Position numbers and translations under genes: made by a program
Source: an uncultured Bacteroidota bacterium
GTDB lineage: Bacteria > Bacteroidota > Ignavibacteria > UBA10030 > UBA6906
NCBI GenBank assembly: GCA_963700635.1
Contig: CAVOYH010000004.1
Coordinates: forward strand, 64,001 to 128,000
DNA: 64,000 nucleotides
Reading direction: 5' to 3'
The notes under the pieces: generated by a model
Told to the model about the DNA's origin: nothing
Databases searched by the model: none
Seen by the model: the letters and a program-made list of their open reading frames with translations, nothing else
Part shown: piece by piece, positions 1 to 64,000 of the stretch
Numbering within the stretch: position 1 is the first letter of the stretch
Layout: each line of letters opens with the position of its first letter

Positions 1-2763
1 GCGCGACGGAAATCAGGACCCAGTATGAGGCGGATTGGAATAGCTGGCCCGCCCGTACGGCGCTCCGTATACCGATGTCGACAGTAATGGAACCTACGAT
101 CCGACCGTCGACATCCCCGGTGTGGTAGGGGCTGACCAAACTGTCTGGTTTGTGGCAAACGATCTCAACTCAACCAACACTGCCGACCTGTTCGGTGCAC
201 AACCCCTCGGGCTGGAATGCCAGGTGACCAACTGGGCCTATGCCCAGGAAGGTCCTCTCGGCAACATGATCTTCAAACGTTTTCTGCTCATCAACAAGAG
301 TTCTCGTAGCTCTCGACAGCATGTACGTTGCAATGTGGTCCGATCCCGACCTCGGGTTCTCGGATGATGACTTTGTCGGGTGTGACACGACACTCAGCCT
401 CGGGTATGTCTACAATGCGCAGGTCGTCGATCAGACCTACGGTTCCCTTCCACCACCCGCGGCAGGATTCGATTTCTTCCAGGGACCGCTTGTTCCGGCG
501 CCCGGCGAGTCTGCGACGTTCCGCGGAAAACTTATCGACGGGTACCGCAATCTGCCGATGACCGCATTCTTCTACTTCATCAAGTCAGACCTCACGCTGG
601 CCGATCCGGTACAGGGAGACCCTGCAGGTTCGACGCAGATGTACAATTTTATGCGCGGCCGCATCGGGCTCACGGGCCAATTTTTCCAGGACCCGCAAGG
701 AAATCCGACGACGTATGTCCTGTCGGGCGATCCTGTCACCGGTGGGGGATGGCTGGATGGTCAGCAGTATCCAATGGGTGACAGGCGCATGGGTCTCTCT
801 TCCGGTCCATTTACCATGGCGCCTGGCGACACCCAGGAGGTCGTTGTAGCGGAAATCTGCGCCGGAGCAATCCCGGGCGTGGATCGTCTGACAGCGGTTA
901 ACCTGCTCAAATTCTATGACAAGGCTGCACAGCTTGCGTATGACAACTTCTTCGAACTCCCTTCTCCCCCGCCGGCACCGAAAGTGACGGTGACTGAACT
1001 GGACAGGAAGATCCTGCTCAACTGGGGAAGTGACCCGGTTGCGGTTACGGCAACGGAATCAACGAACAACCGCGGTTTCAAGTTCCAGGGATACAACGTC
1101 TACCAACTTCCCTCGGGGGGCGCAAGTGTGTCCGAAGGGAAGAAGATCGCTGTCTACGACCTCGCCGGAGATGGGATCACCCGTATCACGGATCAGGTCT
1201 TTGACCCGGCGATTGGAGTAGTGACCAGCAAGGTCGTACATCTCGGAACGGACAGCGGGATCAAACGGTTCTTCACGGTCAACGGTGATGCGTTTAGCGG
1301 GGGGGCTCCCCTCGTAAACGGATTACGGTACTATTTTGCGGTCACTGCGTACAGCTTCAACGAAGATCCTAACGCCGTGCCGAATAATCTTGAAAACCCG
1401 CTGCAGGTATTCGTGGCTGTTCCACACACCACCAATCCGGGAGTCCGGTATGCAGGAGCTGCAGGAGACACTGTACATCCCGTGACCCACACAGGTTCGA
1501 GCGATGGCAGCATTATTCCGTTGGTCGTTGATCCTGCAACGACAACGGGTCACACCTATAACGTGCGCTTCGAGGATGCCAGTGGCGAGATCGTGTGGAA
1601 GCTGATCGACGTGACCGGTGGAGATACCCTGCTGCGCGGTCAGAATAATCAGTCCGGTGACGATGACTATCTGGTGTTGCATGGTATACAGGTCAAAGTC
1701 CTCGGACCGCCACCGGGCATGAAGGATTGGGATGTTCCGTCCGGTGCACGGCGGTGGACTTGGGCAGGAGGGGCGGATGGATTTGGCATGGAAGGATTCA
1801 ACGGGGCCATGGGCAGTGCGCTGCATGGATGGGGTGACGGTGTTACGGATGAGCTGTTGCGTAATGTCGTACTTCGACTGGCGGCGACCGACACGAATGG
1901 TGTCGTGACGGATCCGGCTGATCCCGATCTGTCATATGCATACCGGTATGTCCGTGGAGCTCAGAATCCGCCGGCAAAACCCGAATTTGAGGCATTTATC
2001 ACCAATACCTCGGGCAGCTACGCTTACCAGGGTTATACAAAGAGTATTCCCTTTGCCGCGTACAACACTGAGACCACACCGCCAACCCGTCTTATGGTGG
2101 GCCATGTGGAAAACAACGTTGCCGGCGGATCGGTGGACGGAAAATACTGGCCCCCCGACTACAACGTCGGTGACAATACCGCGGGTACGGGTCCGCGTGA
2201 ATGGTTCTTCATCTTCGACGTCCCGTACAGTGAGACACCCGATTCGCGGCTTATGGTCAATATTCTGAATGAGGTGGGATTGCCGATCATGTATTTCTGC
2301 ACGCCGGCGCGCCGCGGTAATGTTGCGTTCGCCGCTGACGACGAATTCCTGATCGAAGCGGACCACATAAACAGTACCGCTGATGTGTTTGGTTTCACTG
2401 CGCCGGCAGTTACCTACGATGCGTCGGTGGCAAAAGCTGATGCGGGTGCAATCAACGTGTTCCCCAATCCGTATTACGGCGTGAACACCGAAGAGATCAA
2501 CAAGTATAACCGCTTTGTGACGTTCTCCCACTTGCCGCAGGAAGCGATCATACGCATCTACAACCTCGCGGGCATCCAGGTGCGCGAGATTCGGGAAAAA
2601 CAGTCCGTCACAATTCGAACGGTGGGACCTGGCGAACGAATCGGGGCTTCCAGTGGGGAGCGGCCTGTACATCGCGCATATCGAAATGCCGGGTCTCGGC
2701 GGTGCGAAGAAAATCCTGAAACTTGCGATCGTCCAGGAGCAACAGATCCTCGATAGGTTCTAA
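1..2763 (+). CDS. Large secreted protein with T9SS type A C-terminal sorting domain; 5' truncated by the window, apparent frameshifts at ~54, ~310 and ~2597
   Basis: The reading is continuous across frames: ...WNSWPA / GAPYTDVDSNG...FLLINK / MYVAMWSDPDLG...INVFPNPY...IRIYNLAGIQVREI / NSPSQFERWDLANESGLPVGSGLYIAHIEMP...QEQQILDRF*, with TAA at 2761-2763. VFPNPY and SGLY are T9SS CTD hallmarks. Confidence 0.8.
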
Positions 2764-2786
2764 TGTCCGAAGGAAAGAGGAACACT

Positions 2787-3825
2787 ATGAAAACAACAGT
2801 TCGATGCATCATCGTTCTGATAATGGTGGCTGGCTTCGGGTCTGTGGTCATTGCAGGGGCGGGCAACCGGGGAGGGACCAGCGGGGCAAGCGAGCTCCTT
2901 GTTCCCGTCGGCGTCCGTGACATTGCTCTGGGTGGGTCCACGATCGCCACCACGCGCGACATTGAGGCGCTGTTCTGGAACCCCGCTGCGGTCGCTCACA
3001 TGAACAACTCGGCCACCGTATATGTGTCGCATATGAGTTATATCGCTGATATTGGCATCAATTACGGCGCCGTAGCGGCGAACTTTGAAAGCTTCGGGGT
3101 CCTGGCACTGAGCCTGAAATCTATGGACGTGGGCGAGATTCTGGTGACCACAACCACTGACCCGGACGGCACCGGCAAGACATTTAGTCCGCAGTTCTTC
3201 ACGGTGGGTCTTACCTATTCGCGCCTGCTCAATGACCGAATCGCCGTGGGGCTGACAGGCAAGATCATATCCGAACGGATGGGCGACGTGAGTGCGTCGG
3301 GAATAGCCTTTGACGTAGGGGTCACGTATGATAATCTGGCGTCTGTGAACGGGCTCAGTCTAGGTGTTGCGATGAAAAACATCGGCTCTTCAATGCAATT
3401 CGATGGATCGGGATTGTTGACAGCCGCAACGGTTGATGCACAAAAACGGCCCGCAGGACTCTACCAGATCCAGGCCGCCCCGTTTGAACTGCCTTCCTCG
3501 ATCGAATTCGGGGTGGGATACAAACGTCGGAATTAACGACGCAAATACCGTTCTCCTGTCCGGGGCGTTCCAGTAGCAACAACTTCTCCGACGATGAATA
3601 CAAAGTCGGGCTGGAGTATTCCTATCAGGACATGTTCTTCCTGCGGGGAGGTTACAATCTTGCCCAGCGAGAGACTGAAGCCCGACAGTACTTGTTCGGC
3701 GGGACCTTCGGCGCGGGCGTGAAGTATGCCCTCGGAAACACGGATATTAGCGTCGATTATGCGTACCGTTCCGTGAGGGTCTTTCTGATGCGAGTCACGT
3801 ATTTTCCGTAAAACTCGGATTCTGA
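2787..3825 (+). CDS. PorV/PorQ-family outer-membrane beta-barrel; apparent frameshifts at ~3530, ~3573 and ~3786
   Basis: Signal peptide; GTSGASELLVPVGVRDIALGG and ALFWNPA motifs. The reading continues past the 3536 stop in shifted frames to ...HVFSVKLGF* (TGA 3823-3825), ending in a barrel-type C-terminal Phe. Confidence 0.8.
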
Positions 3826-3959
3826 TCTCGGGTGATATGGCGTATTGGATGAGTATCATTGTCGGGTGTGCGGAGGCGCAGAGTGGCGTAGATCACGACA
3901 CTCTGCGCATTCGTGCCGGGACGGAATGTATACTTTTGGGAGAGATGCGTGGAATCTGA

Positions 3960-4230
3960 TCAGCCGTGAGCTTGATGCGGTGGGTGTGATGGATCGCGTG
4001 ATGATCCGTGCGTGGGGAACCAGTCTTCCCCGACACCGTACACGTGACGCAGATGCCAGAGGACTCCGGGTTTCGGGAGGCATACATCTTCTCTCGCAGC
4101 GTTCGACCGCGACCCATGAATATCCGATCTGTTCCGCGGCCTGCCGCAACGTCATGCCTGCCCCGAGTCTTGCCCCCCTCAGCCGTTGGCCCAACGATGC
4201 GCCAGAACGGCGATACGTAGTGATGGGCAT
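3960..4230 (-). CDS. XRE/Cro-family HTH transcriptional regulator, about 89 aa, with one apparent frameshift at ~4090
   Basis: MPITTYRRSGASLGQRLRGARLGAGMTLRQAAEQIGYSWVAVERCE, then in a shifted frame DVCLPKPGVLWHLRHVYGVGEDWF...*. This fits a full HTH_3 pattern. Confidence 0.7.
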
Positions 4231-4562
4231 TTCGATCTTCGTGCGATCTCCGCCGTTTCTCCAACGGAGTACGCGCTTTTCCATAGAGTACCCGCCGCAC
4301 ATCTGGTGTGAATCATCCGGATGTATTACCTGATCGGTAACCGAAAAACCCCACGGCCGCATGCGCAGACGTGTCTGACCGCCCCGGGTCGTGCATCGTC
4401 CTGTCCGTGCAGCGCTCAGGGATGGGATTTGTGTAGCTTGCTTCATGGTGCTCTTTTGTCGAGCATTCCGTTCCGGTTCCCAGGCCATTCGGGACAGGTT
4501 ACAGTTTCGTGAGACGAAATGCCGGAAATTGGCGATGAATAACCGTTGCCGGATTCGGGGTA

Positions 4563-4591
4563 TTGACTGACACAAACGGGAGTGTTATAGT
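4563..4591 (+). promoter_or_regulatory. Sigma70-type promoter for the ABC operon
   Basis: TTGACT-17 bp-TATAGT with an extended TG, about 40 bp upstream of the ATG at 4632. Confidence 0.7.
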
Positions 4592-4631
4592 ATAGAAGAC
4601 GTGAGTGAATCATCTCGCCTCAGGAGCCCCA

Positions 4632-5378
4632 ATGTCATCCCGTACGGTGTTCTCCCTCATTGTTTTTCTGCTTGCGGGCAGTCTGCGTTCCGCCGCCCAG
4701 GATCCGGAAGCACTCATCCGGGCAGCCGAGAATGCGATCAAGGGGAAGACCAGTTCGGGTATTTTCAGGATGAACATCGTTACCTCCGACTACGAACGCA
4801 CCATGCGGATGGAATCGTGGAATGTGGGAACGGAGAAGGCGCTGGTTCGTATCCTCGAACCCAAACAGGAGGCTGACAACCGCACACTGAAACTGGGCAA
4901 CGAGCTCTGGATGTATCTGCGCACGACGGAAACGACGATAAAAATCCCCCCTTCCATGATGCTACAATCCTGGAGTGGGTCAGACTTCACCTACGATGAT
5001 ATGGTGCGTGAGGCGGATCTGGCGAGAGACTATGTCATTACGCTGGAGGGTACAGAAACGGTCGAAGATGCAAAGAGCTGGAAATTGCGCCTCGTGCCCC
5101 GCCCTGACGCGGCGGTTGTCTGGGGGACACTCTATTACTGGATACGGCAGTCCGACAAGCTTCCCGCAAAGGTGGAATACCACGATGAACGGGGAAAATT
5201 GATCCGGACCATGTACTTCCGGGATTTTCGGGTGATGGGAGGGCGCCGGATTCCCGCCATCCAGCGGATGGAGAGTGCCATTGAACCGGGTCGCTACACC
5301 GAAGTGATCATCGAAACGATGACCTTTGACAAGCCCATCCCCGGGCGTCTCTTCAGTTTTAAAGGGCTCGAACGATGA
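4632..5378 (+). CDS. LolA-like outer membrane lipoprotein-sorting protein
   Basis: Signal peptide; IKIPPSMMLQSWSGSDFTYDD motif typical of LolA_like proteins; ATGA overlap with the next gene. Confidence 0.85.
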   Translation: MSSRTVFSLIVFLLAGSLRSAAQDPEALIRAAENAIKGKTSSGIFRMNIVTSDYERTMRMESWNVGTEKALVRILEPKQEADNRTLKLGNELWMYLRTTETTIKIPPSMMLQSWSGSDFTYDDMVREADLARDYVITLEGTETVEDAKSWKLRLVPRPDAAVVWGTLYYWIRQSDKLPAKVEYHDERGKLIRTMYFRDFRVMGGRRIPAIQRMESAIEPGRYTEVIIETMTFDKPIPGRLFSFKGLER

Positions 5379-6613
5379 GGTCCGTTTCGATGATCCTGCG
5401 CCTGGCCTGGCGCAACCTCGGCCGCAACAAAAGACGCACGGCCCTCACCGCGGGTGCCATTTTGTTCGGGCTTGCGCTCGCAGGCATGCAGAGAGGACTG
5501 CAGGAGGGGACGTACGCAGAGAATATCCGGAGTTTCGTCCGGCTGGCGTCTGGCTATATCCAGATCCAGCGCGAAGGGTACCAGGAAAAACCCGGACTGC
5601 GGAAGAGTTTCGTTCTCGACGGTCAGTTGCGTGCCCGGCTCGCCAGCACCCCGGGACTCCGCGGATACGCGCCGCGGCTCCGGGGGGATGGCCTCGTGAG
5701 CAAAAAACAGCGGACCCATATCGCCTTCCTCATGGGGGTGGATCCCGGACGGGAGCTCGTTGTATCAGATTTCCCGAAGCGGGTTGTCGAGGGAGATTTT
5801 GTGAGCGACGATGATGAAGCCGGGGTTGTTGTCGGTCAGACCCTCTTCAAGAATCTCGATGCGGCGATCGGCGATTCGCTGGTGCTCATTGCGCAGGGAT
5901 TTGACGGCGTACAGCGGGACATGTTTGTGCGGATCAAGGGCGTGCTGAAGACGGCCTCACACGATTTTGACCGGACGATTTTGTTTATGCACATCCAGAC
6001 GGCGCAAAGGCTTCTGGCGATGGAAGATCGTGTGAGTCTCGTGGCGGTCGCACTGGATGATCTTCCGCGTATCCCCGAAGCGCGGACCCATCTCAGGACG
6101 GAGTTGATGCCGGGACTTCTCGCGCTGGCATGGGATGAAGTGATGCCGGAGATGAAGGCGAATATCGAGGCGGACAATGTCCAGGGGTGGTTCTATCTCG
6201 GAATTCTTTTTACCGTCGTGGCATTCGGCATTCTCAACACGATGCTCATGAGCGTCACGGAACGTTCCCGGGAATTCGGCGTCATGCTTGCCCTGGGAGT
6301 TGCCAACGGCACCCTGGTGTGGATCGTGTTCAGTGAACTGATCTTTCTGACAGCGCTCGGGTTGTTTCTGGGAAACCTGGTCGCCTACGGCGCGAACAGC
6401 GTCATCGTTGCAAACCCGATCGAGCTGGGGGGAGCCGACATGGCGCGAATGTATGAAGAATATGGATTTCTACCCATCCTGACATCCTCCGTCTCTGTCC
6501 AGGTATTCCTGGGATCCACGTTGCTCATTGGCGGCATATCCCTCGTGGCCGGTATCATCCCGCTGTTCCGCGTATGGCGCCTTCAACCACTCAAGGGGAT
6601 CCGATACACATGA
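5375..6613 (+). CDS. ABC transporter permease (MacB/FtsX/LolE-like)
   Basis: LAWRNLGRNKRRT N-terminus; NTMLMSVTERSREFGVMLALG; four TM segments. Confidence 0.9.
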   Translation: MRSVSMILRLAWRNLGRNKRRTALTAGAILFGLALAGMQRGLQEGTYAENIRSFVRLASGYIQIQREGYQEKPGLRKSFVLDGQLRARLASTPGLRGYAPRLRGDGLVSKKQRTHIAFLMGVDPGRELVVSDFPKRVVEGDFVSDDDEAGVVVGQTLFKNLDAAIGDSLVLIAQGFDGVQRDMFVRIKGVLKTASHDFDRTILFMHIQTAQRLLAMEDRVSLVAVALDDLPRIPEARTHLRTELMPGLLALAWDEVMPEMKANIEADNVQGWFYLGILFTVVAFGILNTMLMSVTERSREFGVMLALGVANGTLVWIVFSELIFLTALGLFLGNLVAYGANSVIVANPIELGGADMARMYEEYGFLPILTSSVSVQVFLGSTLLIGGISLVAGIIPLFRVWRLQPLKGIRYT

Positions 6614-7826
6614 TGATCCTCCGCATAGCCTGGCGTAATCTCTGGCGGAACCGGACACGGTCACTCATCGTGCTCACATCCGTGGTTCTGGGTGTTGCGG
6701 CCCTCGTGTTTACCGACGCCGTGACCTTGGGAATGATACGTCAGATGCTGGACAACAGAATCGCAAACCACGTGGGTCACATCCAGGTGCATGCGGAGGG
6801 TTTTCGTGATGATCCCTCTCTAGACAGGATCATCACGGACCCCTCCGGTGTGGAGTTTGCCGCCTCCCGGGATTCTCTTATCATCGGATTTGCGCAGCGG
6901 GTTACGACATTTGGACTGTCCGGTACGGCGTACAATACCGCCGGAGCCGCGATTATCGGCATCGACCCGTCGCGGGAACAACGGATCACCAGCATCCACC
7001 AGAATATTGTCGAAGGACGATATCTCGCCGGGACCGACCGCGAGATCCTGATGAGCCGCCGACTTGCCACGCGCCTGCAGGCATCTCTTGGAGATAAGGT
7101 TGTGCTCACCGCTTCCCGGTTGGATGGCAGCGTAGGGACCGATGTGTTCAGAGTCGTGGGTCTCTATAAAACGTTTGATTCAGCGGTTGATGAGGCATTC
7201 GTGTTCATCCCGATCCAGCGTGCACAGGCAATGCTGGGTCTGGGTGGGGCAGTAACAGAATGTGTGGCGCGGGTGAGCAACCCGGACGAGGCTGTTGTCG
7301 TTTCAACCCGTCTTCAGGCCGCCCTCCCCCTACTCTCGAAGTTGTAACGTACCGGGATGTCCTTCCCCTCGTCGTGATGCAGATAGAAATGTACGCGCAG
7401 GTGAGCTGGATTATTTATCTGATTGTCGGGATCGCCATGATGTTCGGCATCATCAATCTGATGCTGATGGCTGTCTTTGAACGAATCCGGGAATTCGGGG
7501 TGATGATGTGCATTGGCATGGGGAATGGTACAGTCTTCAGGATGGTGATGTACGAGGCCATGATTCTCGGATTGCTTGGCTCCCTCGCTGGACTGAGCCT
7601 GAGCTGGCTTGTGACGTATCCGTTTACCATCACCGGGCTTGATCTGGGATCCTTTGCGGCGGGTTTCACGCAGTACGGTGTGTCGCGCATTATCTACCCC
7701 CATTTCGCACCCGTCATGATCGTCAATGTGATGGCCGTGGTGCCGGCGGTCGTCATGGCCGGGGCCGCCTATCCCGCGTTCAGAGCAGTACGGTTACGGC
7801 CGGTGGAAGCCGTGAGACATACGTGA
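6610..7826 (+). CDS. Second ABC permease (MacB/FtsX/LolE-like); apparent frameshift in the C-run at ~7326-7331
   Basis: IAWRNLWRNRTRS start; the C-terminal half (MAVFERIREFGVMMCIG) lies in ORF 7260..7826; the break coincides with a homopolymer. Confidence 0.85.
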
Positions 7827-7902
7827 ATATGCCGGCGCCCTACCTGCGCAGGGAGTCCGCCGGTCTTTTTCGCACGACCGTACACAGATCGGAAGCACAG
7901 AC

Positions 7903-8592
7903 ATGAATACCGTCGTCCTGGCAGAGAACATAGGAAAAGTATACAATGACCGCACCGTCCCCGTCCGCGCGCTCGACGGCGTGTCACTTGAGATTCGGGC
8001 AGGTGAATTTGTCGTGCTGGCGGGACCGTCGGGGTCGGGGAAGACGACATTGCTCAACGTGATGGGCGGACTGGATAGCCCGTCGGAGGGGCGTATCCTC
8101 CTTGAAGGGATGGATCTTGCGGGAAAAACCAGGTCAGCCCTCGCTGCCCTGCGTCTGCACAACATCGGGTTTGTGTTTCAGGCCTACAACCTGAACCCTG
8201 TACTGAGTGCTTATGAAAACATAGAATTCCCGCTTGTTCTCCAGGGTGTTCACCAGGGAGAACGGCGCACACGCGTGCACGAGCTGCTCGTTGAACTCGG
8301 GATTGCCGATCTTGCCGAAACCAGACCCAACAACATGAGCGGCGGGCAGCAGCAACGGGTGGCGGCCGCTCGGGCAATCGTGACAAATCCTGTTCTCGTT
8401 CTCGCCGATGAGCCAACAGCAAATCTTGATTCCGGGACGGCGGGCAAACTCCTGGACCTTATGGAACGGATCAACAGCGAGCGCCACATCACGTTCATAT
8501 TCTCCTCCCATGATCAGCTCGTCATTCAAAGGGCCCGGCGCCTGGTTCGCCTACGCGACGGAAGACTGGAAAGTGATGAGACGGTCCGCTGA
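7903..8592 (+). CDS. ABC transporter ATP-binding protein (LolD/MacB-like)
   Basis: Walker A GPSGSGKT, signature MSGGQQQRV, Walker B LVLADEPTANLD. Confidence 0.95.
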   Translation: MNTVVLAENIGKVYNDRTVPVRALDGVSLEIRAGEFVVLAGPSGSGKTTLLNVMGGLDSPSEGRILLEGMDLAGKTRSALAALRLHNIGFVFQAYNLNPVLSAYENIEFPLVLQGVHQGERRTRVHELLVELGIADLAETRPNNMSGGQQQRVAAARAIVTNPVLVLADEPTANLDSGTAGKLLDLMERINSERHITFIFSSHDQLVIQRARRLVRLRDGRLESDETVR

Positions 8593-9754
8593 GATCTGTG
8601 CCACATTCCTCTTTCTTGTTGTCGGTGCGCCGGGCGCCGCCGTCGCACAGGATTTCCCCCTGATGAGCATGAACGGGTACGCCCTCTCCCTTGGCGGCTA
8701 TCAGGGGAGCATGACTTCTCCCGTGGACACGGCAGGGAGCCCGGTCGGTGAATCAGCATGGGGGCTTCTCCGCACCCGGCTCCGCGGCGGAATCAAGTTT
8801 GCAGAACCGCTCCGCCTCCAGGCGGAGTATGAACTCCGGGTATCGGGCTCAAGCATCCCAACCCAGGCCCCCGCATCACCCCGCATCCCCAGGCAATGGG
8901 TCAGTCTCGATGGTGCGCTCCTGGAACGTCCTTCAATGACCGTCCGGCATGGCCTTGATCGTCTGTATCTCAGGTACGACACCGATCAGGTCACATGCAT
9001 CGTCGGTAGGCAGCTTATCAGCTGGGGGACTGCAAGAGTCTGGCGGCCGACCGATCTCTTTAATCCGCATAATCCTGTTGACTATGGAAAGCCCGAAAGA
9101 GACGGCGCAGACGCCATTACCGTGCGCTGGTATTTCGGCGATCTCACCGACGTGCAGGCCGTGTACAACGCTGATCGTAGCACCCAATGGAACAACTGGG
9201 GAATACGTTTCCGCACCAACGTTGCGGAAATTGACCTGGGTGTGATGGGGGGGAGTATCGGCGATCGATTCCGGCTTGGGGGTGATTTTGCCGCCAACCT
9301 GTTTACCGCCGGCCTACGGGGTGAATTCCTCTACTCGAGAGACCGTTTGAGCCGGGATGACGGACCGCGCGATACCTGGTCATGGGTACTCGGTCTGGAC
9401 CATCAGCTGACGGGAGAGCTCTATATGATGGCCGAATTTTATCATGATGGAGCCGGTGCCCCCACCGCAAATCAATATCGCTACGACCTCCTTCTCTCGG
9501 GGGAAATCATCAACCTTGCCATGGACTATTTCGTCGTGTCCGCAAACTACCTGTTCTCGCCCTTGCTCCAGACATCCGTAACCGCAAACGTGAACATCCG
9601 GGACGGAAGCGGGTATTTTCTGCCATCCGTTACATATTCACTTCTTCAGGATATGCAGGTCAGCGCTTCCGGACTGTGGACCTACGGGAGCGCGGCGGCC
9701 GAGTACGGGCGGTATCCTTCGTCGGTATTTGCACGTGTCCAGCTTTTTTTCTAG
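8576..9754 (+). CDS. Putative outer-membrane beta-barrel protein
   Basis: Signal peptide (..GAAVAQ); LDRLYL...VGRQLISWG motif; alternating beta pattern; ends VQLFF. Confidence 0.7.
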   Translation: MRRSAEICATFLFLVVGAPGAAVAQDFPLMSMNGYALSLGGYQGSMTSPVDTAGSPVGESAWGLLRTRLRGGIKFAEPLRLQAEYELRVSGSSIPTQAPASPRIPRQWVSLDGALLERPSMTVRHGLDRLYLRYDTDQVTCIVGRQLISWGTARVWRPTDLFNPHNPVDYGKPERDGADAITVRWYFGDLTDVQAVYNADRSTQWNNWGIRFRTNVAEIDLGVMGGSIGDRFRLGGDFAANLFTAGLRGEFLYSRDRLSRDDGPRDTWSWVLGLDHQLTGELYMMAEFYHDGAGAPTANQYRYDLLLSGEIINLAMDYFVVSANYLFSPLLQTSVTANVNIRDGSGYFLPSVTYSLLQDMQVSASGLWTYGSAAAEYGRYPSSVFARVQLFF

Positions 9755-9760
9755 ATTCTC

Positions 9761-9784
9761 GCAGCCCCTTACGGGGCTGTTTTG
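9761..9784 (+). terminator. Rho-independent terminator
   Basis: GCAGCCCC-TTAC-GGGGCTGT hairpin followed by a short T run, just after the stop at 9754. Confidence 0.65.
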
Positions 9785-9898
9785 TAGAACTGTACAAGCC
9801 GGTTGGAAGGCCGGATCTGTCCATTGACATAGCGAGAGTTCGACCGCCCATTGCGTCGGCTTCGCCCAATACATCCAATCACAAACAGGGAGGCTCTG

Positions 9899-10873
9899 TT
9901 GAAACCGTTCACAAAGGTGCTCGTGTTTGGTGCAGGTGTGATTGTTGTCGCCGCGGCGGTCGGTCTGGGAATCCTCTATCTCGGATATCCCGATGGAGGA
10001 TCGGTTCCTCAGGTTTCTGTGGTGTCATCGCCGGAGCGTGTCGCCCGCGGGGCGTACCTTGCCAACCATGTGGCCATTTGCATGGATTGTCACTCCACGC
10101 GCGACTGGTCGAAGTTTTCGGGACCGCCTATTGCCGGCACGGAGGGGACAGGTGGAGACGCATTTGATGAGAAACTCGGATTCCCGGGAAGTATCTTTGC
10201 GGCGAATATCACCCCGGCCGGTATCGCGGGAATGAGTGACGGCGAGGTAGCGCACGCAATCGTGTCAGGTATCGGCAAAGGCGGCCGCCCTCTTTTCTCC
10301 ATCATGCCCTACCAGGCATACAACTCGCTCTCGCAGGAAGATCTTGAATCCATCATCGCATACCTCCGCACCCTCCCGCCGGTTCCCAGCACCATTCCCG
10401 AACGTGCGCTGAACTTCCCGGTCAATGTGCTTGTTCGCACGATGCCAACGGCGTACACAACACATGCTCAACCCGACAGAGCAAGGTCATCCGAGTATGG
10501 GAAATATCTGACCAGGTTGGCCAGCTGTATCCATTGTCATACGCCGCAGGAAAAGGGAGAGCTGTTCAAGGGGAAAGAGTTCTCGGGAGGGTGGGAAATA
10601 CCGACCCCTGAGGGAATCATGCGGTCGGCTAACATCACTCCGGATGAAGAGTCAGGCATCGGCCTGTGGACCAAGGATATCTTCATCGCAAAGTTCAAGG
10701 AATTTGACCATCCGGACAGCGCCAAACTCGATCTTGCCATCATGGGCCGGCAGACTCTGATGCCATGGACGATGTACGCAGGCATGACAGAGGAAGACCT
10801 GGGAGCCATCTACGACTACTTGCGGACGGTTCCGCCCATAAAAAATCGCGTCGAAGTGTGGACTCCCCGTTGA
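9899..10873 (+). CDS. Membrane-anchored diheme cytochrome c
   Basis: TTG start after GGGAGG; N-terminal TM; two CxxCH motifs (CMDCH, CIHCH), each followed by NITP and a Met-ligand motif (MPY, MPW). Confidence 0.85.
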   Translation: MKPFTKVLVFGAGVIVVAAAVGLGILYLGYPDGGSVPQVSVVSSPERVARGAYLANHVAICMDCHSTRDWSKFSGPPIAGTEGTGGDAFDEKLGFPGSIFAANITPAGIAGMSDGEVAHAIVSGIGKGGRPLFSIMPYQAYNSLSQEDLESIIAYLRTLPPVPSTIPERALNFPVNVLVRTMPTAYTTHAQPDRARSSEYGKYLTRLASCIHCHTPQEKGELFKGKEFSGGWEIPTPEGIMRSANITPDEESGIGLWTKDIFIAKFKEFDHPDSAKLDLAIMGRQTLMPWTMYAGMTEEDLGAIYDYLRTVPPIKNRVEVWTPR

Positions 10874-10876
10874 TCC

Positions 10877-13873
10877 CTATTCCAGGTAACGGAGGATACT
10901 ACCCATGAGCATTTCACGCTGCGACGCGCTGACCACAGTTTCGAAGGGGAACCCAAGAACGACGATGTTGTAGTCTCCTTTAAAACCGATCCCCGCGCTA
11001 AACAGATTGTCAGCATACCGTAGCAGTGTCTTCCCGCCGCGTACCGGTCCAAGTGCCTCGGGTGATTCGACAGCGTAGATGCTGTCGTTCTCCGAGGCAC
11101 TAAACTGAAGGGTGGTGCGGGCAGGAAAAAACGCCGTGTCTCCCGCGATTACCTGCCCGGTCCGCGAAGCATGCCCGGTGATCCACGTGCACTTCAGCGT
11201 CTCACGGGCGAAGCGCAGACCTGAGCTATCACCGGGGGCTGTGGACCACAGATCGCTCCCGATGTGGCTCCCTGACACCAGCAATCTTCCCCCGCCCGAT
11301 GTGAACGCCCCCAGCTCCCGCCGCAGCTCCTCCGGAAATGCTACAAACCGGACTCCGAGCAAAGAGTCCAGCGCCGTCCGCACGCGTGGAGTTGTCTTCT
11401 CCTCTCCCAGGATAAGATCTACGGTGCTATACTGACGCAGAAGAACAGTGCTGTCCATCACCGATTCATCGCTGCATGAGACAAACGACCGCCCGGTTGA
11501 CCGGATCGCAACACCATGGATAGTGGGGAAATCAAATGTGTTACCCGCAACAAGCCGGGTTTCATCGTCGGCGAAGCTGGCGCCGAATCCCGGGCTGTCG
11601 TTGGACCGGAAAGGCGATGTTGGCAGAAAATCGTGCTGGATCCCGGTGAAGTTGAAGTCAATTCTGTCGGGAACGCCTGCATCCGCCAGATTTACAAACC
11701 CGGCATAGGCGGGTGATTCCACGATTGCCGGGGCGGCAATCCTGTCAAAACCATTCACGATGAGAACAGGATCAGAACTGCCCGGCATTCTGCAAACCGA
11801 AAGAATCTCCGAAGGCATACTCTGTCCGCCATCATTGACCGCGCTGATCCGGTAGCTGGTGATCACGCCGGGCGATACGGGCGCCAGGACGCACTCAGTG
11901 GATTCGACAAGGTGTCCGTTGTCAAATCCCCTGTTCTCAACACGGGTGTACACGATATACCGGTCAGGCGTTGCAGTAGGTTCCAGCGGATCGTGCGAAG
12001 GCTTCCACCGGAGTTTCACCTCGCCCGACGGCAGAAGTTCCGCGGCAAACCCCGACACCGGCAACGGCTGGACCACATAGCTCCGGTTGTTCGGGAGAGA
12101 GAGGAATCTGAGCATGGACTTGTACACCGCACGGGCCACGTCGAACCGGAATTGGGGATCCAGCATGAATCGCATGTCAAGGAAGTTCTGGTGTGACAGA
12201 AGTTCCAGAAGCACACCGGGGAAGTTCGGCCGGACCGATTCGCTGTAGTCCGCGTTACGCAGATCGCGCCGCCGCCACGCCGGATCGTGCAGCGCGCGAA
12301 TGTCTTCCACGATCTGTGTCTGCATCAGATCCGCGAGGTCGCGGTTTGCCAGACGCGAGACACCATCGGGGTACACCAGGGCAGAGTCATACCCCTCAAC
12401 GCTATAAATGAGAAGCGTGCCGATCGTTGTGTCGTTGCTGCTTGTCCCCGCGTCGGTGTGGAAGGCAAGTGATAGATCGATGGGGATTCCCAGCCCTTTT
12501 ACGTTCCTGTCTTTGTTCGGACCGGAGGGCGCTCCGACGAGGTAATTGCCATACTCCGCGCGACTCTGATAATCATCCCGGTAGTCATTATTGTTTCCAT
12601 TCAGGTTATACACGAGCGTATCCGGCATACCGGCGAACTGCAGATAGTACCGCGCCCCTTCTACAAAGCGCGGCCGTCCGCTGACTGCTCCCCCGCGTTC
12701 CACAATCCCCATTCCTCCCCCAAAACGCACGGCATCCGCGCTGATACGGAGGCCCGGGACAACACCCGCGTTTGTCAGGCGTACACTTCCGCTATCCGGC
12801 GAAACGCCTCTACGAAACGTAAACGTGCCGAGGTAGTGCCAGGTACCGCCTCCGATGCGTTGATTTACCCTGAACACCGTTCGGCCGCCTGTGTGGTGGA
12901 CCGTATAGAGTGCCTCCGTGGTGCTGGTGTCGGTGGCCGCATACGAGATCGAGACGGCGTAGGAACCCCCCTCGGGAATAGCGGGTGTCCACCGGATCTC
13001 GCTGTCTGCCCTTTGGGCAGTATGGGTCCACCGGCTCGATCCAAGGAGAAACGGGTTGACATTCGCAGGGTACGACGCCGCGATTCGGAAACCCGGAACG
13101 TCGGTTCTCCAGAAGTTTTCCTTGCTGTGGACGATCTCTGTATAGCCTGGGGATTCTGTATCATTATCCAGGATCACTTCGTGTCTCTGAATGTCGCGTT
13201 CCCGCGGGAGCAGGGCTCGCGCACCGGCATTCTCGAGCATGGGAACAAGATAGGGGAGCGTATACGCCAGCGGTCCCAGGTCCTCCACTGACTGAAAAAG
13301 CCGCGGACGCTGCCATTCCCACCGTCCTTCCCCGTGGCTGTAGTACCAGCCATGACTGTGCCAGAGAAGGATGTTCCTGTTCTGGAGCCCGCGTGAGGGA
13401 TATATCGGTTGGCTGGTATTGACTACCACCGGCTCCGGCGCGGGGATCCGGGCCTTTGGAAACCGCGCTGTGTCCATGGGCGTCGGCGCTGAACGATAGA
13501 AGTTTGGCACCAGTTCCTCAATGGGTGTGCGCAGTGAGCGGAGGTCAAACCGGTAACCCCGATAGGGCTCGCCGAAGAACGTGCGCACGCCGGACAGTAT
13601 CCGGTCCACCAGATCGGTGCGGAAAGGCTGAGCTGCAAATTCCTTGCTCAGCGTGATCGTGACCACACGTGTCGAATCGTCGACATGCAAGGAATCAAGT
13701 TTGCTCCCGGGAGGAACGGGAAAGGGAAGATCGCGGCGTACGATCGCTTCGGCGAAGGATTCCGTTCGCTCCAGCTGAAGTTGCCGGGTTGAGACACATC
13801 CCGCCAGCATGAGGGCAACAGGGAAAATGCCAGCCCAGCTCCATCGTTGCAGCCGTGAAGATAGATACGTCAT
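10877..13873 (-). CDS. Lipoprotein with Amidase_3-like, golvesin/CBM-like and FN3-like domains ('xanthan lyase'-annotated family)
   Basis: Lipobox LMLAGC; LWHSHG, WQRPRLFQSVED, LAFHTDA and LLELLSH Zn-amidase-like motifs; VNQRIGGGTWHYLGTF and ADAVRF golvesin-like motifs; FN3-like segment LRWKP...YRISAVNDGGQS. Confidence 0.8.
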   Translation of the reverse strand: MTYLSSRLQRWSWAGIFPVALMLAGCVSTRQLQLERTESFAEAIVRRDLPFPVPPGSKLDSLHVDDSTRVVTITLSKEFAAQPFRTDLVDRILSGVRTFFGEPYRGYRFDLRSLRTPIEELVPNFYRSAPTPMDTARFPKARIPAPEPVVVNTSQPIYPSRGLQNRNILLWHSHGWYYSHGEGRWEWQRPRLFQSVEDLGPLAYTLPYLVPMLENAGARALLPRERDIQRHEVILDNDTESPGYTEIVHSKENFWRTDVPGFRIAASYPANVNPFLLGSSRWTHTAQRADSEIRWTPAIPEGGSYAVSISYAATDTSTTEALYTVHHTGGRTVFRVNQRIGGGTWHYLGTFTFRRGVSPDSGSVRLTNAGVVPGLRISADAVRFGGGMGIVERGGAVSGRPRFVEGARYYLQFAGMPDTLVYNLNGNNNDYRDDYQSRAEYGNYLVGAPSGPNKDRNVKGLGIPIDLSLAFHTDAGTSSNDTTIGTLLIYSVEGYDSALVYPDGVSRLANRDLADLMQTQIVEDIRALHDPAWRRRDLRNADYSESVRPNFPGVLLELLSHQNFLDMRFMLDPQFRFDVARAVYKSMLRFLSLPNNRSYVVQPLPVSGFAAELLPSGEVKLRWKPSHDPLEPTATPDRYIVYTRVENRGFDNGHLVESTECVLAPVSPGVITSYRISAVNDGGQSMPSEILSVCRMPGSSDPVLIVNGFDRIAAPAIVESPAYAGFVNLADAGVPDRIDFNFTGIQHDFLPTSPFRSNDSPGFGASFADDETRLVAGNTFDFPTIHGVAIRSTGRSFVSCSDESVMDSTVLLRQYSTVDLILGEEKTTPRVRTALDSLLGVRFVAFPEELRRELGAFTSGGGRLLVSGSHIGSDLWSTAPGDSSGLRFARETLKCTWITGHASRTGQVIAGDTAFFPARTTLQFSASENDSIYAVESPEALGPVRGGKTLLRYADNLFSAGIGFKGDYNIVVLGFPFETVVSASQREMLMGSILRYLE

Positions 13874-13884
13874 GATTGCTCCTG

Positions 13885-16557
13885 CTAGAATTGAATCGTA
13901 CATCCGATGCTGGGAAGTATCGGAATCATAACCGTCTGGATAGCACGGTTTTCCAGGGTTAATCTGTCGAGATAGTACTCTTGCAGCGCGACATTCGTAT
14001 GATTGGTCACATTCATAATATCCAGATAGAGACTCCACCGCCATCCGAACCATTCCACGTATGTGGTTGCGCGAAGATCCAACCGAAAATAATCCGGAAG
14101 GCGGCCGCTGTTAAGATTGCGCAGGCCACCGCGGTCCGTGACAAACACAACGCCGCGCCAATCGGTGTCAAGGGTTGGTGTCACCGTTCCCGTAACGGAA
14201 TCGGTGGCCTGGTAAATGCGCGGCCCGAACCCGACGGGTGGCGTTGAGGGAAATCCGCTCCCGTAGGCTACGGTGACATTGAGATCCAGCCAGGATGCGC
14301 ACCGGTAACCCAGCACGATGTTCACGCTGTGCCGGCGATCAAAATCAAACGGATAGGTCCATCCCTGGCGTTCGCGGCTGGCCTTTCCGTATGCGTACCC
14401 GATCCAACCGTACAGGGGGGTGTCCTCGTTCCGGAATATCCTTTGAAGCACGATCTCACCGCCCGACGAGGTGCCGGTCCCGGTATTCCGCGGAAGTGTT
14501 GTGAGGGAATCCGCCTGCACCGCCGCCGGTGAAGTCCAGGCCTCCGGCTTTGTCAGGTCCGCGGCGCCTGTCCGCACGCTGCGGTAGGCTGTTCCCGTGA
14601 CAATGTCGGGGAACACCAGATTGCGGAATGACTTCTGATACACTTCAAGGCGCAGTTGCCAGTCCTCGGTCAGAAGGGTTTCCCACGACAGGGAAACATG
14701 TTGTGCCTCCTCCGGCCGGAGCCCGAGCGGTTTGTCGCCGGAGAGATCGAATGTGGTGCTGGAGATGTACGTTTCATAACCGGGGAGAAATGATTTTTCG
14801 TAGCCCGGAGACTGGTAGTACAGACCCCAGGCAAACCGGAGACTGTTCCCAGCGCCCCATGAATACGATGCTGCGAGGCGCGGGGCGATGGTCGATCGCC
14901 CGATGATGCTGAAATAGTCGAACCGGACGCCCGGCTCCAGCGTAATCGACTCTGTCAGCTGAAACGTATCGTGCACGAAGACTCCGAGTGAGAGCGACTG
15001 TTTTGAGGTGGAAAAATTGTCGGGGAGCATGGAAAAACGGAAGTTGGACTGCCTGATAGCAAAAATACGCGGATCAAACTGGACGCCGATGGCGACGTCG
15101 GTAAACAGGCGGTGTGCGATAATGCCTGCCTCCAGCGTGTGCAACGGCGAGGCTTTCCAGACCACGGATCCGGTAGCCGAAAATTTCCTGAAGAGGAAAT
15201 TGTAGGCGCCTGCGGAGCGGAGGAGATCGGGCACGCTTATCCCCTCGGCCCGGAGAGAATCCTGTAACCGCTCGAATTCTTCAGTAGAAAGATCGAGCCC
15301 GAAGGAGATCGCAGAGTTCTGGATGCCGGAGAAAGAGTTGGATCCACCGTTCTGGGTAAATGAAACGCCATACCGTCCGACAACCTCAGGCGTAAACGTC
15401 CATATCCACTGAATGCCCGCAACGTCATTAAACGTGAGATCATTCAGCGTAAGTTTCTTGATGGATCCTGCTGCAGGTGCTTCCGCGAGACTCGCACGAT
15501 CCCTGTTCGTGACGCCGGTAAAGATGATTTTATGCCGGTAGTCCGGCTGCAGGGACAGGCGGAACTGAAAATCCTGAAATGTGGGGAGGACAACATCACC
15601 TTTTGCCAGCCCGGCGGACTTAACAATCGGACCTGCTATCAGATCGTAGTATGTACGCCGTGTCGAGACTAACCAGGATCCGTTCCAGGGCGGGGCATCC
15701 TCGGTATAGTAGAGATCCGAACGGGCGGAATCCGCATCCTCCTGAGTTTCCAGGAGAAACGCGCCCTCAGCGACAAGATTCATGTTCGTGAGACTCAAAT
15801 TCGCCCGTGCGTTGAAAACGCCGTCACTCATGCTGCCGTCGCGATTTGTCACGTCCACAACTGCCGAAAGGCGGTCGGAGTAGCGTGCCGGAAACCCTCC
15901 TGTCATCAATGCAATTTGTTCGACCGTTTGAGGATTGAACATGGACACCACGCCGTACAGGCGATAGGGACTGATCACCTCTATGCCGTCCATGATGATA
16001 AGGTTTTGCTCAGGTCCCCCGCCCCGCACGATCAACTGGGTGGTGAAGTCATTGGGTGATGTCACGCCGGGGTAGGACTGGAGGGTCCGGAGCACGTCTT
16101 CGGCCGCGCCTGCCCTGAATTGCACCTCACGGGGCTGAAGTGAGGACACCGTGAATCCGGTCGAATGTTCTGTCGCGGTGTGGGGAGCCGCAGTGACGTC
16201 CACGCCCTGCATTTGATAGACGACGGGGACAAGTCGAAACAGATGGTCCTCTGAATCGTGAGCGGAGACCGTTACCGTGTCCTGTGCACGCCGGTACCCG
16301 ACGAGCGATATCTCGACGGTGTGGACGCCGGGCTCGTCGACGCGGAATCGGAATCGGCCGTACACATTGCTGAATGTGGAGGATTTGCCCTCATCGAGGG
16401 TGACATAGGCGCCAGCAATGCTCCGTCCCCCCGTGTCCACAACCCGCCCACGTAACACAAGCTGGGCGTCCACCTGTCCGAAACCCAGGCAGCAGAGTAC
16501 GGCTGCCAGCGCACAACGAGCCGGTATGCCACAAGCATCCATATCTGACAACCACAT
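13885..16557 (-). CDS. TonB-dependent receptor with N-terminal carboxypeptidase-regulatory-like domain
   Basis: LRGRVVD...YGRFRF N-domain; plug motif VRGGGPEQNLIIMDG and GGFPARY; C-terminal LPDYFRLD...IQF. Confidence 0.9.
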   Translation of the reverse strand: MWLSDMDACGIPARCALAAVLCCLGFGQVDAQLVLRGRVVDTGGRSIAGAYVTLDEGKSSTFSNVYGRFRFRVDEPGVHTVEISLVGYRRAQDTVTVSAHDSEDHLFRLVPVVYQMQGVDVTAAPHTATEHSTGFTVSSLQPREVQFRAGAAEDVLRTLQSYPGVTSPNDFTTQLIVRGGGPEQNLIIMDGIEVISPYRLYGVVSMFNPQTVEQIALMTGGFPARYSDRLSAVVDVTNRDGSMSDGVFNARANLSLTNMNLVAEGAFLLETQEDADSARSDLYYTEDAPPWNGSWLVSTRRTYYDLIAGPIVKSAGLAKGDVVLPTFQDFQFRLSLQPDYRHKIIFTGVTNRDRASLAEAPAAGSIKKLTLNDLTFNDVAGIQWIWTFTPEVVGRYGVSFTQNGGSNSFSGIQNSAISFGLDLSTEEFERLQDSLRAEGISVPDLLRSAGAYNFLFRKFSATGSVVWKASPLHTLEAGIIAHRLFTDVAIGVQFDPRIFAIRQSNFRFSMLPDNFSTSKQSLSLGVFVHDTFQLTESITLEPGVRFDYFSIIGRSTIAPRLAASYSWGAGNSLRFAWGLYYQSPGYEKSFLPGYETYISSTTFDLSGDKPLGLRPEEAQHVSLSWETLLTEDWQLRLEVYQKSFRNLVFPDIVTGTAYRSVRTGAADLTKPEAWTSPAAVQADSLTTLPRNTGTGTSSGGEIVLQRIFRNEDTPLYGWIGYAYGKASRERQGWTYPFDFDRRHSVNIVLGYRCASWLDLNVTVAYGSGFPSTPPVGFGPRIYQATDSVTGTVTPTLDTDWRGVVFVTDRGGLRNLNSGRLPDYFRLDLRATTYVEWFGWRWSLYLDIMNVTNHTNVALQEYYLDRLTLENRAIQTVMIPILPSIGCTIQF

Positions 16558-16560
16558 CGT

Positions 16561-17118
16561 CTAGAGGTAGACCTCCATCCCGATCGCGGGGCTGGCCAGA
16601 CCGAAATATGAAATCTTGCTCTTCCCTGACATTCCGATATCAAAGAACCGGACCTGGCCGATGAGTGAGAAGGTCTTGGACACATCATACGAAAGGCCAA
16701 AACTCCCCCAGAGGGATGAGTTGGATTCGCTTCTGCTTTCTCCCGCCGTGGTGTTCGTGCCCGGCAACTTTACGCTGTAGTTGATAAATGCAATGCTGAG
16801 TTTGAAGAAAGGACGGATATCCTTCATGCCGCCAAAGAGAATCTTACCATACGGTGCGATCTCAACGGCCGTGACGTTGTCAAAGGCCTTTGAATCTCCC
16901 GAGGAAGTCCCCGTGAGGAGCCCGAACTGGAGGCCTGCGTGGATGGACGGTGTCACGGCATAGAATCCTGAGGCGCCGTAGACTGGTACCGGCACAAGAC
17001 CGATACTGACGGCCTCCCCGACGGTAATACCGACACCGATCTTCGGCTGTGCGTAGGCCTGTGTGAGGATGCAGAGAGAAAGCGCTGTGATGGCGAGCAC
17101 TGCTGTAAGGTGTTTCAT
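16561..17118 (-). CDS. Small outer-membrane beta-barrel (OmpA-like/porin family)
   Basis: Signal peptide MKHL...AYAQ; about 185 aa of amphipathic beta strands; ends GMEVYL. Confidence 0.65.
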   Translation of the reverse strand: MKHLTAVLAITALSLCILTQAYAQPKIGVGITVGEAVSIGLVPVPVYGASGFYAVTPSIHAGLQFGLLTGTSSGDSKAFDNVTAVEIAPYGKILFGGMKDIRPFFKLSIAFINYSVKLPGTNTTAGESRSESNSSLWGSFGLSYDVSKTFSLIGQVRFFDIGMSGKSKISYFGLASPAIGMEVYL

Positions 17119-17234
17119 GGTTACTCCTTTCGGTTCAACAATGGGCCGCGAGATATCTCCTCCAAACGGAGAATCTGACACGCGGCGGAAATGAACAGGG
17201 TGGTCCAGCAGGATACAGGTGCAGAGTGTACGAC

Positions 17235-18215
17235 TCAGTCCGGGGATCCTGAATAAAAATTGCGGATCCATGACTGTTCGTGGAGTTCTTTCAGAGTCGC
17301 CCGGGAAAGTTCCTGTCCGTCGGACACCGCGCAGTTACTCTCCACATGCCGGACCGATCGCATGCCGGGAATTACCGTGGACACCGCGGGCGGATGGAGG
17401 CAGAACCGAAGGGCCAGCTCAGGCAGGGATGCCGCCTCGTTTCCCAGAAGATCTTTAAGTTTCTCCGTACGTTCGAACACCTGCCGCTTCCGTTCGCCCC
17501 GGAAGTATCTCTCTCTCCAGTCTCCTGCGGGAAATTTCGTTTCCGGCGTAATCCGTCCGGTAAGCCCTCCCTCATCCAGGGGGACCCGCACGATGGTACC
17601 GATGTCATGCCGGAGGCATGCGTGGAACAGATCGGTTTCGGGTGATTGATCAAATATGTTGTAGATGACCTGAACAACGTCGATCTTGCCGGACGCAATT
17701 GCGCGCAGGGCGTTTGCTGGTTGATGGTCATTTATTGAGATTCCGACAAAACGGATCTTTCCCTGAGTTTTTAGCTCGGTAATCGCCTCGTACCACTCTG
17801 CTTCATCGGTCCAGTCATCCTGCCAGACATGGAGTTGCTGGAGATCAATGGTGTCCAGACCCAGATTGCTGAGGCTCTGCTCGGTGGATTTGATGATATG
17901 CCCGTAGGGAAACGTTTCTGCGACTGAGCTTCCGGGACGGGCAGGCCAGAGCCCGTTCTTGGGAGGGATCTTTGACGCCACAAACAGTCGTTCCGAGCGT
18001 TCTTTGAGGAAATTGCCGAGGATTGTCTCGCTGTGGCCGTTCCCATAAGCAAGCGCAGTATCGAAGAAGTTTACACCGAGCTCCGCCGCCCGGTGGAGCG
18101 CTTTGGTGGATTCTTCGTCTTTCGCGCCGATCCACATCGTACCGCCGATCCCCCATGTGCCAAAACCGATTTCAGAGACCTCCAGATCGGTTCGCCCGAG
18201 TTTTCGTTTCTGCAT
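17235..18215 (-). CDS. Aldo/keto reductase
   Basis: LGRTDLEVSEIGFGTW, FFDTALAYGNGHSE, GKIRFVGIS and QVIYN motifs. Confidence 0.95.
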   Translation of the reverse strand: MQKRKLGRTDLEVSEIGFGTWGIGGTMWIGAKDEESTKALHRAAELGVNFFDTALAYGNGHSETILGNFLKERSERLFVASKIPPKNGLWPARPGSSVAETFPYGHIIKSTEQSLSNLGLDTIDLQQLHVWQDDWTDEAEWYEAITELKTQGKIRFVGISINDHQPANALRAIASGKIDVVQVIYNIFDQSPETDLFHACLRHDIGTIVRVPLDEGGLTGRITPETKFPAGDWRERYFRGERKRQVFERTEKLKDLLGNEAASLPELALRFCLHPPAVSTVIPGMRSVRHVESNCAVSDGQELSRATLKELHEQSWIRNFYSGSPD

Positions 18216-18353
18216 AGCGAGAGTTCCGTACCTTCATGTTCCACTGCAGGTAGTAGTATAGCAAGCAGGGCGTACAAACACAAGACTGCCGGAGCCGGGA
18301 TTTTCTGGCGAAGGGATGCTTGTGCATTGATCCGGCATTTGTTAGATTTGGCC

Positions 18354-19799
18354 ATGGAGCGTAGTCCAGCTGACGCCATACGAAATGCGGTCAAACCCCA
18401 GATCCATGTGACGCTGGAGCGAGACGGAGTTCCCGAACTTCGGTTGAAGTTCTTCGACCGTTTTACCATAGGGAACGACCCTTCCTGCGATGTTGTCCTG
18501 CCGGACACCGACGTCAGCGGCTTCCATGCCGAGGTGTGGTACGAAAAAGGGAAGTGGCACATCAAAGATCTCGGGAGCAGGGGCGGCACGTACGTTGACG
18601 GAAAACACATCACGGAAGCGGTTCTTGAAGGAGAAAGCAGAGTCCTTTTTGGCGACGGCGGACAGGTTCTTGCCTTTGATGTACGGATGTTGCCGCACCA
18701 GGTCGTTACCAAACAGCTCCGGCAGGCCTTTCGCGCGTCGGGATATGTTCCCGTCACCCTCTACCGTACGGTGTTGCAGCGTATGGTCCGGCGTATCCTC
18801 CGGCTTCAGTCCAAAAAGTATGTCCGGGCAATCGGCGCGCTGGCAGTGGTCGCAGTCATCGCGGCTGGATACGCGTACCTCAAACACGAACAGGTGCGTA
18901 AACAGGAAGCCCTTGCGCAGGATGTGTTCTACGAGATGAAGGAATTCGAGCTTACGCTTGCCAGGCTTGAAGATCGTATCCGTCAGCGCGGGGACACGCT
19001 TTCGGGAGGTGAAGTTGCGGCCTCTCGAGGCCGTCTCCGGCAGTTGAGCGAAAGCTACGATAAATTTGTCAGTGAGCTCGGGGTCTATCGCGAGGGCATG
19101 GACGCAACCGACAAGCTCATCTATCGTGTCTCCCGGGTGTTTGGCGAATGTGAGCTCTCCATGCCGGACGACTTTGCCGCAGAAGTCCGCAAGTATATCC
19201 GCGTCTGGAAACTTTCGAACCGATTACCCAAAGCCCTCGAGCGGGCGAATGCCGAGGGATATGGCGCTCGGATCACTGAGGCCCTCCTTGCGGAGCAACT
19301 CCCTCCACAATTTTTCTTCCTCGCGCTGCAGGAGAGCGAGTTTGACAGCACAGCGTGTGGTCCCGCGACGCGATGGGGTATCGCAAAGGGGATGTGGCAG
19401 TTTATTCCAAGCACCGCCCTGCAATATGGACTTCGAACCGGTCCGCTGGTCGCCCTGCCCCGGCTCGATCCCCGTGACGAACGGCACCAGGTTGATCTTG
19501 CCAGTGCAGCGGCAGCACGGTATTTGCGCGATATCTACAATGGTGAAGCACAAGCTTCAGGTTTGCTTGTCCTTGCTTCCTACAATTGGGGCCATAATGC
19601 AGTTCGCGGCCTTATACGGAATCTTCCGGAAAACCCGCGTGAAAGGAATTTCTGGAAGTTTCTCGCGACGTACCGGAAGCGAATTCCCAAAGAGACCTAC
19701 GACTACGTGTTTCTTATCTTCTCGGCAGCCGTTATAGCCGAAAATCCCTCATTATTTGGGTTTAATTTCCCAAAACCCCTCCGTGACGCAACGCACTGA
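18354..19799 (+). CDS. FHA-like domain, TM, coiled coil and MltD-like lytic transglycosylase (SLT)
   Basis: FHA-like IGNDPSCDVVL...SGFHA...DLGSRGGT; TM IGALAVVAVIAAGYAY; SLT motifs QESEF, AKGMWQF, ASYNWG. Confidence 0.85.
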   Translation: MERSPADAIRNAVKPQIHVTLERDGVPELRLKFFDRFTIGNDPSCDVVLPDTDVSGFHAEVWYEKGKWHIKDLGSRGGTYVDGKHITEAVLEGESRVLFGDGGQVLAFDVRMLPHQVVTKQLRQAFRASGYVPVTLYRTVLQRMVRRILRLQSKKYVRAIGALAVVAVIAAGYAYLKHEQVRKQEALAQDVFYEMKEFELTLARLEDRIRQRGDTLSGGEVAASRGRLRQLSESYDKFVSELGVYREGMDATDKLIYRVSRVFGECELSMPDDFAAEVRKYIRVWKLSNRLPKALERANAEGYGARITEALLAEQLPPQFFFLALQESEFDSTACGPATRWGIAKGMWQFIPSTALQYGLRTGPLVALPRLDPRDERHQVDLASAAAARYLRDIYNGEAQASGLLVLASYNWGHNAVRGLIRNLPENPRERNFWKFLATYRKRIPKETYDYVFLIFSAAVIAENPSLFGFNFPKPLRDATH

Positions 19800-19835
19800 T
19801 TCTGCAACAAAACTATCCCTATTTTATCCCATTGA

Positions 19836-21326
19836 ATGACTATGAATCCCGTTACTATACTGGCATATGATTTTGGCGCGAGCAGCGGCAGGGCTATTCG
19901 CGGAACTTTTGACGGGTCACGACTCACCATAACCACGTCCCATCAGTTCCCCAATGGTCCTGTCGAGCTTCACGGACACCTCTACTGGGACGTCTTGCGA
20001 TTTCTTCAAGAAATTCAGGATGGGATCCGCCGTAGCACACGGGAGTCAGGGATTCTCCCCGTCTCCATCGGAATAGACACGTGGGGGGTGGACTATGGCC
20101 TGCTCGACAGGCACGGCGATTTGATGGGGAATCCTTACCATTACCGTGACACACGAACCGACGGGATGTTTGAACAGGCATTTCAACGAATGTCCAGGAC
20201 CGAAATCTTTCAACGCACGGGGGTTGCGTTTCAGCCCTTTAACACGCTGTTTCAGCTCCTTGCGATGAGACTGAAGAAGCCGGATGCGCTGGACCGGGCC
20301 GGGACACTCTTAATGATGCCGGATCTTCTTGCATACGCTCTCACGGGCGTGCGGGGCACGGAGTACACCGGTGCAAGTACATCACAACTCCTGGATGTCA
20401 TGTCGCACCAATGGAGCACGGAAGTCCTTTCAGCGATGGATCTGCCGCGGTCTCTCTTCACGGACATCACCGAACCGGGGACAGTACGAGGAAAACTCCG
20501 GGATTCCTTCGCGGCCGCTGCGGGGATTCCCTCAATTCCGGTGCTTGCCGTGGCGGGACATGATACCGCTTCGGCTGTCGTCGCGGTTCCCATGCGCGGT
20601 ACGCGGTCTGCATATTTGAGCAGCGGCACCTGGTCTCTTCTTGGTATCGAGACGACAACCCCGCAGCTTGACAGCAGGGCAATGGAGGCGAATTTTACGA
20701 ATGAGGGAGGGTTTGGAGGTCAAATCCGCTTGCTGCGCAATGTCATGGGCCTCTGGATGGTACAGGAGTGTAAGCGGGAATGGGACGCAAAGGGTGACGC
20801 CGTTGAATTTGATGAACTGGTCCACAGGGCAGGCCAGAGCAAACCCTTCTCCTGTTTTGTGGACCCTGATGCGCAGCTCTTTTATGCTCCCGGACCTATG
20901 GAACATCGTATCAAAGAGTATTGCCGCAAAACCGGGCAACACGAACCTTCCTCACAGGGGGAGGTCGTCCGTTGTGTGTACGAGAGTCTGGCTCTGAAAT
21001 ACCGCTGGGTGATTGACCGTCTTGAGGAGATCACCGGAACATCCATCGAGGAGCTTGTGATCGTGGGCGGCGGAGCACGGAACGTTCTGCTGAACCAGCT
21101 TACAGCCAACGCGCTGGGGCGCAGGGTGACAGCAGGTCCTTCGGAAGCCACGGCCATCGGGAACCTGCTGGTGCAGCTCCACGCACTCGGCGAAATCGAG
21201 GGTTTAGAACAAATGCGAGATGTTGTACGTGGATCGTTTCCGACGACCCCCTACGAACCGGAAGCATCGGATGCCTGGGGATCGGCCTATCAACGATTCA
21301 CAAAACTCGTCACGAACGGGGGTTAG
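19836..21326 (+). CDS. rhaB: Rhamnulokinase (FGGY family)
   Basis: AYDFGASSGR, GIDTWGVDYGLLD, HDTASAV, SSGTWSLLG and FTNEGG motifs. Confidence 0.85.
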   Translation: MTMNPVTILAYDFGASSGRAIRGTFDGSRLTITTSHQFPNGPVELHGHLYWDVLRFLQEIQDGIRRSTRESGILPVSIGIDTWGVDYGLLDRHGDLMGNPYHYRDTRTDGMFEQAFQRMSRTEIFQRTGVAFQPFNTLFQLLAMRLKKPDALDRAGTLLMMPDLLAYALTGVRGTEYTGASTSQLLDVMSHQWSTEVLSAMDLPRSLFTDITEPGTVRGKLRDSFAAAAGIPSIPVLAVAGHDTASAVVAVPMRGTRSAYLSSGTWSLLGIETTTPQLDSRAMEANFTNEGGFGGQIRLLRNVMGLWMVQECKREWDAKGDAVEFDELVHRAGQSKPFSCFVDPDAQLFYAPGPMEHRIKEYCRKTGQHEPSSQGEVVRCVYESLALKYRWVIDRLEEITGTSIEELVIVGGGARNVLLNQLTANALGRRVTAGPSEATAIGNLLVQLHALGEIEGLEQMRDVVRGSFPTTPYEPEASDAWGSAYQRFTKLVTNGG

Positions 21327-21358
21327 CTCCACACAGATTTCCGAGGGATCAAAACACT

Positions 21359-22192
21359 ATGAAAAAGGTGGTACTCGTACCGGAGGAAATCTCTCAGGAT
21401 GAGCCGACCTACCGGTTCGATTGTTCGATTGAGAATGATACGATGTTGATTTCCTTTGCCGTGTTTCCGGCCCCCGGGGGCAAATCTGCATTTGACTTCG
21501 TCCGGACAGTCTCACCGATCAAGGTCAAAAAACTTTTTCTCCGGGATCCGAACATGATGTGGTATCAGAAAGGGAGTCCGGGAATAGGCGATGATGTCCC
21601 TGGTGTGCTCACCTTTCTCAAGACGGCCATAACGAAAGAGCGAGTCCGCCGTGTGGTCACGATTGGCAATTCCGGCGGGGGCTATGCCGCAATCCTGTTT
21701 GGCGTGTTGCTCGGAGCTGATGAGATTCACGCCTTCAATCCGGTGACGCTGTTACGGGGGCCGGAGGACACGAGTGCGCCAGACCAGCTGGAGCTTCTGA
21801 AGCAGGAGAGGGGGTTGGACATTCCATACCTGGATCTAAGGGCAGTGCTTGACCGTCATCTTCAACCGGGGGCAAAAATCTACATTCACTACTCCCGGGG
21901 TGACAACCGGGATAGACGGCACGCGAAGTACCTGCGCCGCTTTCCGAATGTCCGGCTGTACGAGTATCCCTTCGTCACGCATCATGTTGCCCGGTTTTTT
22001 GCCGAGCGAGACATGCTCACGCCACTCCTGCACGCCGCGGCACTGGGTGATGGGCAGCAGTTAGAGGCCATCACGCGCAGGATGGTGAGGATCGCTGCAC
22101 CCCGGTATATCCCGGCACGTATAGTATGGTTTTTCGGAAAGGTCATTTGCCGTACAAGGAAATTGTTAGGGATACGCACACCGAAAGGGTAG
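21359..22192 (+). CDS. Alpha/beta-hydrolase-fold hypothetical protein
   Basis: Nucleophile elbow GNSGGG; no signal peptide. Confidence 0.6.
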   Translation: MKKVVLVPEEISQDEPTYRFDCSIENDTMLISFAVFPAPGGKSAFDFVRTVSPIKVKKLFLRDPNMMWYQKGSPGIGDDVPGVLTFLKTAITKERVRRVVTIGNSGGGYAAILFGVLLGADEIHAFNPVTLLRGPEDTSAPDQLELLKQERGLDIPYLDLRAVLDRHLQPGAKIYIHYSRGDNRDRRHAKYLRRFPNVRLYEYPFVTHHVARFFAERDMLTPLLHAAALGDGQQLEAITRRMVRIAAPRYIPARIVWFFGKVICRTRKLLGIRTPKG

Positions 22193-22198
22193 TCCATC

Positions 22199-24736
22199 GT
22201 GACTCGTTTCAGAAATTCTGTTCGTACTATTGTCCTCATCACGTTCGGATTGCTGGTGTTCGGCCCCCCGGCTTCACACGCCGGGATCCCCGACGCGAGC
22301 GTTTTTCGAGTAGTCGTTCTAGGCTCCTCGACTGCTGCGGGGGAAGCGGCGATGCCCCTGGACAGTTCCTGGGTGAACAAATACAAGAATCATCTCGGTA
22401 CGATCTTCCAATCCTATGAAGTTGTCAATCTCGCCGTGGGGGGATTTACGACATTTAAGGTTATGCCGAACGGGTACCAGCGTCCATCCCCATGGGATAC
22501 CGTTTCATCCCTTGCGGTGGACCCCAACCGGAACATCACGAAGGCTCTTTCTCTTAATCCCTCGCTGATCCTTATCAATCTCCCGACCAACGATTGTGCG
22601 ATCTGGATTCCTGTGGCACAGCAGCTTTCCAACTTTGACGCTCTCATTGGCGCCGCACAAAGCCAGGGTGTCCCCGTCTACCTCAGCACGACGCAGCCCC
22701 GGGGCTCGGTGCAATCGGTACGCACATTGCTCATTCAGATGCGTGATGCCATCAACATTCGTTATCCCGGGAAAGTGCTGGATTTCTGGACCGGCCTGGC
22801 CAATCCTGACGGAACGATTGCTCCTGCGTACAACGCCGACGGCACCCATTTTAACAACGGGGGGCATGCGGTTCTTTTTGAACGGGTACGATCAACCGTT
22901 CAGCTTAATGTTCCCGTCGCTGCAGCCCCAACCCCCCTGGGGTTTGGTAACCGCAAAGTCGGCATTCCGGCCGTTCTCCCCGTGACAATTACAAATTTCT
23001 CGGCCTCGACAATCCTGTTTAATACCATATCCACAGGGACCGCGAGGTTTACCTCAAATCGCGGCAGCGCCAGTGTGCCGCCCGGAGGAACAGCAGACGT
23101 GCTGGTGACCTTCACGGCGCCGGGACTCGGCACATTCAGGGATACGTTGTTTCTCTATAACAACTCATCCATCCAGCTCATGAAAGTCCCTTTGAGCGGA
23201 GTCGCCCCTGCTCCGGTCCTCCAGGCTGTCCCCGGGACGCTGAGTTTTGGAGATGTCGCAACCTCTTCTGGCAGGCAGCTGAGTCTCACGCTGCAAAACG
23301 ATGACCTCAATGCGGGAGTGGTCTCCTCGATAACAAGCAACTCGGGACTTTTTGTCGCGACCCCCGCAAGTGGCACCATCAATCCGTCCGAATCGTGGAA
23401 TGTAAACGTCACGTTCACACCCACGGCATTCGGGGTTGTCACCGACACACTCCGGATTAACGGATCAGTGTACGGGGGTACATTCAAAATACCGGTGAAC
23501 GGACGGTCGCCTGTGCCCGTGCTTGCGGTGACTCCGACAGAGCTGGACTTCGGCGACGTGCCTCTCACAATCCCCCGGACACTCCAGATAAGTCTCGGCA
23601 ACACAACGGTGAACACGCTCACGCTCGACGCCGCGGCGAATTCGAAGTCCGAGTTTTTCGTCGATCCGTCAAGCGGGTTCGTTCCCGCAAACGGATCCCT
23701 CCTGGTGTCCGTCACATTTGCACCCTCGGCATTCGGGACAGTCACTGATACGATACAGATCATCAGCAATGCGACGGTATCGCCCCTTCGTATACCCATC
23801 CGGGGCCGCTCACCCGTTCCCTCAGTATCACTCTCTCACACCTCTGTGGCATTCCCTGTGGTTGGGCAGGGAGATGGAACAACCCGTACAGTTTATCTTC
23901 GAAATACGGGAGTGAATCCACTCACCCTGCAGTCCTTTGTGGCCCGGACCACCCACTTTGCAGGTCTCACGCCAACCCCCGTGGTGGTGCCCGGGTCGGA
24001 CAGTCTGGCGCTCGTCATTCGTTTTGCTCCCCAGGCATCCGGAGACTTGCGGGACACGCTGACCATCGTCACTGACGGAGGGGATGCACAGGTGGCGGTG
24101 ACCGGTTCTTCACCGGTTTCGTACCTCCGGGTATCTCCTGCGCCGATGGACTTTGGCTCCGGAAAGGTCGGAACTACGGTCTGGCAGTCGTGTGTCCTGA
24201 AAGTCCAGAGCCCTGACCCGTTGTTTTCAATTGCCGTTGATTCTGTCCGCCTGCGCGGCGCCGGCTTTGTTGTCAATGATCCCGGGGGGAGAAGAATGCT
24301 GGGATGGGGCGATAGTCTGCAGCTTCTCGTGGGCTTTGCTCCGACACAGCACAGAGTGTTCGCGGACACTTTGCTGGTCTATAATAACAGCGCCCTGACT
24401 GTCACCCGTGTCCCCATTTCGGGCAGGGGAGACACATTCACCGAGATCGTGCCGGAGACTCAGGGTATCCCCGGGGCGCTCGTGCTGCATCAGAACTATC
24501 CCAATCCCTTTAATCCCACAACGGAGATATCGTACGCTCTCGCTGGTCCGGGCCGGTTGGTGTTACAGGTGTTTGATCTTCTGGGGCAGGATGTTGCCAC
24601 CCTGGTAGATGAATGGCAGGAGGCTGGAGTGTACCGAGTACGGTTTGCTGCGGCGGGGCTACCGAGCGGCATGTATGTCTACCGGCTCCGTGCGGGCGAG
24701 AGCGTGATCGTCCGCCGGATGCTGTTGCTGAGGTAA
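22199..24736 (+). CDS. Secreted SGNH/GDSL esterase with about five Ig-like (ASH/choice-of-anchor D-like) repeats and T9SS CTD
   Basis: Signal peptide; GSS block I, NLAVGG, PTND and DGTH catalytic blocks; repeated LxFG.V...TF.P...G...DTL units; QNYPNPFNP...SGMYVYRL tail. Confidence 0.85.
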   Translation: MTRFRNSVRTIVLITFGLLVFGPPASHAGIPDASVFRVVVLGSSTAAGEAAMPLDSSWVNKYKNHLGTIFQSYEVVNLAVGGFTTFKVMPNGYQRPSPWDTVSSLAVDPNRNITKALSLNPSLILINLPTNDCAIWIPVAQQLSNFDALIGAAQSQGVPVYLSTTQPRGSVQSVRTLLIQMRDAINIRYPGKVLDFWTGLANPDGTIAPAYNADGTHFNNGGHAVLFERVRSTVQLNVPVAAAPTPLGFGNRKVGIPAVLPVTITNFSASTILFNTISTGTARFTSNRGSASVPPGGTADVLVTFTAPGLGTFRDTLFLYNNSSIQLMKVPLSGVAPAPVLQAVPGTLSFGDVATSSGRQLSLTLQNDDLNAGVVSSITSNSGLFVATPASGTINPSESWNVNVTFTPTAFGVVTDTLRINGSVYGGTFKIPVNGRSPVPVLAVTPTELDFGDVPLTIPRTLQISLGNTTVNTLTLDAAANSKSEFFVDPSSGFVPANGSLLVSVTFAPSAFGTVTDTIQIISNATVSPLRIPIRGRSPVPSVSLSHTSVAFPVVGQGDGTTRTVYLRNTGVNPLTLQSFVARTTHFAGLTPTPVVVPGSDSLALVIRFAPQASGDLRDTLTIVTDGGDAQVAVTGSSPVSYLRVSPAPMDFGSGKVGTTVWQSCVLKVQSPDPLFSIAVDSVRLRGAGFVVNDPGGRRMLGWGDSLQLLVGFAPTQHRVFADTLLVYNNSALTVTRVPISGRGDTFTEIVPETQGIPGALVLHQNYPNPFNPTTEISYALAGPGRLVLQVFDLLGQDVATLVDEWQEAGVYRVRFAAAGLPSGMYVYRLRAGESVIVRRMLLLR

Positions 24737-24798
24737 GCACTTTTCGCACCTTCTCTCATCCGCCCCCCGGTCCGCAAATCGTGTCCGGCTGCCAATGC

Positions 24799-24827
24799 TT
24801 GTTTCTTCTTCCTGAGCGTAGTATCTT
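24799..24827 (+). promoter_or_regulatory. Possible sigma70-type promoter
   Basis: TTGTTT-17 bp-TATCTT upstream of the antiporter gene. Confidence 0.4.
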
Positions 24828-24922
24828 ATTTCCAGCGTGCGCCCGTCCGCAAGTGGGTGCCGGGCCGTCTCGTGCGTCCTTTTTCTCTTGCCTCACGCAG
24901 TACATAACACGAAGGACACTCT

Positions 24923-26206
24923 GTGGAATCCATGCCTGTCCTCATCTTCATCGGTCTTCTGGTGTTCTTTGCCCACCTCTTTGTTGCCCTTTTCGAGCGG
25001 ACGAAGATCCCGGATGTGCTGTATCTGATACTCATCGGTGTCGTGATCGGCCCCGTGCTTCAGGTCGTCACCCCGATGGATTTCGGGAAGGTGGGGCATG
25101 TGTTCACCACGATTGCCCTGGTGGTCATCCTGTTCGAGGGGGGGCTTGAGCTGAGCTACGAACATTTGCGCGTCTCGTTGCGCAGCACGCTGATTATCAC
25201 CATCGTAAGCTATTGTTCGGCATTCGTGCTGGTTGGTGCCGTTGCGATATGGCTGATGGAACTTCCGATTCTGCTTTCGATGTTCGTGGCTGCGGTCATC
25301 GCAGCTCCCGCCCCTGCGGTGGTGATCCCGCTGATCCGTCAATACCCGCTTGGACCATCAACACGGGTCGCGCTCACGCTGGAATCGCCCCTCGGAGAGG
25401 CCTTCGGTATTGTTGTTGCACTTGCCCTGCTTGACACAATTCGTTATGAATCAATCCAGGTCGGCCACATCATCGGCAAGTTGTTATCGTCGTTCCTCTT
25501 CGCTCTGGTGATAGGTGGTGCCGGTGGATTTTTATGGTCGGTGCTTCTCCACCGGATCCGCCAGCTTCGTCATGCGATATTCACGACGCCGGCATTTCTC
25601 CTGGTGCTTTTTGGAGTCACGGAGTTCCTTGGTTTCAGCGGCGCGGTGTCAGCGCTCACCTTCGGCTTCACGCTTGCAAACGCCGGGGCAAAGGAGATAC
25701 CCTGGCTTTCCAGGAAGTATAATCTTACTCCGATGCAGCACAATGAAACCGAGAGGGCCTTCTTTGGCGAGATCGTATTCCTGATCAAGACATTCTTCTT
25801 CGTCTATCTCGGCCTCTCGGCCACATTTGTGGATTTGTGGACGGTGGAGCTCGCGCTGGCTGTGACATTGGCGTTACTCATTGCGCGTGTGCTGGCGATC
25901 CGCGTTTCAGCCAGGAAGCGGGACACATCGCGCAGCGAAGCGCTGCTTATGGGCGTCATGATTCCGAAGGGAACTGCGGCTGCGGTGTTGGCGGCGATCC
26001 CCCTGCAAATGGGACTTGTGGGCGGCGATCAGATCCGGAATGTCATCTATGCCGTTGTCGTCCTGAGTATCGTCACGACGGCTTCACTGCTCTTCCTCGT
26101 GGAAAAGACGTTTGTCGCAAATATAGTCGGTCTTGCCTTCTCCGGATACCGCAGAGATGATGTACGCGAAAAAGCGGGGAACCGGAAGGCAGTCAAGCAG
26201 GAATAG
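24923..26206 (+). CDS. Cation:proton antiporter (CPA1/NhaP-like)
   Basis: About 12 TM segments; ILFEGGLEL, LTLES and MIPKGTAAAVLA motifs. Confidence 0.85.
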   Translation: MESMPVLIFIGLLVFFAHLFVALFERTKIPDVLYLILIGVVIGPVLQVVTPMDFGKVGHVFTTIALVVILFEGGLELSYEHLRVSLRSTLIITIVSYCSAFVLVGAVAIWLMELPILLSMFVAAVIAAPAPAVVIPLIRQYPLGPSTRVALTLESPLGEAFGIVVALALLDTIRYESIQVGHIIGKLLSSFLFALVIGGAGGFLWSVLLHRIRQLRHAIFTTPAFLLVLFGVTEFLGFSGAVSALTFGFTLANAGAKEIPWLSRKYNLTPMQHNETERAFFGEIVFLIKTFFFVYLGLSATFVDLWTVELALAVTLALLIARVLAIRVSARKRDTSRSEALLMGVMIPKGTAAAVLAAIPLQMGLVGGDQIRNVIYAVVVLSIVTTASLLFLVEKTFVANIVGLAFSGYRRDDVREKAGNRKAVKQE

Positions 26207-26459
26207 GAAACGCAGACGTCGGTTTTTTACCGGGCTGACTCTCCTGGTTCCCGCCGGTGTTCAGGTGGTGCCGGGGTCAGCTTAATGGCTCGGTTAGCTG
26301 CCGAGTCGCCGCATTGGACCCTGTTCCAGTTCCTCCGCTGTAGAGCCCGCTCTGACGACCCGTCGAAACCAATCCGAGCCTCAAAAAAACTCCACCACCG
26401 GAATGTCGATTCGGATGGCCCGTGGAGATCTCTGAACCCGAATAACCAGAGGAGCGGAC

Positions 26460-27506
26460 ATGACACGACGAACTTTGTATCTTCTCGCCGGCATGTTGTG
26501 GATCACGCTTGCCGGTGCGTCACAGGCGCAGAACCTGCTCACCGAGGATTTCGAGTACCCCGTGAGCGACAGTCTGGAGGGAGTCAGTTCGTGGTCGGGG
26601 CACCGTTACACGAACAATGTCCGTGTTGTCTCTCCCGGATTGTCCTTTGCCGGATACGTCGGGTCCGACAGAGGAAACACCGCGTATCTTTCAAATGTCC
26701 CTGAGGGAGACCTCGTGACCCGCTGGTTTCCCGCGGTGAGTTCAGGCAGCATCTATCTCTCGCTCCTTTTGCTTGTGGACAGCCTCACACCAACGGCGAC
26801 GTCGGGATATGTTACAGCGCTTGACCAGTCAGGCGGAGCCACGAATCTTGGTGCACGCCTGACCATACGCAGGGTGTCTGCAACGACGTTTAATCTGGGC
26901 ATAACGAAGATAGCACCAGGAGCTGTGTACGGAGCGGCCACCTATGAAACCGGTACGACCTATCTGGTTGTCGTACGGTACACATGGCTGGCGGCCACCA
27001 CCACGGACGACACAGTGAAGCTGTTTGTTTCCGCATCAGGTGTTCCGGCTGCTGAACCGGAACCTGTCGCCGTCACTGGCGGGGGGAATGATGCCATTGA
27101 CGCCGGAGAGTTGTGTCTGAGTAATTCATTCGTTCAGTCGGGCCTTGCGGGTTCGCCCGTCCGGGTCGACGGGATGCGTCTCGGCACAACCTGGGTTGGA
27201 GCAGTGTTGAGCGATGTTCCTGAGGCGGGATTGCAGGTGCCGCGGTCGATCGTCCTGGAACAGAATTACCCAAATCCGTTCAATCCGGTCACGACAGTCC
27301 GATACGGGCTTCCCGGTGATTCGCGGGTGACACTCGAGGTGTTTGATGCCGTTGGCCGGCAGATCGCCGTGCTTGTCAACGGCGAGGTAGGACCGGGATA
27401 CCACCAGGTTGCTTTTGATGGAAAGAATCTCTCAAGCGGTGTCTACGTGTGCCGGCTGAAGGCGGGGACGGTCATTCAGACAAAGAGGCTCTTGTTGTTG
27501 AGGTAG
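26460..27506 (+). CDS. Secreted protein with T9SS type A sorting domain, function unknown
   Basis: GAGGAG RBS; signal peptide; QNYPNPFNP...SSGVYVCRL...KRLLLLR tail. Confidence 0.85.
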   Translation: MTRRTLYLLAGMLWITLAGASQAQNLLTEDFEYPVSDSLEGVSSWSGHRYTNNVRVVSPGLSFAGYVGSDRGNTAYLSNVPEGDLVTRWFPAVSSGSIYLSLLLLVDSLTPTATSGYVTALDQSGGATNLGARLTIRRVSATTFNLGITKIAPGAVYGAATYETGTTYLVVVRYTWLAATTTDDTVKLFVSASGVPAAEPEPVAVTGGGNDAIDAGELCLSNSFVQSGLAGSPVRVDGMRLGTTWVGAVLSDVPEAGLQVPRSIVLEQNYPNPFNPVTTVRYGLPGDSRVTLEVFDAVGRQIAVLVNGEVGPGYHQVAFDGKNLSSGVYVCRLKAGTVIQTKRLLLLR

Positions 27507-27558
27507 ATGTGCGAGGGCAAAACTCCGCATGTCGCTGCGGTAACCCGGAGTATCCAGA

Positions 27559-28293
27559 TCACGAATCGGCACGCTGCATGGGACCGGGCACATCCACGGA
27601 AAGTACTCCGTTGTGCAGGGTTGTCACACGATCGCAGAACGTATGCGCCGTGTGCTCATCGTGCGTGATAAAAAGGATCGAACATCCGTGTGTCTCCTGC
27701 AGGGATTTCACCAGCTGCAGAAGTTGTGCCGATGTCAGCACATCCAGCGCTGAGGTTGGTTCGTCCAGAATGAGAAGCCGTGGGGCAACCGAAAGCACCC
27801 TTGCCAGGGCGACTCGTTGGCGTTGGCCTCCGCTGAGAGCGTGCGGCAAACGACCAAGACACCCAGCGGGCATTCCGACTGAAGTGATCAGCCGTTCGGC
27901 CGTGGCGGCATAGCTGGCGGCTGGTTGTCTCTCCGGGTGTGCGCGTATTCCCTCAACAAGCGACTCCATGACGGTCATCGTCGGATCCAGAGAGGCACTC
28001 CCGCCCTGGAAGAGCATCTGAATCCCTACTCCCACAGCATCGCGGTTCTTCGTCTCAGGAAAGATATTCACTCCGTCGAATGTGATCACTCCCGAGTCAG
28101 GTCTCAACAATCCGGCAATACACTTTGCAAGTGTCGATTTGCCGCTCCCGCTCTCACCGAGCAGCGCGAGTGAGGTCCCGGCGTCAAGAGTGAAGGACAC
28201 ACCATTCAGCACCGGTTTCTTTCCCGATCTGAGCCGTGATACCGAGTCGAGGCGCAGCGAACAGAACAGACTCTTCACTTCCAGTAAAAGCAT
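27559..28293 (-). CDS. Oligopeptide/dipeptide ABC ATP-binding protein (OppF/DppF-like)
   Basis: GESGSGKS, LSGGQRQRVALAR, LDEPTSALD. Confidence 0.9.
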   Translation of the reverse strand: MLLLEVKSLFCSLRLDSVSRLRSGKKPVLNGVSFTLDAGTSLALLGESGSGKSTLAKCIAGLLRPDSGVITFDGVNIFPETKNRDAVGVGIQMLFQGGSASLDPTMTVMESLVEGIRAHPERQPAASYAATAERLITSVGMPAGCLGRLPHALSGGQRQRVALARVLSVAPRLLILDEPTSALDVLTSAQLLQLVKSLQETHGCSILFITHDEHTAHTFCDRVTTLHNGVLSVDVPGPMQRADS

Positions 28294-29237
28294 CGTATCT
28301 CTCTTCCATCGGATGTCTGCTCCAGTTCTGGTTCGGACTGATAACATCTCTCTTGCACTTCCGGACAATATGCACAGAACCTGCATCCATTCCCGGAAGC
28401 GGTTCTGGCGGCGCCGGGTGACGCCGGGCCCGTCGTCATCATCCCCTTCACCGGTCCTGGCCGTGCCCGGGCCAGCAGTTGGGAATAGGGATGCAACTGC
28501 CTCTTGAAGAAGGCCTCACAGGATGCTGACTCGACGATCCTTCCTGCGTACAGCACCAGAATCGTATCTCCCATGCGCCGCGCTACATCGATATCATGCG
28601 TGATCAACATCAACGACATACCCGTGTTGCGCTGGATCGACATCATCACATCGAGCAGCGAATCTCGCAATGAACTGTCAACGGCACTCGTAGGTTCATC
28701 GGCAACAAGCAGGGATGGAGATGGCAGAATTGCCATGGCAATGCAGACTCTCTGAGCCATCCCTATGCTCAACTGATGCGGGAAGAGGTTCAGCACGACA
28801 TCCGCGTCGAGACCCACCGAGCGGAGCGTCTCATGGCAGGCGGAGTCGTTCCCTGATGCCAGGCCACCTGAGAGCCGCAATTGAGTCCGGATATCGGCCA
28901 GCGGATTAAGTGACTGCAGAGGTTCCTGAAACACGTACCGGATCTTGTTCTGGCGAATGGGCGCGAGTTCGGCTTGATCAAGGGACAGCAACTCCCGTCC
29001 TTCAAAAATCACCGAGCCTTTAACGCTCATCGGGCGGGTTCGTGGGAACAACTTTGTGATCGAGCGGCTAAGAATGGTTTTGCCGCTGCCGCTTTCGCCG
29101 AGAAGGACCAGGACTTCATTGCGACAGAGAGTCAAGGAAACGTCGTGGATGATGTCTGTCGGGTCAGTCCGCGAGAAAACTGAAACGCAGAGATCCCGTA
29201 CGGTCAGAAGATGGGATGGTTCGATTGCAGGGTTCAT
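28275..29237 (-). CDS. Oligopeptide/dipeptide ABC ATP-binding protein (OppD/DppD-like)
   Basis: GESGSGKT, PHQLSIGMAQRV, ADEPTSA, HPY, and the Cys-rich C-terminal GCRF...C motif. Confidence 0.9.
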   Translation of the reverse strand: MNPAIEPSHLLTVRDLCVSVFSRTDPTDIIHDVSLTLCRNEVLVLLGESGSGKTILSRSITKLFPRTRPMSVKGSVIFEGRELLSLDQAELAPIRQNKIRYVFQEPLQSLNPLADIRTQLRLSGGLASGNDSACHETLRSVGLDADVVLNLFPHQLSIGMAQRVCIAMAILPSPSLLVADEPTSAVDSSLRDSLLDVMMSIQRNTGMSLMLITHDIDVARRMGDTILVLYAGRIVESASCEAFFKRQLHPYSQLLARARPGPVKGMMTTGPASPGAARTASGNGCRFCAYCPEVQERCYQSEPELEQTSDGREIRCFYWK

Positions 29238-29324
29238 GTGTCCGCAGTGAAACTACCGAAAATGTATTTCAAACTCAAACAGGTTTGCCGCGGGGGTCTT
29301 GTCCCCCCCCCTCCGCGGATTCTA

Positions 29325-29353
29325 TTGACAAACCCGCAAATCATGGGTATATT
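29325..29353 (+). promoter_or_regulatory. Sigma70-type promoter for oppA and probably the downstream signalling genes
   Basis: TTGACA-17 bp-TATATT, about 44 bp upstream of the ATG at 29397. Confidence 0.75.
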
Positions 29354-29396
29354 CACCAGCACAATTGCCTTCCGGAGACGCTGGAGAACCGTGCCG

Positions 29397-31100
29397 ATGA
29401 AAACACGAATTGTACTGCCGTGTATCGTGGCGATTACGCTGGCGTGCTGTGGCACACCGGAAGAGCGCACGTCGAGCCGGGCACAGCGCTCCATGGTTGT
29501 TGTTGCCATTGAAGGTGACATTGACACCTTTAATCCGCTCTTTGCCGAGGACATTACCGCAGGAGAAATCAATGACCTCTTCTTTCCCTCCCTGGTAAGG
29601 TCTGATTTCGACCCCGATTCGGGTCTACTGCGCTACTCACCCATGCTGGCTCGGTCGTGGGAGTACAGCAACCAACAGAGAGACATTACCTTTCATCTGC
29701 TTTCCAACGCCCGATGGGCTGATGGCACGCCCGTCACGGCCAGAGATGTTCAGCTCACGTTTGAGTTGTATGGCGATCCGGATGTTGCGAGCATCCGGCA
29801 GGCCTCCGTCGACAACCTGAGGCGGACCGACGGAAGTCTCGATATTACGAAGAGCGTCGTTCAGAAAGATGATACTACCGTCGTGTTTCACTTTTCCAGG
29901 GCATACTCCGGACAACTCTTCGATGCCGGACTTCCCATCCTGCCGGCTCACCTTCTGGAGAAGATACCCCGGAAAGATCTTCGATCAGCCCCCTTCAATC
30001 GATCTCCCGTCGGGTGCGGGCCATACGCGCTTGCCGCATGGACGCCATTGCAGGAGACAATCCTCGAGCCGAATCCGCACTCCGTTGTTCCGTATCCCGG
30101 GAAGCTTTCACGCCTGGTATTCCGCGTCATTCCTGATTACCGGACCCGGTTGGCCCAGCTTGGTTCGGGAGAAGTTGACCTGGTAGGGGGCGTAAGGCCG
30201 GACGATGCCGACAGGCTCTTGAGAGAGGTACCGTCAGTCAAAATAATCTCGATACCCGGCCGGGATTACGACTTTCTTGGCTGGAACAACGTGGATCCCG
30301 AGGCCTATGGGAAATCGAGAGGCAAAACCATACAACCGCACAGGCTCTTCGGAAAAAGTAACGTCCGGCGGGCACTCACCATGGCGGTGAATCGGGAGGA
30401 GTTTGTTGATGCCTATCTCGGCTCTCATGGCCGTGTTGCATTCGGCGGAGTTTCTCCGCTTTTCACATGGGCCTACAATGATCGCCTGCACCCGTTACCG
30501 TTTGACCCTCAACAGGCACGAGTGTTGTTGGAAAGGGAAGGGTGGAAGGATACCGACCACGATGGTGTGCTCGACAACAAGGGAGTTCGGTTTTCATTCG
30601 TACTCAAACTCCCTGCAGGCAACCAGCTCAGGAATGTCGTTGCCGCGGCAGTGCAGCAGCAGCTGAAAAACGTGAAGATCGAAATGAAGATTGAGCAGAT
30701 TGAACGGGGAACGTTCTGGCAGGAAGTCGCGACCAGAAAGTATGACGCATGGATGGCAGGCTTTAGCGTGCCCCTCCAGATGCAGCTGGATGAACTCTGG
30801 GGTTCCGATCTTGCAAAATATCCTTTTAATCTGACCGGATTCCAGAACGTGCGCGTGGACGAAATCCTCGCAACGGCGAGAACCCTTACGTCTGAGACCG
30901 ACGGCGCCGCCCTGTGGAAGGAATTTCAAGAGATCGTTCACGAAGAACAACCATGTACATTTCTCTTCTGGATCAATAACATCGTGGCGGTTAACGATCG
31001 TGTTCACGGCACACACATCGGCGTTCTTGGCACTGCTCATCACGCCTGGGAATGGCATGTGAATACCGGTGGAACGGTTGCCTCAGAAAACGTACGCTAA
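29397..31100 (+). CDS. Peptide ABC substrate-binding lipoprotein (SBP family 5, OppA/DppA-like)
   Basis: Lipobox-like TLACC; LARSWE, ARWADGTPVTARDV, PVGCGPY and VRRALTMAVNR motifs. Confidence 0.9.
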   Translation: MKTRIVLPCIVAITLACCGTPEERTSSRAQRSMVVVAIEGDIDTFNPLFAEDITAGEINDLFFPSLVRSDFDPDSGLLRYSPMLARSWEYSNQQRDITFHLLSNARWADGTPVTARDVQLTFELYGDPDVASIRQASVDNLRRTDGSLDITKSVVQKDDTTVVFHFSRAYSGQLFDAGLPILPAHLLEKIPRKDLRSAPFNRSPVGCGPYALAAWTPLQETILEPNPHSVVPYPGKLSRLVFRVIPDYRTRLAQLGSGEVDLVGGVRPDDADRLLREVPSVKIISIPGRDYDFLGWNNVDPEAYGKSRGKTIQPHRLFGKSNVRRALTMAVNREEFVDAYLGSHGRVAFGGVSPLFTWAYNDRLHPLPFDPQQARVLLEREGWKDTDHDGVLDNKGVRFSFVLKLPAGNQLRNVVAAAVQQQLKNVKIEMKIEQIERGTFWQEVATRKYDAWMAGFSVPLQMQLDELWGSDLAKYPFNLTGFQNVRVDEILATARTLTSETDGAALWKEFQEIVHEEQPCTFLFWINNIVAVNDRVHGTHIGVLGTAHHAWEWHVNTGGTVASENVR

Positions 31101-31159
31101 CAAGTGTGCGCGCATCAAAAGGTCTGGAACAACATGTTCTATAGCCCCCGGATGGTGAC

Positions 31160-32130
31160 GTGTCCCTCCTGATGTTCCTGATCCGGCGACTGCTCCAAGC
31201 GATACCTACGCTGTTTGGGCTGGTGACCCTCGTGTTCTTCCTCTCGCGGCTCCTGCCGGGAGATCCTCGACTCTCTACCTGTATCCGGGAATTCCGCCTG
31301 CGGTCGCCGAACAGCTTAGCGCTCAGTTCGGTTTCAACCGTCCTGTCCTGGACCAGTACGTGTCCTGGCTCTCTTCCGTTCTCACCGGTGAACTGGGGCA
31401 TTCCTTTGCTCACAATGCACCCGTGACGGAGGTCATACTGCGGGTGTTTCCGAATACGGTGCTCCTCGGCGGAACGGCACTGGTTCTGGAATGTATTCTT
31501 GCGGTTCTTCTGGCGGCGATCGCGGTGCGGGAGGTGGGATCACGGATGGACAGATCCGTTTCGACGCTTACCCTTGTTGTGTACTCACTCCCATCTTTCT
31601 GGGTTGGCATAGTGTTGTTGTGGATATTCTCATACTCCCTGGGGGTGTTTCCTTCATCACAGATGTACTCCATCGGAGCAGAAGATCTCGATGGGACGGA
31701 AGCATTGATCGATCTGCTGCGGCACCTGGCGCTCCCCGCGTTTACGGTCGCGATCCCGGGTGCTGCGGCCATCACCCGGTATCTCCGGACGAACATCACG
31801 GAGACCCTGGGAGAGGATTATGTTGTTGCGGCGACAGGCATGGGGCTGTCGAAAGCCAGGGTGTTTCGATCCTATGTCCTGCCGAATTCCATCGGACCGG
31901 CGGTTTCGTTGCTGGGCATCGAAGTGGGCGTGCTCCTGACAGGCGTACTGGTTACCGAAACTCTCTTTGCATGGCCCGGAATGGGAAGGATTGCAGTCAT
32001 GGCAATATTTGCCCGGGACTACCCGCTGATTCTCGGTTGCACGCTTCTTGGAGGAATCGTCGTGGTAGCGGCGAATATCCTCTCCGACGTCCTCCGCGCC
32101 TGGATTGATCCGCGCATCAGGATCACATAA
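31160..32130 (+). CDS. Peptide ABC permease (OppB/DppB-like); apparent frameshift at ~31266
   Basis: FLIRRLLQAIPTL...LLPGDP N-terminus joins in a shifted frame to YLYPGIPPAVAEQL...QYVSW...ETLFAWPGMG...DPRI. Confidence 0.85.
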
Positions 32131-32136
32131 CTGCTC

Positions 32137-33420
32137 ATGAAAAGAATCCCCGTCATCCTTGCGAGTCTTTTCTTCGTGGCAGTCAGCGTGCTGCACTTTC
32201 GGCTGATTTCCGCGAGTCTCACTTCCCTTGCGTCATGGTGCGTGCTGGTGGTAAGCCATCCCGGCGCGTTCGCGAGCTATTGGGTCCCACCACTCCTGGA
32301 GTACTGGCTGGCCGGTGTGGCGTGGATAGGGGTGGGCTTCGGGGGCTTCCTGCATGTGATCCGGATTGGTAAACAACGGGATCACTCCAGGTCTGAAGCG
32401 GACTCACACAGGTCGGCACGGGGACAGTGGTCGCGGCGCGTTATCGGGCTCGTCATATTTGTCGCCCTGACGTCACCCTTTCTCACCCCTATCGGTCCAA
32501 ATGTACAGGGAAATCTCGTTACAACCCGGCTACAACCGCCCCTGTCAATGGGTTACGTGCGGGAGTATCTTGAGGAGGATGACACAAGCTCTGGATCCAC
32601 TGATCGTCTACATCTGGTATTCAAACGAGCAGCCAACTATCTGCTTAATCGGACAACGCTGGTGGGCGGAAGCGCGGACAGGCTCCCGTCGGATTCCGGG
32701 AGTGGAGGTGTTGTCGTCCGTGAATATCCCACCACGTTCCTGTTCGGGACCGATGATAATGCGAGGGATGTCTTTAGCAGGGTGATCGCAGGTTCGCGAG
32801 TGTCGCTTGCCGTGGGCATGAGCGCTGCGCTCGGCGCATTGCTCATCGGTCTAGCGGTGGGACTCCCGGCGGGCCTGTCCCGCGGCACTGCCGGCATTGT
32901 CCTTATGCGGATCACGGATGTGTTCCTTGCAATTCCGAGCCTGTTTCTTGTCATGGGAGGACTTGCCTTTGTTGGTGAGTCCATCACAACGATTATTCTG
33001 GTCCTTGCGGCGACGGGATGGATGGGAATTGCAAGAGTCGTGCGGGGAGAAGTTCTCTCTCTGCGCGACAGAGAATTTGTTCTGGCTGCAAAGATGTTGC
33101 GCGTGTCGAATTGGACGGTCATGGTACGGCATCTCTTGCCCAATCTCCGGCCTGTGATACTCACCGCCGCCGTACTGCAGTTTGCCAATGCGGTGCTGGG
33201 GGAAGCGGCGCTTGGTTTTCTCGGACTCGGTGTTCAACCACCTACGCCGACGTGGGGGAATATGATGGGGGAGGCGACGGGATATCTCGGCCTGGCATGG
33301 TGGGTGGGCGTGTTCCCCGGGGTTGTCCTGGCAACAGTCATCGTCTCTGCCCATTCGCTTGGTGAACGCACAACCATCACGGCGGATGTCGAAAGAACGG
33401 TCAAACACTCCCCACCATGA
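32137..33420 (+). CDS. Peptide ABC permease (OppC/DppC-like) with an extended N-terminus
   Basis: LFGTDDNARDVFSRV, ARVVRGEVLSLRDREFVLAA and FLGLGVQPPTPTWG motifs. Confidence 0.9.
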   Translation: MKRIPVILASLFFVAVSVLHFRLISASLTSLASWCVLVVSHPGAFASYWVPPLLEYWLAGVAWIGVGFGGFLHVIRIGKQRDHSRSEADSHRSARGQWSRRVIGLVIFVALTSPFLTPIGPNVQGNLVTTRLQPPLSMGYVREYLEEDDTSSGSTDRLHLVFKRAANYLLNRTTLVGGSADRLPSDSGSGGVVVREYPTTFLFGTDDNARDVFSRVIAGSRVSLAVGMSAALGALLIGLAVGLPAGLSRGTAGIVLMRITDVFLAIPSLFLVMGGLAFVGESITTIILVLAATGWMGIARVVRGEVLSLRDREFVLAAKMLRVSNWTVMVRHLLPNLRPVILTAAVLQFANAVLGEAALGFLGLGVQPPTPTWGNMMGEATGYLGLAWWVGVFPGVVLATVIVSAHSLGERTTITADVERTVKHSPP

Positions 33421-36400
33421 TGATCAATCACCGATATCACATCGTGAACCCTCTGGGAGAGGGGGGGAATGCTCAGGTATTTCTGGTGGAAGATACGCTG
33501 GAGCGGGGCCAGCGATCCGCCATGAAAGTCTTCCACCGGCAGAGTCTGGATGCTCGTGCCGAGCTCGAGCACATCTGGAATGAAATCGCGATCCTCGCTA
33601 CGCTGCATCATCCCAATCTGGTGCACGTGTTTGATTTTGGGGTGGTACGGAGTTCTGAAGAAAAATCGCTGCTGGATCGTCGCTTTCTTACCATGGAATA
33701 TATTCAAGGCGTCAGCGCCGATGCATGGTGCCGTACCGTACCGTCCGGGCAGGACCGGGCCACACATCTCAAGCATGTTCTTCTACAGGTCCTGCAGGTG
33801 CTGGCGTATGTTCACAGGCGGGGGATTATTCACTTCGACATCAAGCCGGACAACCTCCTGGTGATCTCGGGCGGCGAATCGGGGAGCGGTCTCCCGCTTG
33901 TGAAACTGACGGACTTTGGTTTTAGCGTCCACATGGGAACGGCGCATGAACTGTCGCTGCGGGGTACTCTCGAATACACCGCCCCCGAATTGCTCCGGCG
34001 GGACCCATTTGATCATCGGGTCGATCTTTATTCGCTCGGTGTCACGCTGTATGAGCTGATGGAAGGTCGCTGTCCGTTTGAAGAGGGTAATCCTGTCGAA
34101 CTCATAAAGAAGGTCCTTACCACCAAACCTGAATTCCAGCAGTCCCTCGATCCGGCATATTCTCTCCTGCTCCCTCTTCTTAAAGGACTTCTTCACGAGG
34201 ATCCTTCCCATCGATTTGAATCCGCAGGCCAAGCCGCTCGCTTTCTTCTCCCGGAAGGAGGCGGTTTGTACACAGCGGGATTTGACATCATCTCAAAGCC
34301 GGTTTTTGTCGGACGTGAAACCGAAAAGAGCCGGATCGGCCGTGCTCTTTCAGCCCTGGGCACAGAGCATGCTGGAGAACCTGAGACCGCCATCCTCATG
34401 ACGGGACCGGAAGGAATCGGAAAAACCGCTCTTGTGTCGGAAGTGGTCCGCCAGGCGCGGACAGCAGATGTTCCGGTCGTGGAGGTGAAGCACGCTCAAC
34501 GCCATGTTCCATTCAGTGCGGCGCGTTCCCTGTTGTCGATTCTCAAAGCAGAGGTTCTCTCTCGTTCTGCACGCGGCCCAGAACTGACTGAACGATTCGC
34601 CGATGTGATTGATCCCCGTGCAGAACATGGTGACGGGGAGACGGGGGAGTTTCAAACCGGCTGGCTACTCGAACGGGAAAAGACGATTGAGTCGCAGGCG
34701 CGCTTCATCAATCAGGCCTCGCTGCTCTTTCCGGTTGTGATTGTTGTTGATGATGTGGATGTGCTGGACGGTGAATCCATGGAAGTGCTTCGAACGGTAC
34801 ACCGGGACGGCACTCCGGGGCGGCTCCTGCTTCTTTTGACGGCGCCAAGAGTAAGCGATCTCCCGTTCGCTGCAAGCGAAATCCCTCTGGGGGAACTCGA
34901 CGCCGAGACTGTTGTCGCCATGAGCACTTCGACGATATCTCCTCCCACTGTCGGGGAGGCGATAGGGCTCCGCTTGCACCTGCTGTACGGAGGAACACCC
35001 TCGATTCTCGTTGAAGCGCTCTACTCGGCTGGAAAGCTGTTGTACGGCGAATCCCTGGATGAAATTGCAGACAGGTCGGGCCTTGCAGAGAAGGTGACCC
35101 TCAAGCTTCCACGCGACCTTGACCAGTTTCTGCTCAAGCGTTACCAATCGCTCGATCGGGGACTCCAGTTGACTCTGGATGTTCTGTCATGCTTCAGTGG
35201 ATCAGCACGGCTTGAAGTGGTCGAGGCAGTCCTGCCTTTCCAGCGCCAACGGACCCAGGCATACCTCTCGTTGCTCGAAGCCCACGGGCTTATAACATCC
35301 CACGATGCTGGCAAACGGTTTGCCGTGCGTCACACAAAACTGAAAGCCCTGATCAACTCTGCCCTGCAAGATGCCAGGCCTGCCACCCATTTGTTCATTG
35401 CATCCACATTGGAGGGCATCGCCGGAGCCCGTTCGTTTGATGATCTGCAGGAACTTGCCTACCAGTACACGCAAGCCGGACAGAGTGTTGAGGCACTGCT
35501 CTGGCTTGAAGCCGCCGGGGATGAAGGAACACAGCTCTCGGCCCACCAACAGGCGGGGCAACTTTACCGGCGGGCGATGGACCTGAGTCGCCCTGCGGAT
35601 GGCGTGAGCGTTGAGCGGCTCACTGTGAAACTTGCGGAGTCGCTGTTCCGCGGTGGTGCATTTCGTGATGCGATTGAGCTTGCGACACACGTTCTCGGCA
35701 CGGAACTTCTTGATGCCACTCACACAACGGTCCTCCACAAAATTGCCGGTCTCGCACAGTCACGGTTGGGTGAGTACCGGGAGGGGAAAAAGCACATTGA
35801 GACTGCCCTTGAGACGTGCGGTGACGCTCGGGAGAACGTTGAGCTTACGCAGGAACTGGTGGGCATTGACATCGCCCTGGGCAGTTTTCTCGAAGCAGAA
35901 CAGGCCAGTATTGTTCAGCTGGATCGGGCAAAAAGCCTCGGCAATCAGCTGAGTCTGGCTGCCATCTATACGGACCTGGGAATAGCAACGTTTTTCCAGG
36001 AATTGTATGACCGTTCGATTGAGTATTTCCGTGAGTCGATGGAAATCTATATAAGCGCAAAACACCACATGCATGCCGTTGATGCACAAATGAATATCGG
36101 CAACGTGATGAGCGCAAAGGGGAGGATTGCTGACGCAATTGAATGCTGGAGTGAGGCTCTCAGACAAAGCCAGGAATACGGTACGTTGAATCAACAGGCG
36201 CAGATCCTTAACAATATCGGCATTGCGCACTTTAAACTGAAACGATTCCGGGAGGCCAGGAGTTTCTATAACAACGCAAAAACGTTGTTTCATCGTCTGG
36301 ACTCAAAACAGGGGAGCGCGTACATTCTCACGAATCTTGGTGAGGTAGGATTCGCCGAGGGGCAGTATGAGCCGGCCCTTCTGATGTGGAAAGATGCTCT

Positions 36401-37124
36401 GCAACACTATTATGAAATGCACGATAGTCTGGGGATAGTTGAGACGCTGCTCCAGCTCGCTCAGGTTCATCTTGTCCTGGGTGATGGTGTATCCGCAAGC
36501 GCGATTCTTGGAGAAGCAGAGGCTCTGGTGAAGAGCAAGAATCTAGAGAGCTTTCGGGCTCACATGCTCTTCGTGCGTGGGATGTCTCTGATGCTTCTGG
36601 GGAACCATGATGCAGCCCGGAGTGCGTTCATGGACGCAGAGGAGCGTATGCAGGAGAGCGGGGACATCGCGCAGAGGTTATTGCTCGCGGTGCGCATGGC
36701 CGAATGTGACCATCATAGGGGCGAAGTCGATTCAGCGGTGGCCCTGGCCCGTCATGCGCTCGAGTTAGGGGAAACGCACACTCAACCCAACATCATCGCT
36801 GAGGCGTGCTTGCTCCTGGGAACGATTGCGAAGGCCTCTCCATCACGCGTTCAGGAAAAGGCGCTCCTGTTGTTCCGCACGGGGTTTGAGGCAATTGCGG
36901 AAGAACCGGTAACTGAGGTGACGTGGAAACTTGCGATGGCCCTTGGAGGTGAATTTCATGCACGCGGACAAAGAGAGAAAGCGAAGGGATTCCTGTCACA
37001 AGCGAAACTGGTGCTGCAGTTTTTTCTTTCACATTTTGCATCTTCTGAGCTCAGGAATCAATATCTTGCAGCAGGAAGCAAGGATGCGGTGATGAAAAAT
37101 CTTGATTCATTTTTGACTACGTAG
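33417..37124 (+). CDS. Ser/Thr protein kinase - STAND (AAA_16-like) ATPase - TPR protein
   Basis: Kinase motifs GEGGNA, AMK, HFDIKPDN, DFG, GTLEYTAPE, DLYSLG; FVGRETE, Walker A GPEGIGKT, Walker B VIVVDDVD; many TPR-like repeats; no TM seen. Confidence 0.9.
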   Translation: MMINHRYHIVNPLGEGGNAQVFLVEDTLERGQRSAMKVFHRQSLDARAELEHIWNEIAILATLHHPNLVHVFDFGVVRSSEEKSLLDRRFLTMEYIQGVSADAWCRTVPSGQDRATHLKHVLLQVLQVLAYVHRRGIIHFDIKPDNLLVISGGESGSGLPLVKLTDFGFSVHMGTAHELSLRGTLEYTAPELLRRDPFDHRVDLYSLGVTLYELMEGRCPFEEGNPVELIKKVLTTKPEFQQSLDPAYSLLLPLLKGLLHEDPSHRFESAGQAARFLLPEGGGLYTAGFDIISKPVFVGRETEKSRIGRALSALGTEHAGEPETAILMTGPEGIGKTALVSEVVRQARTADVPVVEVKHAQRHVPFSAARSLLSILKAEVLSRSARGPELTERFADVIDPRAEHGDGETGEFQTGWLLEREKTIESQARFINQASLLFPVVIVVDDVDVLDGESMEVLRTVHRDGTPGRLLLLLTAPRVSDLPFAASEIPLGELDAETVVAMSTSTISPPTVGEAIGLRLHLLYGGTPSILVEALYSAGKLLYGESLDEIADRSGLAEKVTLKLPRDLDQFLLKRYQSLDRGLQLTLDVLSCFSGSARLEVVEAVLPFQRQRTQAYLSLLEAHGLITSHDAGKRFAVRHTKLKALINSALQDARPATHLFIASTLEGIAGARSFDDLQELAYQYTQAGQSVEALLWLEAAGDEGTQLSAHQQAGQLYRRAMDLSRPADGVSVERLTVKLAESLFRGGAFRDAIELATHVLGTELLDATHTTVLHKIAGLAQSRLGEYREGKKHIETALETCGDARENVELTQELVGIDIALGSFLEAEQASIVQLDRAKSLGNQLSLAAIYTDLGIATFFQELYDRSIEYFRESMEIYISAKHHMHAVDAQMNIGNVMSAKGRIADAIECWSEALRQSQEYGTLNQQAQILNNIGIAHFKLKRFREARSFYNNAKTLFHRLDSKQGSAYILTNLGEVGFAEGQYEPALLMWKDALQHYYEMHDSLGIVETLLQLAQVHLVLGDGVSASAILGEAEALVKSKNLESFRAHMLFVRGMSLMLLGNHDAARSAFMDAEERMQESGDIAQRLLLAVRMAECDHHRGEVDSAVALARHALELGETHTQPNIIAEACLLLGTIAKASPSRVQEKALLLFRTGFEAIAEEPVTEVTWKLAMALGGEFHARGQREKAKGFLSQAKLVLQFFLSHFASSELRNQYLAAGSKDAVMKNLDSFLTT

Positions 37125-37138
37125 GGGATTCGGCCACC

Positions 37139-38572
37139 GTGGCTTCACGAAAAGATCGATTCGTCATTCTGCTCTCGGGTAGAAAAGAAATCATGGAACG
37201 CGTGCGGCGGTATGTCCGTTTGACCGACGCGATGCATCTTCAGTTTGTGTCCTCGCCAAGCTATCTGTCCGGAAGGGCCATTTTCAAAACGCCGGATCTT
37301 GTGCTGCTTGACGTCACAAAAGATACGGTCATTCTCCGGTCGGCAATCAGTGAGTTTGCGTCCCAGTTCCCGGATGTACCCATTCTGGCCATGACGCGGG
37401 CGGCCGACCACTCCTTCGCGGTGGAACTTGTGAAGCTGGGTGTGTCTGCATATTTTGTCGTCCCGGATGAGCAGCGAAAAATCATGGAACAGATCACATT
37501 ATTCCACAATGAATGGATCGCCAGGAGGGCAAAAAAGAAATTTGTGGATCTGCAGAAGGAGACATACGACTTCAGACATATTATCGGGACCTCACCGCTC
37601 CTGAAAGTCACCATGGAACGGGCTCAAAAAGTCATCATAAACAGCACCATGACGGTCCTGATCACCGGCGAAACCGGAACGGGAAAGGAACTTTTTGCCC
37701 GGGCGATTCACTACAACGGGAAAAACAAGAACAGCCCGTTCGTTGATATAGCCTGTACGGCACTTCCGGAGACCCTCCTCGAGTCTGAGCTGTTTGGCTA
37801 TGAGAAAGGCGCGTTTACCGACGCGAAGGAGAGGAAAATCGGTCTATTCGAACTGGCCGGTGACGGATCTATCTTTCTTGATGAAATCGGCGATATTTCC
37901 ATTGCGACACAATCAAAACTCCTGAAGGTGATCGAAGACCGCTCGATGAGAAGAGTCGGTGGCGTTCGGGATGTCCCGGTGCGGGCACGTATTATTGCGG
38001 CAACGAGCGCTGACCTTGATGCGAAGATGCGGGCGGGGGAGTTTCGAAAAGACCTGTACCACCGGCTCAAAATACTTCCTCTTGAATTGCCGCCGTTGAG
38101 GGACAGGAAGGATGACATACCGCTGCTTGTGAAGGAATTCCTTCGGACGTTCAACCAGGCGTACAAAAAGGAGATTAAGGGGCTGACTCCCCTCGCATTG
38201 CAGGCCCTTATGGAACATGAATGGGAGGGGAATGTCCGGGAACTCAAACATTGTATGGAACGCGCCGTCCTTCTGGAAGAACGGAGCTGGATTACGGAGC
38301 AGGATTTTGACTTCGCAATCGCGAAAGCACGCCCCACGAAGCGCACACTGATTGCCAACAGTCCCGAAAGCCTGCCTCCGAAAGAAGTCGATACGCTCAT
38401 GCTCCTGATCCCCCTTGACCACGCTTCATTACAGGAAGTGCAGAGAACGTGTGTCCTGAAGGTGCTGGACCATGTGGGGGGAAACAAGATGAAGGCGTCA
38501 AAAATTCTCAAAATTTCAAGGCCACGCCTCGACCGTATCCTCAAGGACGCCGACGACGACCCTGAAGAATGA
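37139..38572 (+). CDS. Sigma54-dependent enhancer-binding protein (receiver-like, AAA+, Fis-type HTH)
   Basis: GETGTGKE, ESELFGYEKGAFTDA, FLDEIG, FRKDLYHRL, WEGNVREL, and GGNKMKASKILKISR HTH. Confidence 0.92.
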   Translation: MASRKDRFVILLSGRKEIMERVRRYVRLTDAMHLQFVSSPSYLSGRAIFKTPDLVLLDVTKDTVILRSAISEFASQFPDVPILAMTRAADHSFAVELVKLGVSAYFVVPDEQRKIMEQITLFHNEWIARRAKKKFVDLQKETYDFRHIIGTSPLLKVTMERAQKVIINSTMTVLITGETGTGKELFARAIHYNGKNKNSPFVDIACTALPETLLESELFGYEKGAFTDAKERKIGLFELAGDGSIFLDEIGDISIATQSKLLKVIEDRSMRRVGGVRDVPVRARIIAATSADLDAKMRAGEFRKDLYHRLKILPLELPPLRDRKDDIPLLVKEFLRTFNQAYKKEIKGLTPLALQALMEHEWEGNVRELKHCMERAVLLEERSWITEQDFDFAIAKARPTKRTLIANSPESLPPKEVDTLMLLIPLDHASLQEVQRTCVLKVLDHVGGNKMKASKILKISRPRLDRILKDADDDPEE

Positions 38573-38602
38573 TGTAACGTCCTGGATGAGCGAGTGTAAC
38601 GT
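38573..38602 (+). promoter_or_regulatory. Candidate upstream activator (enhancer) sites
   Basis: TGTAACGT at 38573-38580 and 38595-38602, 22 bp apart and 125-155 bp upstream of the sigma54-like element. Confidence 0.5.
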
Positions 38603-38727
38603 TTTAGAGCATCACTTGACCTGCGTCACCTCATTCCCTGCCTCCCCCGAAACCACGAATTTTCATCCCGATCGCCGATCTGGCCCGGCATGCTCCATTT
38701 TGTACAATTCTCCACGATGACCTTTTG

Positions 38728-38742
38728 TGGCACAAAGGTTGA
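38728..38742 (+). promoter_or_regulatory. Sigma54 (-24/-12)-type promoter
   Basis: TGGCAC-AAAGG-TTGA versus consensus TGGCAC-N5-TTGC (one mismatch at -12); lies directly downstream of the sigma54 activator gene. Confidence 0.65.
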
Positions 38743-38920
38743 TCTCTTTACCAGCAGACGCAATCGTGAGACCATACGAAAGTCACTCTTGAGCGGAAAT
38801 CGGTATTCAGTCAAAGCGGAGGGCACAATGCAAGAAGAGGACCAACACATTATCATCAACAGATTCACGCGCTTCATCCAGGCTCTACACATCGATAGAA
38901 GTATCAGAAGGAGTAAAATC

Positions 38921-39520
38921 ATGAACTTTTCAACTGTGAAAGCGGGCTTGCTTATCGGCGCTCTGTTCGTCACCCTGTTGACGGGGTGCCGGAATGATGG
39001 TCCGGTGGGCGTGGAAAACGCCCCATCAGCCACCCAGGAGCCTGACTTCCTGAAGATGCCCAAAAACCTGTCACTCCAGAAAGTCCTTGAATCGTCGGCA
39101 CTGATAACTCCTGAGGATGGCGGACAACTCAAGCTGGAATTTAAGTATGACTACACCACCAGCACGGGAGAAGTAAAAGAGTTGGACGTCAAGATGAAGT
39201 TGAAGTTTCCCAAAGGCGCCGTCCAACATCCGCTTGTTGCCAGGTTACGCATTGACGATGAGGTCCTGAGATCGAATGTGGACATTACGTTCAACCCGCA
39301 CGGTTCCACCTTCCTCACGCCGGCCATTCTTGACGTGGACGTGAGCGGGATGGATGTGAACGGGATGAGTCCCGATTCTCAGGTGTGGCTGTATTATGAT
39401 GAGGATGGTACGTGGGTGAAGATGGTCGCCAAAAAGGTTGAATTCAAATTCAAAGGTGGCAAGATCAAGTGCGATCATGGCGAGCTGCCGCACTTTTCAC
39501 GGTATGCGTTCGGCCGGTAG
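38921..39520 (+). CDS. Lipoprotein with ZU5-like domain ending in HFS-RYAFGR
   Basis: AAGGAG RBS; lipobox LLTGC; ZU5-like motifs ITPEDGGQL, FPKGAV, FNPHGSTFLTPAIL; HFS at 39491-39499. Family assignment is by motif recognition only. Confidence 0.65.
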   Translation: MNFSTVKAGLLIGALFVTLLTGCRNDGPVGVENAPSATQEPDFLKMPKNLSLQKVLESSALITPEDGGQLKLEFKYDYTTSTGEVKELDVKMKLKFPKGAVQHPLVARLRIDDEVLRSNVDITFNPHGSTFLTPAILDVDVSGMDVNGMSPDSQVWLYYDEDGTWVKMVAKKVEFKFKGGKIKCDHGELPHFSRYAFGR

Positions 39521-39570
39521 GACCAACACATCAACCAATCACGGTGATTCGGTCTCACAACAGCGAAACA

Positions 39571-40818
39571 ATGAAAACAGAAACCGTCACAAAACAGATC
39601 CTCGGCATAGTCAGCGCTTATTGCGAGCCGAATGTGGTGACGGGTCTCGTAAAAGACCTGCGACGATCGGACGCGCTTGAGCATAGAATGTTGGCGGGAA
39701 AGAGCGGCGGCCACATACGTCGGAAGGACCGGGACCTCGTACTGGAGGAGCAGGGAAAACTGGATCGTTTGATTACGCTCTGTCAAGAACGGCTAAGAAT
39801 GGAGGACGTGTGTCAGGTGTTGCTGGGCATCGGGGACGTCTTCAAGGTTCACGGCGAGACACACCGGGCTGAGGAGCTGTACTCGATGGTTGTTGCGCAG
39901 GACGATCCACATCGGAAGAATGGGGTTGTCGCGGAAGCGTACCTGCGCCGTGGAGAAATATACTCCCGCAGAGCCCAGTGGAAACAATCCGCCTCCGACC
40001 TTGCCCGCAGCCGCGCGATTGTCTCAGAGTTGAACGATTTTGAGGCCCTTGGCCGGGTTGACAACATTCTTGGCACGAACCATGCGGAACAGGGGAAGAT
40101 CAATAAGGCCATAGAATTCTTCGAACGTGCCTTCAAGCAGTTCGAACACACCCGGCAGACACAGATGGCTGGCGTTGCGCTGATGAATCTCGGCATTACG
40201 TACAACATGATCGGTGAATACGACTCCGCCGTGACCTACTATACGCGGGCAAAATCCTATTTTGAGAACGTCGGCGATGTGAATCGGCTTTCGGAGGTGC
40301 ATCACAACACGGGAATGACGCATCTTTCCAGACGGATGTTCAAGGACGCAATCGGGGAGTTTAATACGAGTTACATGCTGTCGGCGTCGCTGCAGAATCT
40401 GTCCCTCATGGGACTGGCAAATCTGGGGAAAGCCCATGCGTATTATCATCTTCGCGACTTCCCCATGGCAGTAAAGCTGGTAAGCCAGGCGGTCGACTAC
40501 GCTACGAAATCGGGCGATCGATTGAGTCTCGCAGACGCCTATAAGGTAAAAGGGATGATCCATCGGGAAATGCAGAGTTATGATTCCGCTGCATCATACC
40601 TCCGGACAAGCGTTCGGATAAATACCGAACTCCACAATCAGTTGAACCTGGCGGAGTCATATTTTGAGATCGGCGTGCTGGAAGTGAAACGTCAGAACAC
40701 CGACGAGGCGTTACAGGCGTTTCAGAAGGCCCGCGCCGCGTTTAAGAAACTTGGCGCCCACAAGGATGTGAAAAAGACCATGGACCAGATAGTGGCTCTC
40801 GGAGGGACCAACGGATGA
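39571..40818 (+). CDS. Stand-alone cytoplasmic tetratricopeptide repeat protein
   Basis: About eight ~40-aa TPR units (e.g. ALMNLGITYNMIGEYDSAVTYY); no signal peptide; ATGA overlap with the histidine kinase gene. Confidence 0.85.
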   Translation: MKTETVTKQILGIVSAYCEPNVVTGLVKDLRRSDALEHRMLAGKSGGHIRRKDRDLVLEEQGKLDRLITLCQERLRMEDVCQVLLGIGDVFKVHGETHRAEELYSMVVAQDDPHRKNGVVAEAYLRRGEIYSRRAQWKQSASDLARSRAIVSELNDFEALGRVDNILGTNHAEQGKINKAIEFFERAFKQFEHTRQTQMAGVALMNLGITYNMIGEYDSAVTYYTRAKSYFENVGDVNRLSEVHHNTGMTHLSRRMFKDAIGEFNTSYMLSASLQNLSLMGLANLGKAHAYYHLRDFPMAVKLVSQAVDYATKSGDRLSLADAYKVKGMIHREMQSYDSAASYLRTSVRINTELHNQLNLAESYFEIGVLEVKRQNTDEALQAFQKARAAFKKLGAHKDVKKTMDQIVALGGTNG

Positions 40819-42113
40819 ACCTTCAGGATCTGCTGGGGCAGGAATCGACGGGGCTGGGGGACATTGCGGAAGGAAGAACTTCACCATCGCGGATGCGGGA
40901 TCTTGAAATGATCCTGAATGTTGTCCGCAAGATCAACACTTCCCTTGTCCTTTCGGATGTTCTGGAGCTGGTTCTCGACGAGGCAATCCGGATCACACGT
41001 GCAGAGCGTGGTTTTCTAATGCTCGCCGGCAATGACCGGGTTTTACAGTTTGTTGTCGGCCGTAATGCCGCGGGCGAGTCTATCCAGGCTGAAAGCTTTC
41101 AGGTGAGTTCGAGTGTGCTGGAAGACGTCTTCGCGACGGGTGAGTCTCTGTGCATCGAGAATGCGTTACACGACGAACGTTTTGAGCGAAGACAGAGCAT
41201 CATGAGTCTCGAGCTGCAGACGATCATCTGCAGCCCACTCCGGACGCCGGAGGACACGATCGGCGTTATCTACGTTGACAGCAAGTACATACAGGCCGTC
41301 GACAAGGCGGACACGCTCCATCTGTTTGAGATTCTGGCCGGTCAGGCGGCCATTGCCATCAAAAACGCGCGCCTGTATGAAGATCTCAAATCGACGTATG
41401 AGGACCTCAAACACGCCAATGCGCAGGTGATCAAGTCCGAACGCATGGCAATGAAAGGACAGATCGCCGGCGAAGTGAGCCACGAGCTCAAGAATATGAT
41501 CGCGATAGTGCTCCTGCAACTTGAAGTTCTCCGCTTGAAGCTTGACAGTTCCACGGTGGACGAGATCAGGTCGATGGTCGAGAAGACGGCAGACGGGGCG
41601 CGCAAGATCCGGGGATTTTCGGAAAGCCTGTTGACCAGGAATCGTTCCACCGACGCGGTGCTTCCCGTGAATCCCAATGATTTGTCACGAGACTTTTTTG
41701 ACTTTATCAAGGTGCTTCCCAAATTCAAGCACAACCAGCTTTCCCTGGTCCTCGGCGAAAACGTCCCACGGGTGCGGATGGATTTGGACCAGATTCAGCA
41801 GGTGCTTTTGAATCTTGTGAATAATGCCGTCGAGGCTTTTGCAGATGCCGCGATTGTTATCCAAACCGAATTCGATGCCGATTCAAACGTTGTCAGAATG
41901 TCCGTGCAGGATGACGGACCCGGCATCGATGACGCCATCAGAGATAAGCTCCTCAAGGAGATGGTCACCACAAAGATTGACGGCCATGGCTACGGGCTGC
42001 CCATCTGCCGTCAAATTATTGAACATCACGGCGGCACTATCCGAATCGACTCCTCAACGAATCGCGGTGCGAAGTTTGTCATGACATTCCCGGTGGACAC
42101 AGCAACGGGATAA
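40815..42113 (+). CDS. Cytoplasmic GAF-domain sensor histidine kinase
   Basis: GAF (AERGFLML...IICSPL...GVIYVDS...QAAIAIKNARLY); H-box SHELKN; N-box NLVNNA; G1 DDGPGI; G2 GHGYGL. Confidence 0.92.
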   Translation: MNLQDLLGQESTGLGDIAEGRTSPSRMRDLEMILNVVRKINTSLVLSDVLELVLDEAIRITRAERGFLMLAGNDRVLQFVVGRNAAGESIQAESFQVSSSVLEDVFATGESLCIENALHDERFERRQSIMSLELQTIICSPLRTPEDTIGVIYVDSKYIQAVDKADTLHLFEILAGQAAIAIKNARLYEDLKSTYEDLKHANAQVIKSERMAMKGQIAGEVSHELKNMIAIVLLQLEVLRLKLDSSTVDEIRSMVEKTADGARKIRGFSESLLTRNRSTDAVLPVNPNDLSRDFFDFIKVLPKFKHNQLSLVLGENVPRVRMDLDQIQQVLLNLVNNAVEAFADAAIVIQTEFDADSNVVRMSVQDDGPGIDDAIRDKLLKEMVTTKIDGHGYGLPICRQIIEHHGGTIRIDSSTNRGAKFVMTFPVDTATG

Positions 42114-42147
42114 CTATCCACGCACGGAAACGCGGCGAACAGGAAAA

Positions 42148-42981
42148 ATGACGACACCGATGAAGCAGACGCTACACGATCCGTTCTCTGATCAAAGCTC
42201 CGTCCAGATCGCGACACACACGGATATTGGAAACGTCCGGACCCTGAATGAAGACAGCATCGCCGTCGTGCCTTCCACCGATCCTGCACAGTCACGTATG
42301 GGGACAATGTTGATCGTGGCCGACGGTCTCGGTGGATACAATGCAGGAGACGTTGCGAGCAAGCTCGTCACGACGGCGTTGCCGGAACTGTATCGTTCTG
42401 GGACCGGCAAGGATTATGTATCCGACCTGATCAATGCCGTGCACGCGTGTAATGGGGTGGTGCGTAACGCCGCTGACATGTCAGAGCGTATGCGAGGAAT
42501 GGGAACAACGGTTGTGGCTGCGGTGCTTGTCGGACAGTACGTGATCTTTGCGCATGTGGGTGACAGCAGGGGATATTTGTTTCGGCGTGGAGAGCTGGTC
42601 CATCGAACCACGGACCATTCGTTACGAAACGTGGCTACGGGCCTGGTCGGAGGCGATGTGCCAGATCGTTTTTCGCATGTCCTCACCCGTGCGATCGGGC
42701 CGACGCCGGATCTTCTCGTTGACGTTACCGCCCATCGCCTCGAAAAAGACGACGTTGTCCTCTTGTGCTCCGACGGCTTGACAAATTGTGTGGGTGACGA
42801 CGTACTACGAACCATCGTGCTGGAGTATTCCCCTGCGGACGCGGCCCGGCTGCTGGTCAACATGGCGAATGATGAAGGCGGGGAGGACAACATCAGCGTG
42901 ATCGTCGCGCGAATCGAAAATCTCCCTGCACGCGACAGTGATGAAGCGTTGCTGGGAGTACAACCCTACCTCGTTCCCTAA
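42148..42981 (+). CDS. PP2C-family Ser/Thr phosphatase (Stp1/PrpC-like)
   Basis: TDIGNVRTLNED, VADGLGG, GMGTT, HVGDSRGY, LLCSDGL, GGEDNIS. Confidence 0.93.
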   Translation: MTTPMKQTLHDPFSDQSSVQIATHTDIGNVRTLNEDSIAVVPSTDPAQSRMGTMLIVADGLGGYNAGDVASKLVTTALPELYRSGTGKDYVSDLINAVHACNGVVRNAADMSERMRGMGTTVVAAVLVGQYVIFAHVGDSRGYLFRRGELVHRTTDHSLRNVATGLVGGDVPDRFSHVLTRAIGPTPDLLVDVTAHRLEKDDVVLLCSDGLTNCVGDDVLRTIVLEYSPADAARLLVNMANDEGGEDNISVIVARIENLPARDSDEALLGVQPYLVP

Positions 42982-43077
42982 GAATCCCCTCAGGAAACAT
43001 ATCGATGCCGCGTGACGTTCTCCCTCGAGGATCCGGCCGTGGGATTCAGAGCAATGGTCCTGCCGAGAGAACGTGAG

Positions 43078-43153
43078 TGGTAGCCTTAACGGGAATCGAA
43101 CCCGTATTTCGGCCTTGAGAGGGCCGCGTCCTAAACCGTTAGACGATAAGGCC
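43078..43153 (-). tRNA. tRNA-Glu (anticodon CTC), CCA encoded
   Basis: Reverse complement GGCCTTATCGTCTAACGGTTTAGGACGCGGCCCTCTCAAGGCCGAAATACGGGTTCGATTCCCGTTAAGGCTACCA folds as a cloverleaf. Confidence 0.95.
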
Positions 43154-43157
43154 AGGG

Positions 43158-43228
43158 CTGCCCCGCAAGGATTCGAACCTCGATAAACAGATCCAGAGTC
43201 TGCTGTCTTGCCGTTAGACGACGGGGCA
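43158..43228 (-). tRNA. tRNA-Gln (anticodon CTG)
   Basis: Reverse complement TGCCCCGTCGTCTAACGGCAAGACAGCAGACTCTGGATCTGTTTATCGAGGTTCGAATCCTTGCGGGGCAG folds as a cloverleaf; CCA not encoded. Confidence 0.93.
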
Positions 43229-43244
43229 ATCTATTTCGACCCTC

Positions 43245-43273
43245 AATCTACTAAAAGGAGTTCAGAATGTCAA
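43245..43273 (-). promoter_or_regulatory. Sigma70-type promoter of the tRNA-Gln/tRNA-Glu pair
   Basis: Minus strand TTGACA-17 bp-TAGATT just upstream of tRNA-Gln. Confidence 0.75.
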
Positions 43274-43289
43274 CTTTTGCGCCGTATTC

Positions 43290-43318
43290 TTGACTTTCCT
43301 CTCTAAATCTCCTATGTT
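43290..43318 (+). promoter_or_regulatory. Divergent sigma70-type promoter for the OmpA-family gene
   Basis: TTGACT-17 bp-TATGTT. Confidence 0.6.
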
Positions 43319-43360
43319 GATGCGTGTTCTTTCTGCCCATGACCGCCTGGAGGCGCAACG

Positions 43361-44901
43361 ATGTTCAGGATTCTCTCAACTATATTCGGCCTAAGCCTCT
43401 GCCTTTTGTTACTTACCGGGGGAGTAAACGCTCAACAAACTGAAGGACGGTGGGCGATCGGACTCTCCGGAGGTACGAATCTCTGGTTTAACGATCTTAA
43501 TCAAATGAAGCTCGGATTCGGAGGAGCGGCAACGGTCCGCTACGGATTCACTCCCGTATTCTCTCTGGGCCTCTTCGCCGGCATGGAGGAACTGAAGTCT
43601 TCTCAGTCCCCCCTCTCCCCGATCTGGCCTATTCCTATCTGAAAATCAACGCGTATCCTGTCGCGCTTTCGGCGTGGTTTCACCTTGCCCCGGGCAGCGG
43701 CTTCGCGCCCTACATCCGCATCGGCGGCGGTCTGATGGCATACCATCGAAAGACTGCCGGAAACCTGTACGCCCCGGACGACAAGATGCGTGCGACAATC
43801 ATCATTCCGCTGGGCATTGGCTTTGATATTTTTGCCTCAAAGAAGTTCGCGATAAATGTTGATTTTGGCGTCGCGACCATGTCCAACAAAATCGATCTCC
43901 GTGACAACTCTTCACCCGATGGATATGTCACAGGCCGGGTGGGATTTTCGTGGTATCCGGGATCGGGTGATGCGGATGACCGCGACGAGGATGGACTTAC
44001 CGACGGACAGGAACGCCGGCTGGGGACCGATCCGGAAAACCCCGACAGCGATGGTGATGGGTTGAACGACGGAGACGAACTCCGCCGCTACCGTACAAAT
44101 CCGCTGCGGTCCGACAGTGACGGCGACGGACTGACCGATGGGGATGAGGTGACGAAATACAAAACCGATCCCTCCCGGTACGACACCGACGGTGACGGCC
44201 TCTCCGACGGCGATGAACTGCAAAAGTACAACACCGATCCGACACGTGTCGACACTGACGGCGATGGCCTCACCGACGGTGACGAAATCCTCCGCCTGAA
44301 AACAGATCCGCTGAAGGTGGATACCGACGGTGACGGACTTTCGGACTGGGACGAAGTAAAATCCTATCGGACGGATCCAGCGAACCCGGATACCGACGGG
44401 GACGGTATTATTGATGGCGAAGAGGTTGCCAAGTACCGCACGAATCCGCTCAAAGCGGACTCCGATGGCGGGGGATTGATTGACGGTGCGGAAGTTATCC
44501 GGGGAACGAACCCCCTTGATCCCAAAGACGATGCAGTGAAAGAAACGATCGTCCTGGAACGAGGGAAAAACTTAATGCTCCAGGGGATCAATTTTAACAC
44601 CGGGAGCGCGACCCTGACGAGTGATTCCGAGGAGATGCTGGAAAGGGTGTTCGCCGGACTGGTGTCGAATCCGAAAGTCCGTGTGGAAATCGCAGGATAT
44701 ACGGACAATGTCGGCTCGCGGGTAGCGAATGAACAACTTTCCCAACGGAGGGCCGAGGCCGTTCGTGCGTGGCTGATCGCAAAGGGCATTGCCGCAAGCC
44801 GCCTGACTGCGCGCGGTTACGGTATCCGGAATCCTATCGACACAAACACCACGGCGGAAGGTCGTGCACGCAACCGCCGGATTGAGTTCCACGTGCAGTA
44901 A
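43361..44901 (+). CDS. OmpA-family protein: N-terminal barrel, acidic TSP3-like repeats, OmpA_C peptidoglycan-binding domain; apparent frameshift in the C-run at ~43610-43620
   Basis: Signal peptide in ORF 43361; remainder in ORF 43735 with GYTDNVG, LSQRRAEAV and GRARNRRIEF. Confidence 0.85.
43975..44532 (+). repeat. About eight tandem 23-aa (69-bp) acidic repeats, D/NPxxxDT/SDGDGLxDGxE
   Basis: Read directly in the translation, e.g. DPENPDSDGDGLNDGDELRRYRT, NPLRSDSDGDGLTDGDEVTKYKT, DPSRYDTDGDGLSDGDELQKYNT. Confidence 0.9.
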
Positions 44902-45051
44902 CAGCCCGCAGGGGGTGGATATTGAGAGTGAGAAATGTGGGCGGTTGGTGGTGGGCCACGCAATAAACTGAACATGCACGGTGCATGGTACCCATTGTTC
45001 GTGGTGCCGTGCACTTTGCGCTTTCGAACCCGGAGGCTTGCCGGCGTCGCT

Positions 45052-45080
45052 TTGACTTTCATCTCACCTTTTGGTACCTT
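45052..45080 (+). promoter_or_regulatory. Sigma70-type promoter for the psd operon
   Basis: TTGACT-17 bp-TACCTT with an extended TG. Confidence 0.55.
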
Positions 45081-45124
45081 GCCTTAATGAAACCCTGTTT
45101 TTCTCGCGAATTCGGACATCCGGC

Positions 45125-45784
45125 GTGATCACGCGCTACGGCTACGATGTGGTCGGGGTTGTTGGAATTGTGTGCCTGATCGGCATCAGTGCGGCCTGGT
45201 TTTTTATTGATGGGCGTGTGCTGAAAAGCGCCATTATTATTGTATCAATTGCCGTTCTGGTCTTCACGCTGTACTTTTTCCGCGATCCGGACCGGCAGCC
45301 TCCCGCCGGTGAACACCTTGTTCTTGCCCCTGCTGACGGCACCATTGTTCTGGTCCAGCACATACGCGAAGAAGCGTTCCTCCATGGTGAGGCAACCCAG
45401 GTAAGCATTTTTATGTCTCCCCTGAACGTGCACGTCAATCGCTGGCCGCTAAGCGGCGTGGTGGGGTACTACCAGCACATTCCGGGAGAGTACATTGTGG
45501 CGATGGATGAAAAGTCATCTCTGCGCAACGAGCGTACGCTAATCGGACTTGAACATGCGCAGGGGAAGATACTGTTTAAACAGATTGCGGGCTTTATCGC
45601 GCGCCGGATCGTTGCCCCGGTACAGGTGGGGGACAGGGCGGTGCGTGGAGAACGGTTCGGCATGATCAAATTCGGATCACGCGTAGATGTCCTGTTGCCG
45701 GCAGGGGCGGCGATCAAGGTCAAGGTCGGCGATCGAACCGTCGCCGGAGAAACGGTCGTGGCCCACATGCCACCCAACGGATAA
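45125..45784 (+). CDS. psd: Phosphatidylserine decarboxylase proenzyme
   Basis: FFRDPDR, APADG, SIFMSPLNVHVNR, QIAG and IKFGSRVD cleavage motif. Confidence 0.93.
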   Translation: MITRYGYDVVGVVGIVCLIGISAAWFFIDGRVLKSAIIIVSIAVLVFTLYFFRDPDRQPPAGEHLVLAPADGTIVLVQHIREEAFLHGEATQVSIFMSPLNVHVNRWPLSGVVGYYQHIPGEYIVAMDEKSSLRNERTLIGLEHAQGKILFKQIAGFIARRIVAPVQVGDRAVRGERFGMIKFGSRVDVLLPAGAAIKVKVGDRTVAGETVVAHMPPNG

Positions 45785-45788
45785 ACAG

Positions 45789-46556
45789 ATGAAGATAACA
45801 CGCGCCGTTGTCCCCAGCCTCTTCACCGTCCTCAACATGTTTTCCGGCTTTATGTCGATTATTCATGCGAGCCGGGGAGAATTTCTACCGGCGGCCTGGT
45901 TCATCATCCTTGCCGCCGGATTTGATGCCCTCGACGGCATCATGGCGCGCCTGACCAATTCTTCGTCACAATTCGGAGTCGAAATCGACTCCCTGTCAGA
46001 CGTCATCTCGTTCGGGGCCGCTCCCGCATTTCTGGTCTACCAGTTTGCGCTCATCCGGCTGGATGGACTCGGGGTCTTTCTGAGCTCCCTGTTGATGATT
46101 TTTGCCGGACTTCGCCTGGCCCGGTTTAACACGCAGCTTGTCGGGTTTGAAAAGGACCATTTTCTCGGGCTCCCCGTCCCCGCAAGCGCCATCACAATTG
46201 CGGCGTTTATCCTGAACGTCGTGAATGGTGTTGCAGGGTTTGAAGATCTCCGGTTGGCGGTGCTGCCGTGGCTCACCGTGGTGCTTTCCCTTCTGATGGT
46301 GAGCAAGGTGCAGTACGACACGCTCCCGAAAGTGTCACGCAAGGCTATCCGCAAAGAACCCTGGAAATTTGTCTTTGCTGTTCTCGGCATCATCGTTATT
46401 GTCGTTACCGGCGGGAACGCGATCTTCCCGCTGCTTGTCGTCTTTATCGCCCTGGGCCTCATCCGATACTGTATCTCGTTTGCCAGACGGATTTTTCACA
46501 CCGGGCCCCGGTTCGAGGAGGATGAACAGGTCGGTCATTCACGTGTCGACTCCTGA
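45789..46556 (+). CDS. pssA: CDP-diacylglycerol--serine O-phosphatidyltransferase
   Basis: DALDGIMARLTNSSSQFGVEIDSLSDVISFG; RLARFN; GLPVP. Confidence 0.93.
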   Translation: MKITRAVVPSLFTVLNMFSGFMSIIHASRGEFLPAAWFIILAAGFDALDGIMARLTNSSSQFGVEIDSLSDVISFGAAPAFLVYQFALIRLDGLGVFLSSLLMIFAGLRLARFNTQLVGFEKDHFLGLPVPASAITIAAFILNVVNGVAGFEDLRLAVLPWLTVVLSLLMVSKVQYDTLPKVSRKAIRKEPWKFVFAVLGIIVIVVTGGNAIFPLLVVFIALGLIRYCISFARRIFHTGPRFEEDEQVGHSRVDS

Positions 46557-46570
46557 ACAGGAGGTGTTCC

Positions 46571-46822
46571 GTGTTTCGTGCGACTATTCAGATTACACTG
46601 CGTCCATCTATTCTCGACCCGCAGGGGAAAGCGGTCGCGCACGCCGTGTCCACCCTGGGCGTAATCGGCGTGCATGATGTGCGTATGGGAAAACATGTGG
46701 AAGTGACGTTCGACGGGCTGACGGAGCCGGAAGCCCGCCAGGCAACGGAAGAGATCTGCAAGAAACTTCTGGCGAATCCGGTGATGGAAGACTACCGGTT
46801 TGACGTGGAGAAGGTGCCGTGA
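46571..46822 (+). CDS. purS: Phosphoribosylformylglycinamidine synthase subunit PurS
   Basis: [24 protein letters not shown]. Confidence 0.95.
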
Positions 46823-47586
46823 CACATACTCCGGTGCGTTTCGGGATTGTGGTCTTTCCGGGATCCAATTGCGATCATGATGCATACTATGTCTGCAAGA
46901 AGATCCTCGGACAGGACGCCGTGTTTCTGTGGCACAAGACGGCGGACCTGCAGGGCGTTGATGTTGTGATTCTTCCCGGAGGATTCTCCTACGGTGATTA
47001 CCTCCGGTGCGGCGCGATCGCGCGCTTCTCGCCCGTGATGCAAGAAGTAACCCGCTTTGCCGCGCAGGGCGGACTGGTTCTCGGCATCTGCAACGGATTT
47101 CAGATTCTGGTGGAAGCAGGACTCCTGCCCGGCGTGTTGCTGCGAAACACATCGCTGCGCTTTGTCTGCAAATATGTCAACATCCGTGTGGAGAATGTCT
47201 TCACACCGTTCACGGCACAATGCGCGACCAATGAGGTGCTTTCCATTCCGATTGCCCATGGTGACGGGAACTACTTCGCCGACGACAAGACCATCCGCCG
47301 GCTGGAAGAGAACGGGCAGGTGGTGTTCCGGTATTGTACACCGGAGGGAGAAATCACACCGGAAAGTAATCCCAACGGTTCGCTGGGAAACATCGCCGGG
47401 ATCATGAACGAGCAAGGGAATGTCCTGGGTATGATGCCACATCCAGAACGTGCGGCCGATCCGGTGCTGGGACATACCGACGGCCGCAAGCTGTTTGCGT
47501 CAATACTTGAACACATCTTCTCCCGGACAACACCCCAGTTCCGGGGCGAAGAATTTACGGCAGTTATCGAGGAAGGCAGGAGGTAG
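46819..47586 (+). CDS. purQ: Phosphoribosylformylglycinamidine synthase subunit PurQ
   Basis: [40 protein letters not shown]. Confidence 0.96.
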
Positions 47587-47590
47587 TACA

Positions 47591-47791
47591 ATGGGAAATC
47601 TCGGCACAACAGAAATTCTTCTTATTGTTCTCGTGATCGTCATCTTCTTTGGCGCGCGCAAAATTCCCGAACTGGCACAGGGCCTCGGCAAGGGAATCCG
47701 CGAATTCCGGAAAGCCGCGAAAGAAGTGCAGGAAGATATCGACCTCGATTCCAAGAAAATTGATAATAAGTCGACGGATCAGAAAGGATAA
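47591..47791 (+). CDS. tatA: Twin-arginine translocase TatA/TatE subunit
   Basis: [42 protein letters not shown]. Confidence 0.93.
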
Positions 47792-47796
47792 TCGCC

Positions 47797-47976
47797 GTGT
47801 TGTTTGACAACATCGGTGGTTCCGAGCTGGTGGTTGTTCTCCTGGTCCTCTTCCTGTTCTTCGGTCCGAAAAAACTTCCCGAAGTGGGAAAAAACCTCGG
47901 GAAGGCTGTTCGGGAAGTCAGGAACGCCATGCGCGGCGTTAAAGAGGACCTCCAGCGTTCCACCCGGATAGACTAG
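47797..47976 (+). CDS. Second TatA/TatB-family subunit, 59 aa, not in the ORF track
   Basis: Manual translation (M)LFDNIGGSELVVVLLVLFLFFGPKKLPEVGKNLGKAVREVRNAMRGVKEDLQRSTRID*. Confidence 0.88.
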   Translation: MLFDNIGGSELVVVLLVLFLFFGPKKLPEVGKNLGKAVREVRNAMRGVKEDLQRSTRID

Positions 47977-48033
47977 CCGGAACATTACTCCTCCCGCAGC
48001 GGGAGCACACGGTCTCTCCCCCATCCCGGATCT

Positions 48034-49479
48034 ATGGCAGCAGTGCACCCTGGGCTCACATACACCGACACACGCCAGGCGCTGGAACGCGGCGAAACGT
48101 CGTGTGAACGCGTGACAGAAGAATTCCTCCGTGCTATTCACGAAGGGAAAAGACTGAATGCGTTCCTGAACGTCTTCGGCGATTCAGCTCTCGAGCGTGC
48201 ACGGCACATCGACAGGAAGCGGGCCGGAGGGATTGCCGGAAGGCTCGCCGGCATGGTGGTGGCGGTCAAGGATGTGCTCTGTATACGCGACCAGCGTGTG
48301 ACCTGCGCATCGCGCATGCTGGAGGACTTTGTTGCGCCGTATGATGCTACGGTGGTCGAACGGCTTCAGGACGCCGATGCAATCCTGATCGGGAAGACTA
48401 ACCTGGACGAATTCGCCATGGGGTCTTCCACTGAGAACTCCGCGTTCGGTCCGGTGCGAAATCCGATCAATGAAGACCATGTGCCCGGTGGCTCAAGCGG
48501 GGGCTCATGTGTCGCCGTCGCGGCAGGAATGTCACACACTGCCCTGGGAACCGACACCGGAGGTTCCATTCGCCAGCCTGCTTCGTTCTGCGGAGTTGTG
48601 GGGCTCAAACCGACCTATGGACGGGTTTCGCGCTACGGCATGGTGGCCCTCTCTTCTTCGTTTGATCAGATCGGACCGTTTGCACATAGTGTGTCCGATG
48701 CAGCGCGGGTCTTGCAGGTGATTGCCGGCCATGACACGCGGGATTCGACTTCCGCCCGTATTCCGGTGCCGGATTTCGTCGCAACACTGAACGGAAACGT
48801 CCGGGGGCTGCGCATCGGACTCCCCCGCGAAGCCTTCGCGGAAGGCCTGGATGATGAAGTCCGGGTTGCCATCGAGGAAACGGTCGAGAAGCTGCGCCAC
48901 CAGGGCGCCGAAGTCCATGACGTCACCCTGCCACACGCGCGTTACCATATATCGACATACTACATTCTGATGACCGCGGAAGCATCTTCAAACCTGGCCC
49001 GTTATGACGGCGTCCGGTACGGAATGCAGAGCCAGAGCGCGCGTGACCTTACAGATCTGTATGTTCGCTCAAGGAGCGAAGGATTCGGGTCCGAAGTCAA
49101 ACGGCGTATCATGCTGGGCACCTATGTGCTCTCCGCGGGGTACTACGACGCGTACTACCGGAAAGCCCAGAAAGTACGACGATTGATACAGAACGATTTC
49201 TTTGAAGCGTTCCGGACCGTGGACTGTCTGTGTATGCCGACCGCCCCGACCACGGCGTTCCGGTTCGGCGAGAAGATACAGGACCCCATGTCCATGTATC
49301 TCTCGGATATTTATACCGTGTCGGCTAATCTGGCAGGCGTGCCGGCGATCAGCGTCCCGTGCGGGAACACCCGAAACGGGATGCCGATAGGAGTACAATT
49401 TGTAGGCAAACAATTCGACGAAACGACGATTCTCAATGCTGCCTCTGCCGTCGAACAACTTTTTCCCACTCACTCTTAA
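48034..49479 (+). CDS. gatA: Asp/Glu-tRNA amidotransferase subunit A
   Basis: [53 protein letters not shown]. Confidence 0.97.
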
Positions 49480-49491
49480 CTCCAGACACCT

Positions 49492-50505
49492 ATGAGCATC
49501 CTTGTCGACAAATCCACGCGCCTGGTTGTGCAGGGCATTACCGGTGGTGAAGGAACATTCCATACCAAACAAATGCTGGAATACGGCACAAGGGTCGTTG
49601 CAGGCGTCACTCCCGGCAAGGGAGGGATGGTGTACAAGGGAACGACAAAAGACCCGTTCCCCCGTGAGGTGCCGGTTTTTAATACGGTGGCCGACGCCGT
49701 GGCCGCAGCCAGAGCGAACACCTCCGTGATTTTCGTCCCGGCGATGTTTGCGTCCGATGCGATCATTGAAGCGGCGGATGCGGGAATAGGCCTCATCGTG
49801 TGTATCACGGAAGGTCTTCCGACCCGTGACATGCTGACGGCGTACGACTATGTGGTACAACGAGGCGTGCGGCTCATCGGCCCGAACTGTCCCGGCATCA
49901 TTTCTCCCGGACTCTGCAAGGTGGGGATCATGCCCGGATTCATCCATAAGCAGGGATCTGTCGGCGTGGTGTCACGGAGTGGTACACTCACGTATGAAGC
50001 CGTCTGGCAACTCACGGAGCGCGGCATCGGTCAATCAACATGCATCGGTATTGGCGGTGATCCGGTGATCGGAACACAGTTTATCGACGCGTTGAAACTG
50101 TTTCATGAAGATCCCGGTACGAAGGGTGTGATCATGATCGGCGAAATAGGGGGATCAGCCGAAGAGGAAGCTGCCGCCTATGTGAAGAAGTTCATGAAAA
50201 AACCGGTCGTCGGCTTTATTGCCGGGCGTACTGCACCCCCCGGCCGCCGGATGGGTCATGCCGGGGCGATCATCTCGGGGGGAAAAGGGACGGCACAGGA
50301 GAAGATGGATGCCATGCGAAAGGCCGGCATCCATGTCGTGGAAAGTCCGGCCCTTCTCGGCGAGACAATGGCCAGGGCCCTGGGAGTGGGCAAAACCGGG
50401 ACCACGGGGAAGGCCCGAAGGAAGACACAGCCCCGTACGAAGGTAGCAAAGAAAAAAACAGTGAAGAAGAAGGTCACCACGAAGGCCGTAAAACGGCGCA
50501 AATAA
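49492..50505 (+). CDS. sucD: Succinyl-CoA ligase alpha subunit with Lys/Arg-rich C-terminal tail
   Basis: [22 protein letters not shown] and RMGHAGAI (phospho-His) motifs. Confidence 0.96.
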
Positions 50506-50543
50506 CAGTTCATTCATAACTTCAATTCCTTTTGGTTTCCACT

Positions 50544-50972
50544 ATGGCTCACGAACGTACTCTTGCAATTCTCAAACCGGACTGTGTCCGTAAGAACCTC
50601 CAGGGCGAAATCATCGCGCGTATTCAGAAAGCCGGTTTCCAGGTGCTCGGTTTCAGGATGCTCCGCCTCAGCCCCATTGCTGCCGCCGCCTTTTACGCCG
50701 TACACCGGGGAAAGCCCTTCTACGACGGGCTCGTTGAGTTCATGTCAAGCGGTCCGTGCGTGCCGATCGCCCTGGAAAAAGACAATGCCGTAGCTGATTT
50801 TCGAAAACTTATCGGTGCGACCGACCCCCGTGAAGCAACCCCGGGAACAATCCGGAAGGATTTCGCTGACAGTAAGGGAGAAAATATTGTCCATGGATCG
50901 GACTCTCCCGAAAACGGAACGATCGAGGTGGCATTCTTCTTTTCAGAAAAAGAGCTCTCGGAATGCCGCTGA
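50544..50972 (+). CDS. ndk: Nucleoside diphosphate kinase
   Basis: [22 protein letters not shown]. Confidence 0.96.
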
Positions 50973-51502
50973 TTCCATGGAGGGCCGTATCACGCACAGT
51001 CCGGTTTAAGAACCCGTGGTGGTCGTACGGTCTTGACACCGTGGTCCTGCCGAACGGCAAGGAAGGTGAATACCACTACGTCCATTCATTGGGATCGGCG
51101 TGTGTCATCCCTGTGCTGGATGAGGGGAGTATCCTCCTCGTAAACCAGTACCGCTATCTGGGAAATAAAGAAAGTCTGGAGTTCCCCTGCGGGGCTGTGA
51201 AGGATGGATCCTCACACGACCAAACTGCCTGGCATGAGCTTGCGGAGGAAACGGGGTACTCAGCTGTGACGTTGGTGCAGATTGGCGCATTCAATCCGTA
51301 CAATGGCGTGACAGACGAGATCTGTAACGTCTATGTGGCCCGTGAACTCCGGCACATCGGGGCGGCTCCCGATGAGACTGAACAATTTGAACTCGTCCGG
51401 TTGCCCGTGCAGGAAGTAGACAGAAGAATCCGCGAAGGACTCATCTGGGATGGCATGAGTATCGCCGCATGGCATCTGGCCCGCGCACGAGGTCTTCTCT
51501 AA
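50963..51502 (+). CDS. NUDIX hydrolase (ADP-ribose pyrophosphatase-like)
   Basis: LLVNQYRY, and EFPCGAV...[10 protein letters not shown] Nudix box. Confidence 0.88.
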
Positions 51503-51516
51503 TCACCGGATCAAGC

Positions 51517-52764
51517 ATGGTCAATTCCCTGAGAGTCGTGGTCGAAAAGAGCATCCCCGCCGGAGTTATCTTAATCGTCATCGGCATACTGTCGGGTTGC
51601 GGTATCGCCTACGCGGGATCGGGTGTATCCACGGGTGCGGATCAGCTGGTCAGCTCACGGTGTTCGCTCCTCATCGGGAAGCGGGTAGGCGTGGTGACGA
51701 ACCACACCGGCCGTTTGTCCACCGGTGAATTTCTTGTCGATACGCTCATTGGTGCGGGAATCCAGGTCCGTGCGCTCTTCGGGCCGGAACACGGCATCCG
51801 CGGCGTGGATGGAGCGGGCGATGCGGTCGCTGACAGCGTCGATGCAAGGACGGGCATTCCCGTCTACTCGCTCTACGGAAGGACGAACAAGCCCACGGCA
51901 GAGATGTTGAAGGACATCAACGTCCTGGTGTACGATATTCAGGATGTCGGCGCCCGGTTCTATACCTACATCAGCACCATGAAACTGTGTATGGATGCGG
52001 CGCTGGAACACGGGATCCCGTTTGTCGTCCTGGACCGTCCCAATCCGCTCGGCGGGCTTGTTGATGGACCGATTGTGGAGGATTCGCTCAAATCATTTGT
52101 CGGGATCGTATCCATTCCGGTGGTGTATGGTTTGACGGCAGGAGAACTTGCCACCATGATCAACGAGCGTGGTTGGCTCGAGTCCGGCGGCAAAGTTGAT
52201 CTCACCGTTGTGTGGATGGAAGGATGGTCGAGGGCCCTCCGTAATACCACTCCATGGATTCCGCCATCACCAAATATCAGGCATCCGTCCACGGTTGATG
52301 TGTATCCGGCAACATGTTTTCTTGAGGCCACCAATGTGTCCGAAGGGCGGGGAACCCCCGATCCATTTTTTGTAATCGGAGCGCCCTGGATACGGAAAGA
52401 AGAACTGACATCGCGGCTGAATGCAGCCCGCCTGGCCGGCGTGACGTTTACACCGGCGGTGTTCACCCCTGCGTCCTCTAAGCACGCCGGCATTCTCTGC
52501 CAGGGGGTGTCACTCAGCGTCTCGGCGGCGGACTCCTTCAGACCGGTACTCACGGGAATGACAATACTCTCGGTGATCCGGGAACTGTATCCTGACAGCC
52601 TTGTTATCCGTTCACGTTCACTGGGCCGACTTCTGGGCGTGGCCGGCGTGGACGACCAGATATTGTCAGGCAAAGCCCCCGTGGATATCCAAAAAGCCTG
52701 GATTGACGAAACCCGCAGATACGAAGGATCACTCCAACCTTACAGGTACTACCCCCAGAAGTAA
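51517..52764 (+). CDS. DUF1343 / NamZ-like exo-beta-N-acetylmuramidase
   Basis: LFGPEHG, YSLYG, YDIQDVGARFYTY, LDRPNP, PSPN and SEGRGT motifs; N-terminal signal. Confidence 0.88.
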   Translation: MVNSLRVVVEKSIPAGVILIVIGILSGCGIAYAGSGVSTGADQLVSSRCSLLIGKRVGVVTNHTGRLSTGEFLVDTLIGAGIQVRALFGPEHGIRGVDGAGDAVADSVDARTGIPVYSLYGRTNKPTAEMLKDINVLVYDIQDVGARFYTYISTMKLCMDAALEHGIPFVVLDRPNPLGGLVDGPIVEDSLKSFVGIVSIPVVYGLTAGELATMINERGWLESGGKVDLTVVWMEGWSRALRNTTPWIPPSPNIRHPSTVDVYPATCFLEATNVSEGRGTPDPFFVIGAPWIRKEELTSRLNAARLAGVTFTPAVFTPASSKHAGILCQGVSLSVSAADSFRPVLTGMTILSVIRELYPDSLVIRSRSLGRLLGVAGVDDQILSGKAPVDIQKAWIDETRRYEGSLQPYRYYPQK

Positions 52765-52883
52765 GCAAACCCTTTAAGAGCGTCGTTTTGGACGATTCTC
52801 TTCCTGAATTAGTTGACTTTGCACGCGGATTTGATTAACTTTTTACGATCTTGTGTTATCATACCCCAACTAGAAGGTTTACA

Positions 52884-54794
52884 ATGGCGGGAAGGGCTTC
52901 CGCCGCTTCCACCGGAATGCGGCGGTGGATAGGGGTTCTTGTAGTATTGATGGGCGTTGCCGCGCTGTGTCTTGTTGCGAATGAGGGCCTGTTCCCGGTT
53001 GATGGCTTGGCGGGAGCGGGTTTTTTTGCCTTTGTGCGAAAGCGAATGAGCAACCAGAGCGTGACGGAAGAAGCCCAGGCAGAGGAGGACGATATGGACG
53101 AACGCGAGCGTACAGCCCGGCAGACCGATCTCCTCTTTGATGATTATCAGGCCGCGGCAGCCGGATATCGGATAAAGAATGCGGCTGAGGAGCATCACGT
53201 GGTCCCATCAACAAAAACGGGAAAACCGGTTGTGGGCGAGATGAATTCAGCTCCAATGCGGGAAGCCGAGGTTCTTGACTTTTTTGACGTCGAGACTGAG
53301 GTGCCGGCACATGAGGCGGAGCCCCGCAGAGAGTTTCATACGCTGCTGAACAGAGTCCTGCTGGTGCTTAAGAGTGTGCTTTTCTGCAATACGGCTACGT
53401 TCTTCTGGCTGAACCGCGAGAAGCAGGAACTGGTCCTGGAAGGAGTGGCCACGGATAGCCAGGCCTTCACCGGACTAAAACGTTTGCCACTGGCCGAGGA
53501 CCTCTTAAGCCAGGTCGCCTTAACCGGGAAGCCGAGAATTCTCTCTTCGGTAAACTCACAGGGCGAAACCGACGTGTTACGCTACTACGAAGCGCCTGCC
53601 GGTGTTCGCTCGGCAATTGCCGTCCCGGTGTTCTATCGCAACAAGTTGCAACAGGTGGAACCCGTCGGTGTGCTGGCTGCGGACAGCACAGCGGATGATG
53701 CATACGGACAGGAGACGGTGGATACTCTTGGCAAATTCACGAAGCTTCTGTCCGCGTTGATCAAGACCTATACGGACAAGTATGATTTGCTGACCGATGC
53801 CGACGTTCTCTCCGCCATACGGCGGCTGCAGGATGCGGTAAAATCAAATCCTGACGAACACTCCATTCTTTCAGCCCTGGTCGAAGAGTCCGGTCGCCTG
53901 GCCGGATGGGAATACCTGACCATTACCATGTATGCAGAAGACGCGCATAGCTGGGTAGTGCAACGTGTGGTGAACCACACCGGGGAACCGTATGTATTAC
54001 CATCCCAGGCGGTTGAGGTCGAAGGCAGCATCGTCGGGGAAGTGATTACCAGTAACCGGGTGGAGGTGGTTCCTGATCTCTCCAGTGACGAGCGGACACG
54101 GTTTTTTCAGGGTGAACAGTTCACCCGTGAAGGATCCTTTGTGGCCGTTCCTATCAGCTCGGTTAACCGGTGTTACGGAGCCCTTGCAGTCGAAACCAGA
54201 AAAGGCGGGGGATTTTCCGGAGGCGAGGTAGAGAGTCTCTACCGTCTTGTTGAAAACGCGGGAGCATCGCTCGAAGTGGGGTACATGAACGATTTGGTGA
54301 GGGAGTTCGCCTCGACGGAACACCTGACAGGGATGATGACAAAGAAGTTCTTCCTCCGCCGAATCGAAGAGGAAGTGAAGCGGGCCGATGATACTAGAGC
54401 GGAGCTCGCCTATGTTACCTTTGCGGTTGATGACCTTGAGGAGCAGGCGCGGCGGTATGGGCGCCATATCCAGGACGTGATCTACCGCGCGCTGGTGATA
54501 CTACTCAAGGAGTACCTCCGTCCGTATGACATCATCGGCAGGCAGGACGGGGCGATGATGGGTGTGTTGCTGGCAAACATGACGGCGAGCGATGCATACC
54601 TCTGGGCGGAAAAGTTGAGAAAGACCATTGCCAGTCATGTGATCAGGCACGGACAGCGGACATTTTCGGTGACGGTGAGTCTCGGTGTCTGCGGGCTCTC
54701 TGACCGGATGACAGCGCGTGAGCTCCTCACCGGCGCCACCCAGGTATACAATAAAGCTGTGGAAAGCGGGGGAAATGTTGTGCGGGTGTTTTAA
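52884..54794 (+). CDS. Membrane-anchored GAF-GAF protein with a degenerate GGDEF domain
   Basis: N-terminal hydrophobic segments; two GAF-like domains; GGDEF fold (HLTG...VTVSLGV...KAVESGGN) with DGAMM in place of GGDEF. Confidence 0.85.
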   Translation: MAGRASAASTGMRRWIGVLVVLMGVAALCLVANEGLFPVDGLAGAGFFAFVRKRMSNQSVTEEAQAEEDDMDERERTARQTDLLFDDYQAAAAGYRIKNAAEEHHVVPSTKTGKPVVGEMNSAPMREAEVLDFFDVETEVPAHEAEPRREFHTLLNRVLLVLKSVLFCNTATFFWLNREKQELVLEGVATDSQAFTGLKRLPLAEDLLSQVALTGKPRILSSVNSQGETDVLRYYEAPAGVRSAIAVPVFYRNKLQQVEPVGVLAADSTADDAYGQETVDTLGKFTKLLSALIKTYTDKYDLLTDADVLSAIRRLQDAVKSNPDEHSILSALVEESGRLAGWEYLTITMYAEDAHSWVVQRVVNHTGEPYVLPSQAVEVEGSIVGEVITSNRVEVVPDLSSDERTRFFQGEQFTREGSFVAVPISSVNRCYGALAVETRKGGGFSGGEVESLYRLVENAGASLEVGYMNDLVREFASTEHLTGMMTKKFFLRRIEEEVKRADDTRAELAYVTFAVDDLEEQARRYGRHIQDVIYRALVILLKEYLRPYDIIGRQDGAMMGVLLANMTASDAYLWAEKLRKTIASHVIRHGQRTFSVTVSLGVCGLSDRMTARELLTGATQVYNKAVESGGNVVRVF

Positions 54795-54839
54795 CCAGAA
54801 TTCAATTCTTCTTCTACGATACTCACAGGGATATGCATA

Positions 54840-55037
54840 ATGGCCAAACAACAGAGTTTTGCGGACAAGGCAGCAAAAGCGGCGCTCATGCGGGGGACAA
54901 AGTGCCCCAAGTGCGGTGAGGTTTTCCAGCCGATCTTGATGGTGTCATCAGAAAAATCTCCTGCCAAGACAAGCTGGAAGTTTAACGAGCGCCGCGTGCA
55001 GGTCTGTAAATGTAATGAGAAGCAGGTCTACGCCTGA
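54840..55037 (+). CDS. Small basic protein with CxxC...CxC, putative Zn-binding (DUF4295-like)
   Basis: MAKQQSFADKAAK...CPKC...SWKFNERRVQVCKC; in the operon, overlapping the next start. Confidence 0.7.
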   Translation: MAKQQSFADKAAKAALMRGTKCPKCGEVFQPILMVSSEKSPAKTSWKFNERRVQVCKCNEKQVYA

Positions 55038-56212
55038 ATCACAACAAGGCAATTCTGCTTGTGCTGGATGGTGTGGGGATCGGCGAAATGCCGGACGCCG
55101 CGCGTTACGGAGACGAAGGGAGTCATACGCTGGCGAACACGGCAAGGGCGCTCGGCGGTCTACACCTCCCGCATCTTCAACAGTGGGGCCTGGGAAACAT
55201 CGCTGCAATTCAGGGTGTCCCTCCGGTCACCGAACCACTTGCCCATTATGGGAAAATGGCAGAAAAGTCGGGTGGGAAAGACAGTACGACGGGTCACTGG
55301 GAACTCGCTGGCCTGGTGGTAGAGAACGAGTTCCCAACATTTCCCTCCGGTTTTCCCAACAGTGTTATGCATGAGTTTCTCCGCGTCAGCGGGTGTACAG
55401 GATATCTCGGGAACAAGACCGCGTCCGGGACTGCTATTATCGACGAACTTGGCGATGAACACATGCGGACCGGCTTCCCGATTGTGTATACATCGGCCGA
55501 TTCGGTGTTTCAGATTGCCGCGCATGAAGAAGTTATACCGCTGGACCGTTTGTACGATATCTGTGAACGGACAAGAGGCGAAGTGTGTGTCGGTTCGGCC
55601 GCTGTTGGTCGTATCATCGCCCGTCCGTTTATCGGGTCTCCGGGGGCGTTCAAGCGGACGACGAACCGCAGAGATTTTTCTCTCGACCCTCCGGCGACGA
55701 CTCTTCTGGACCTCCTCCTGCAGGCAGGCATTCCTACTGCCGGCGTGGGAAAGGTTGATGAGCTGTTCGCCCATCGCGGATTCACATCCACTCTGCATAC
55801 CCGAACGAATGCCGAGGGAATCGATGAACTTGTCCGCCGGTCGAGGGCTCTGGACCGAGGCTTCATTATCGCAAATCTCGGCGATTTTGACACCCTGTAC
55901 GGGCACAGAAACGATGCTGAGGGCTTTGGCCGCGCGCTGGAGGCATTTGATGCTGCACTTCCGGCTATTGCTGAAACCGTTCGCGCCGGAGATATGTTCA
56001 TAATGACGGCGGACCACGGAAACGATCCCGTGACACCCAGTACGGATCACTCACGGGAATATGTGCCTCTGCTCTGTTATACTCCAGGCGGGAAGTCCGG
56101 CGCGAGCCTGGGAACCCGTGCCAGCTTTGCGGACGTTGCCAAGACCGTGGCAGACTATTTCGGGACCCCCAATACGTTCCCCGGCGCTAGCTTTTTGTCA
56201 CATATGGTGTAA
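55034..56212 (+). CDS. deoB: Phosphopentomutase
   Basis: LLVLDGVGIG...DA..YGD.GSHT, GKDSTTGHWE, YTSADSVFQIAAHE, DTLYGHRND, TADHGNDP, TDHSREYVP. The start is probably CTG at 55034. Confidence 0.95.
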   Translation: MNHNKAILLVLDGVGIGEMPDAARYGDEGSHTLANTARALGGLHLPHLQQWGLGNIAAIQGVPPVTEPLAHYGKMAEKSGGKDSTTGHWELAGLVVENEFPTFPSGFPNSVMHEFLRVSGCTGYLGNKTASGTAIIDELGDEHMRTGFPIVYTSADSVFQIAAHEEVIPLDRLYDICERTRGEVCVGSAAVGRIIARPFIGSPGAFKRTTNRRDFSLDPPATTLLDLLLQAGIPTAGVGKVDELFAHRGFTSTLHTRTNAEGIDELVRRSRALDRGFIIANLGDFDTLYGHRNDAEGFGRALEAFDAALPAIAETVRAGDMFIMTADHGNDPVTPSTDHSREYVPLLCYTPGGKSGASLGTRASFADVAKTVADYFGTPNTFPGASFLSHMV

Positions 56213-56275
56213 CGAAGGTGCAACGGAAGGAAGAATTCTACGTAGCACCTTCTGTAATCAAAAAGAGGATGGTCA

Positions 56276-57133
56276 ATGGTAAAGATTACCAAGCAGTATA
56301 CAAATCGGGAGAGCCAGTCGCTCGACAAGTATCTGCAAGAGATCGGCAAGGTTGATTTATTAAAATCGGAGGAGGAGATTGATCTCGCCCGGCGTATTAA
56401 GAAGGGAGATCAACTGGCGCTCGAAAAACTCACCAAGGCGAATCTCCGCTTCGTGGTGAGTGTGGCCAAACAATATCAGAACCAGGGGCTCTCGCTGGGT
56501 GACTTGATTAATGAAGGCAACCTCGGTCTGATCAAGGCGGCGAAAAGATTCGACGAAACCCGCGGGTTCAAGTTTATCTCGTATGCGGTGTGGTGGATCC
56601 GTCAGTCGATTCTCCAGGCGCTCGCCGAGCAGTCGCGGATCGTGCGGCTTCCCCTTAATCGCGTCGGCGCGCTGAACAAGATCGGAAAGGCATTCAGCTC
56701 CCTGGAGCAGGAATTCGAGCGCGAGCCAAGTGCAAGTGAGCTGGCCGAAGAGCTTGATATGTCGTTGTTCGAAGTTTCCGACACGCTCAAGATCTCGGGT
56801 CGCCATCTTTCGATGGACGCACCGTTTGCCCAGGGTGAGGACAACAGACTCCTGGATGTGATCCAGGATGAGCGCCAGCCGGCCCCTGACAGCGAACTGA
56901 TGAAAGAATCCTTAAGCCGGGAAGTGGAGCGGGCATTGTCCACACTCAGCGCGCGGGAAGCAGAGGTCATCAGGTTGTATTTTGGTCTGGGCCGGGAACA
57001 TTCCCTGACACTTGAAGAAATTGGTGAGAAATTCAAACTCACCCGGGAACGGGTCCGGCAGATCAAGGAGAAAGCCATCAGGCGACTCCGCCATGCCTCC
57101 CGGAGCAAACAACTTCGTGCGTATCTTGGGTGA
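56276..57133 (+). CDS. rpoD: RpoD/SigA-family sigma factor, short form lacking region 1.1
   Basis: [54 protein letters not shown]. Confidence 0.9.
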
Positions 57134-57816
57134 CACGCGCGGCTTCTAAGTCCGGGACGGCCCTCACCGTGCGATACTGCGCCGTGATGGTTGTGCTGTG
57201 TGCCGTGGTTGCGGGCGCCGTGCTCTCCGGATGCACCGCCTCGTCACCTCGTTTTCGCACCGCCGGATCCGCCGATGATCACGATGATGAGAATGAACTT
57301 CGCTTCGCGACCCGGATCCGGGAGGAAGTACGGAGAGAAGACGATCGAACGGTCAGCATCGAAGAAGCGAAGACCCGTCTTAGCCGCCGGACTGTTCCCT
57401 CAGGGAAATACTCCAACAAAACGCCCGCGGGTATAGAACGGGACAGGGTGCTGCTGGACGTGGTGGGATATCTTGGCGTGCCGTATGTCTACGGAGGGAA
57501 CACCAGGGAGGGGATTGATTGTTCTGGTTTTACGGTCCAGGTGTACCAGAATGCCGTAGAGAAGAAGTTGCCGCGAACGGCCAGGGAACAATTTGGATCC
57601 GGTACGCCGGTGGATCTTTCACAATTGCAGTTCGGGGACCTGGTTTTCTTTAACACGACCGGCCGGGTTCCGTCTCACGTCGGGATTTACATCGAAGATG
57701 ACCTCTTTGCCCATGCGAGCGTAACACGCGGCGTGACGCTCTCATCGCTGGAGAGTACGTACTACAAAAGACGGTTTGTCGGCGCCCGGCGGGTTGTCCG
57801 ATCACATGTTGAATAA
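57130..57816 (+). CDS. NlpC/P60 (C40) peptidase lipoprotein
   Basis: Lipobox VLSGC; GVPYVYGG...IDCSGF, GDLVFF, HVGIY, HAS. Confidence 0.92.
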
Positions 57817-57827
57817 CACAGAGGTGG

Positions 57828-58397
57828 GTGTTGGCGATTTTACCCATTTACACATTAGGTCACTCGGTACTGAGGAAAAAAGCCCGCCCGTTCAAAGGCG
57901 TTGACGAAGGAGTCCTCCGTCTTGCAGACAATATGCTCGAGACCATGCATAAAGCAAATGGGATCGGACTTGCTGCAAATCAGGTAGGGGTGCTTCAGCG
58001 CATCGTGGTGGTGGATATCACGGGTACGGAGGGGATAGATCAGTTTGATCCCCTCGTGATGATGAACCCTGAAGTGCTTGATCATGAGGGAATGTGGGCG
58101 CTGGAAGAAGGATGTCTGAGCCTGCCCGAGCTCAGGGACGAGGTGCAACGTCCCGAGCGGATCAGGGTGGGTTATCGGGATCTACATTTTGACCAGAGAA
58201 CACTCGAAGTCGGAGGATTGCTGGGCCGGGTGATTCTCCACGAACTGGACCATCTGAATGGCGTACTGTTTATTGATCATCTCGGAAGTGTGCGACGTAA
58301 ACTCCTGCGGGGCAGACTCAACAAGATCCAGAACGGGGAAGTGGAAGTCTCCTACGAGCTCGCGCCGCTCGAGACGCCTGTGGCTCACACGGCCTGA
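57828..58397 (+). CDS. def: Peptide deformylase
   Basis: GIGLAANQVG, EGCLS, HELDHLNG. Confidence 0.96.
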   Translation: MLAILPIYTLGHSVLRKKARPFKGVDEGVLRLADNMLETMHKANGIGLAANQVGVLQRIVVVDITGTEGIDQFDPLVMMNPEVLDHEGMWALEEGCLSLPELRDEVQRPERIRVGYRDLHFDQRTLEVGGLLGRVILHELDHLNGVLFIDHLGSVRRKLLRGRLNKIQNGEVEVSYELAPLETPVAHTA

Positions 58398-58407
58398 TTG
58401 CTGAACC

Positions 58408-59340
58408 ATGCCGGAGCCGCGCATCCTCTTCATGGGGACCCCCGAGTTTGCGGTCCCCAGCCTGTCCGGCCTCCTGAGCGCCGGGTATCATCTTGTCGGA
58501 GTTGTGACAGGGCCGGACAAACCCAGGGGTCGGGGTCAGAAACTTTCGCCGACACCCGTTAAAGAAGTCGCTCTCCGCCACAACCTCCCCATCCTCCAAC
58601 CGGCGACGGTGAAAGATCCCGCATTTGCCGAAGAGGTGCGCACCCTGGACGCGGATATCGCGGTCGTCGTTGCATTCCGCATTCTCCCGCGCACAGTGTT
58701 TTCCCTCCCGCGTCTGGGCACATTCAATCTTCATGCATCGCTGCTGCCAAAGTACCGCGGAGCGGCACCGATCAACTGGGCAATTATCAACGGGGAAACC
58801 GAGACCGGCGTGACGACGTTCTTTCTGGAAGATCGTGTTGATACGGGAGAATTGCTTCTTCAGGAGAAAGTACCAATTCATCCGGATGATGATGCGGGGA
58901 CGGTTCATGACCGGCTGGCGGCCCTCGGCGCTGAGGTGGTTGTCCGTACGGTTGAACACATTGCCCGTGGTGACATCCGGCCACGGCCGCAGGACCCCGG
59001 AAGTACGAGCCCGGCGCCGAAGATCTTCAAGGACCACTGCCGTATCCGATGGGATGTGCCGGCAGAAACCGTCCAGAATCTGATTCGTGGGCTTGCGCCG
59101 ACACCGGGATCCTGGTGCCTTCACGGCGGCCGCCTGCTGAAAGTTTTTAAAAGCCGGATTATTCCCGAAGGCGGAGCAGCCGCTCCCGGAACGGTTGTCG
59201 TGGAAGGGGACACACTTTCTGTCATGACCGCAGACGGACGTGTTGTGCTTTTGGAACTCCAGCAGGAAGGCCGGCGACGCATGACAGGCAGCGAATTTCT
59301 GCGAGGATATCCCATCAACACCGGTGATGTATTGTTGTAA
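58408..59340 (+). CDS. fmt: Methionyl-tRNA formyltransferase
   Basis: FMGTPEFA, PDKPRGRG, NLHASLLPKYRGAAPI. Confidence 0.96.
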   Translation: MPEPRILFMGTPEFAVPSLSGLLSAGYHLVGVVTGPDKPRGRGQKLSPTPVKEVALRHNLPILQPATVKDPAFAEEVRTLDADIAVVVAFRILPRTVFSLPRLGTFNLHASLLPKYRGAAPINWAIINGETETGVTTFFLEDRVDTGELLLQEKVPIHPDDDAGTVHDRLAALGAEVVVRTVEHIARGDIRPRPQDPGSTSPAPKIFKDHCRIRWDVPAETVQNLIRGLAPTPGSWCLHGGRLLKVFKSRIIPEGGAAAPGTVVVEGDTLSVMTADGRVVLLELQQEGRRRMTGSEFLRGYPINTGDVLL

Positions 59341-59430
59341 CGCTTCCTGCTCCGCACCACAATCGTATCACGTCTCTCGCGTATCGCCCGGTCTTCTGAT
59401 GATCCGTGCATCCGATCCGCATGTCCTTCG

Positions 59431-59459
59431 TTGCTTTGCTGACGGAAAAGCGTTATCTT
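59431..59459 (+). promoter_or_regulatory. Possible sigma70-type promoter for parAB
   Basis: TTGCTT-17 bp-TATCTT upstream of the GTG at 59495. Confidence 0.5.
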
Positions 59460-59494
59460 ACCGTACTTTTTGATGTCTCACCTGTTCGGATCCT

Positions 59495-60298
59495 GTGGGC
59501 AAAATTATCACGATAGCGAACCAGAAGGGGGGCGTGGGTAAAACCACGACTGCGGTTAATCTTGCTGCATGTCTCGCTGCGGCAGAGAAACCGACCCTCC
59601 TCGTTGATGCTGACCCGCAGGCGAATGCCACGAGCGGGATTGGACTCCAGGCCTCCGCCGAAGGGCAGAGTACCTACGAAATGTTGGTAGGCGAACAGCC
59701 GGCAGAAGCTGTCGTCCGGCAAACCCAGATGCCGTATCTCTCCATTCTTCCTTCGCATATCAATCTGGTCGGTGCCGAAGTGGAGCTGGTCGCGATGGAA
59801 CATCGTGAACAGCGGCTCAAGCGCGGACTTGAGCCCATCCGTGACCGGTATGAATTTATTCTGATCGATTGCCCGCCGTCGCTCGGCCTCCTCACATTAA
59901 ATGCGCTGACCGCCGCCGATTCCGTACTGATTCCCGTGCAGTGTGAATATTATGCCCTTGAGGGACTCGGGCAACTGCTGAATACGATCAACATGGTGAA
60001 AAAGCAGTTGAACGAGCGGCTGGACATCGAAGGCGTGCTGATGACCATGTACGATGGCAGGCTCCGCTTATCCAATCAGATCGTGGAAGAAGTTCGCAAG
60101 TATTTTGGCGAAAAGGTCTTTCGGTCGGTCATTGCGCGGAATGTTCGCTTGAGTGAAGCCCCCAGTTTTGGCAAACCGATCATACTCTATGATGCCGTGT
60201 CTTCGGGGACACGTCACTATATGGATCTCGCGGAGGAAGTGTTGACCCGGAACAGCCACAGGGATGTGACTGCGCCGCACAACGGTCAAAGCGTGTAG
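59495..60298 (+). CDS. parA: Chromosome partitioning ATPase ParA/Soj
   Basis: [45 protein letters not shown]. Confidence 0.96.
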
Positions 60299-60309
60299 GG
60301 AGTCCTTTC

Positions 60310-61215
60310 ATGGCAAAGAACAAACTTGCTCTTGGTCGGGGGTTGGCCTCCTTGATCCCCACCCAACCTGCTCCGTCGTCACGGGCCGCCTCCGGAGAGG
60401 ATGAATCCGGTGCAGAAGGTGCATTTGTCCGGATTGATCTGACAAAGATCGGGCGTAATCCCTTTCAGCCCCGTGCAGATTTTTCCCCCGCCGCCCTCGA
60501 TGAACTGAAACAATCCATCAAAGAAAAGGGTGTCATCCAGCCGATCACCGTGCGTCGTTTTTCCGGGGGGTATCAGCTGATCTCCGGAGAGCGCCGTGTC
60601 CGTGCTGCCCGTGAAGCCGGGCTCCGGACGATCCCCGCCTACGTCATCGAGGTCCGGTCGGAAGAAGAAATGCTGGAACTGGCGCTGGTTGAGAACCTCC
60701 AGCGGGAACAACTGAATCCCATAGAAATCGCCATCTCCTATCGCCGGCTCATGGAGGAATGCGGTTTGACACAGGAAGCGGTGTCGCAGGCGATCGGAAA
60801 AGACCGTTCGACCGTGACCAATTTCCTGCGGTTGCTGAAACTCCCCGAAGAGATTCAGACCGCGGTCCGGCACGGCGACGTGAGTAGCGGTCACGCCCGT
60901 GCACTCATCACACTTGATGACCGGAACAGACAGATGAGCCTCTTCCGCAAGATCATCAACAAAGGGATTTCTGTCCGGGAAGTGGAGCGGCTTGTTCGTG
61001 ATACGAGCCGGAAGGGACCCTCCCGGCGAAAAAGTACCGGCACCGGGGGAGCCACAGCGGTATCATCTCTCGAGGATCGGTTGCGCAGGCTTTTAGGGAC
61101 GCGCGTCCATATTCGCGCTGTCCGGGGGGGGAAAGGCGAGATCGTGATCGAGTACTACACCGACGAAGATCTTGACCGCCTTGTTGAACTGTTTGATTCT
61201 CTTAATAATCATTAG
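60310..61215 (+). CDS. parB: Chromosome partitioning protein ParB/Spo0J
   Basis: ALGRGLASL, QPR, GERRVRA, ENLQRE, and HTH DRSTVTNFLRLL. Confidence 0.96.
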   Translation: MAKNKLALGRGLASLIPTQPAPSSRAASGEDESGAEGAFVRIDLTKIGRNPFQPRADFSPAALDELKQSIKEKGVIQPITVRRFSGGYQLISGERRVRAAREAGLRTIPAYVIEVRSEEEMLELALVENLQREQLNPIEIAISYRRLMEECGLTQEAVSQAIGKDRSTVTNFLRLLKLPEEIQTAVRHGDVSSGHARALITLDDRNRQMSLFRKIINKGISVREVERLVRDTSRKGPSRRKSTGTGGATAVSSLEDRLRRLLGTRVHIRAVRGGKGEIVIEYYTDEDLDRLVELFDSLNNH

Positions 61216-61233
61216 ATCGAACGTGGAGGACGC

Positions 61234-61626
61234 ATGGAACGAACAATCGTCAGTACATCAGCGGCGCCGGGTGCAATCGGGCCCTACAGCCAGGCCGTGA
61301 TCGTCCAGGGCACACTCGTGTTTACTGCCGGGCAGATAGCGATACAGCCGGGTTCAGGCGAGCTGCTGGCCGGGGACGCCGCCCAGCAAACGAAGCAGGT
61401 CATGGAAAACCTCAAAGCGATTCTTGAAGCAGCGGGAACAACACTGGGTTCGGTGGTAAAGACCACAGTGTTCCTGAAGGATATGAATGACTTTGCCTCG
61501 ATGAACGCTGTGTACGCGAAGTATTTCAGCGATGCACCCCCTGCGCGTTCGACTGTCGAGGTGGCCCGGCTCCCCAAAGACGTCCGTGTGGAGATTGAAG
61601 CGGTGGCGGTTCGCCCGGCTCAATGA
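61234..61626 (+). CDS. ridA: RidA/YjgF reactive intermediate deaminase
   Basis: [26 protein letters not shown]...VEIE. Confidence 0.93.
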
Positions 61627-62189
61627 TCCGACCGATGGCGCAGGCCATGCTACGGGTGGTCACGCTGTTGATGCTCCTCCCGCCTGGTGCCGGAGTGGCG
61701 CAACACGTCCGGCCCGACAGCGTGATCCAGATTTCTGCCGATCGTGACAGTTCCTTGACGCGGCTGGCCGGCGATTCAACCCGGACTCTGCCTGCACCAG
61801 GGAAGTCGGTGGATCTTGCAATGCTCTTCTCTGCGGTTCTGCCCGGTGCCGGCCAGGCGTACAACGAGTCATACTGGAAGGTCCCCATCGTTCTCGGGCT
61901 TGGAGTGTATTTTGTCTCTGAATGGCTGGACAACAACCGGCGGGCTGAGGACTATCGTGAAAAATATGCTTTGAGCCTTCAAACATCCGTGGCCGATGTA
62001 CGATACCTCAGCCTGCGGGAATTCTATAAAGATCAGCGCGATTCATTCGCCTGGTATTTCGTCATCCTGTATGTGCTGAATATTGTGGACGCGTATGTGG
62101 ATGCAAGTCTGTATGGATTTGATGTCGGTCCAACCCTGACTTCTCGCGGTCTTCCTGCTACGGGGTTGACCCTGCGTTACACCTGGTAA
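61623..62189 (+). CDS. DUF5683-like membrane protein
   Basis: [20 protein letters not shown] and NIVDAYVDA motifs. Confidence 0.75.
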
Positions 62190-62228
62190 GGCGTACATGC
62201 CTGCTCTCTTCACTACACCGGAGTCCCC

Positions 62229-63212
62229 ATGCTGAACTATGTCTGGATCGGTCTGATTATTCTGGGAATATTTGTTGCGGTCGGAAACGATATCGGGGAT
62301 GAAGTCCGGCAGACGTACGGCAACGGGAAGGTGCTGGAAGGAACATTGCAGATCACCAAGGACCCCGCCCAATCCCGCGGATCGTGGGAAGGGGAGCTGG
62401 TAATCCCGGAGGAAGTGTTTAATGCAGTGTATGCAGCCCGGCGGACAGAAACGGATGTGCGGCAGGCGGCGAAGATCTCCGTAGGGGTTGACGGCACGCA
62501 GGCGATCCTCCTGCCTGTGTCCGCTGCTACACCCCCGTGGTGGCGCGAGATGGCCCGGTCAGCCAGCAGTAAGGATCGTCTGACCGGAACGGTGGTCGCC
62601 ATGCATCTGGCTGAGGATCACACGACGGCGAGGGTCGGGTTTACTCTCGAGCCCATCCGGTTTGTAAAACTTAAGGCCGTCACCAATGCGGCCCTCGACT
62701 ATGCAGGCATTGCCGTGAGTATTGCCCTGGGCCTTATCGGGATTATGGCGCTCTGGCTCGGGGTGATGAAAGTCGCAGAGGAGGCCGGACTCCTGCTTAT
62801 TCTCACCCGCGCTCTTGCACCCATCACCAAACGTCTCTTTCCGGACGTTCCGCCCGATCATCCAGCCGTCGGTGCGATGATTATGAACATTGCAGCCAAC
62901 ATGCTCGGGCTAAGCAATGCGGCGACGCCCATGGGGCTGAAAGCGATGGAGGAGCTGAACAAGTTAAATCCCAAGGTAGGGACGGCCACAAACGCGATGG
63001 TTACATTTCTGGCGATTAATACCGGTGGCCTTATCCTGATTCCCGCCACTGCGATCGCGGTGCGCGCGGCCTCAGGGTCTGCAAACCCCGGTATTATCAT
63101 CGGAACATCGATCGTCGGCGCGGGGTGTGCCACCATTGCCGGCATTGTTGCATCAAAACTGCTCCAGCGACTTCCACGGTACAAGAAAGCACTGGAGGTG
63201 AGTCATGAGTGA
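62229..63212 (+). CDS. spmA: SpmA-like nucleoside-recognition (Gate) membrane protein with a large N-terminal insert
   Basis: MLNYVW start; LWLGVMKVAEEAGL, LFPDVPPDHPA, ANMLGLSNAATPMGLKAM. Confidence 0.85.
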   Translation: MLNYVWIGLIILGIFVAVGNDIGDEVRQTYGNGKVLEGTLQITKDPAQSRGSWEGELVIPEEVFNAVYAARRTETDVRQAAKISVGVDGTQAILLPVSAATPPWWREMARSASSKDRLTGTVVAMHLAEDHTTARVGFTLEPIRFVKLKAVTNAALDYAGIAVSIALGLIGIMALWLGVMKVAEEAGLLLILTRALAPITKRLFPDVPPDHPAVGAMIMNIAANMLGLSNAATPMGLKAMEELNKLNPKVGTATNAMVTFLAINTGGLILIPATAIAVRAASGSANPGIIIGTSIVGAGCATIAGIVASKLLQRLPRYKKALEVSHE

Positions 63213-63747
63213 TTTCTTCCGTGCCCTGATCACAGTCATTTCGGTCGTGGCAATCCCCCTGGTGTTGCTGGTGTTCCTGGGATGGGGGCTGTTTAAGAAA
63301 GTCAAAGTGTATGAGGTTTTTGTCGAGGGTGCCAAAGACGGCTTTAATGTTGCGATCCGTATTATCCCGTATCTTGTCGCGATGCTGGCTGCAATAGGCA
63401 TCTTTCGGGCCAGCGGCGCTCTGGATCTCCTGATCGCGGTTCTGACGCCGGTCACGACGTTAATCGGCATGCCTCCCGAGACCCTTCCGATGGCCCTGAT
63501 GCGGCCGTTGTCAGGGAGTGGCTCGCTGGGCATTATGACGGAACTGATGAGTGTTCACGGCCCGGATTCTCTGATTGGCATCATGGCCTCAACCATGTAC
63601 GGTTCATCCGAGACCACATTCTACGTCCTGGCGGTGTATTTTGGCGCCGTGGCGATAAAGAACACCCGCCATGCGGTCCCGACGGGACTTATTGCCGATG
63701 TGGCGGGCATGCTGGCGGCAGTCTGGATCGTAAACCTGTTATTCTGA
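63205..63747 (+). CDS. spmB: SpmB-like membrane protein
   Basis: VYEVFVEGAKDG, IIPYLVAML, RPLSGSGS, GSSETTFYVLAVYFG. Confidence 0.9.
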   Translation: MSDFFRALITVISVVAIPLVLLVFLGWGLFKKVKVYEVFVEGAKDGFNVAIRIIPYLVAMLAAIGIFRASGALDLLIAVLTPVTTLIGMPPETLPMALMRPLSGSGSLGIMTELMSVHGPDSLIGIMASTMYGSSETTFYVLAVYFGAVAIKNTRHAVPTGLIADVAGMLAAVWIVNLLF

Positions 63748-63780
63748 GCGATTTTCGCTCCCTGCGGGGCCGGGGATTCC

Positions 63781-63809
63781 TTGCATTTCTTGGCCCCCTT
63801 GGGTATATT
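63781..63809 (+). promoter_or_regulatory. Sigma70-type promoter
   Basis: TTGCAT-17 bp-TATATT. Confidence 0.5.
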
Positions 63810-63906
63810 TTGAAAATTCTTTCCGGCACTTTCCTGCATGCTCTCTCCGGATCCTCAAGATCAAACCCATGATGTCCTTGTCCCGATCATGTACTGAGAA
63901 CTCCAG

Positions 63907-64000
63907 ATGCATTTTCTGAATAAGATTGTTGTGGCGTCCGTGCCGTTGGTGCCGCGCCGGATAATTCGCTATTTTGCCGGGCGGTATATCGCGGGGGAGA
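63907..64000 (+). CDS. 5' end of a probable monofunctional proline dehydrogenase, truncated by the window
   Basis: MHFLNKIVVASVPLVPRRIIRYFAGRYIAGE; RYIAGE is the conserved ProDH N-terminal motif. Confidence 0.7.
   Translation, partial: MHFLNKIVVASVPLVPRRIIRYFAGRYIAGE

Follow-up and report, generated by a model that had tools for sequence, protein, structure and literature searches.

An Opp importer, cytoplasmic signalling proteins and a predicted self-cleaving lipoprotein in a conserved gene cluster of Ignavibacteria

A gene cluster of an uncultured Ignavibacteria bacterium (lineage UBA10030; UBA6906) brings together an oligopeptide (Opp) importer, a kinase-STAND-TPR protein, a sigma54 activator, a lipoprotein, a TPR protein, a GAF histidine kinase (HK) and a PP2C phosphatase (Table 1). 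It was found in a stretch of 64,000 nucleotides (the window; contig CAVOYH010000004.1, positions 64,001 to 128,000). In the class Ignavibacteria the cluster is conserved as an accessory signalling module. The initial annotation had the lipoprotein as an output only, whereas the evidence gathered here makes it the likely origin of the imported peptide. We propose, tentatively, that the lipoprotein cleaves itself, that Opp imports the peptide SRYAFGR, that cytoplasmic TPR proteins read it, and that the activator closes a positive loop. If true, this could be a new way for Ignavibacteria to make and sense a peptide signal.

Table 1. Features of the cluster, in window coordinates.
Feature	Coordinates	Strand	Evidence
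oppF-like ABC ATPase	27559..28386	-	Pfam ABC_tran E 7e-34; NCBIfam NikE/OppF-like, below cut-offs
oppD-like ABC ATPase, oligo_HPY C-terminal region	28275..29237	-	Pfam ABC_tran + oligo_HPY; NCBIfam OppD/DppD-like
sigma70-like hexamer pair TTGACA-17-TATATT, 5' of oppA	29325..29353	+	consensus match only
oppA, substrate-binding lipoprotein	29397..31100 (ORF from 29211)	+	Pfam SBP_bac_5 E 8e-69
oppB permease, frame broken	31160..32130 (ORF 31360-32130)	+	BPD_transp_1; tblastn
oppC permease, 427 aa, long N-terminal extension	32137..33420	+	Pfam BPD_transp_1
Ser/Thr kinase + STAND-type ATPase (AAA_16) + TPR array, 1235 aa	33417..37124	+	Pfam
sigma54 enhancer-binding protein, degenerate receiver-like N-terminus, Fis-type HTH	37139..38572	+	Pfam
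two direct TGTAACG repeats, candidate activator binding site	38573..38601	+	genome-wide pair count
-24/-12 sigma54-type promoter element TGGCACaaaggTTGA	38728..38742	+	motif scan, conservation
lipoprotein, 199 aa, ZU5-related domain	38921..39520 (long ORF from 38690)	+	lipobox, invariant HFS
codons of predicted released heptapeptide SRYAFGR (S193-R199)	39497..39517	+	tail conservation
stand-alone cytoplasmic TPR protein, 415 aa, candidate peptide receptor	39571..40818 (ORF from 39469)	+	Pfam TPR_12 + others
soluble GAF histidine kinase	40815..42113	+	Pfam GAF + HATPase_c
PP2C Ser/Thr phosphatase, accessory cluster member	42148..42981	+	Pfam PP2C

The named genes, their two ATGA overlaps (oppC/kinase at 33417-33420, TPR/HK at 40815-40818), the 14-nt gap from the kinase stop (37124) to the activator GTG (37139), and a -24/-12-like element are each where the initial annotation had put them. 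Gene content and positions thus stand; two starts and the intactness of oppB are revised. For the lipoprotein the most likely start is M78 of the long ORF (38921; MNFSTVKAGLLIGALFVTLLTGC with lipobox), and for the TPR gene it is 39571, so that the two genes do not overlap. The probable OppA start is 29397, which gives the protein a lipoprotein signal with lipobox, and oppF probably starts downstream of its ORF start. In this assembly oppB has a frameshift near 31262-31266 that puts its first 33 residues in another frame; tblastn with the OppB of locus L012 finds residues 7-33 in one frame and 32-320 in another, and oppB homologues are intact at about 322 aa. The frameshift was counted against a peptide signal. 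The claim that none of the signalling proteins has a visible transmembrane (TM) segment holds for the kinase, activator, TPR and HK proteins, in which no 19-residue window has a Kyte-Doolittle value >=1.6; the four carry neither signal peptide nor TM segment, as expected of cytoplasmic proteins, and TPR orthologues also have no signal peptide. PP2C is marginal, with 1.68 at residues 117-120, a stretch we read as a hydrophobic core segment, not a membrane helix.

The initial annotation had let its reading hang in part on whether opp and signalling genes lie together elsewhere, and in Ignavibacteria they do so in many genera, families and orders. Across the class, at 25-60% protein identity, one succession recurs: oppABC, kinase-STAND-TPR, sigma54 activator, lipoprotein, TPR and GAF-HK. 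Five relatives are collinear over all these genes (26-61% identity), as are many of 22 loci from genome contigs. Opp, kinase, HK, lipoprotein and TPR are still together in reordered loci (L043, L046, L047, L020 and L024), and in a second lineage lipoprotein genes are arrayed in runs of up to 11, with TPR, kinase, HK and oppA after them. Among 42 lipoprotein loci oppABC is present in 20 and the long kinase, the activator and the GAF-HK in 22 each. The TPR gene adjoins the lipoprotein gene in 29, two others being cut by a contig end and one having the genes 605 bp apart. Counted against a peptide signal are the 10 of 42 loci where no TPR gene is next to the lipoprotein gene, and the 22 of 42 with no opp gene within the flank, as well as the non-independence of related genomes as samples.

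The lipoprotein of the window has no Pfam match at E<=1, and the long ORF (38690-39520) is likewise without a Pfam family. It founds a large unannotated family with a ZU5-related domain (1400 representatives at E<=1e-3). Its C-terminus is H191-F192-S193 followed by RYAFGR. HFS is found in 149 of the top 150 family members, and across 117 family sequences no column but those of H, F and S is invariant; in some paralogues (L040, L056) GGA replaces HFS with the tail retained, which was counted against a peptide signal. PIDD and Nup98 use HFS for autocleavage; there it ends a ZU5-like domain, a beta strand comes next, and cleavage goes by a Ser-driven N-O acyl shift (PMC3210808). The earlier label "ZU5-like" is favoured by sequence profiles: PF00791 (ZU5) matches weakly in 12 of the 117 members, 3 of 30 Atlas neighbour clusters carry ZU5, and the family profile matches domains that Pfam calls ZU5 above cut-off (E 4e-14 and 7.5e-8) in 1200-1300-aa proteins of the same phylum with FG-GAP and a T9SS tail. 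The fold search does not bear the label out. The AF2 models are all-beta (pLDDT 86-89), and neither found a PDB match in Foldseek at E<=1e-3, which leaves the ZU5 fold unconfirmed.

We infer the steps of the proposed circuit as follows, from cleavage and release of the tail to its import, its binding and the question of which protein phosphorylates which. A sigma54 promoter would drive the operon starting with the 199-aa lipoprotein, whose ZU5-related domain ends in His-Phe-Ser plus six residues. After export, the Ser would attack the Phe-Ser bond, as in PIDD, Nup98 and NLRP1, freeing SRYAFGR outside the cytoplasm. The Opp importer of the cluster would take the peptide in via the genome's sole SBP_bac_5-family binding protein. 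The stand-alone TPR protein encoded beside the lipoprotein would bind it, as perhaps would the TPR array of the kinase-STAND protein. The activity of the sigma54 activator would be altered both by the GAF histidine kinase and by the Ser/Thr kinase, which PP2C, in loci that have it, would counteract. By binding the repeats upstream of the -24/-12 element, the activator would increase transcription of the lipoprotein operon, a positive feedback.

On the import side, oppA is the only SBP_bac_5 gene in this genome and is single-copy; its nearest NCBIfam is the Opp4A oligopeptide-binding protein (186 bits, below the cut-off of 650). Divergent from oppA, oppF is syntenic also in L012, L059, L060 and L066, and oppC orthologues are 393-452 aa long. 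The sigma70-like pair before oppA is the best of 12 matches (11 of 12 consensus positions), and such pairs are not in excess (12 observed vs 9.3 +/- 2.9 in shuffles). Inside the class Ignavibacteria the OppA orthologue tracks the lipoprotein: a hand count of same-class rows gives 21 genomes with both, three with the lipoprotein alone (two weak) and five with OppA alone. In a search of 41 relatives, orthologous OppA occurs in 10, adjoining the kinase wherever the contig permits; the remaining SBP_bac_5 matches are distant paralogues, and no OppA orthologue was found in relatives without the module. The nearly complete genome G416 has the lipoprotein and no OppA match, which was counted against a peptide signal.

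The -24/-12 element (38728-38742) has one mismatch, at the -12 C. Within the window alone one-mismatch matches are not above chance (4 vs 4.15 expected). The element is kept in the same place at related loci, and 27 of 59 lipoprotein genes have TGGCA[CT]-N5-T[TC]GN upstream (expected: 0.023 per segment), which accounts for 27 of all 50 matches across 1.43 Mb. The element claimed for the lipoprotein block is present and also conserved before lipoprotein genes elsewhere; rpoN is encoded in this genome. The TGTAACG repeats, 22 bp apart, form one of only two such pairs in the 4.2-Mb genome, the other falling within a coding ORF, and related loci have lineage-specific paired repeats at the matching position.

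The activator matches Sigma54_activat (E 2.5e-62), HTH_8 and, below its cut-off, Response_reg (E 4e-4). Its sigma54-contact loop reads GAFTDA, a point counted against a peptide signal together with the degenerate receiver. The receiver retains D58 in 11 of 14 sequences and is missing the acidic pair and the conserved Lys, which makes the classical His-to-Asp relay into the activator, part of the earlier interpretation, doubtful. That interpretation is also weakened by several lineages that retain Opp, kinase, HK, lipoprotein and TPR and have no activator. The HK itself has H223 in SHELKN and the N, G1 and G2 boxes invariant, with AtoS and ZraS, below cut-off, as its nearest NCBIfam families. 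The kinase-STAND protein comprises Pkinase (7-268), AAA_16 (297-472) and TPR (about 650-1080), and the kinase motifs AMK, HFDIKPDN, DFG and APE are there; it has a weak TPR_MalT match, and AfsR is among the NCBIfam and PDB matches. In the PDB the TPR profile matches, among others, RapF (E 2e-12), a similarity generic to TPRs. PP2C is Stp1/IreP-like (198 bits vs a cut-off of 230). An HMM search finds it in just 4 of 42 loci and tblastn adds L037, so that it is accessory, which weakens its supposed role as the reset. In sum, the earlier interpretation is partly supported: it gains from the conserved synteny, the sigma54 promoter and the ZU5 profile, and loses on the receiver relay, PP2C and the constancy of the activator.

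The tail after the predicted cleavage site is constrained more strongly than the domain body. Counted from the Ser, it is 7-11 aa long in 143 of the 149 relatives with HFS. Locus L073 has six paralogues whose bodies are 22-53% identical and each of which ends in SRYAIGAE; tails are likewise identical in 4/4 paralogues of L081 and 2/2 of L076. Both observations, and the near-constant pairing of lipoprotein and cytoplasmic TPR genes, arrays included, would be left unexplained if the lipoprotein were an output only. Opp would then bring in peptides from the environment, be they food or foreign signals, these or other cytoplasmic cues would be read by the kinases and TPR proteins, the activator would induce an envelope lipoprotein, and HFS cleavage would serve its own maturation alone. 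We hold this to be rather unlikely, despite several facts that speak for it. Opp systems are general peptide importers, and in another family of the phylum, where the lipoprotein is absent, about 40%-identical OppA homologues occur in 87/87 genomes, a count also held against a peptide signal. The post-HF motif seems generic to ZU5 domains: larger ZU5 proteins also show S-x-Y/F-G after HF (HFSKYGV in L071, HFSGFGAG in L069), so that the tail conservation is partly intrinsic to the domain, which was counted against a peptide signal as well. Lone lipoprotein genes with sigma54 motifs and no TPR or Opp nearby also exist (L041, L050, L057).

Whether the tail would leave the body is a separate matter. 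As far as the text drawn on from PMC8081665 and 10.1101/2020.08.14.246132 goes, cleaved ZU5/FIIND fragments stay non-covalently associated until the N-terminal part is removed, so the lipoprotein tail might not leave; in the AF2 models it is placed with confidence as the terminal strand, which pairs with the strand before it. The lipoprotein might then be a sensor of damage or attack, its self-cleaved tail staying docked as the last strand until the body is unfolded or digested (e.g., by foreign proteases or envelope damage), whereupon the Opp-imported tail would activate the STAND kinase as a danger signal. A reader that is a STAND ATPase fused to a kinase would suit such a role, as would bodies that diverge fast with tails fixed. 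We judge it improbable, since defence-system models match single domains only and the cluster has no evident effector gene, its sole visible output being the operon itself. That there is no single system, just a housekeeping Opp operon beside unrelated regulators, is highly improbable and already contradicted by synteny, for although a sole SBP_bac_5 gene could equally mean a general peptide importer, linkage is kept at 25-60% identity across families, orders and gene-order shuffles, the OppA orthologue keeps to relatives with the module among those searched, and oppC overlaps the kinase gene by ATGA.

Parts of the cluster resemble known systems. MalT, AfsR and PknK-type kinases are STAND regulators with TPR sensor arms, and the kinase protein shares their order of AAA_16 ATPase and TPR array; it differs in having a Ser/Thr kinase at its N-terminus as the effector, and in the translational coupling of its gene to that of an Opp permease. 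As in NtrB/NtrC-type pairs (AtoS/AtoC, ZraS/ZraR), the HK core is nearest AtoS and ZraS and the activator aligns to AtoC, NtrC and ZraR from about residue 50 on, all scores of both proteins being below the family cut-offs; unlike in those pairs, the receiver is without acidic pair and Lys, and the HK is soluble with a GAF domain.

The lipoprotein shares a domain superfamily with the bacterial ZU5 of polymorphic toxins and large surface proteins (Zhang et al., 2012, PMC3482391). There ZU5 processes a large secreted protein, whereas the ZU5-related domain of the lipoprotein stands on its own, free of toxin and adhesion modules, and its links are with regulators and an importer. With the ZU5/FIIND/Nup98 proteins (PIDD, NLRP1, CARD8, Nup98-Nup96) it has in common the invariant H-F-S that ends a beta-rich domain, the beta strand after it, and a sequence-profile link to PF00791; Foldseek against the PDB retrieved no ZU5 or Nup98 structure with the lipoprotein models. 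In those proteins it is a large C-terminal domain that is released or held; in the lipoprotein family only 7-11 residues come after the site. The lipoprotein also differs from them in that it is predicted to be exported and lipid-anchored.

The RRNPP systems of Firmicutes (Rap/Phr, NprR/NprX, PlcR/PapR, Rgg/SHP) are like the cluster in that a signal-source gene adjoins a cytoplasmic TPR gene, the peptide is imported by Opp (proposed here), and cassettes are multiplied into arrays. In RRNPP the source is a small propeptide cut by other proteases; in the cluster it would be a 199-aa lipoprotein with a predicted autocleavage domain of its own. The cluster TPR protein, unlike those of RRNPP, is without HTH, and the proposed output goes via kinases and a sigma54 activator. 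A survey of RRNPP analysed Firmicutes only, according to the portion of it cited here (PMC10075063); the host of the cluster is a diderm of the FCB group.

The region from 27559 to 42981 holds eleven genes by Pfam search (see the table). The opp set is complete: a binding protein with an SBP_bac_5 domain (oppA), two permeases (oppB and oppC) and two ATPases (oppD and oppF) were all found by Pfam, with oppA, oppB and oppC on the plus strand and divergent from oppF and oppD. The activator gene is followed by an ORF without a Pfam family (the lipoprotein gene), then by the genes of a TPR protein, a GAF histidine kinase (GAF-HK) and a PP2C phosphatase. With three details corrected, the genes and junctions of the initial annotation stood: oppC overlaps the kinase gene, and the TPR gene the HK gene, by ATGA, and a GTG start places the activator directly behind the kinase. 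The claim that the kinase, the activator, the TPR protein and the HK have no membrane-spanning hydrophobic stretch also held. The signal-sequence-bearing exported proteins identified within the cluster are OppA and the lipoprotein only.

Features of the opp-lipoprotein cluster and its flanks (window coordinates; empty cells, not given)
Feature	Position	Strand	Remarks
T9SS sorting-domain proteins, left flank	22199-24736 and 26460-27506		two proteins, just left of cluster
oppF	27559-28386	minus	ABC ATPase (Pfam)
oppD	28275-29237	minus	ABC ATPase (Pfam)
oppA	start probably 29397	plus	binding protein; predicted lipoprotein signal
oppB	31160-31426 and 31360-32130	plus	permease, in two pieces; one-base change near 31262-31266
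oppC	32137-33420	plus	permease, 427 aa
oppC/kinase overlap	33417-33420		ATGA
kinase-STAND-TPR		plus	1235 aa, 5' of activator; Pkinase + AAA_16 + TPR
sigma54 activator	37139-38572		GTG start, 14 nt past kinase stop; weak receiver match
-24/-12 element	38728-38742	plus	TGGCACaaaggTTGA
lipoprotein	38921-39520	plus	199 residues; start corrected (MNFSTVKAGLLIGALFVTLLTGC)
TPR protein	start at 39571		start corrected
TPR/HK overlap	40815-40818		ATGA
right flank	43361-46556		orf43361 (small ORF), OmpA with TSP3 repeats, Psd, PssA

The oppB frame is broken in the window, and its homologues are unbroken at about 322 aa. The frameshift could come from the assembly, or it could be a sign that the importer is decaying in this organism. 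Genes are split in related loci from metagenome-assembled genomes (MAGs) too (the activator in L026 and L029; oppC, kinase and PP2C in L037), so that assembly errors are possible. OppC begins with a hydrophobic extension of about 190 residues, which its orthologues (393-452 aa) share; the protein is longer than the NCBIfam OppC/NikC models that it matches (236-341 positions). Scans for terminators and sigma70 promoters gave match counts at chance level.

The initial annotation had read the opp genes and the signalling genes as one candidate circuit, and the two sets do recur together in related loci, with their order mostly kept. A first search of 41 related genomes found the lipoprotein in seven and in none of the five congeners. 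Around these matches the order oppABC, kinase, activator, lipoprotein, TPR, HK was repeated at 26-61% protein identity, with PP2C following HK in one locus. A pattern scan of 185,579 species genomes gave 22 loci, most of them with the same gene order; their labels are mostly of Ignavibacteria type, several read Bacteroidota or Bacteroidetes only, and there is one each from Chitinophagaceae and Terriglobia. A profile search over 401 genomes of the phylum placed the lipoprotein in 29, with a concentration in the window's class, and 20 further loci were fetched from these matches. Genes were then counted in the 42 loci that hold the lipoprotein gene, using our own HMMs built from the first locus set. 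The TPR gene adjoins the lipoprotein gene in 29 of them (two more are cut by the contig end, and in one the distance is 605 bp); oppABC was found in 20, the long kinase, the activator and GAF-HK in 22 each, and PP2C in four.

Gene order is not rigid. One locus (L043) reads oppFD, kinase, HK, lipoprotein, TPR, oppABC; two others (L046 and L047) are permuted further, and in an Ignavibacterium album MAG (L020) oppABC is followed directly by lipoprotein and TPR. Two loci (L048 and L054) are without the TPR gene. That the linkage withstands both divergence and rearrangement argues for a common function. The constant core is the lipoprotein and the TPR protein, usually with Opp, the kinase and HK, while the activator and PP2C are variable. 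Very probably, in our judgment, the cluster works as a single conserved unit, in which the importer is dedicated and sigma54 drives the lipoprotein operon.

The genes of the right flank are kept in two congeners that have no cluster (L088 and L089). In this the cluster is like an accessory island, and its right border falls in the stretch 42981-43361. The left flank is not collinear, so the island borders stay provisional. One of the two T9SS proteins of the left flank combines a GDSL lipase domain with several HYDIN/ASH-type Ig domains, and proteins with T9SS tails are also found near several lone lipoprotein genes (L016, L049 and L051).

How closely is the importer tied to the rest? The SBP_bac_5 gene of the cluster is the only one in its genome. 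Among the 41 relatives, 14 have an SBP_bac_5 match above the Pfam cut-off and ten have an OppA orthologue; none was found in the remaining 31, which include the five congeners. Wherever the contig is long enough, the close OppA orthologues (>700 bits with our own HMM) lie beside the kinase and the activator; the other matches are distant paralogues (34-125 bits) in different contexts. Paralogues of this kind in L063, L064 and L068 are directly beside histidine kinases of 623-799 aa, which suggests binding-protein-dependent sensing unrelated to the cluster. Three of the relatives with a close OppA orthologue (G015, G017 and G020) have a lipoprotein that the first search had missed, a long variant (314-344 aa) with SHFSRYAF[GA]R at its end. 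In the window's own genome and those of the same family, order and class, OppA and the lipoprotein occur together in 21 genomes, the lipoprotein alone in three (two of them weak) and OppA alone in five; these are related genomes and not independent samples, the number of same-class genomes being about 120 as estimated from the family order in the tally. One nearly complete genome (G416) has the lipoprotein and no OppA match. About half of the 42 lipoprotein loci have no opp gene within 10 kb, and an OppA orthologue was found elsewhere in the genome in nine of the ten genomes checked. It should be noted that OppA homologues of about 40% identity are present, without the lipoprotein, in 87 of 87 genomes of another family of the phylum, so the transporter type is not exclusive to the system. 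The nearest NCBIfam model of OppA is the Opp4A oligopeptide-binding protein, below the equivalog cut-off, and peptides are thus a predicted substrate class.

The -24/-12 element reported ahead of the lipoprotein block is present, and in the window alone it does not rise above chance: four one-mismatch matches were found against 4.15 expected, and its -12 part reads TTGA, not TTGC. The case for it comes from the related loci. The pattern TGGCA[CT]-N5-T[TC]GN occurs between the activator and the lipoprotein gene in all seven loci first examined. A sigma54-type motif was found at 27 of 59 lipoprotein genes (650 nt around the start, sense strand) against an expectation of 0.023 per segment, and these 27 make up more than half of all 50 matches in 1.43 Mb. 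Many of the lipoprotein genes that lack the motif come second or later in a tandem array, and lone lipoprotein genes without a nearby activator often have it. Sigma54 control of the lipoprotein operon is thus well supported as a prediction from these motifs.

Besides a single rpoN, the genome carries about 18 strong activator genes, and by its position the activator of the cluster would be the driver of the lipoprotein operon. Two TGTAACG repeats, 22 bp apart, stand just 3' of the activator stop, and related loci have their own paired repeats at the same position. The genome contains one other such pair, which falls in a coding ORF and has no -24/-12 motif closer than 350 nt; we rejected it as an activator target and attribute it to chance. 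The activator itself has the expected Sigma54_activat (E 2.5e-62), AAA_lid_14 and HTH_8 domains (Pfam). Its sigma54-contact loop reads GAFTDA in five of five aligned orthologues, the usual loop being GAFTGA. The receiver is degenerate. Its Response_reg score is 20.9 bits (cut-off 30.2), C/S-G stands in place of the acidic pair and a hydrophobic residue in place of the Lys, the Thr/Ser is mostly Ala, and Asp58 is kept in 11 of 14. The initial annotation had proposed a relay through both His and Ser/Thr phosphorylation. Since the receiver is without the acidic pair and the Lys, the first arm, a classical phosphotransfer from GAF-HK into the activator, is doubtful. For the Ser/Thr arm, every catalytic motif is present in the kinase and the metal-binding motifs are present in PP2C, but PP2C is rare among the loci.

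In the kinase-STAND-TPR protein, AAA_16 (E 4e-16) covers residues 297-472, and TPR_12 and other TPR families lie at about 650-1080, together with a weak TPR_MalT match. The separate TPR protein is a TPR array with no export signal and no HTH by Pfam. Its resemblance to the TPR arm of the kinase is generic repeat similarity only, at 22-26% identity. Similar repeats occur in LGN/Pins, kinesin light chain, AfsR and RapF, which are peptide-binding TPR proteins; this similarity is generic too and proves nothing on the ligand.

An exhaustive profile search brought the lipoprotein family to 1400 cluster representatives at E<=1e-3, of which 661 pass <=1e-10 and 149 pass <=1e-30; their length is mostly about 200 aa. 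Where they have a name it is hypothetical protein, and no precomputed Pfam domain is attached to any of them. The family is marked by its end: HFS is present in 149 of the best 150 relatives, the stretch from its Ser to the C-terminus is 7-11 residues long in 143 of these 149, and H191, F192 and S193 are the sole invariant columns of a 117-member alignment. AlphaFold models are confident (pLDDT 86.3 and 88.7) and all-beta, with HFS at a turn before the short last strand. PIDD and Nup98 cleave themselves at HFS, and CARD8 and NLRP1 at SFS; in this chemistry an N-O acyl shift lets the Ser attack the bond before it (D'Osualdo et al., 2011; PMC3210808). The lipoprotein family likewise has its HFS at the C-terminal end of the domain, before a beta strand.

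The probable kinship to ZU5 domains comes from sequence matches. The window lipoprotein has no Pfam family at E<=1, and 12 of the 117 aligned members match ZU5 (PF00791) weakly (best E 7.9e-4), more than match any other family. Three of the 30 nearest Atlas clusters carry ZU5. The family profile also matches domains of two FG-GAP/T9SS proteins of 1306 and 1222 aa (E 4e-14 and 7.5e-8); Pfam calls these regions ZU5 (23.7 and 27.2 bits; cut-off 21), which makes the link a transitive one. One of the two contains SHFSGFG, and the other has no HFS. Proteins of this build (1222-1306 aa; FG-GAP repeats, ZU5 and a T9SS sorting tail) come from other Bacteroidota (L069 and L070). There is also a lipoprotein of 540 aa in which NHFSKYGV is followed by about 390 more residues. 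A ZU5/Nup98-like beta-sandwich was not recovered by fold search, neither model finding a PDB structure at E<=1e-3, and against PDB sequences the family profile gave signal-peptide/lipobox matches only. We therefore call the domain ZU5-related by sequence, its fold being unconfirmed. The lipoprotein would form a new branch within the ZU5 superfamily, one with a very short tail. We found no description of the family in the literature, and it may be among the supplementary lists of bacterial ZU5 proteins that accompany PMC3482391.

The invariant HFS suggests that selection maintains cleavage; in that case the sole products would be the lipoprotein body and a short peptide, in the window SRYAFGR. 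Opp systems take up peptides of the 7-11-residue size range. Tail conservation is, to judge from the sequences, partly intrinsic to ZU5 domains. More can be learned from a second lipoprotein subfamily that forms arrays of 4 to 11 genes on metagenome contigs (L073, L076 and L081), where two tail classes, SRYAIGAE and SRYA[IVL]x[IVW]SR, alternate. The SRYAIGAE tail is identical in six of six, four of four and two of two genes on the three contigs, on domain bodies that are 22-53% identical. Identical tails on drifting bodies mean that residues beyond the generic S-x-Y-G/A part are fixed. Contig L073 continues beyond the array with TPR, kinase, HK and oppA. Some array members are of 426-701 aa with extra N-terminal parts. 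Among within-genome paralogues of Ignavibacteria the tails differ mainly in the last one to three residues, and each paralogue group stands beside its own TPR genes (L031 and L038-L040). In one genome (G428; L040 and L056), some paralogues have GGA for HFS and keep an RYGFTR tail, in tandem with HFS-bearing copies; these GGA copies would be non-cleavable.

These features can be joined in a loop. The lipoprotein would cleave off its own tail, a candidate peptide signal; the Opp of the cluster would import the freed tail, the cytoplasmic TPR protein would read it, and the activator would act as the sigma54 switch. We consider this loop of self-cleaved tail, Opp, TPR and activator the best explanation, and hold it tentatively. 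Release of the tail is not guaranteed, since in known ZU5/FIIND proteins the fragments remain together after cleavage (PMC8081665; 10.1101/2020.08.14.246132). A different use of the same parts is conceivable and in our judgment unlikely: the exported, already self-cleaved lipoprotein would be a bait, from which a foreign protease or envelope damage frees the docked heptapeptide. Just as improbable is its downstream part, in which the dedicated Opp imports the heptapeptide and the STAND kinase is switched on, so that the cell senses an attack on its surface through its own decoy. The whole would be a bacterial counterpart of the 'functional degradation' of NLRP1, an analogy to which we give equally little weight. 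Fast-diverging bodies, fixed tails and arrays of up to 11 copies would suit diverse baits with one common signal. A known defence system was rejected, as PADLOC matches are at the domain level only (kinase and AAA+).

If the loop of self-cleaved tail and importer is true, Ignavibacteria (free-living diderms) and at least one metagenome-only lineage have their own import-type peptide signalling. There would be a new route of making a signal, in which a lipoprotein cuts its own tail by the chemistry with which animal cell-death and inflammasome proteins cleave themselves. A function would be assigned to at least 1400 unannotated protein clusters, and a role to bacterial ZU5 domains that stand alone. 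The set of parts would be compact (self-releasing peptide, importer, TPR reader and sigma54 switch) and testable in E. coli. Even without the peptide idea, the cluster is a strongly conserved, undescribed regulatory module. The initial annotation knew of no described system with such a composition, and our literature search agrees: it turned up no paper that brings ZU5, lipoprotein, Opp and sigma54 together, and none on peptide signalling in Ignavibacteria.

Parts of the cluster resemble known systems. Its regulator pair is closest to the NtrB/NtrC type, the GAF-HK core being nearest AtoS/ZraS and the activator nearest AtoC/NtrC; the activator shares the AAA+ sigma54 domain and the HTH with the NtrC family but not a phosphorylatable receiver. 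Like STAND NTPases with a TPR sensor, the cluster kinase has an AAA_16-type ATPase and then a TPR array. The bacterial ZU5 members known to date serve in the processing of large toxins and surface proteins (PMC3482391). What sets the lipoprotein family apart within the superfamily is that nothing but a tail of 7-11 residues follows the predicted cleavage site.

In presumed working, the closest module is the import-type peptide signalling of the RRNPP systems of Firmicutes. Such signalling is documented for Gram-positive Firmicutes and their mobile elements, and a large survey covered only those (PMC10075063). The cluster is not a member of RRNPP. Instead of a small secreted propeptide gene by the receptor, the neighbour of the TPR gene is the gene of a 199-aa lipoprotein. 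RRNPP receptors usually have an HTH or another effector, whereas the TPR protein of the cluster has no DNA-binding domain by Pfam. In RRNPP the signal is re-imported by Opp; in the cluster, where such a step is predicted, what is observed is genomic linkage to Opp and co-occurrence with it. Finally, the host of the cluster is a diderm, and the source of its signal would be a putative self-cleaving lipoprotein.
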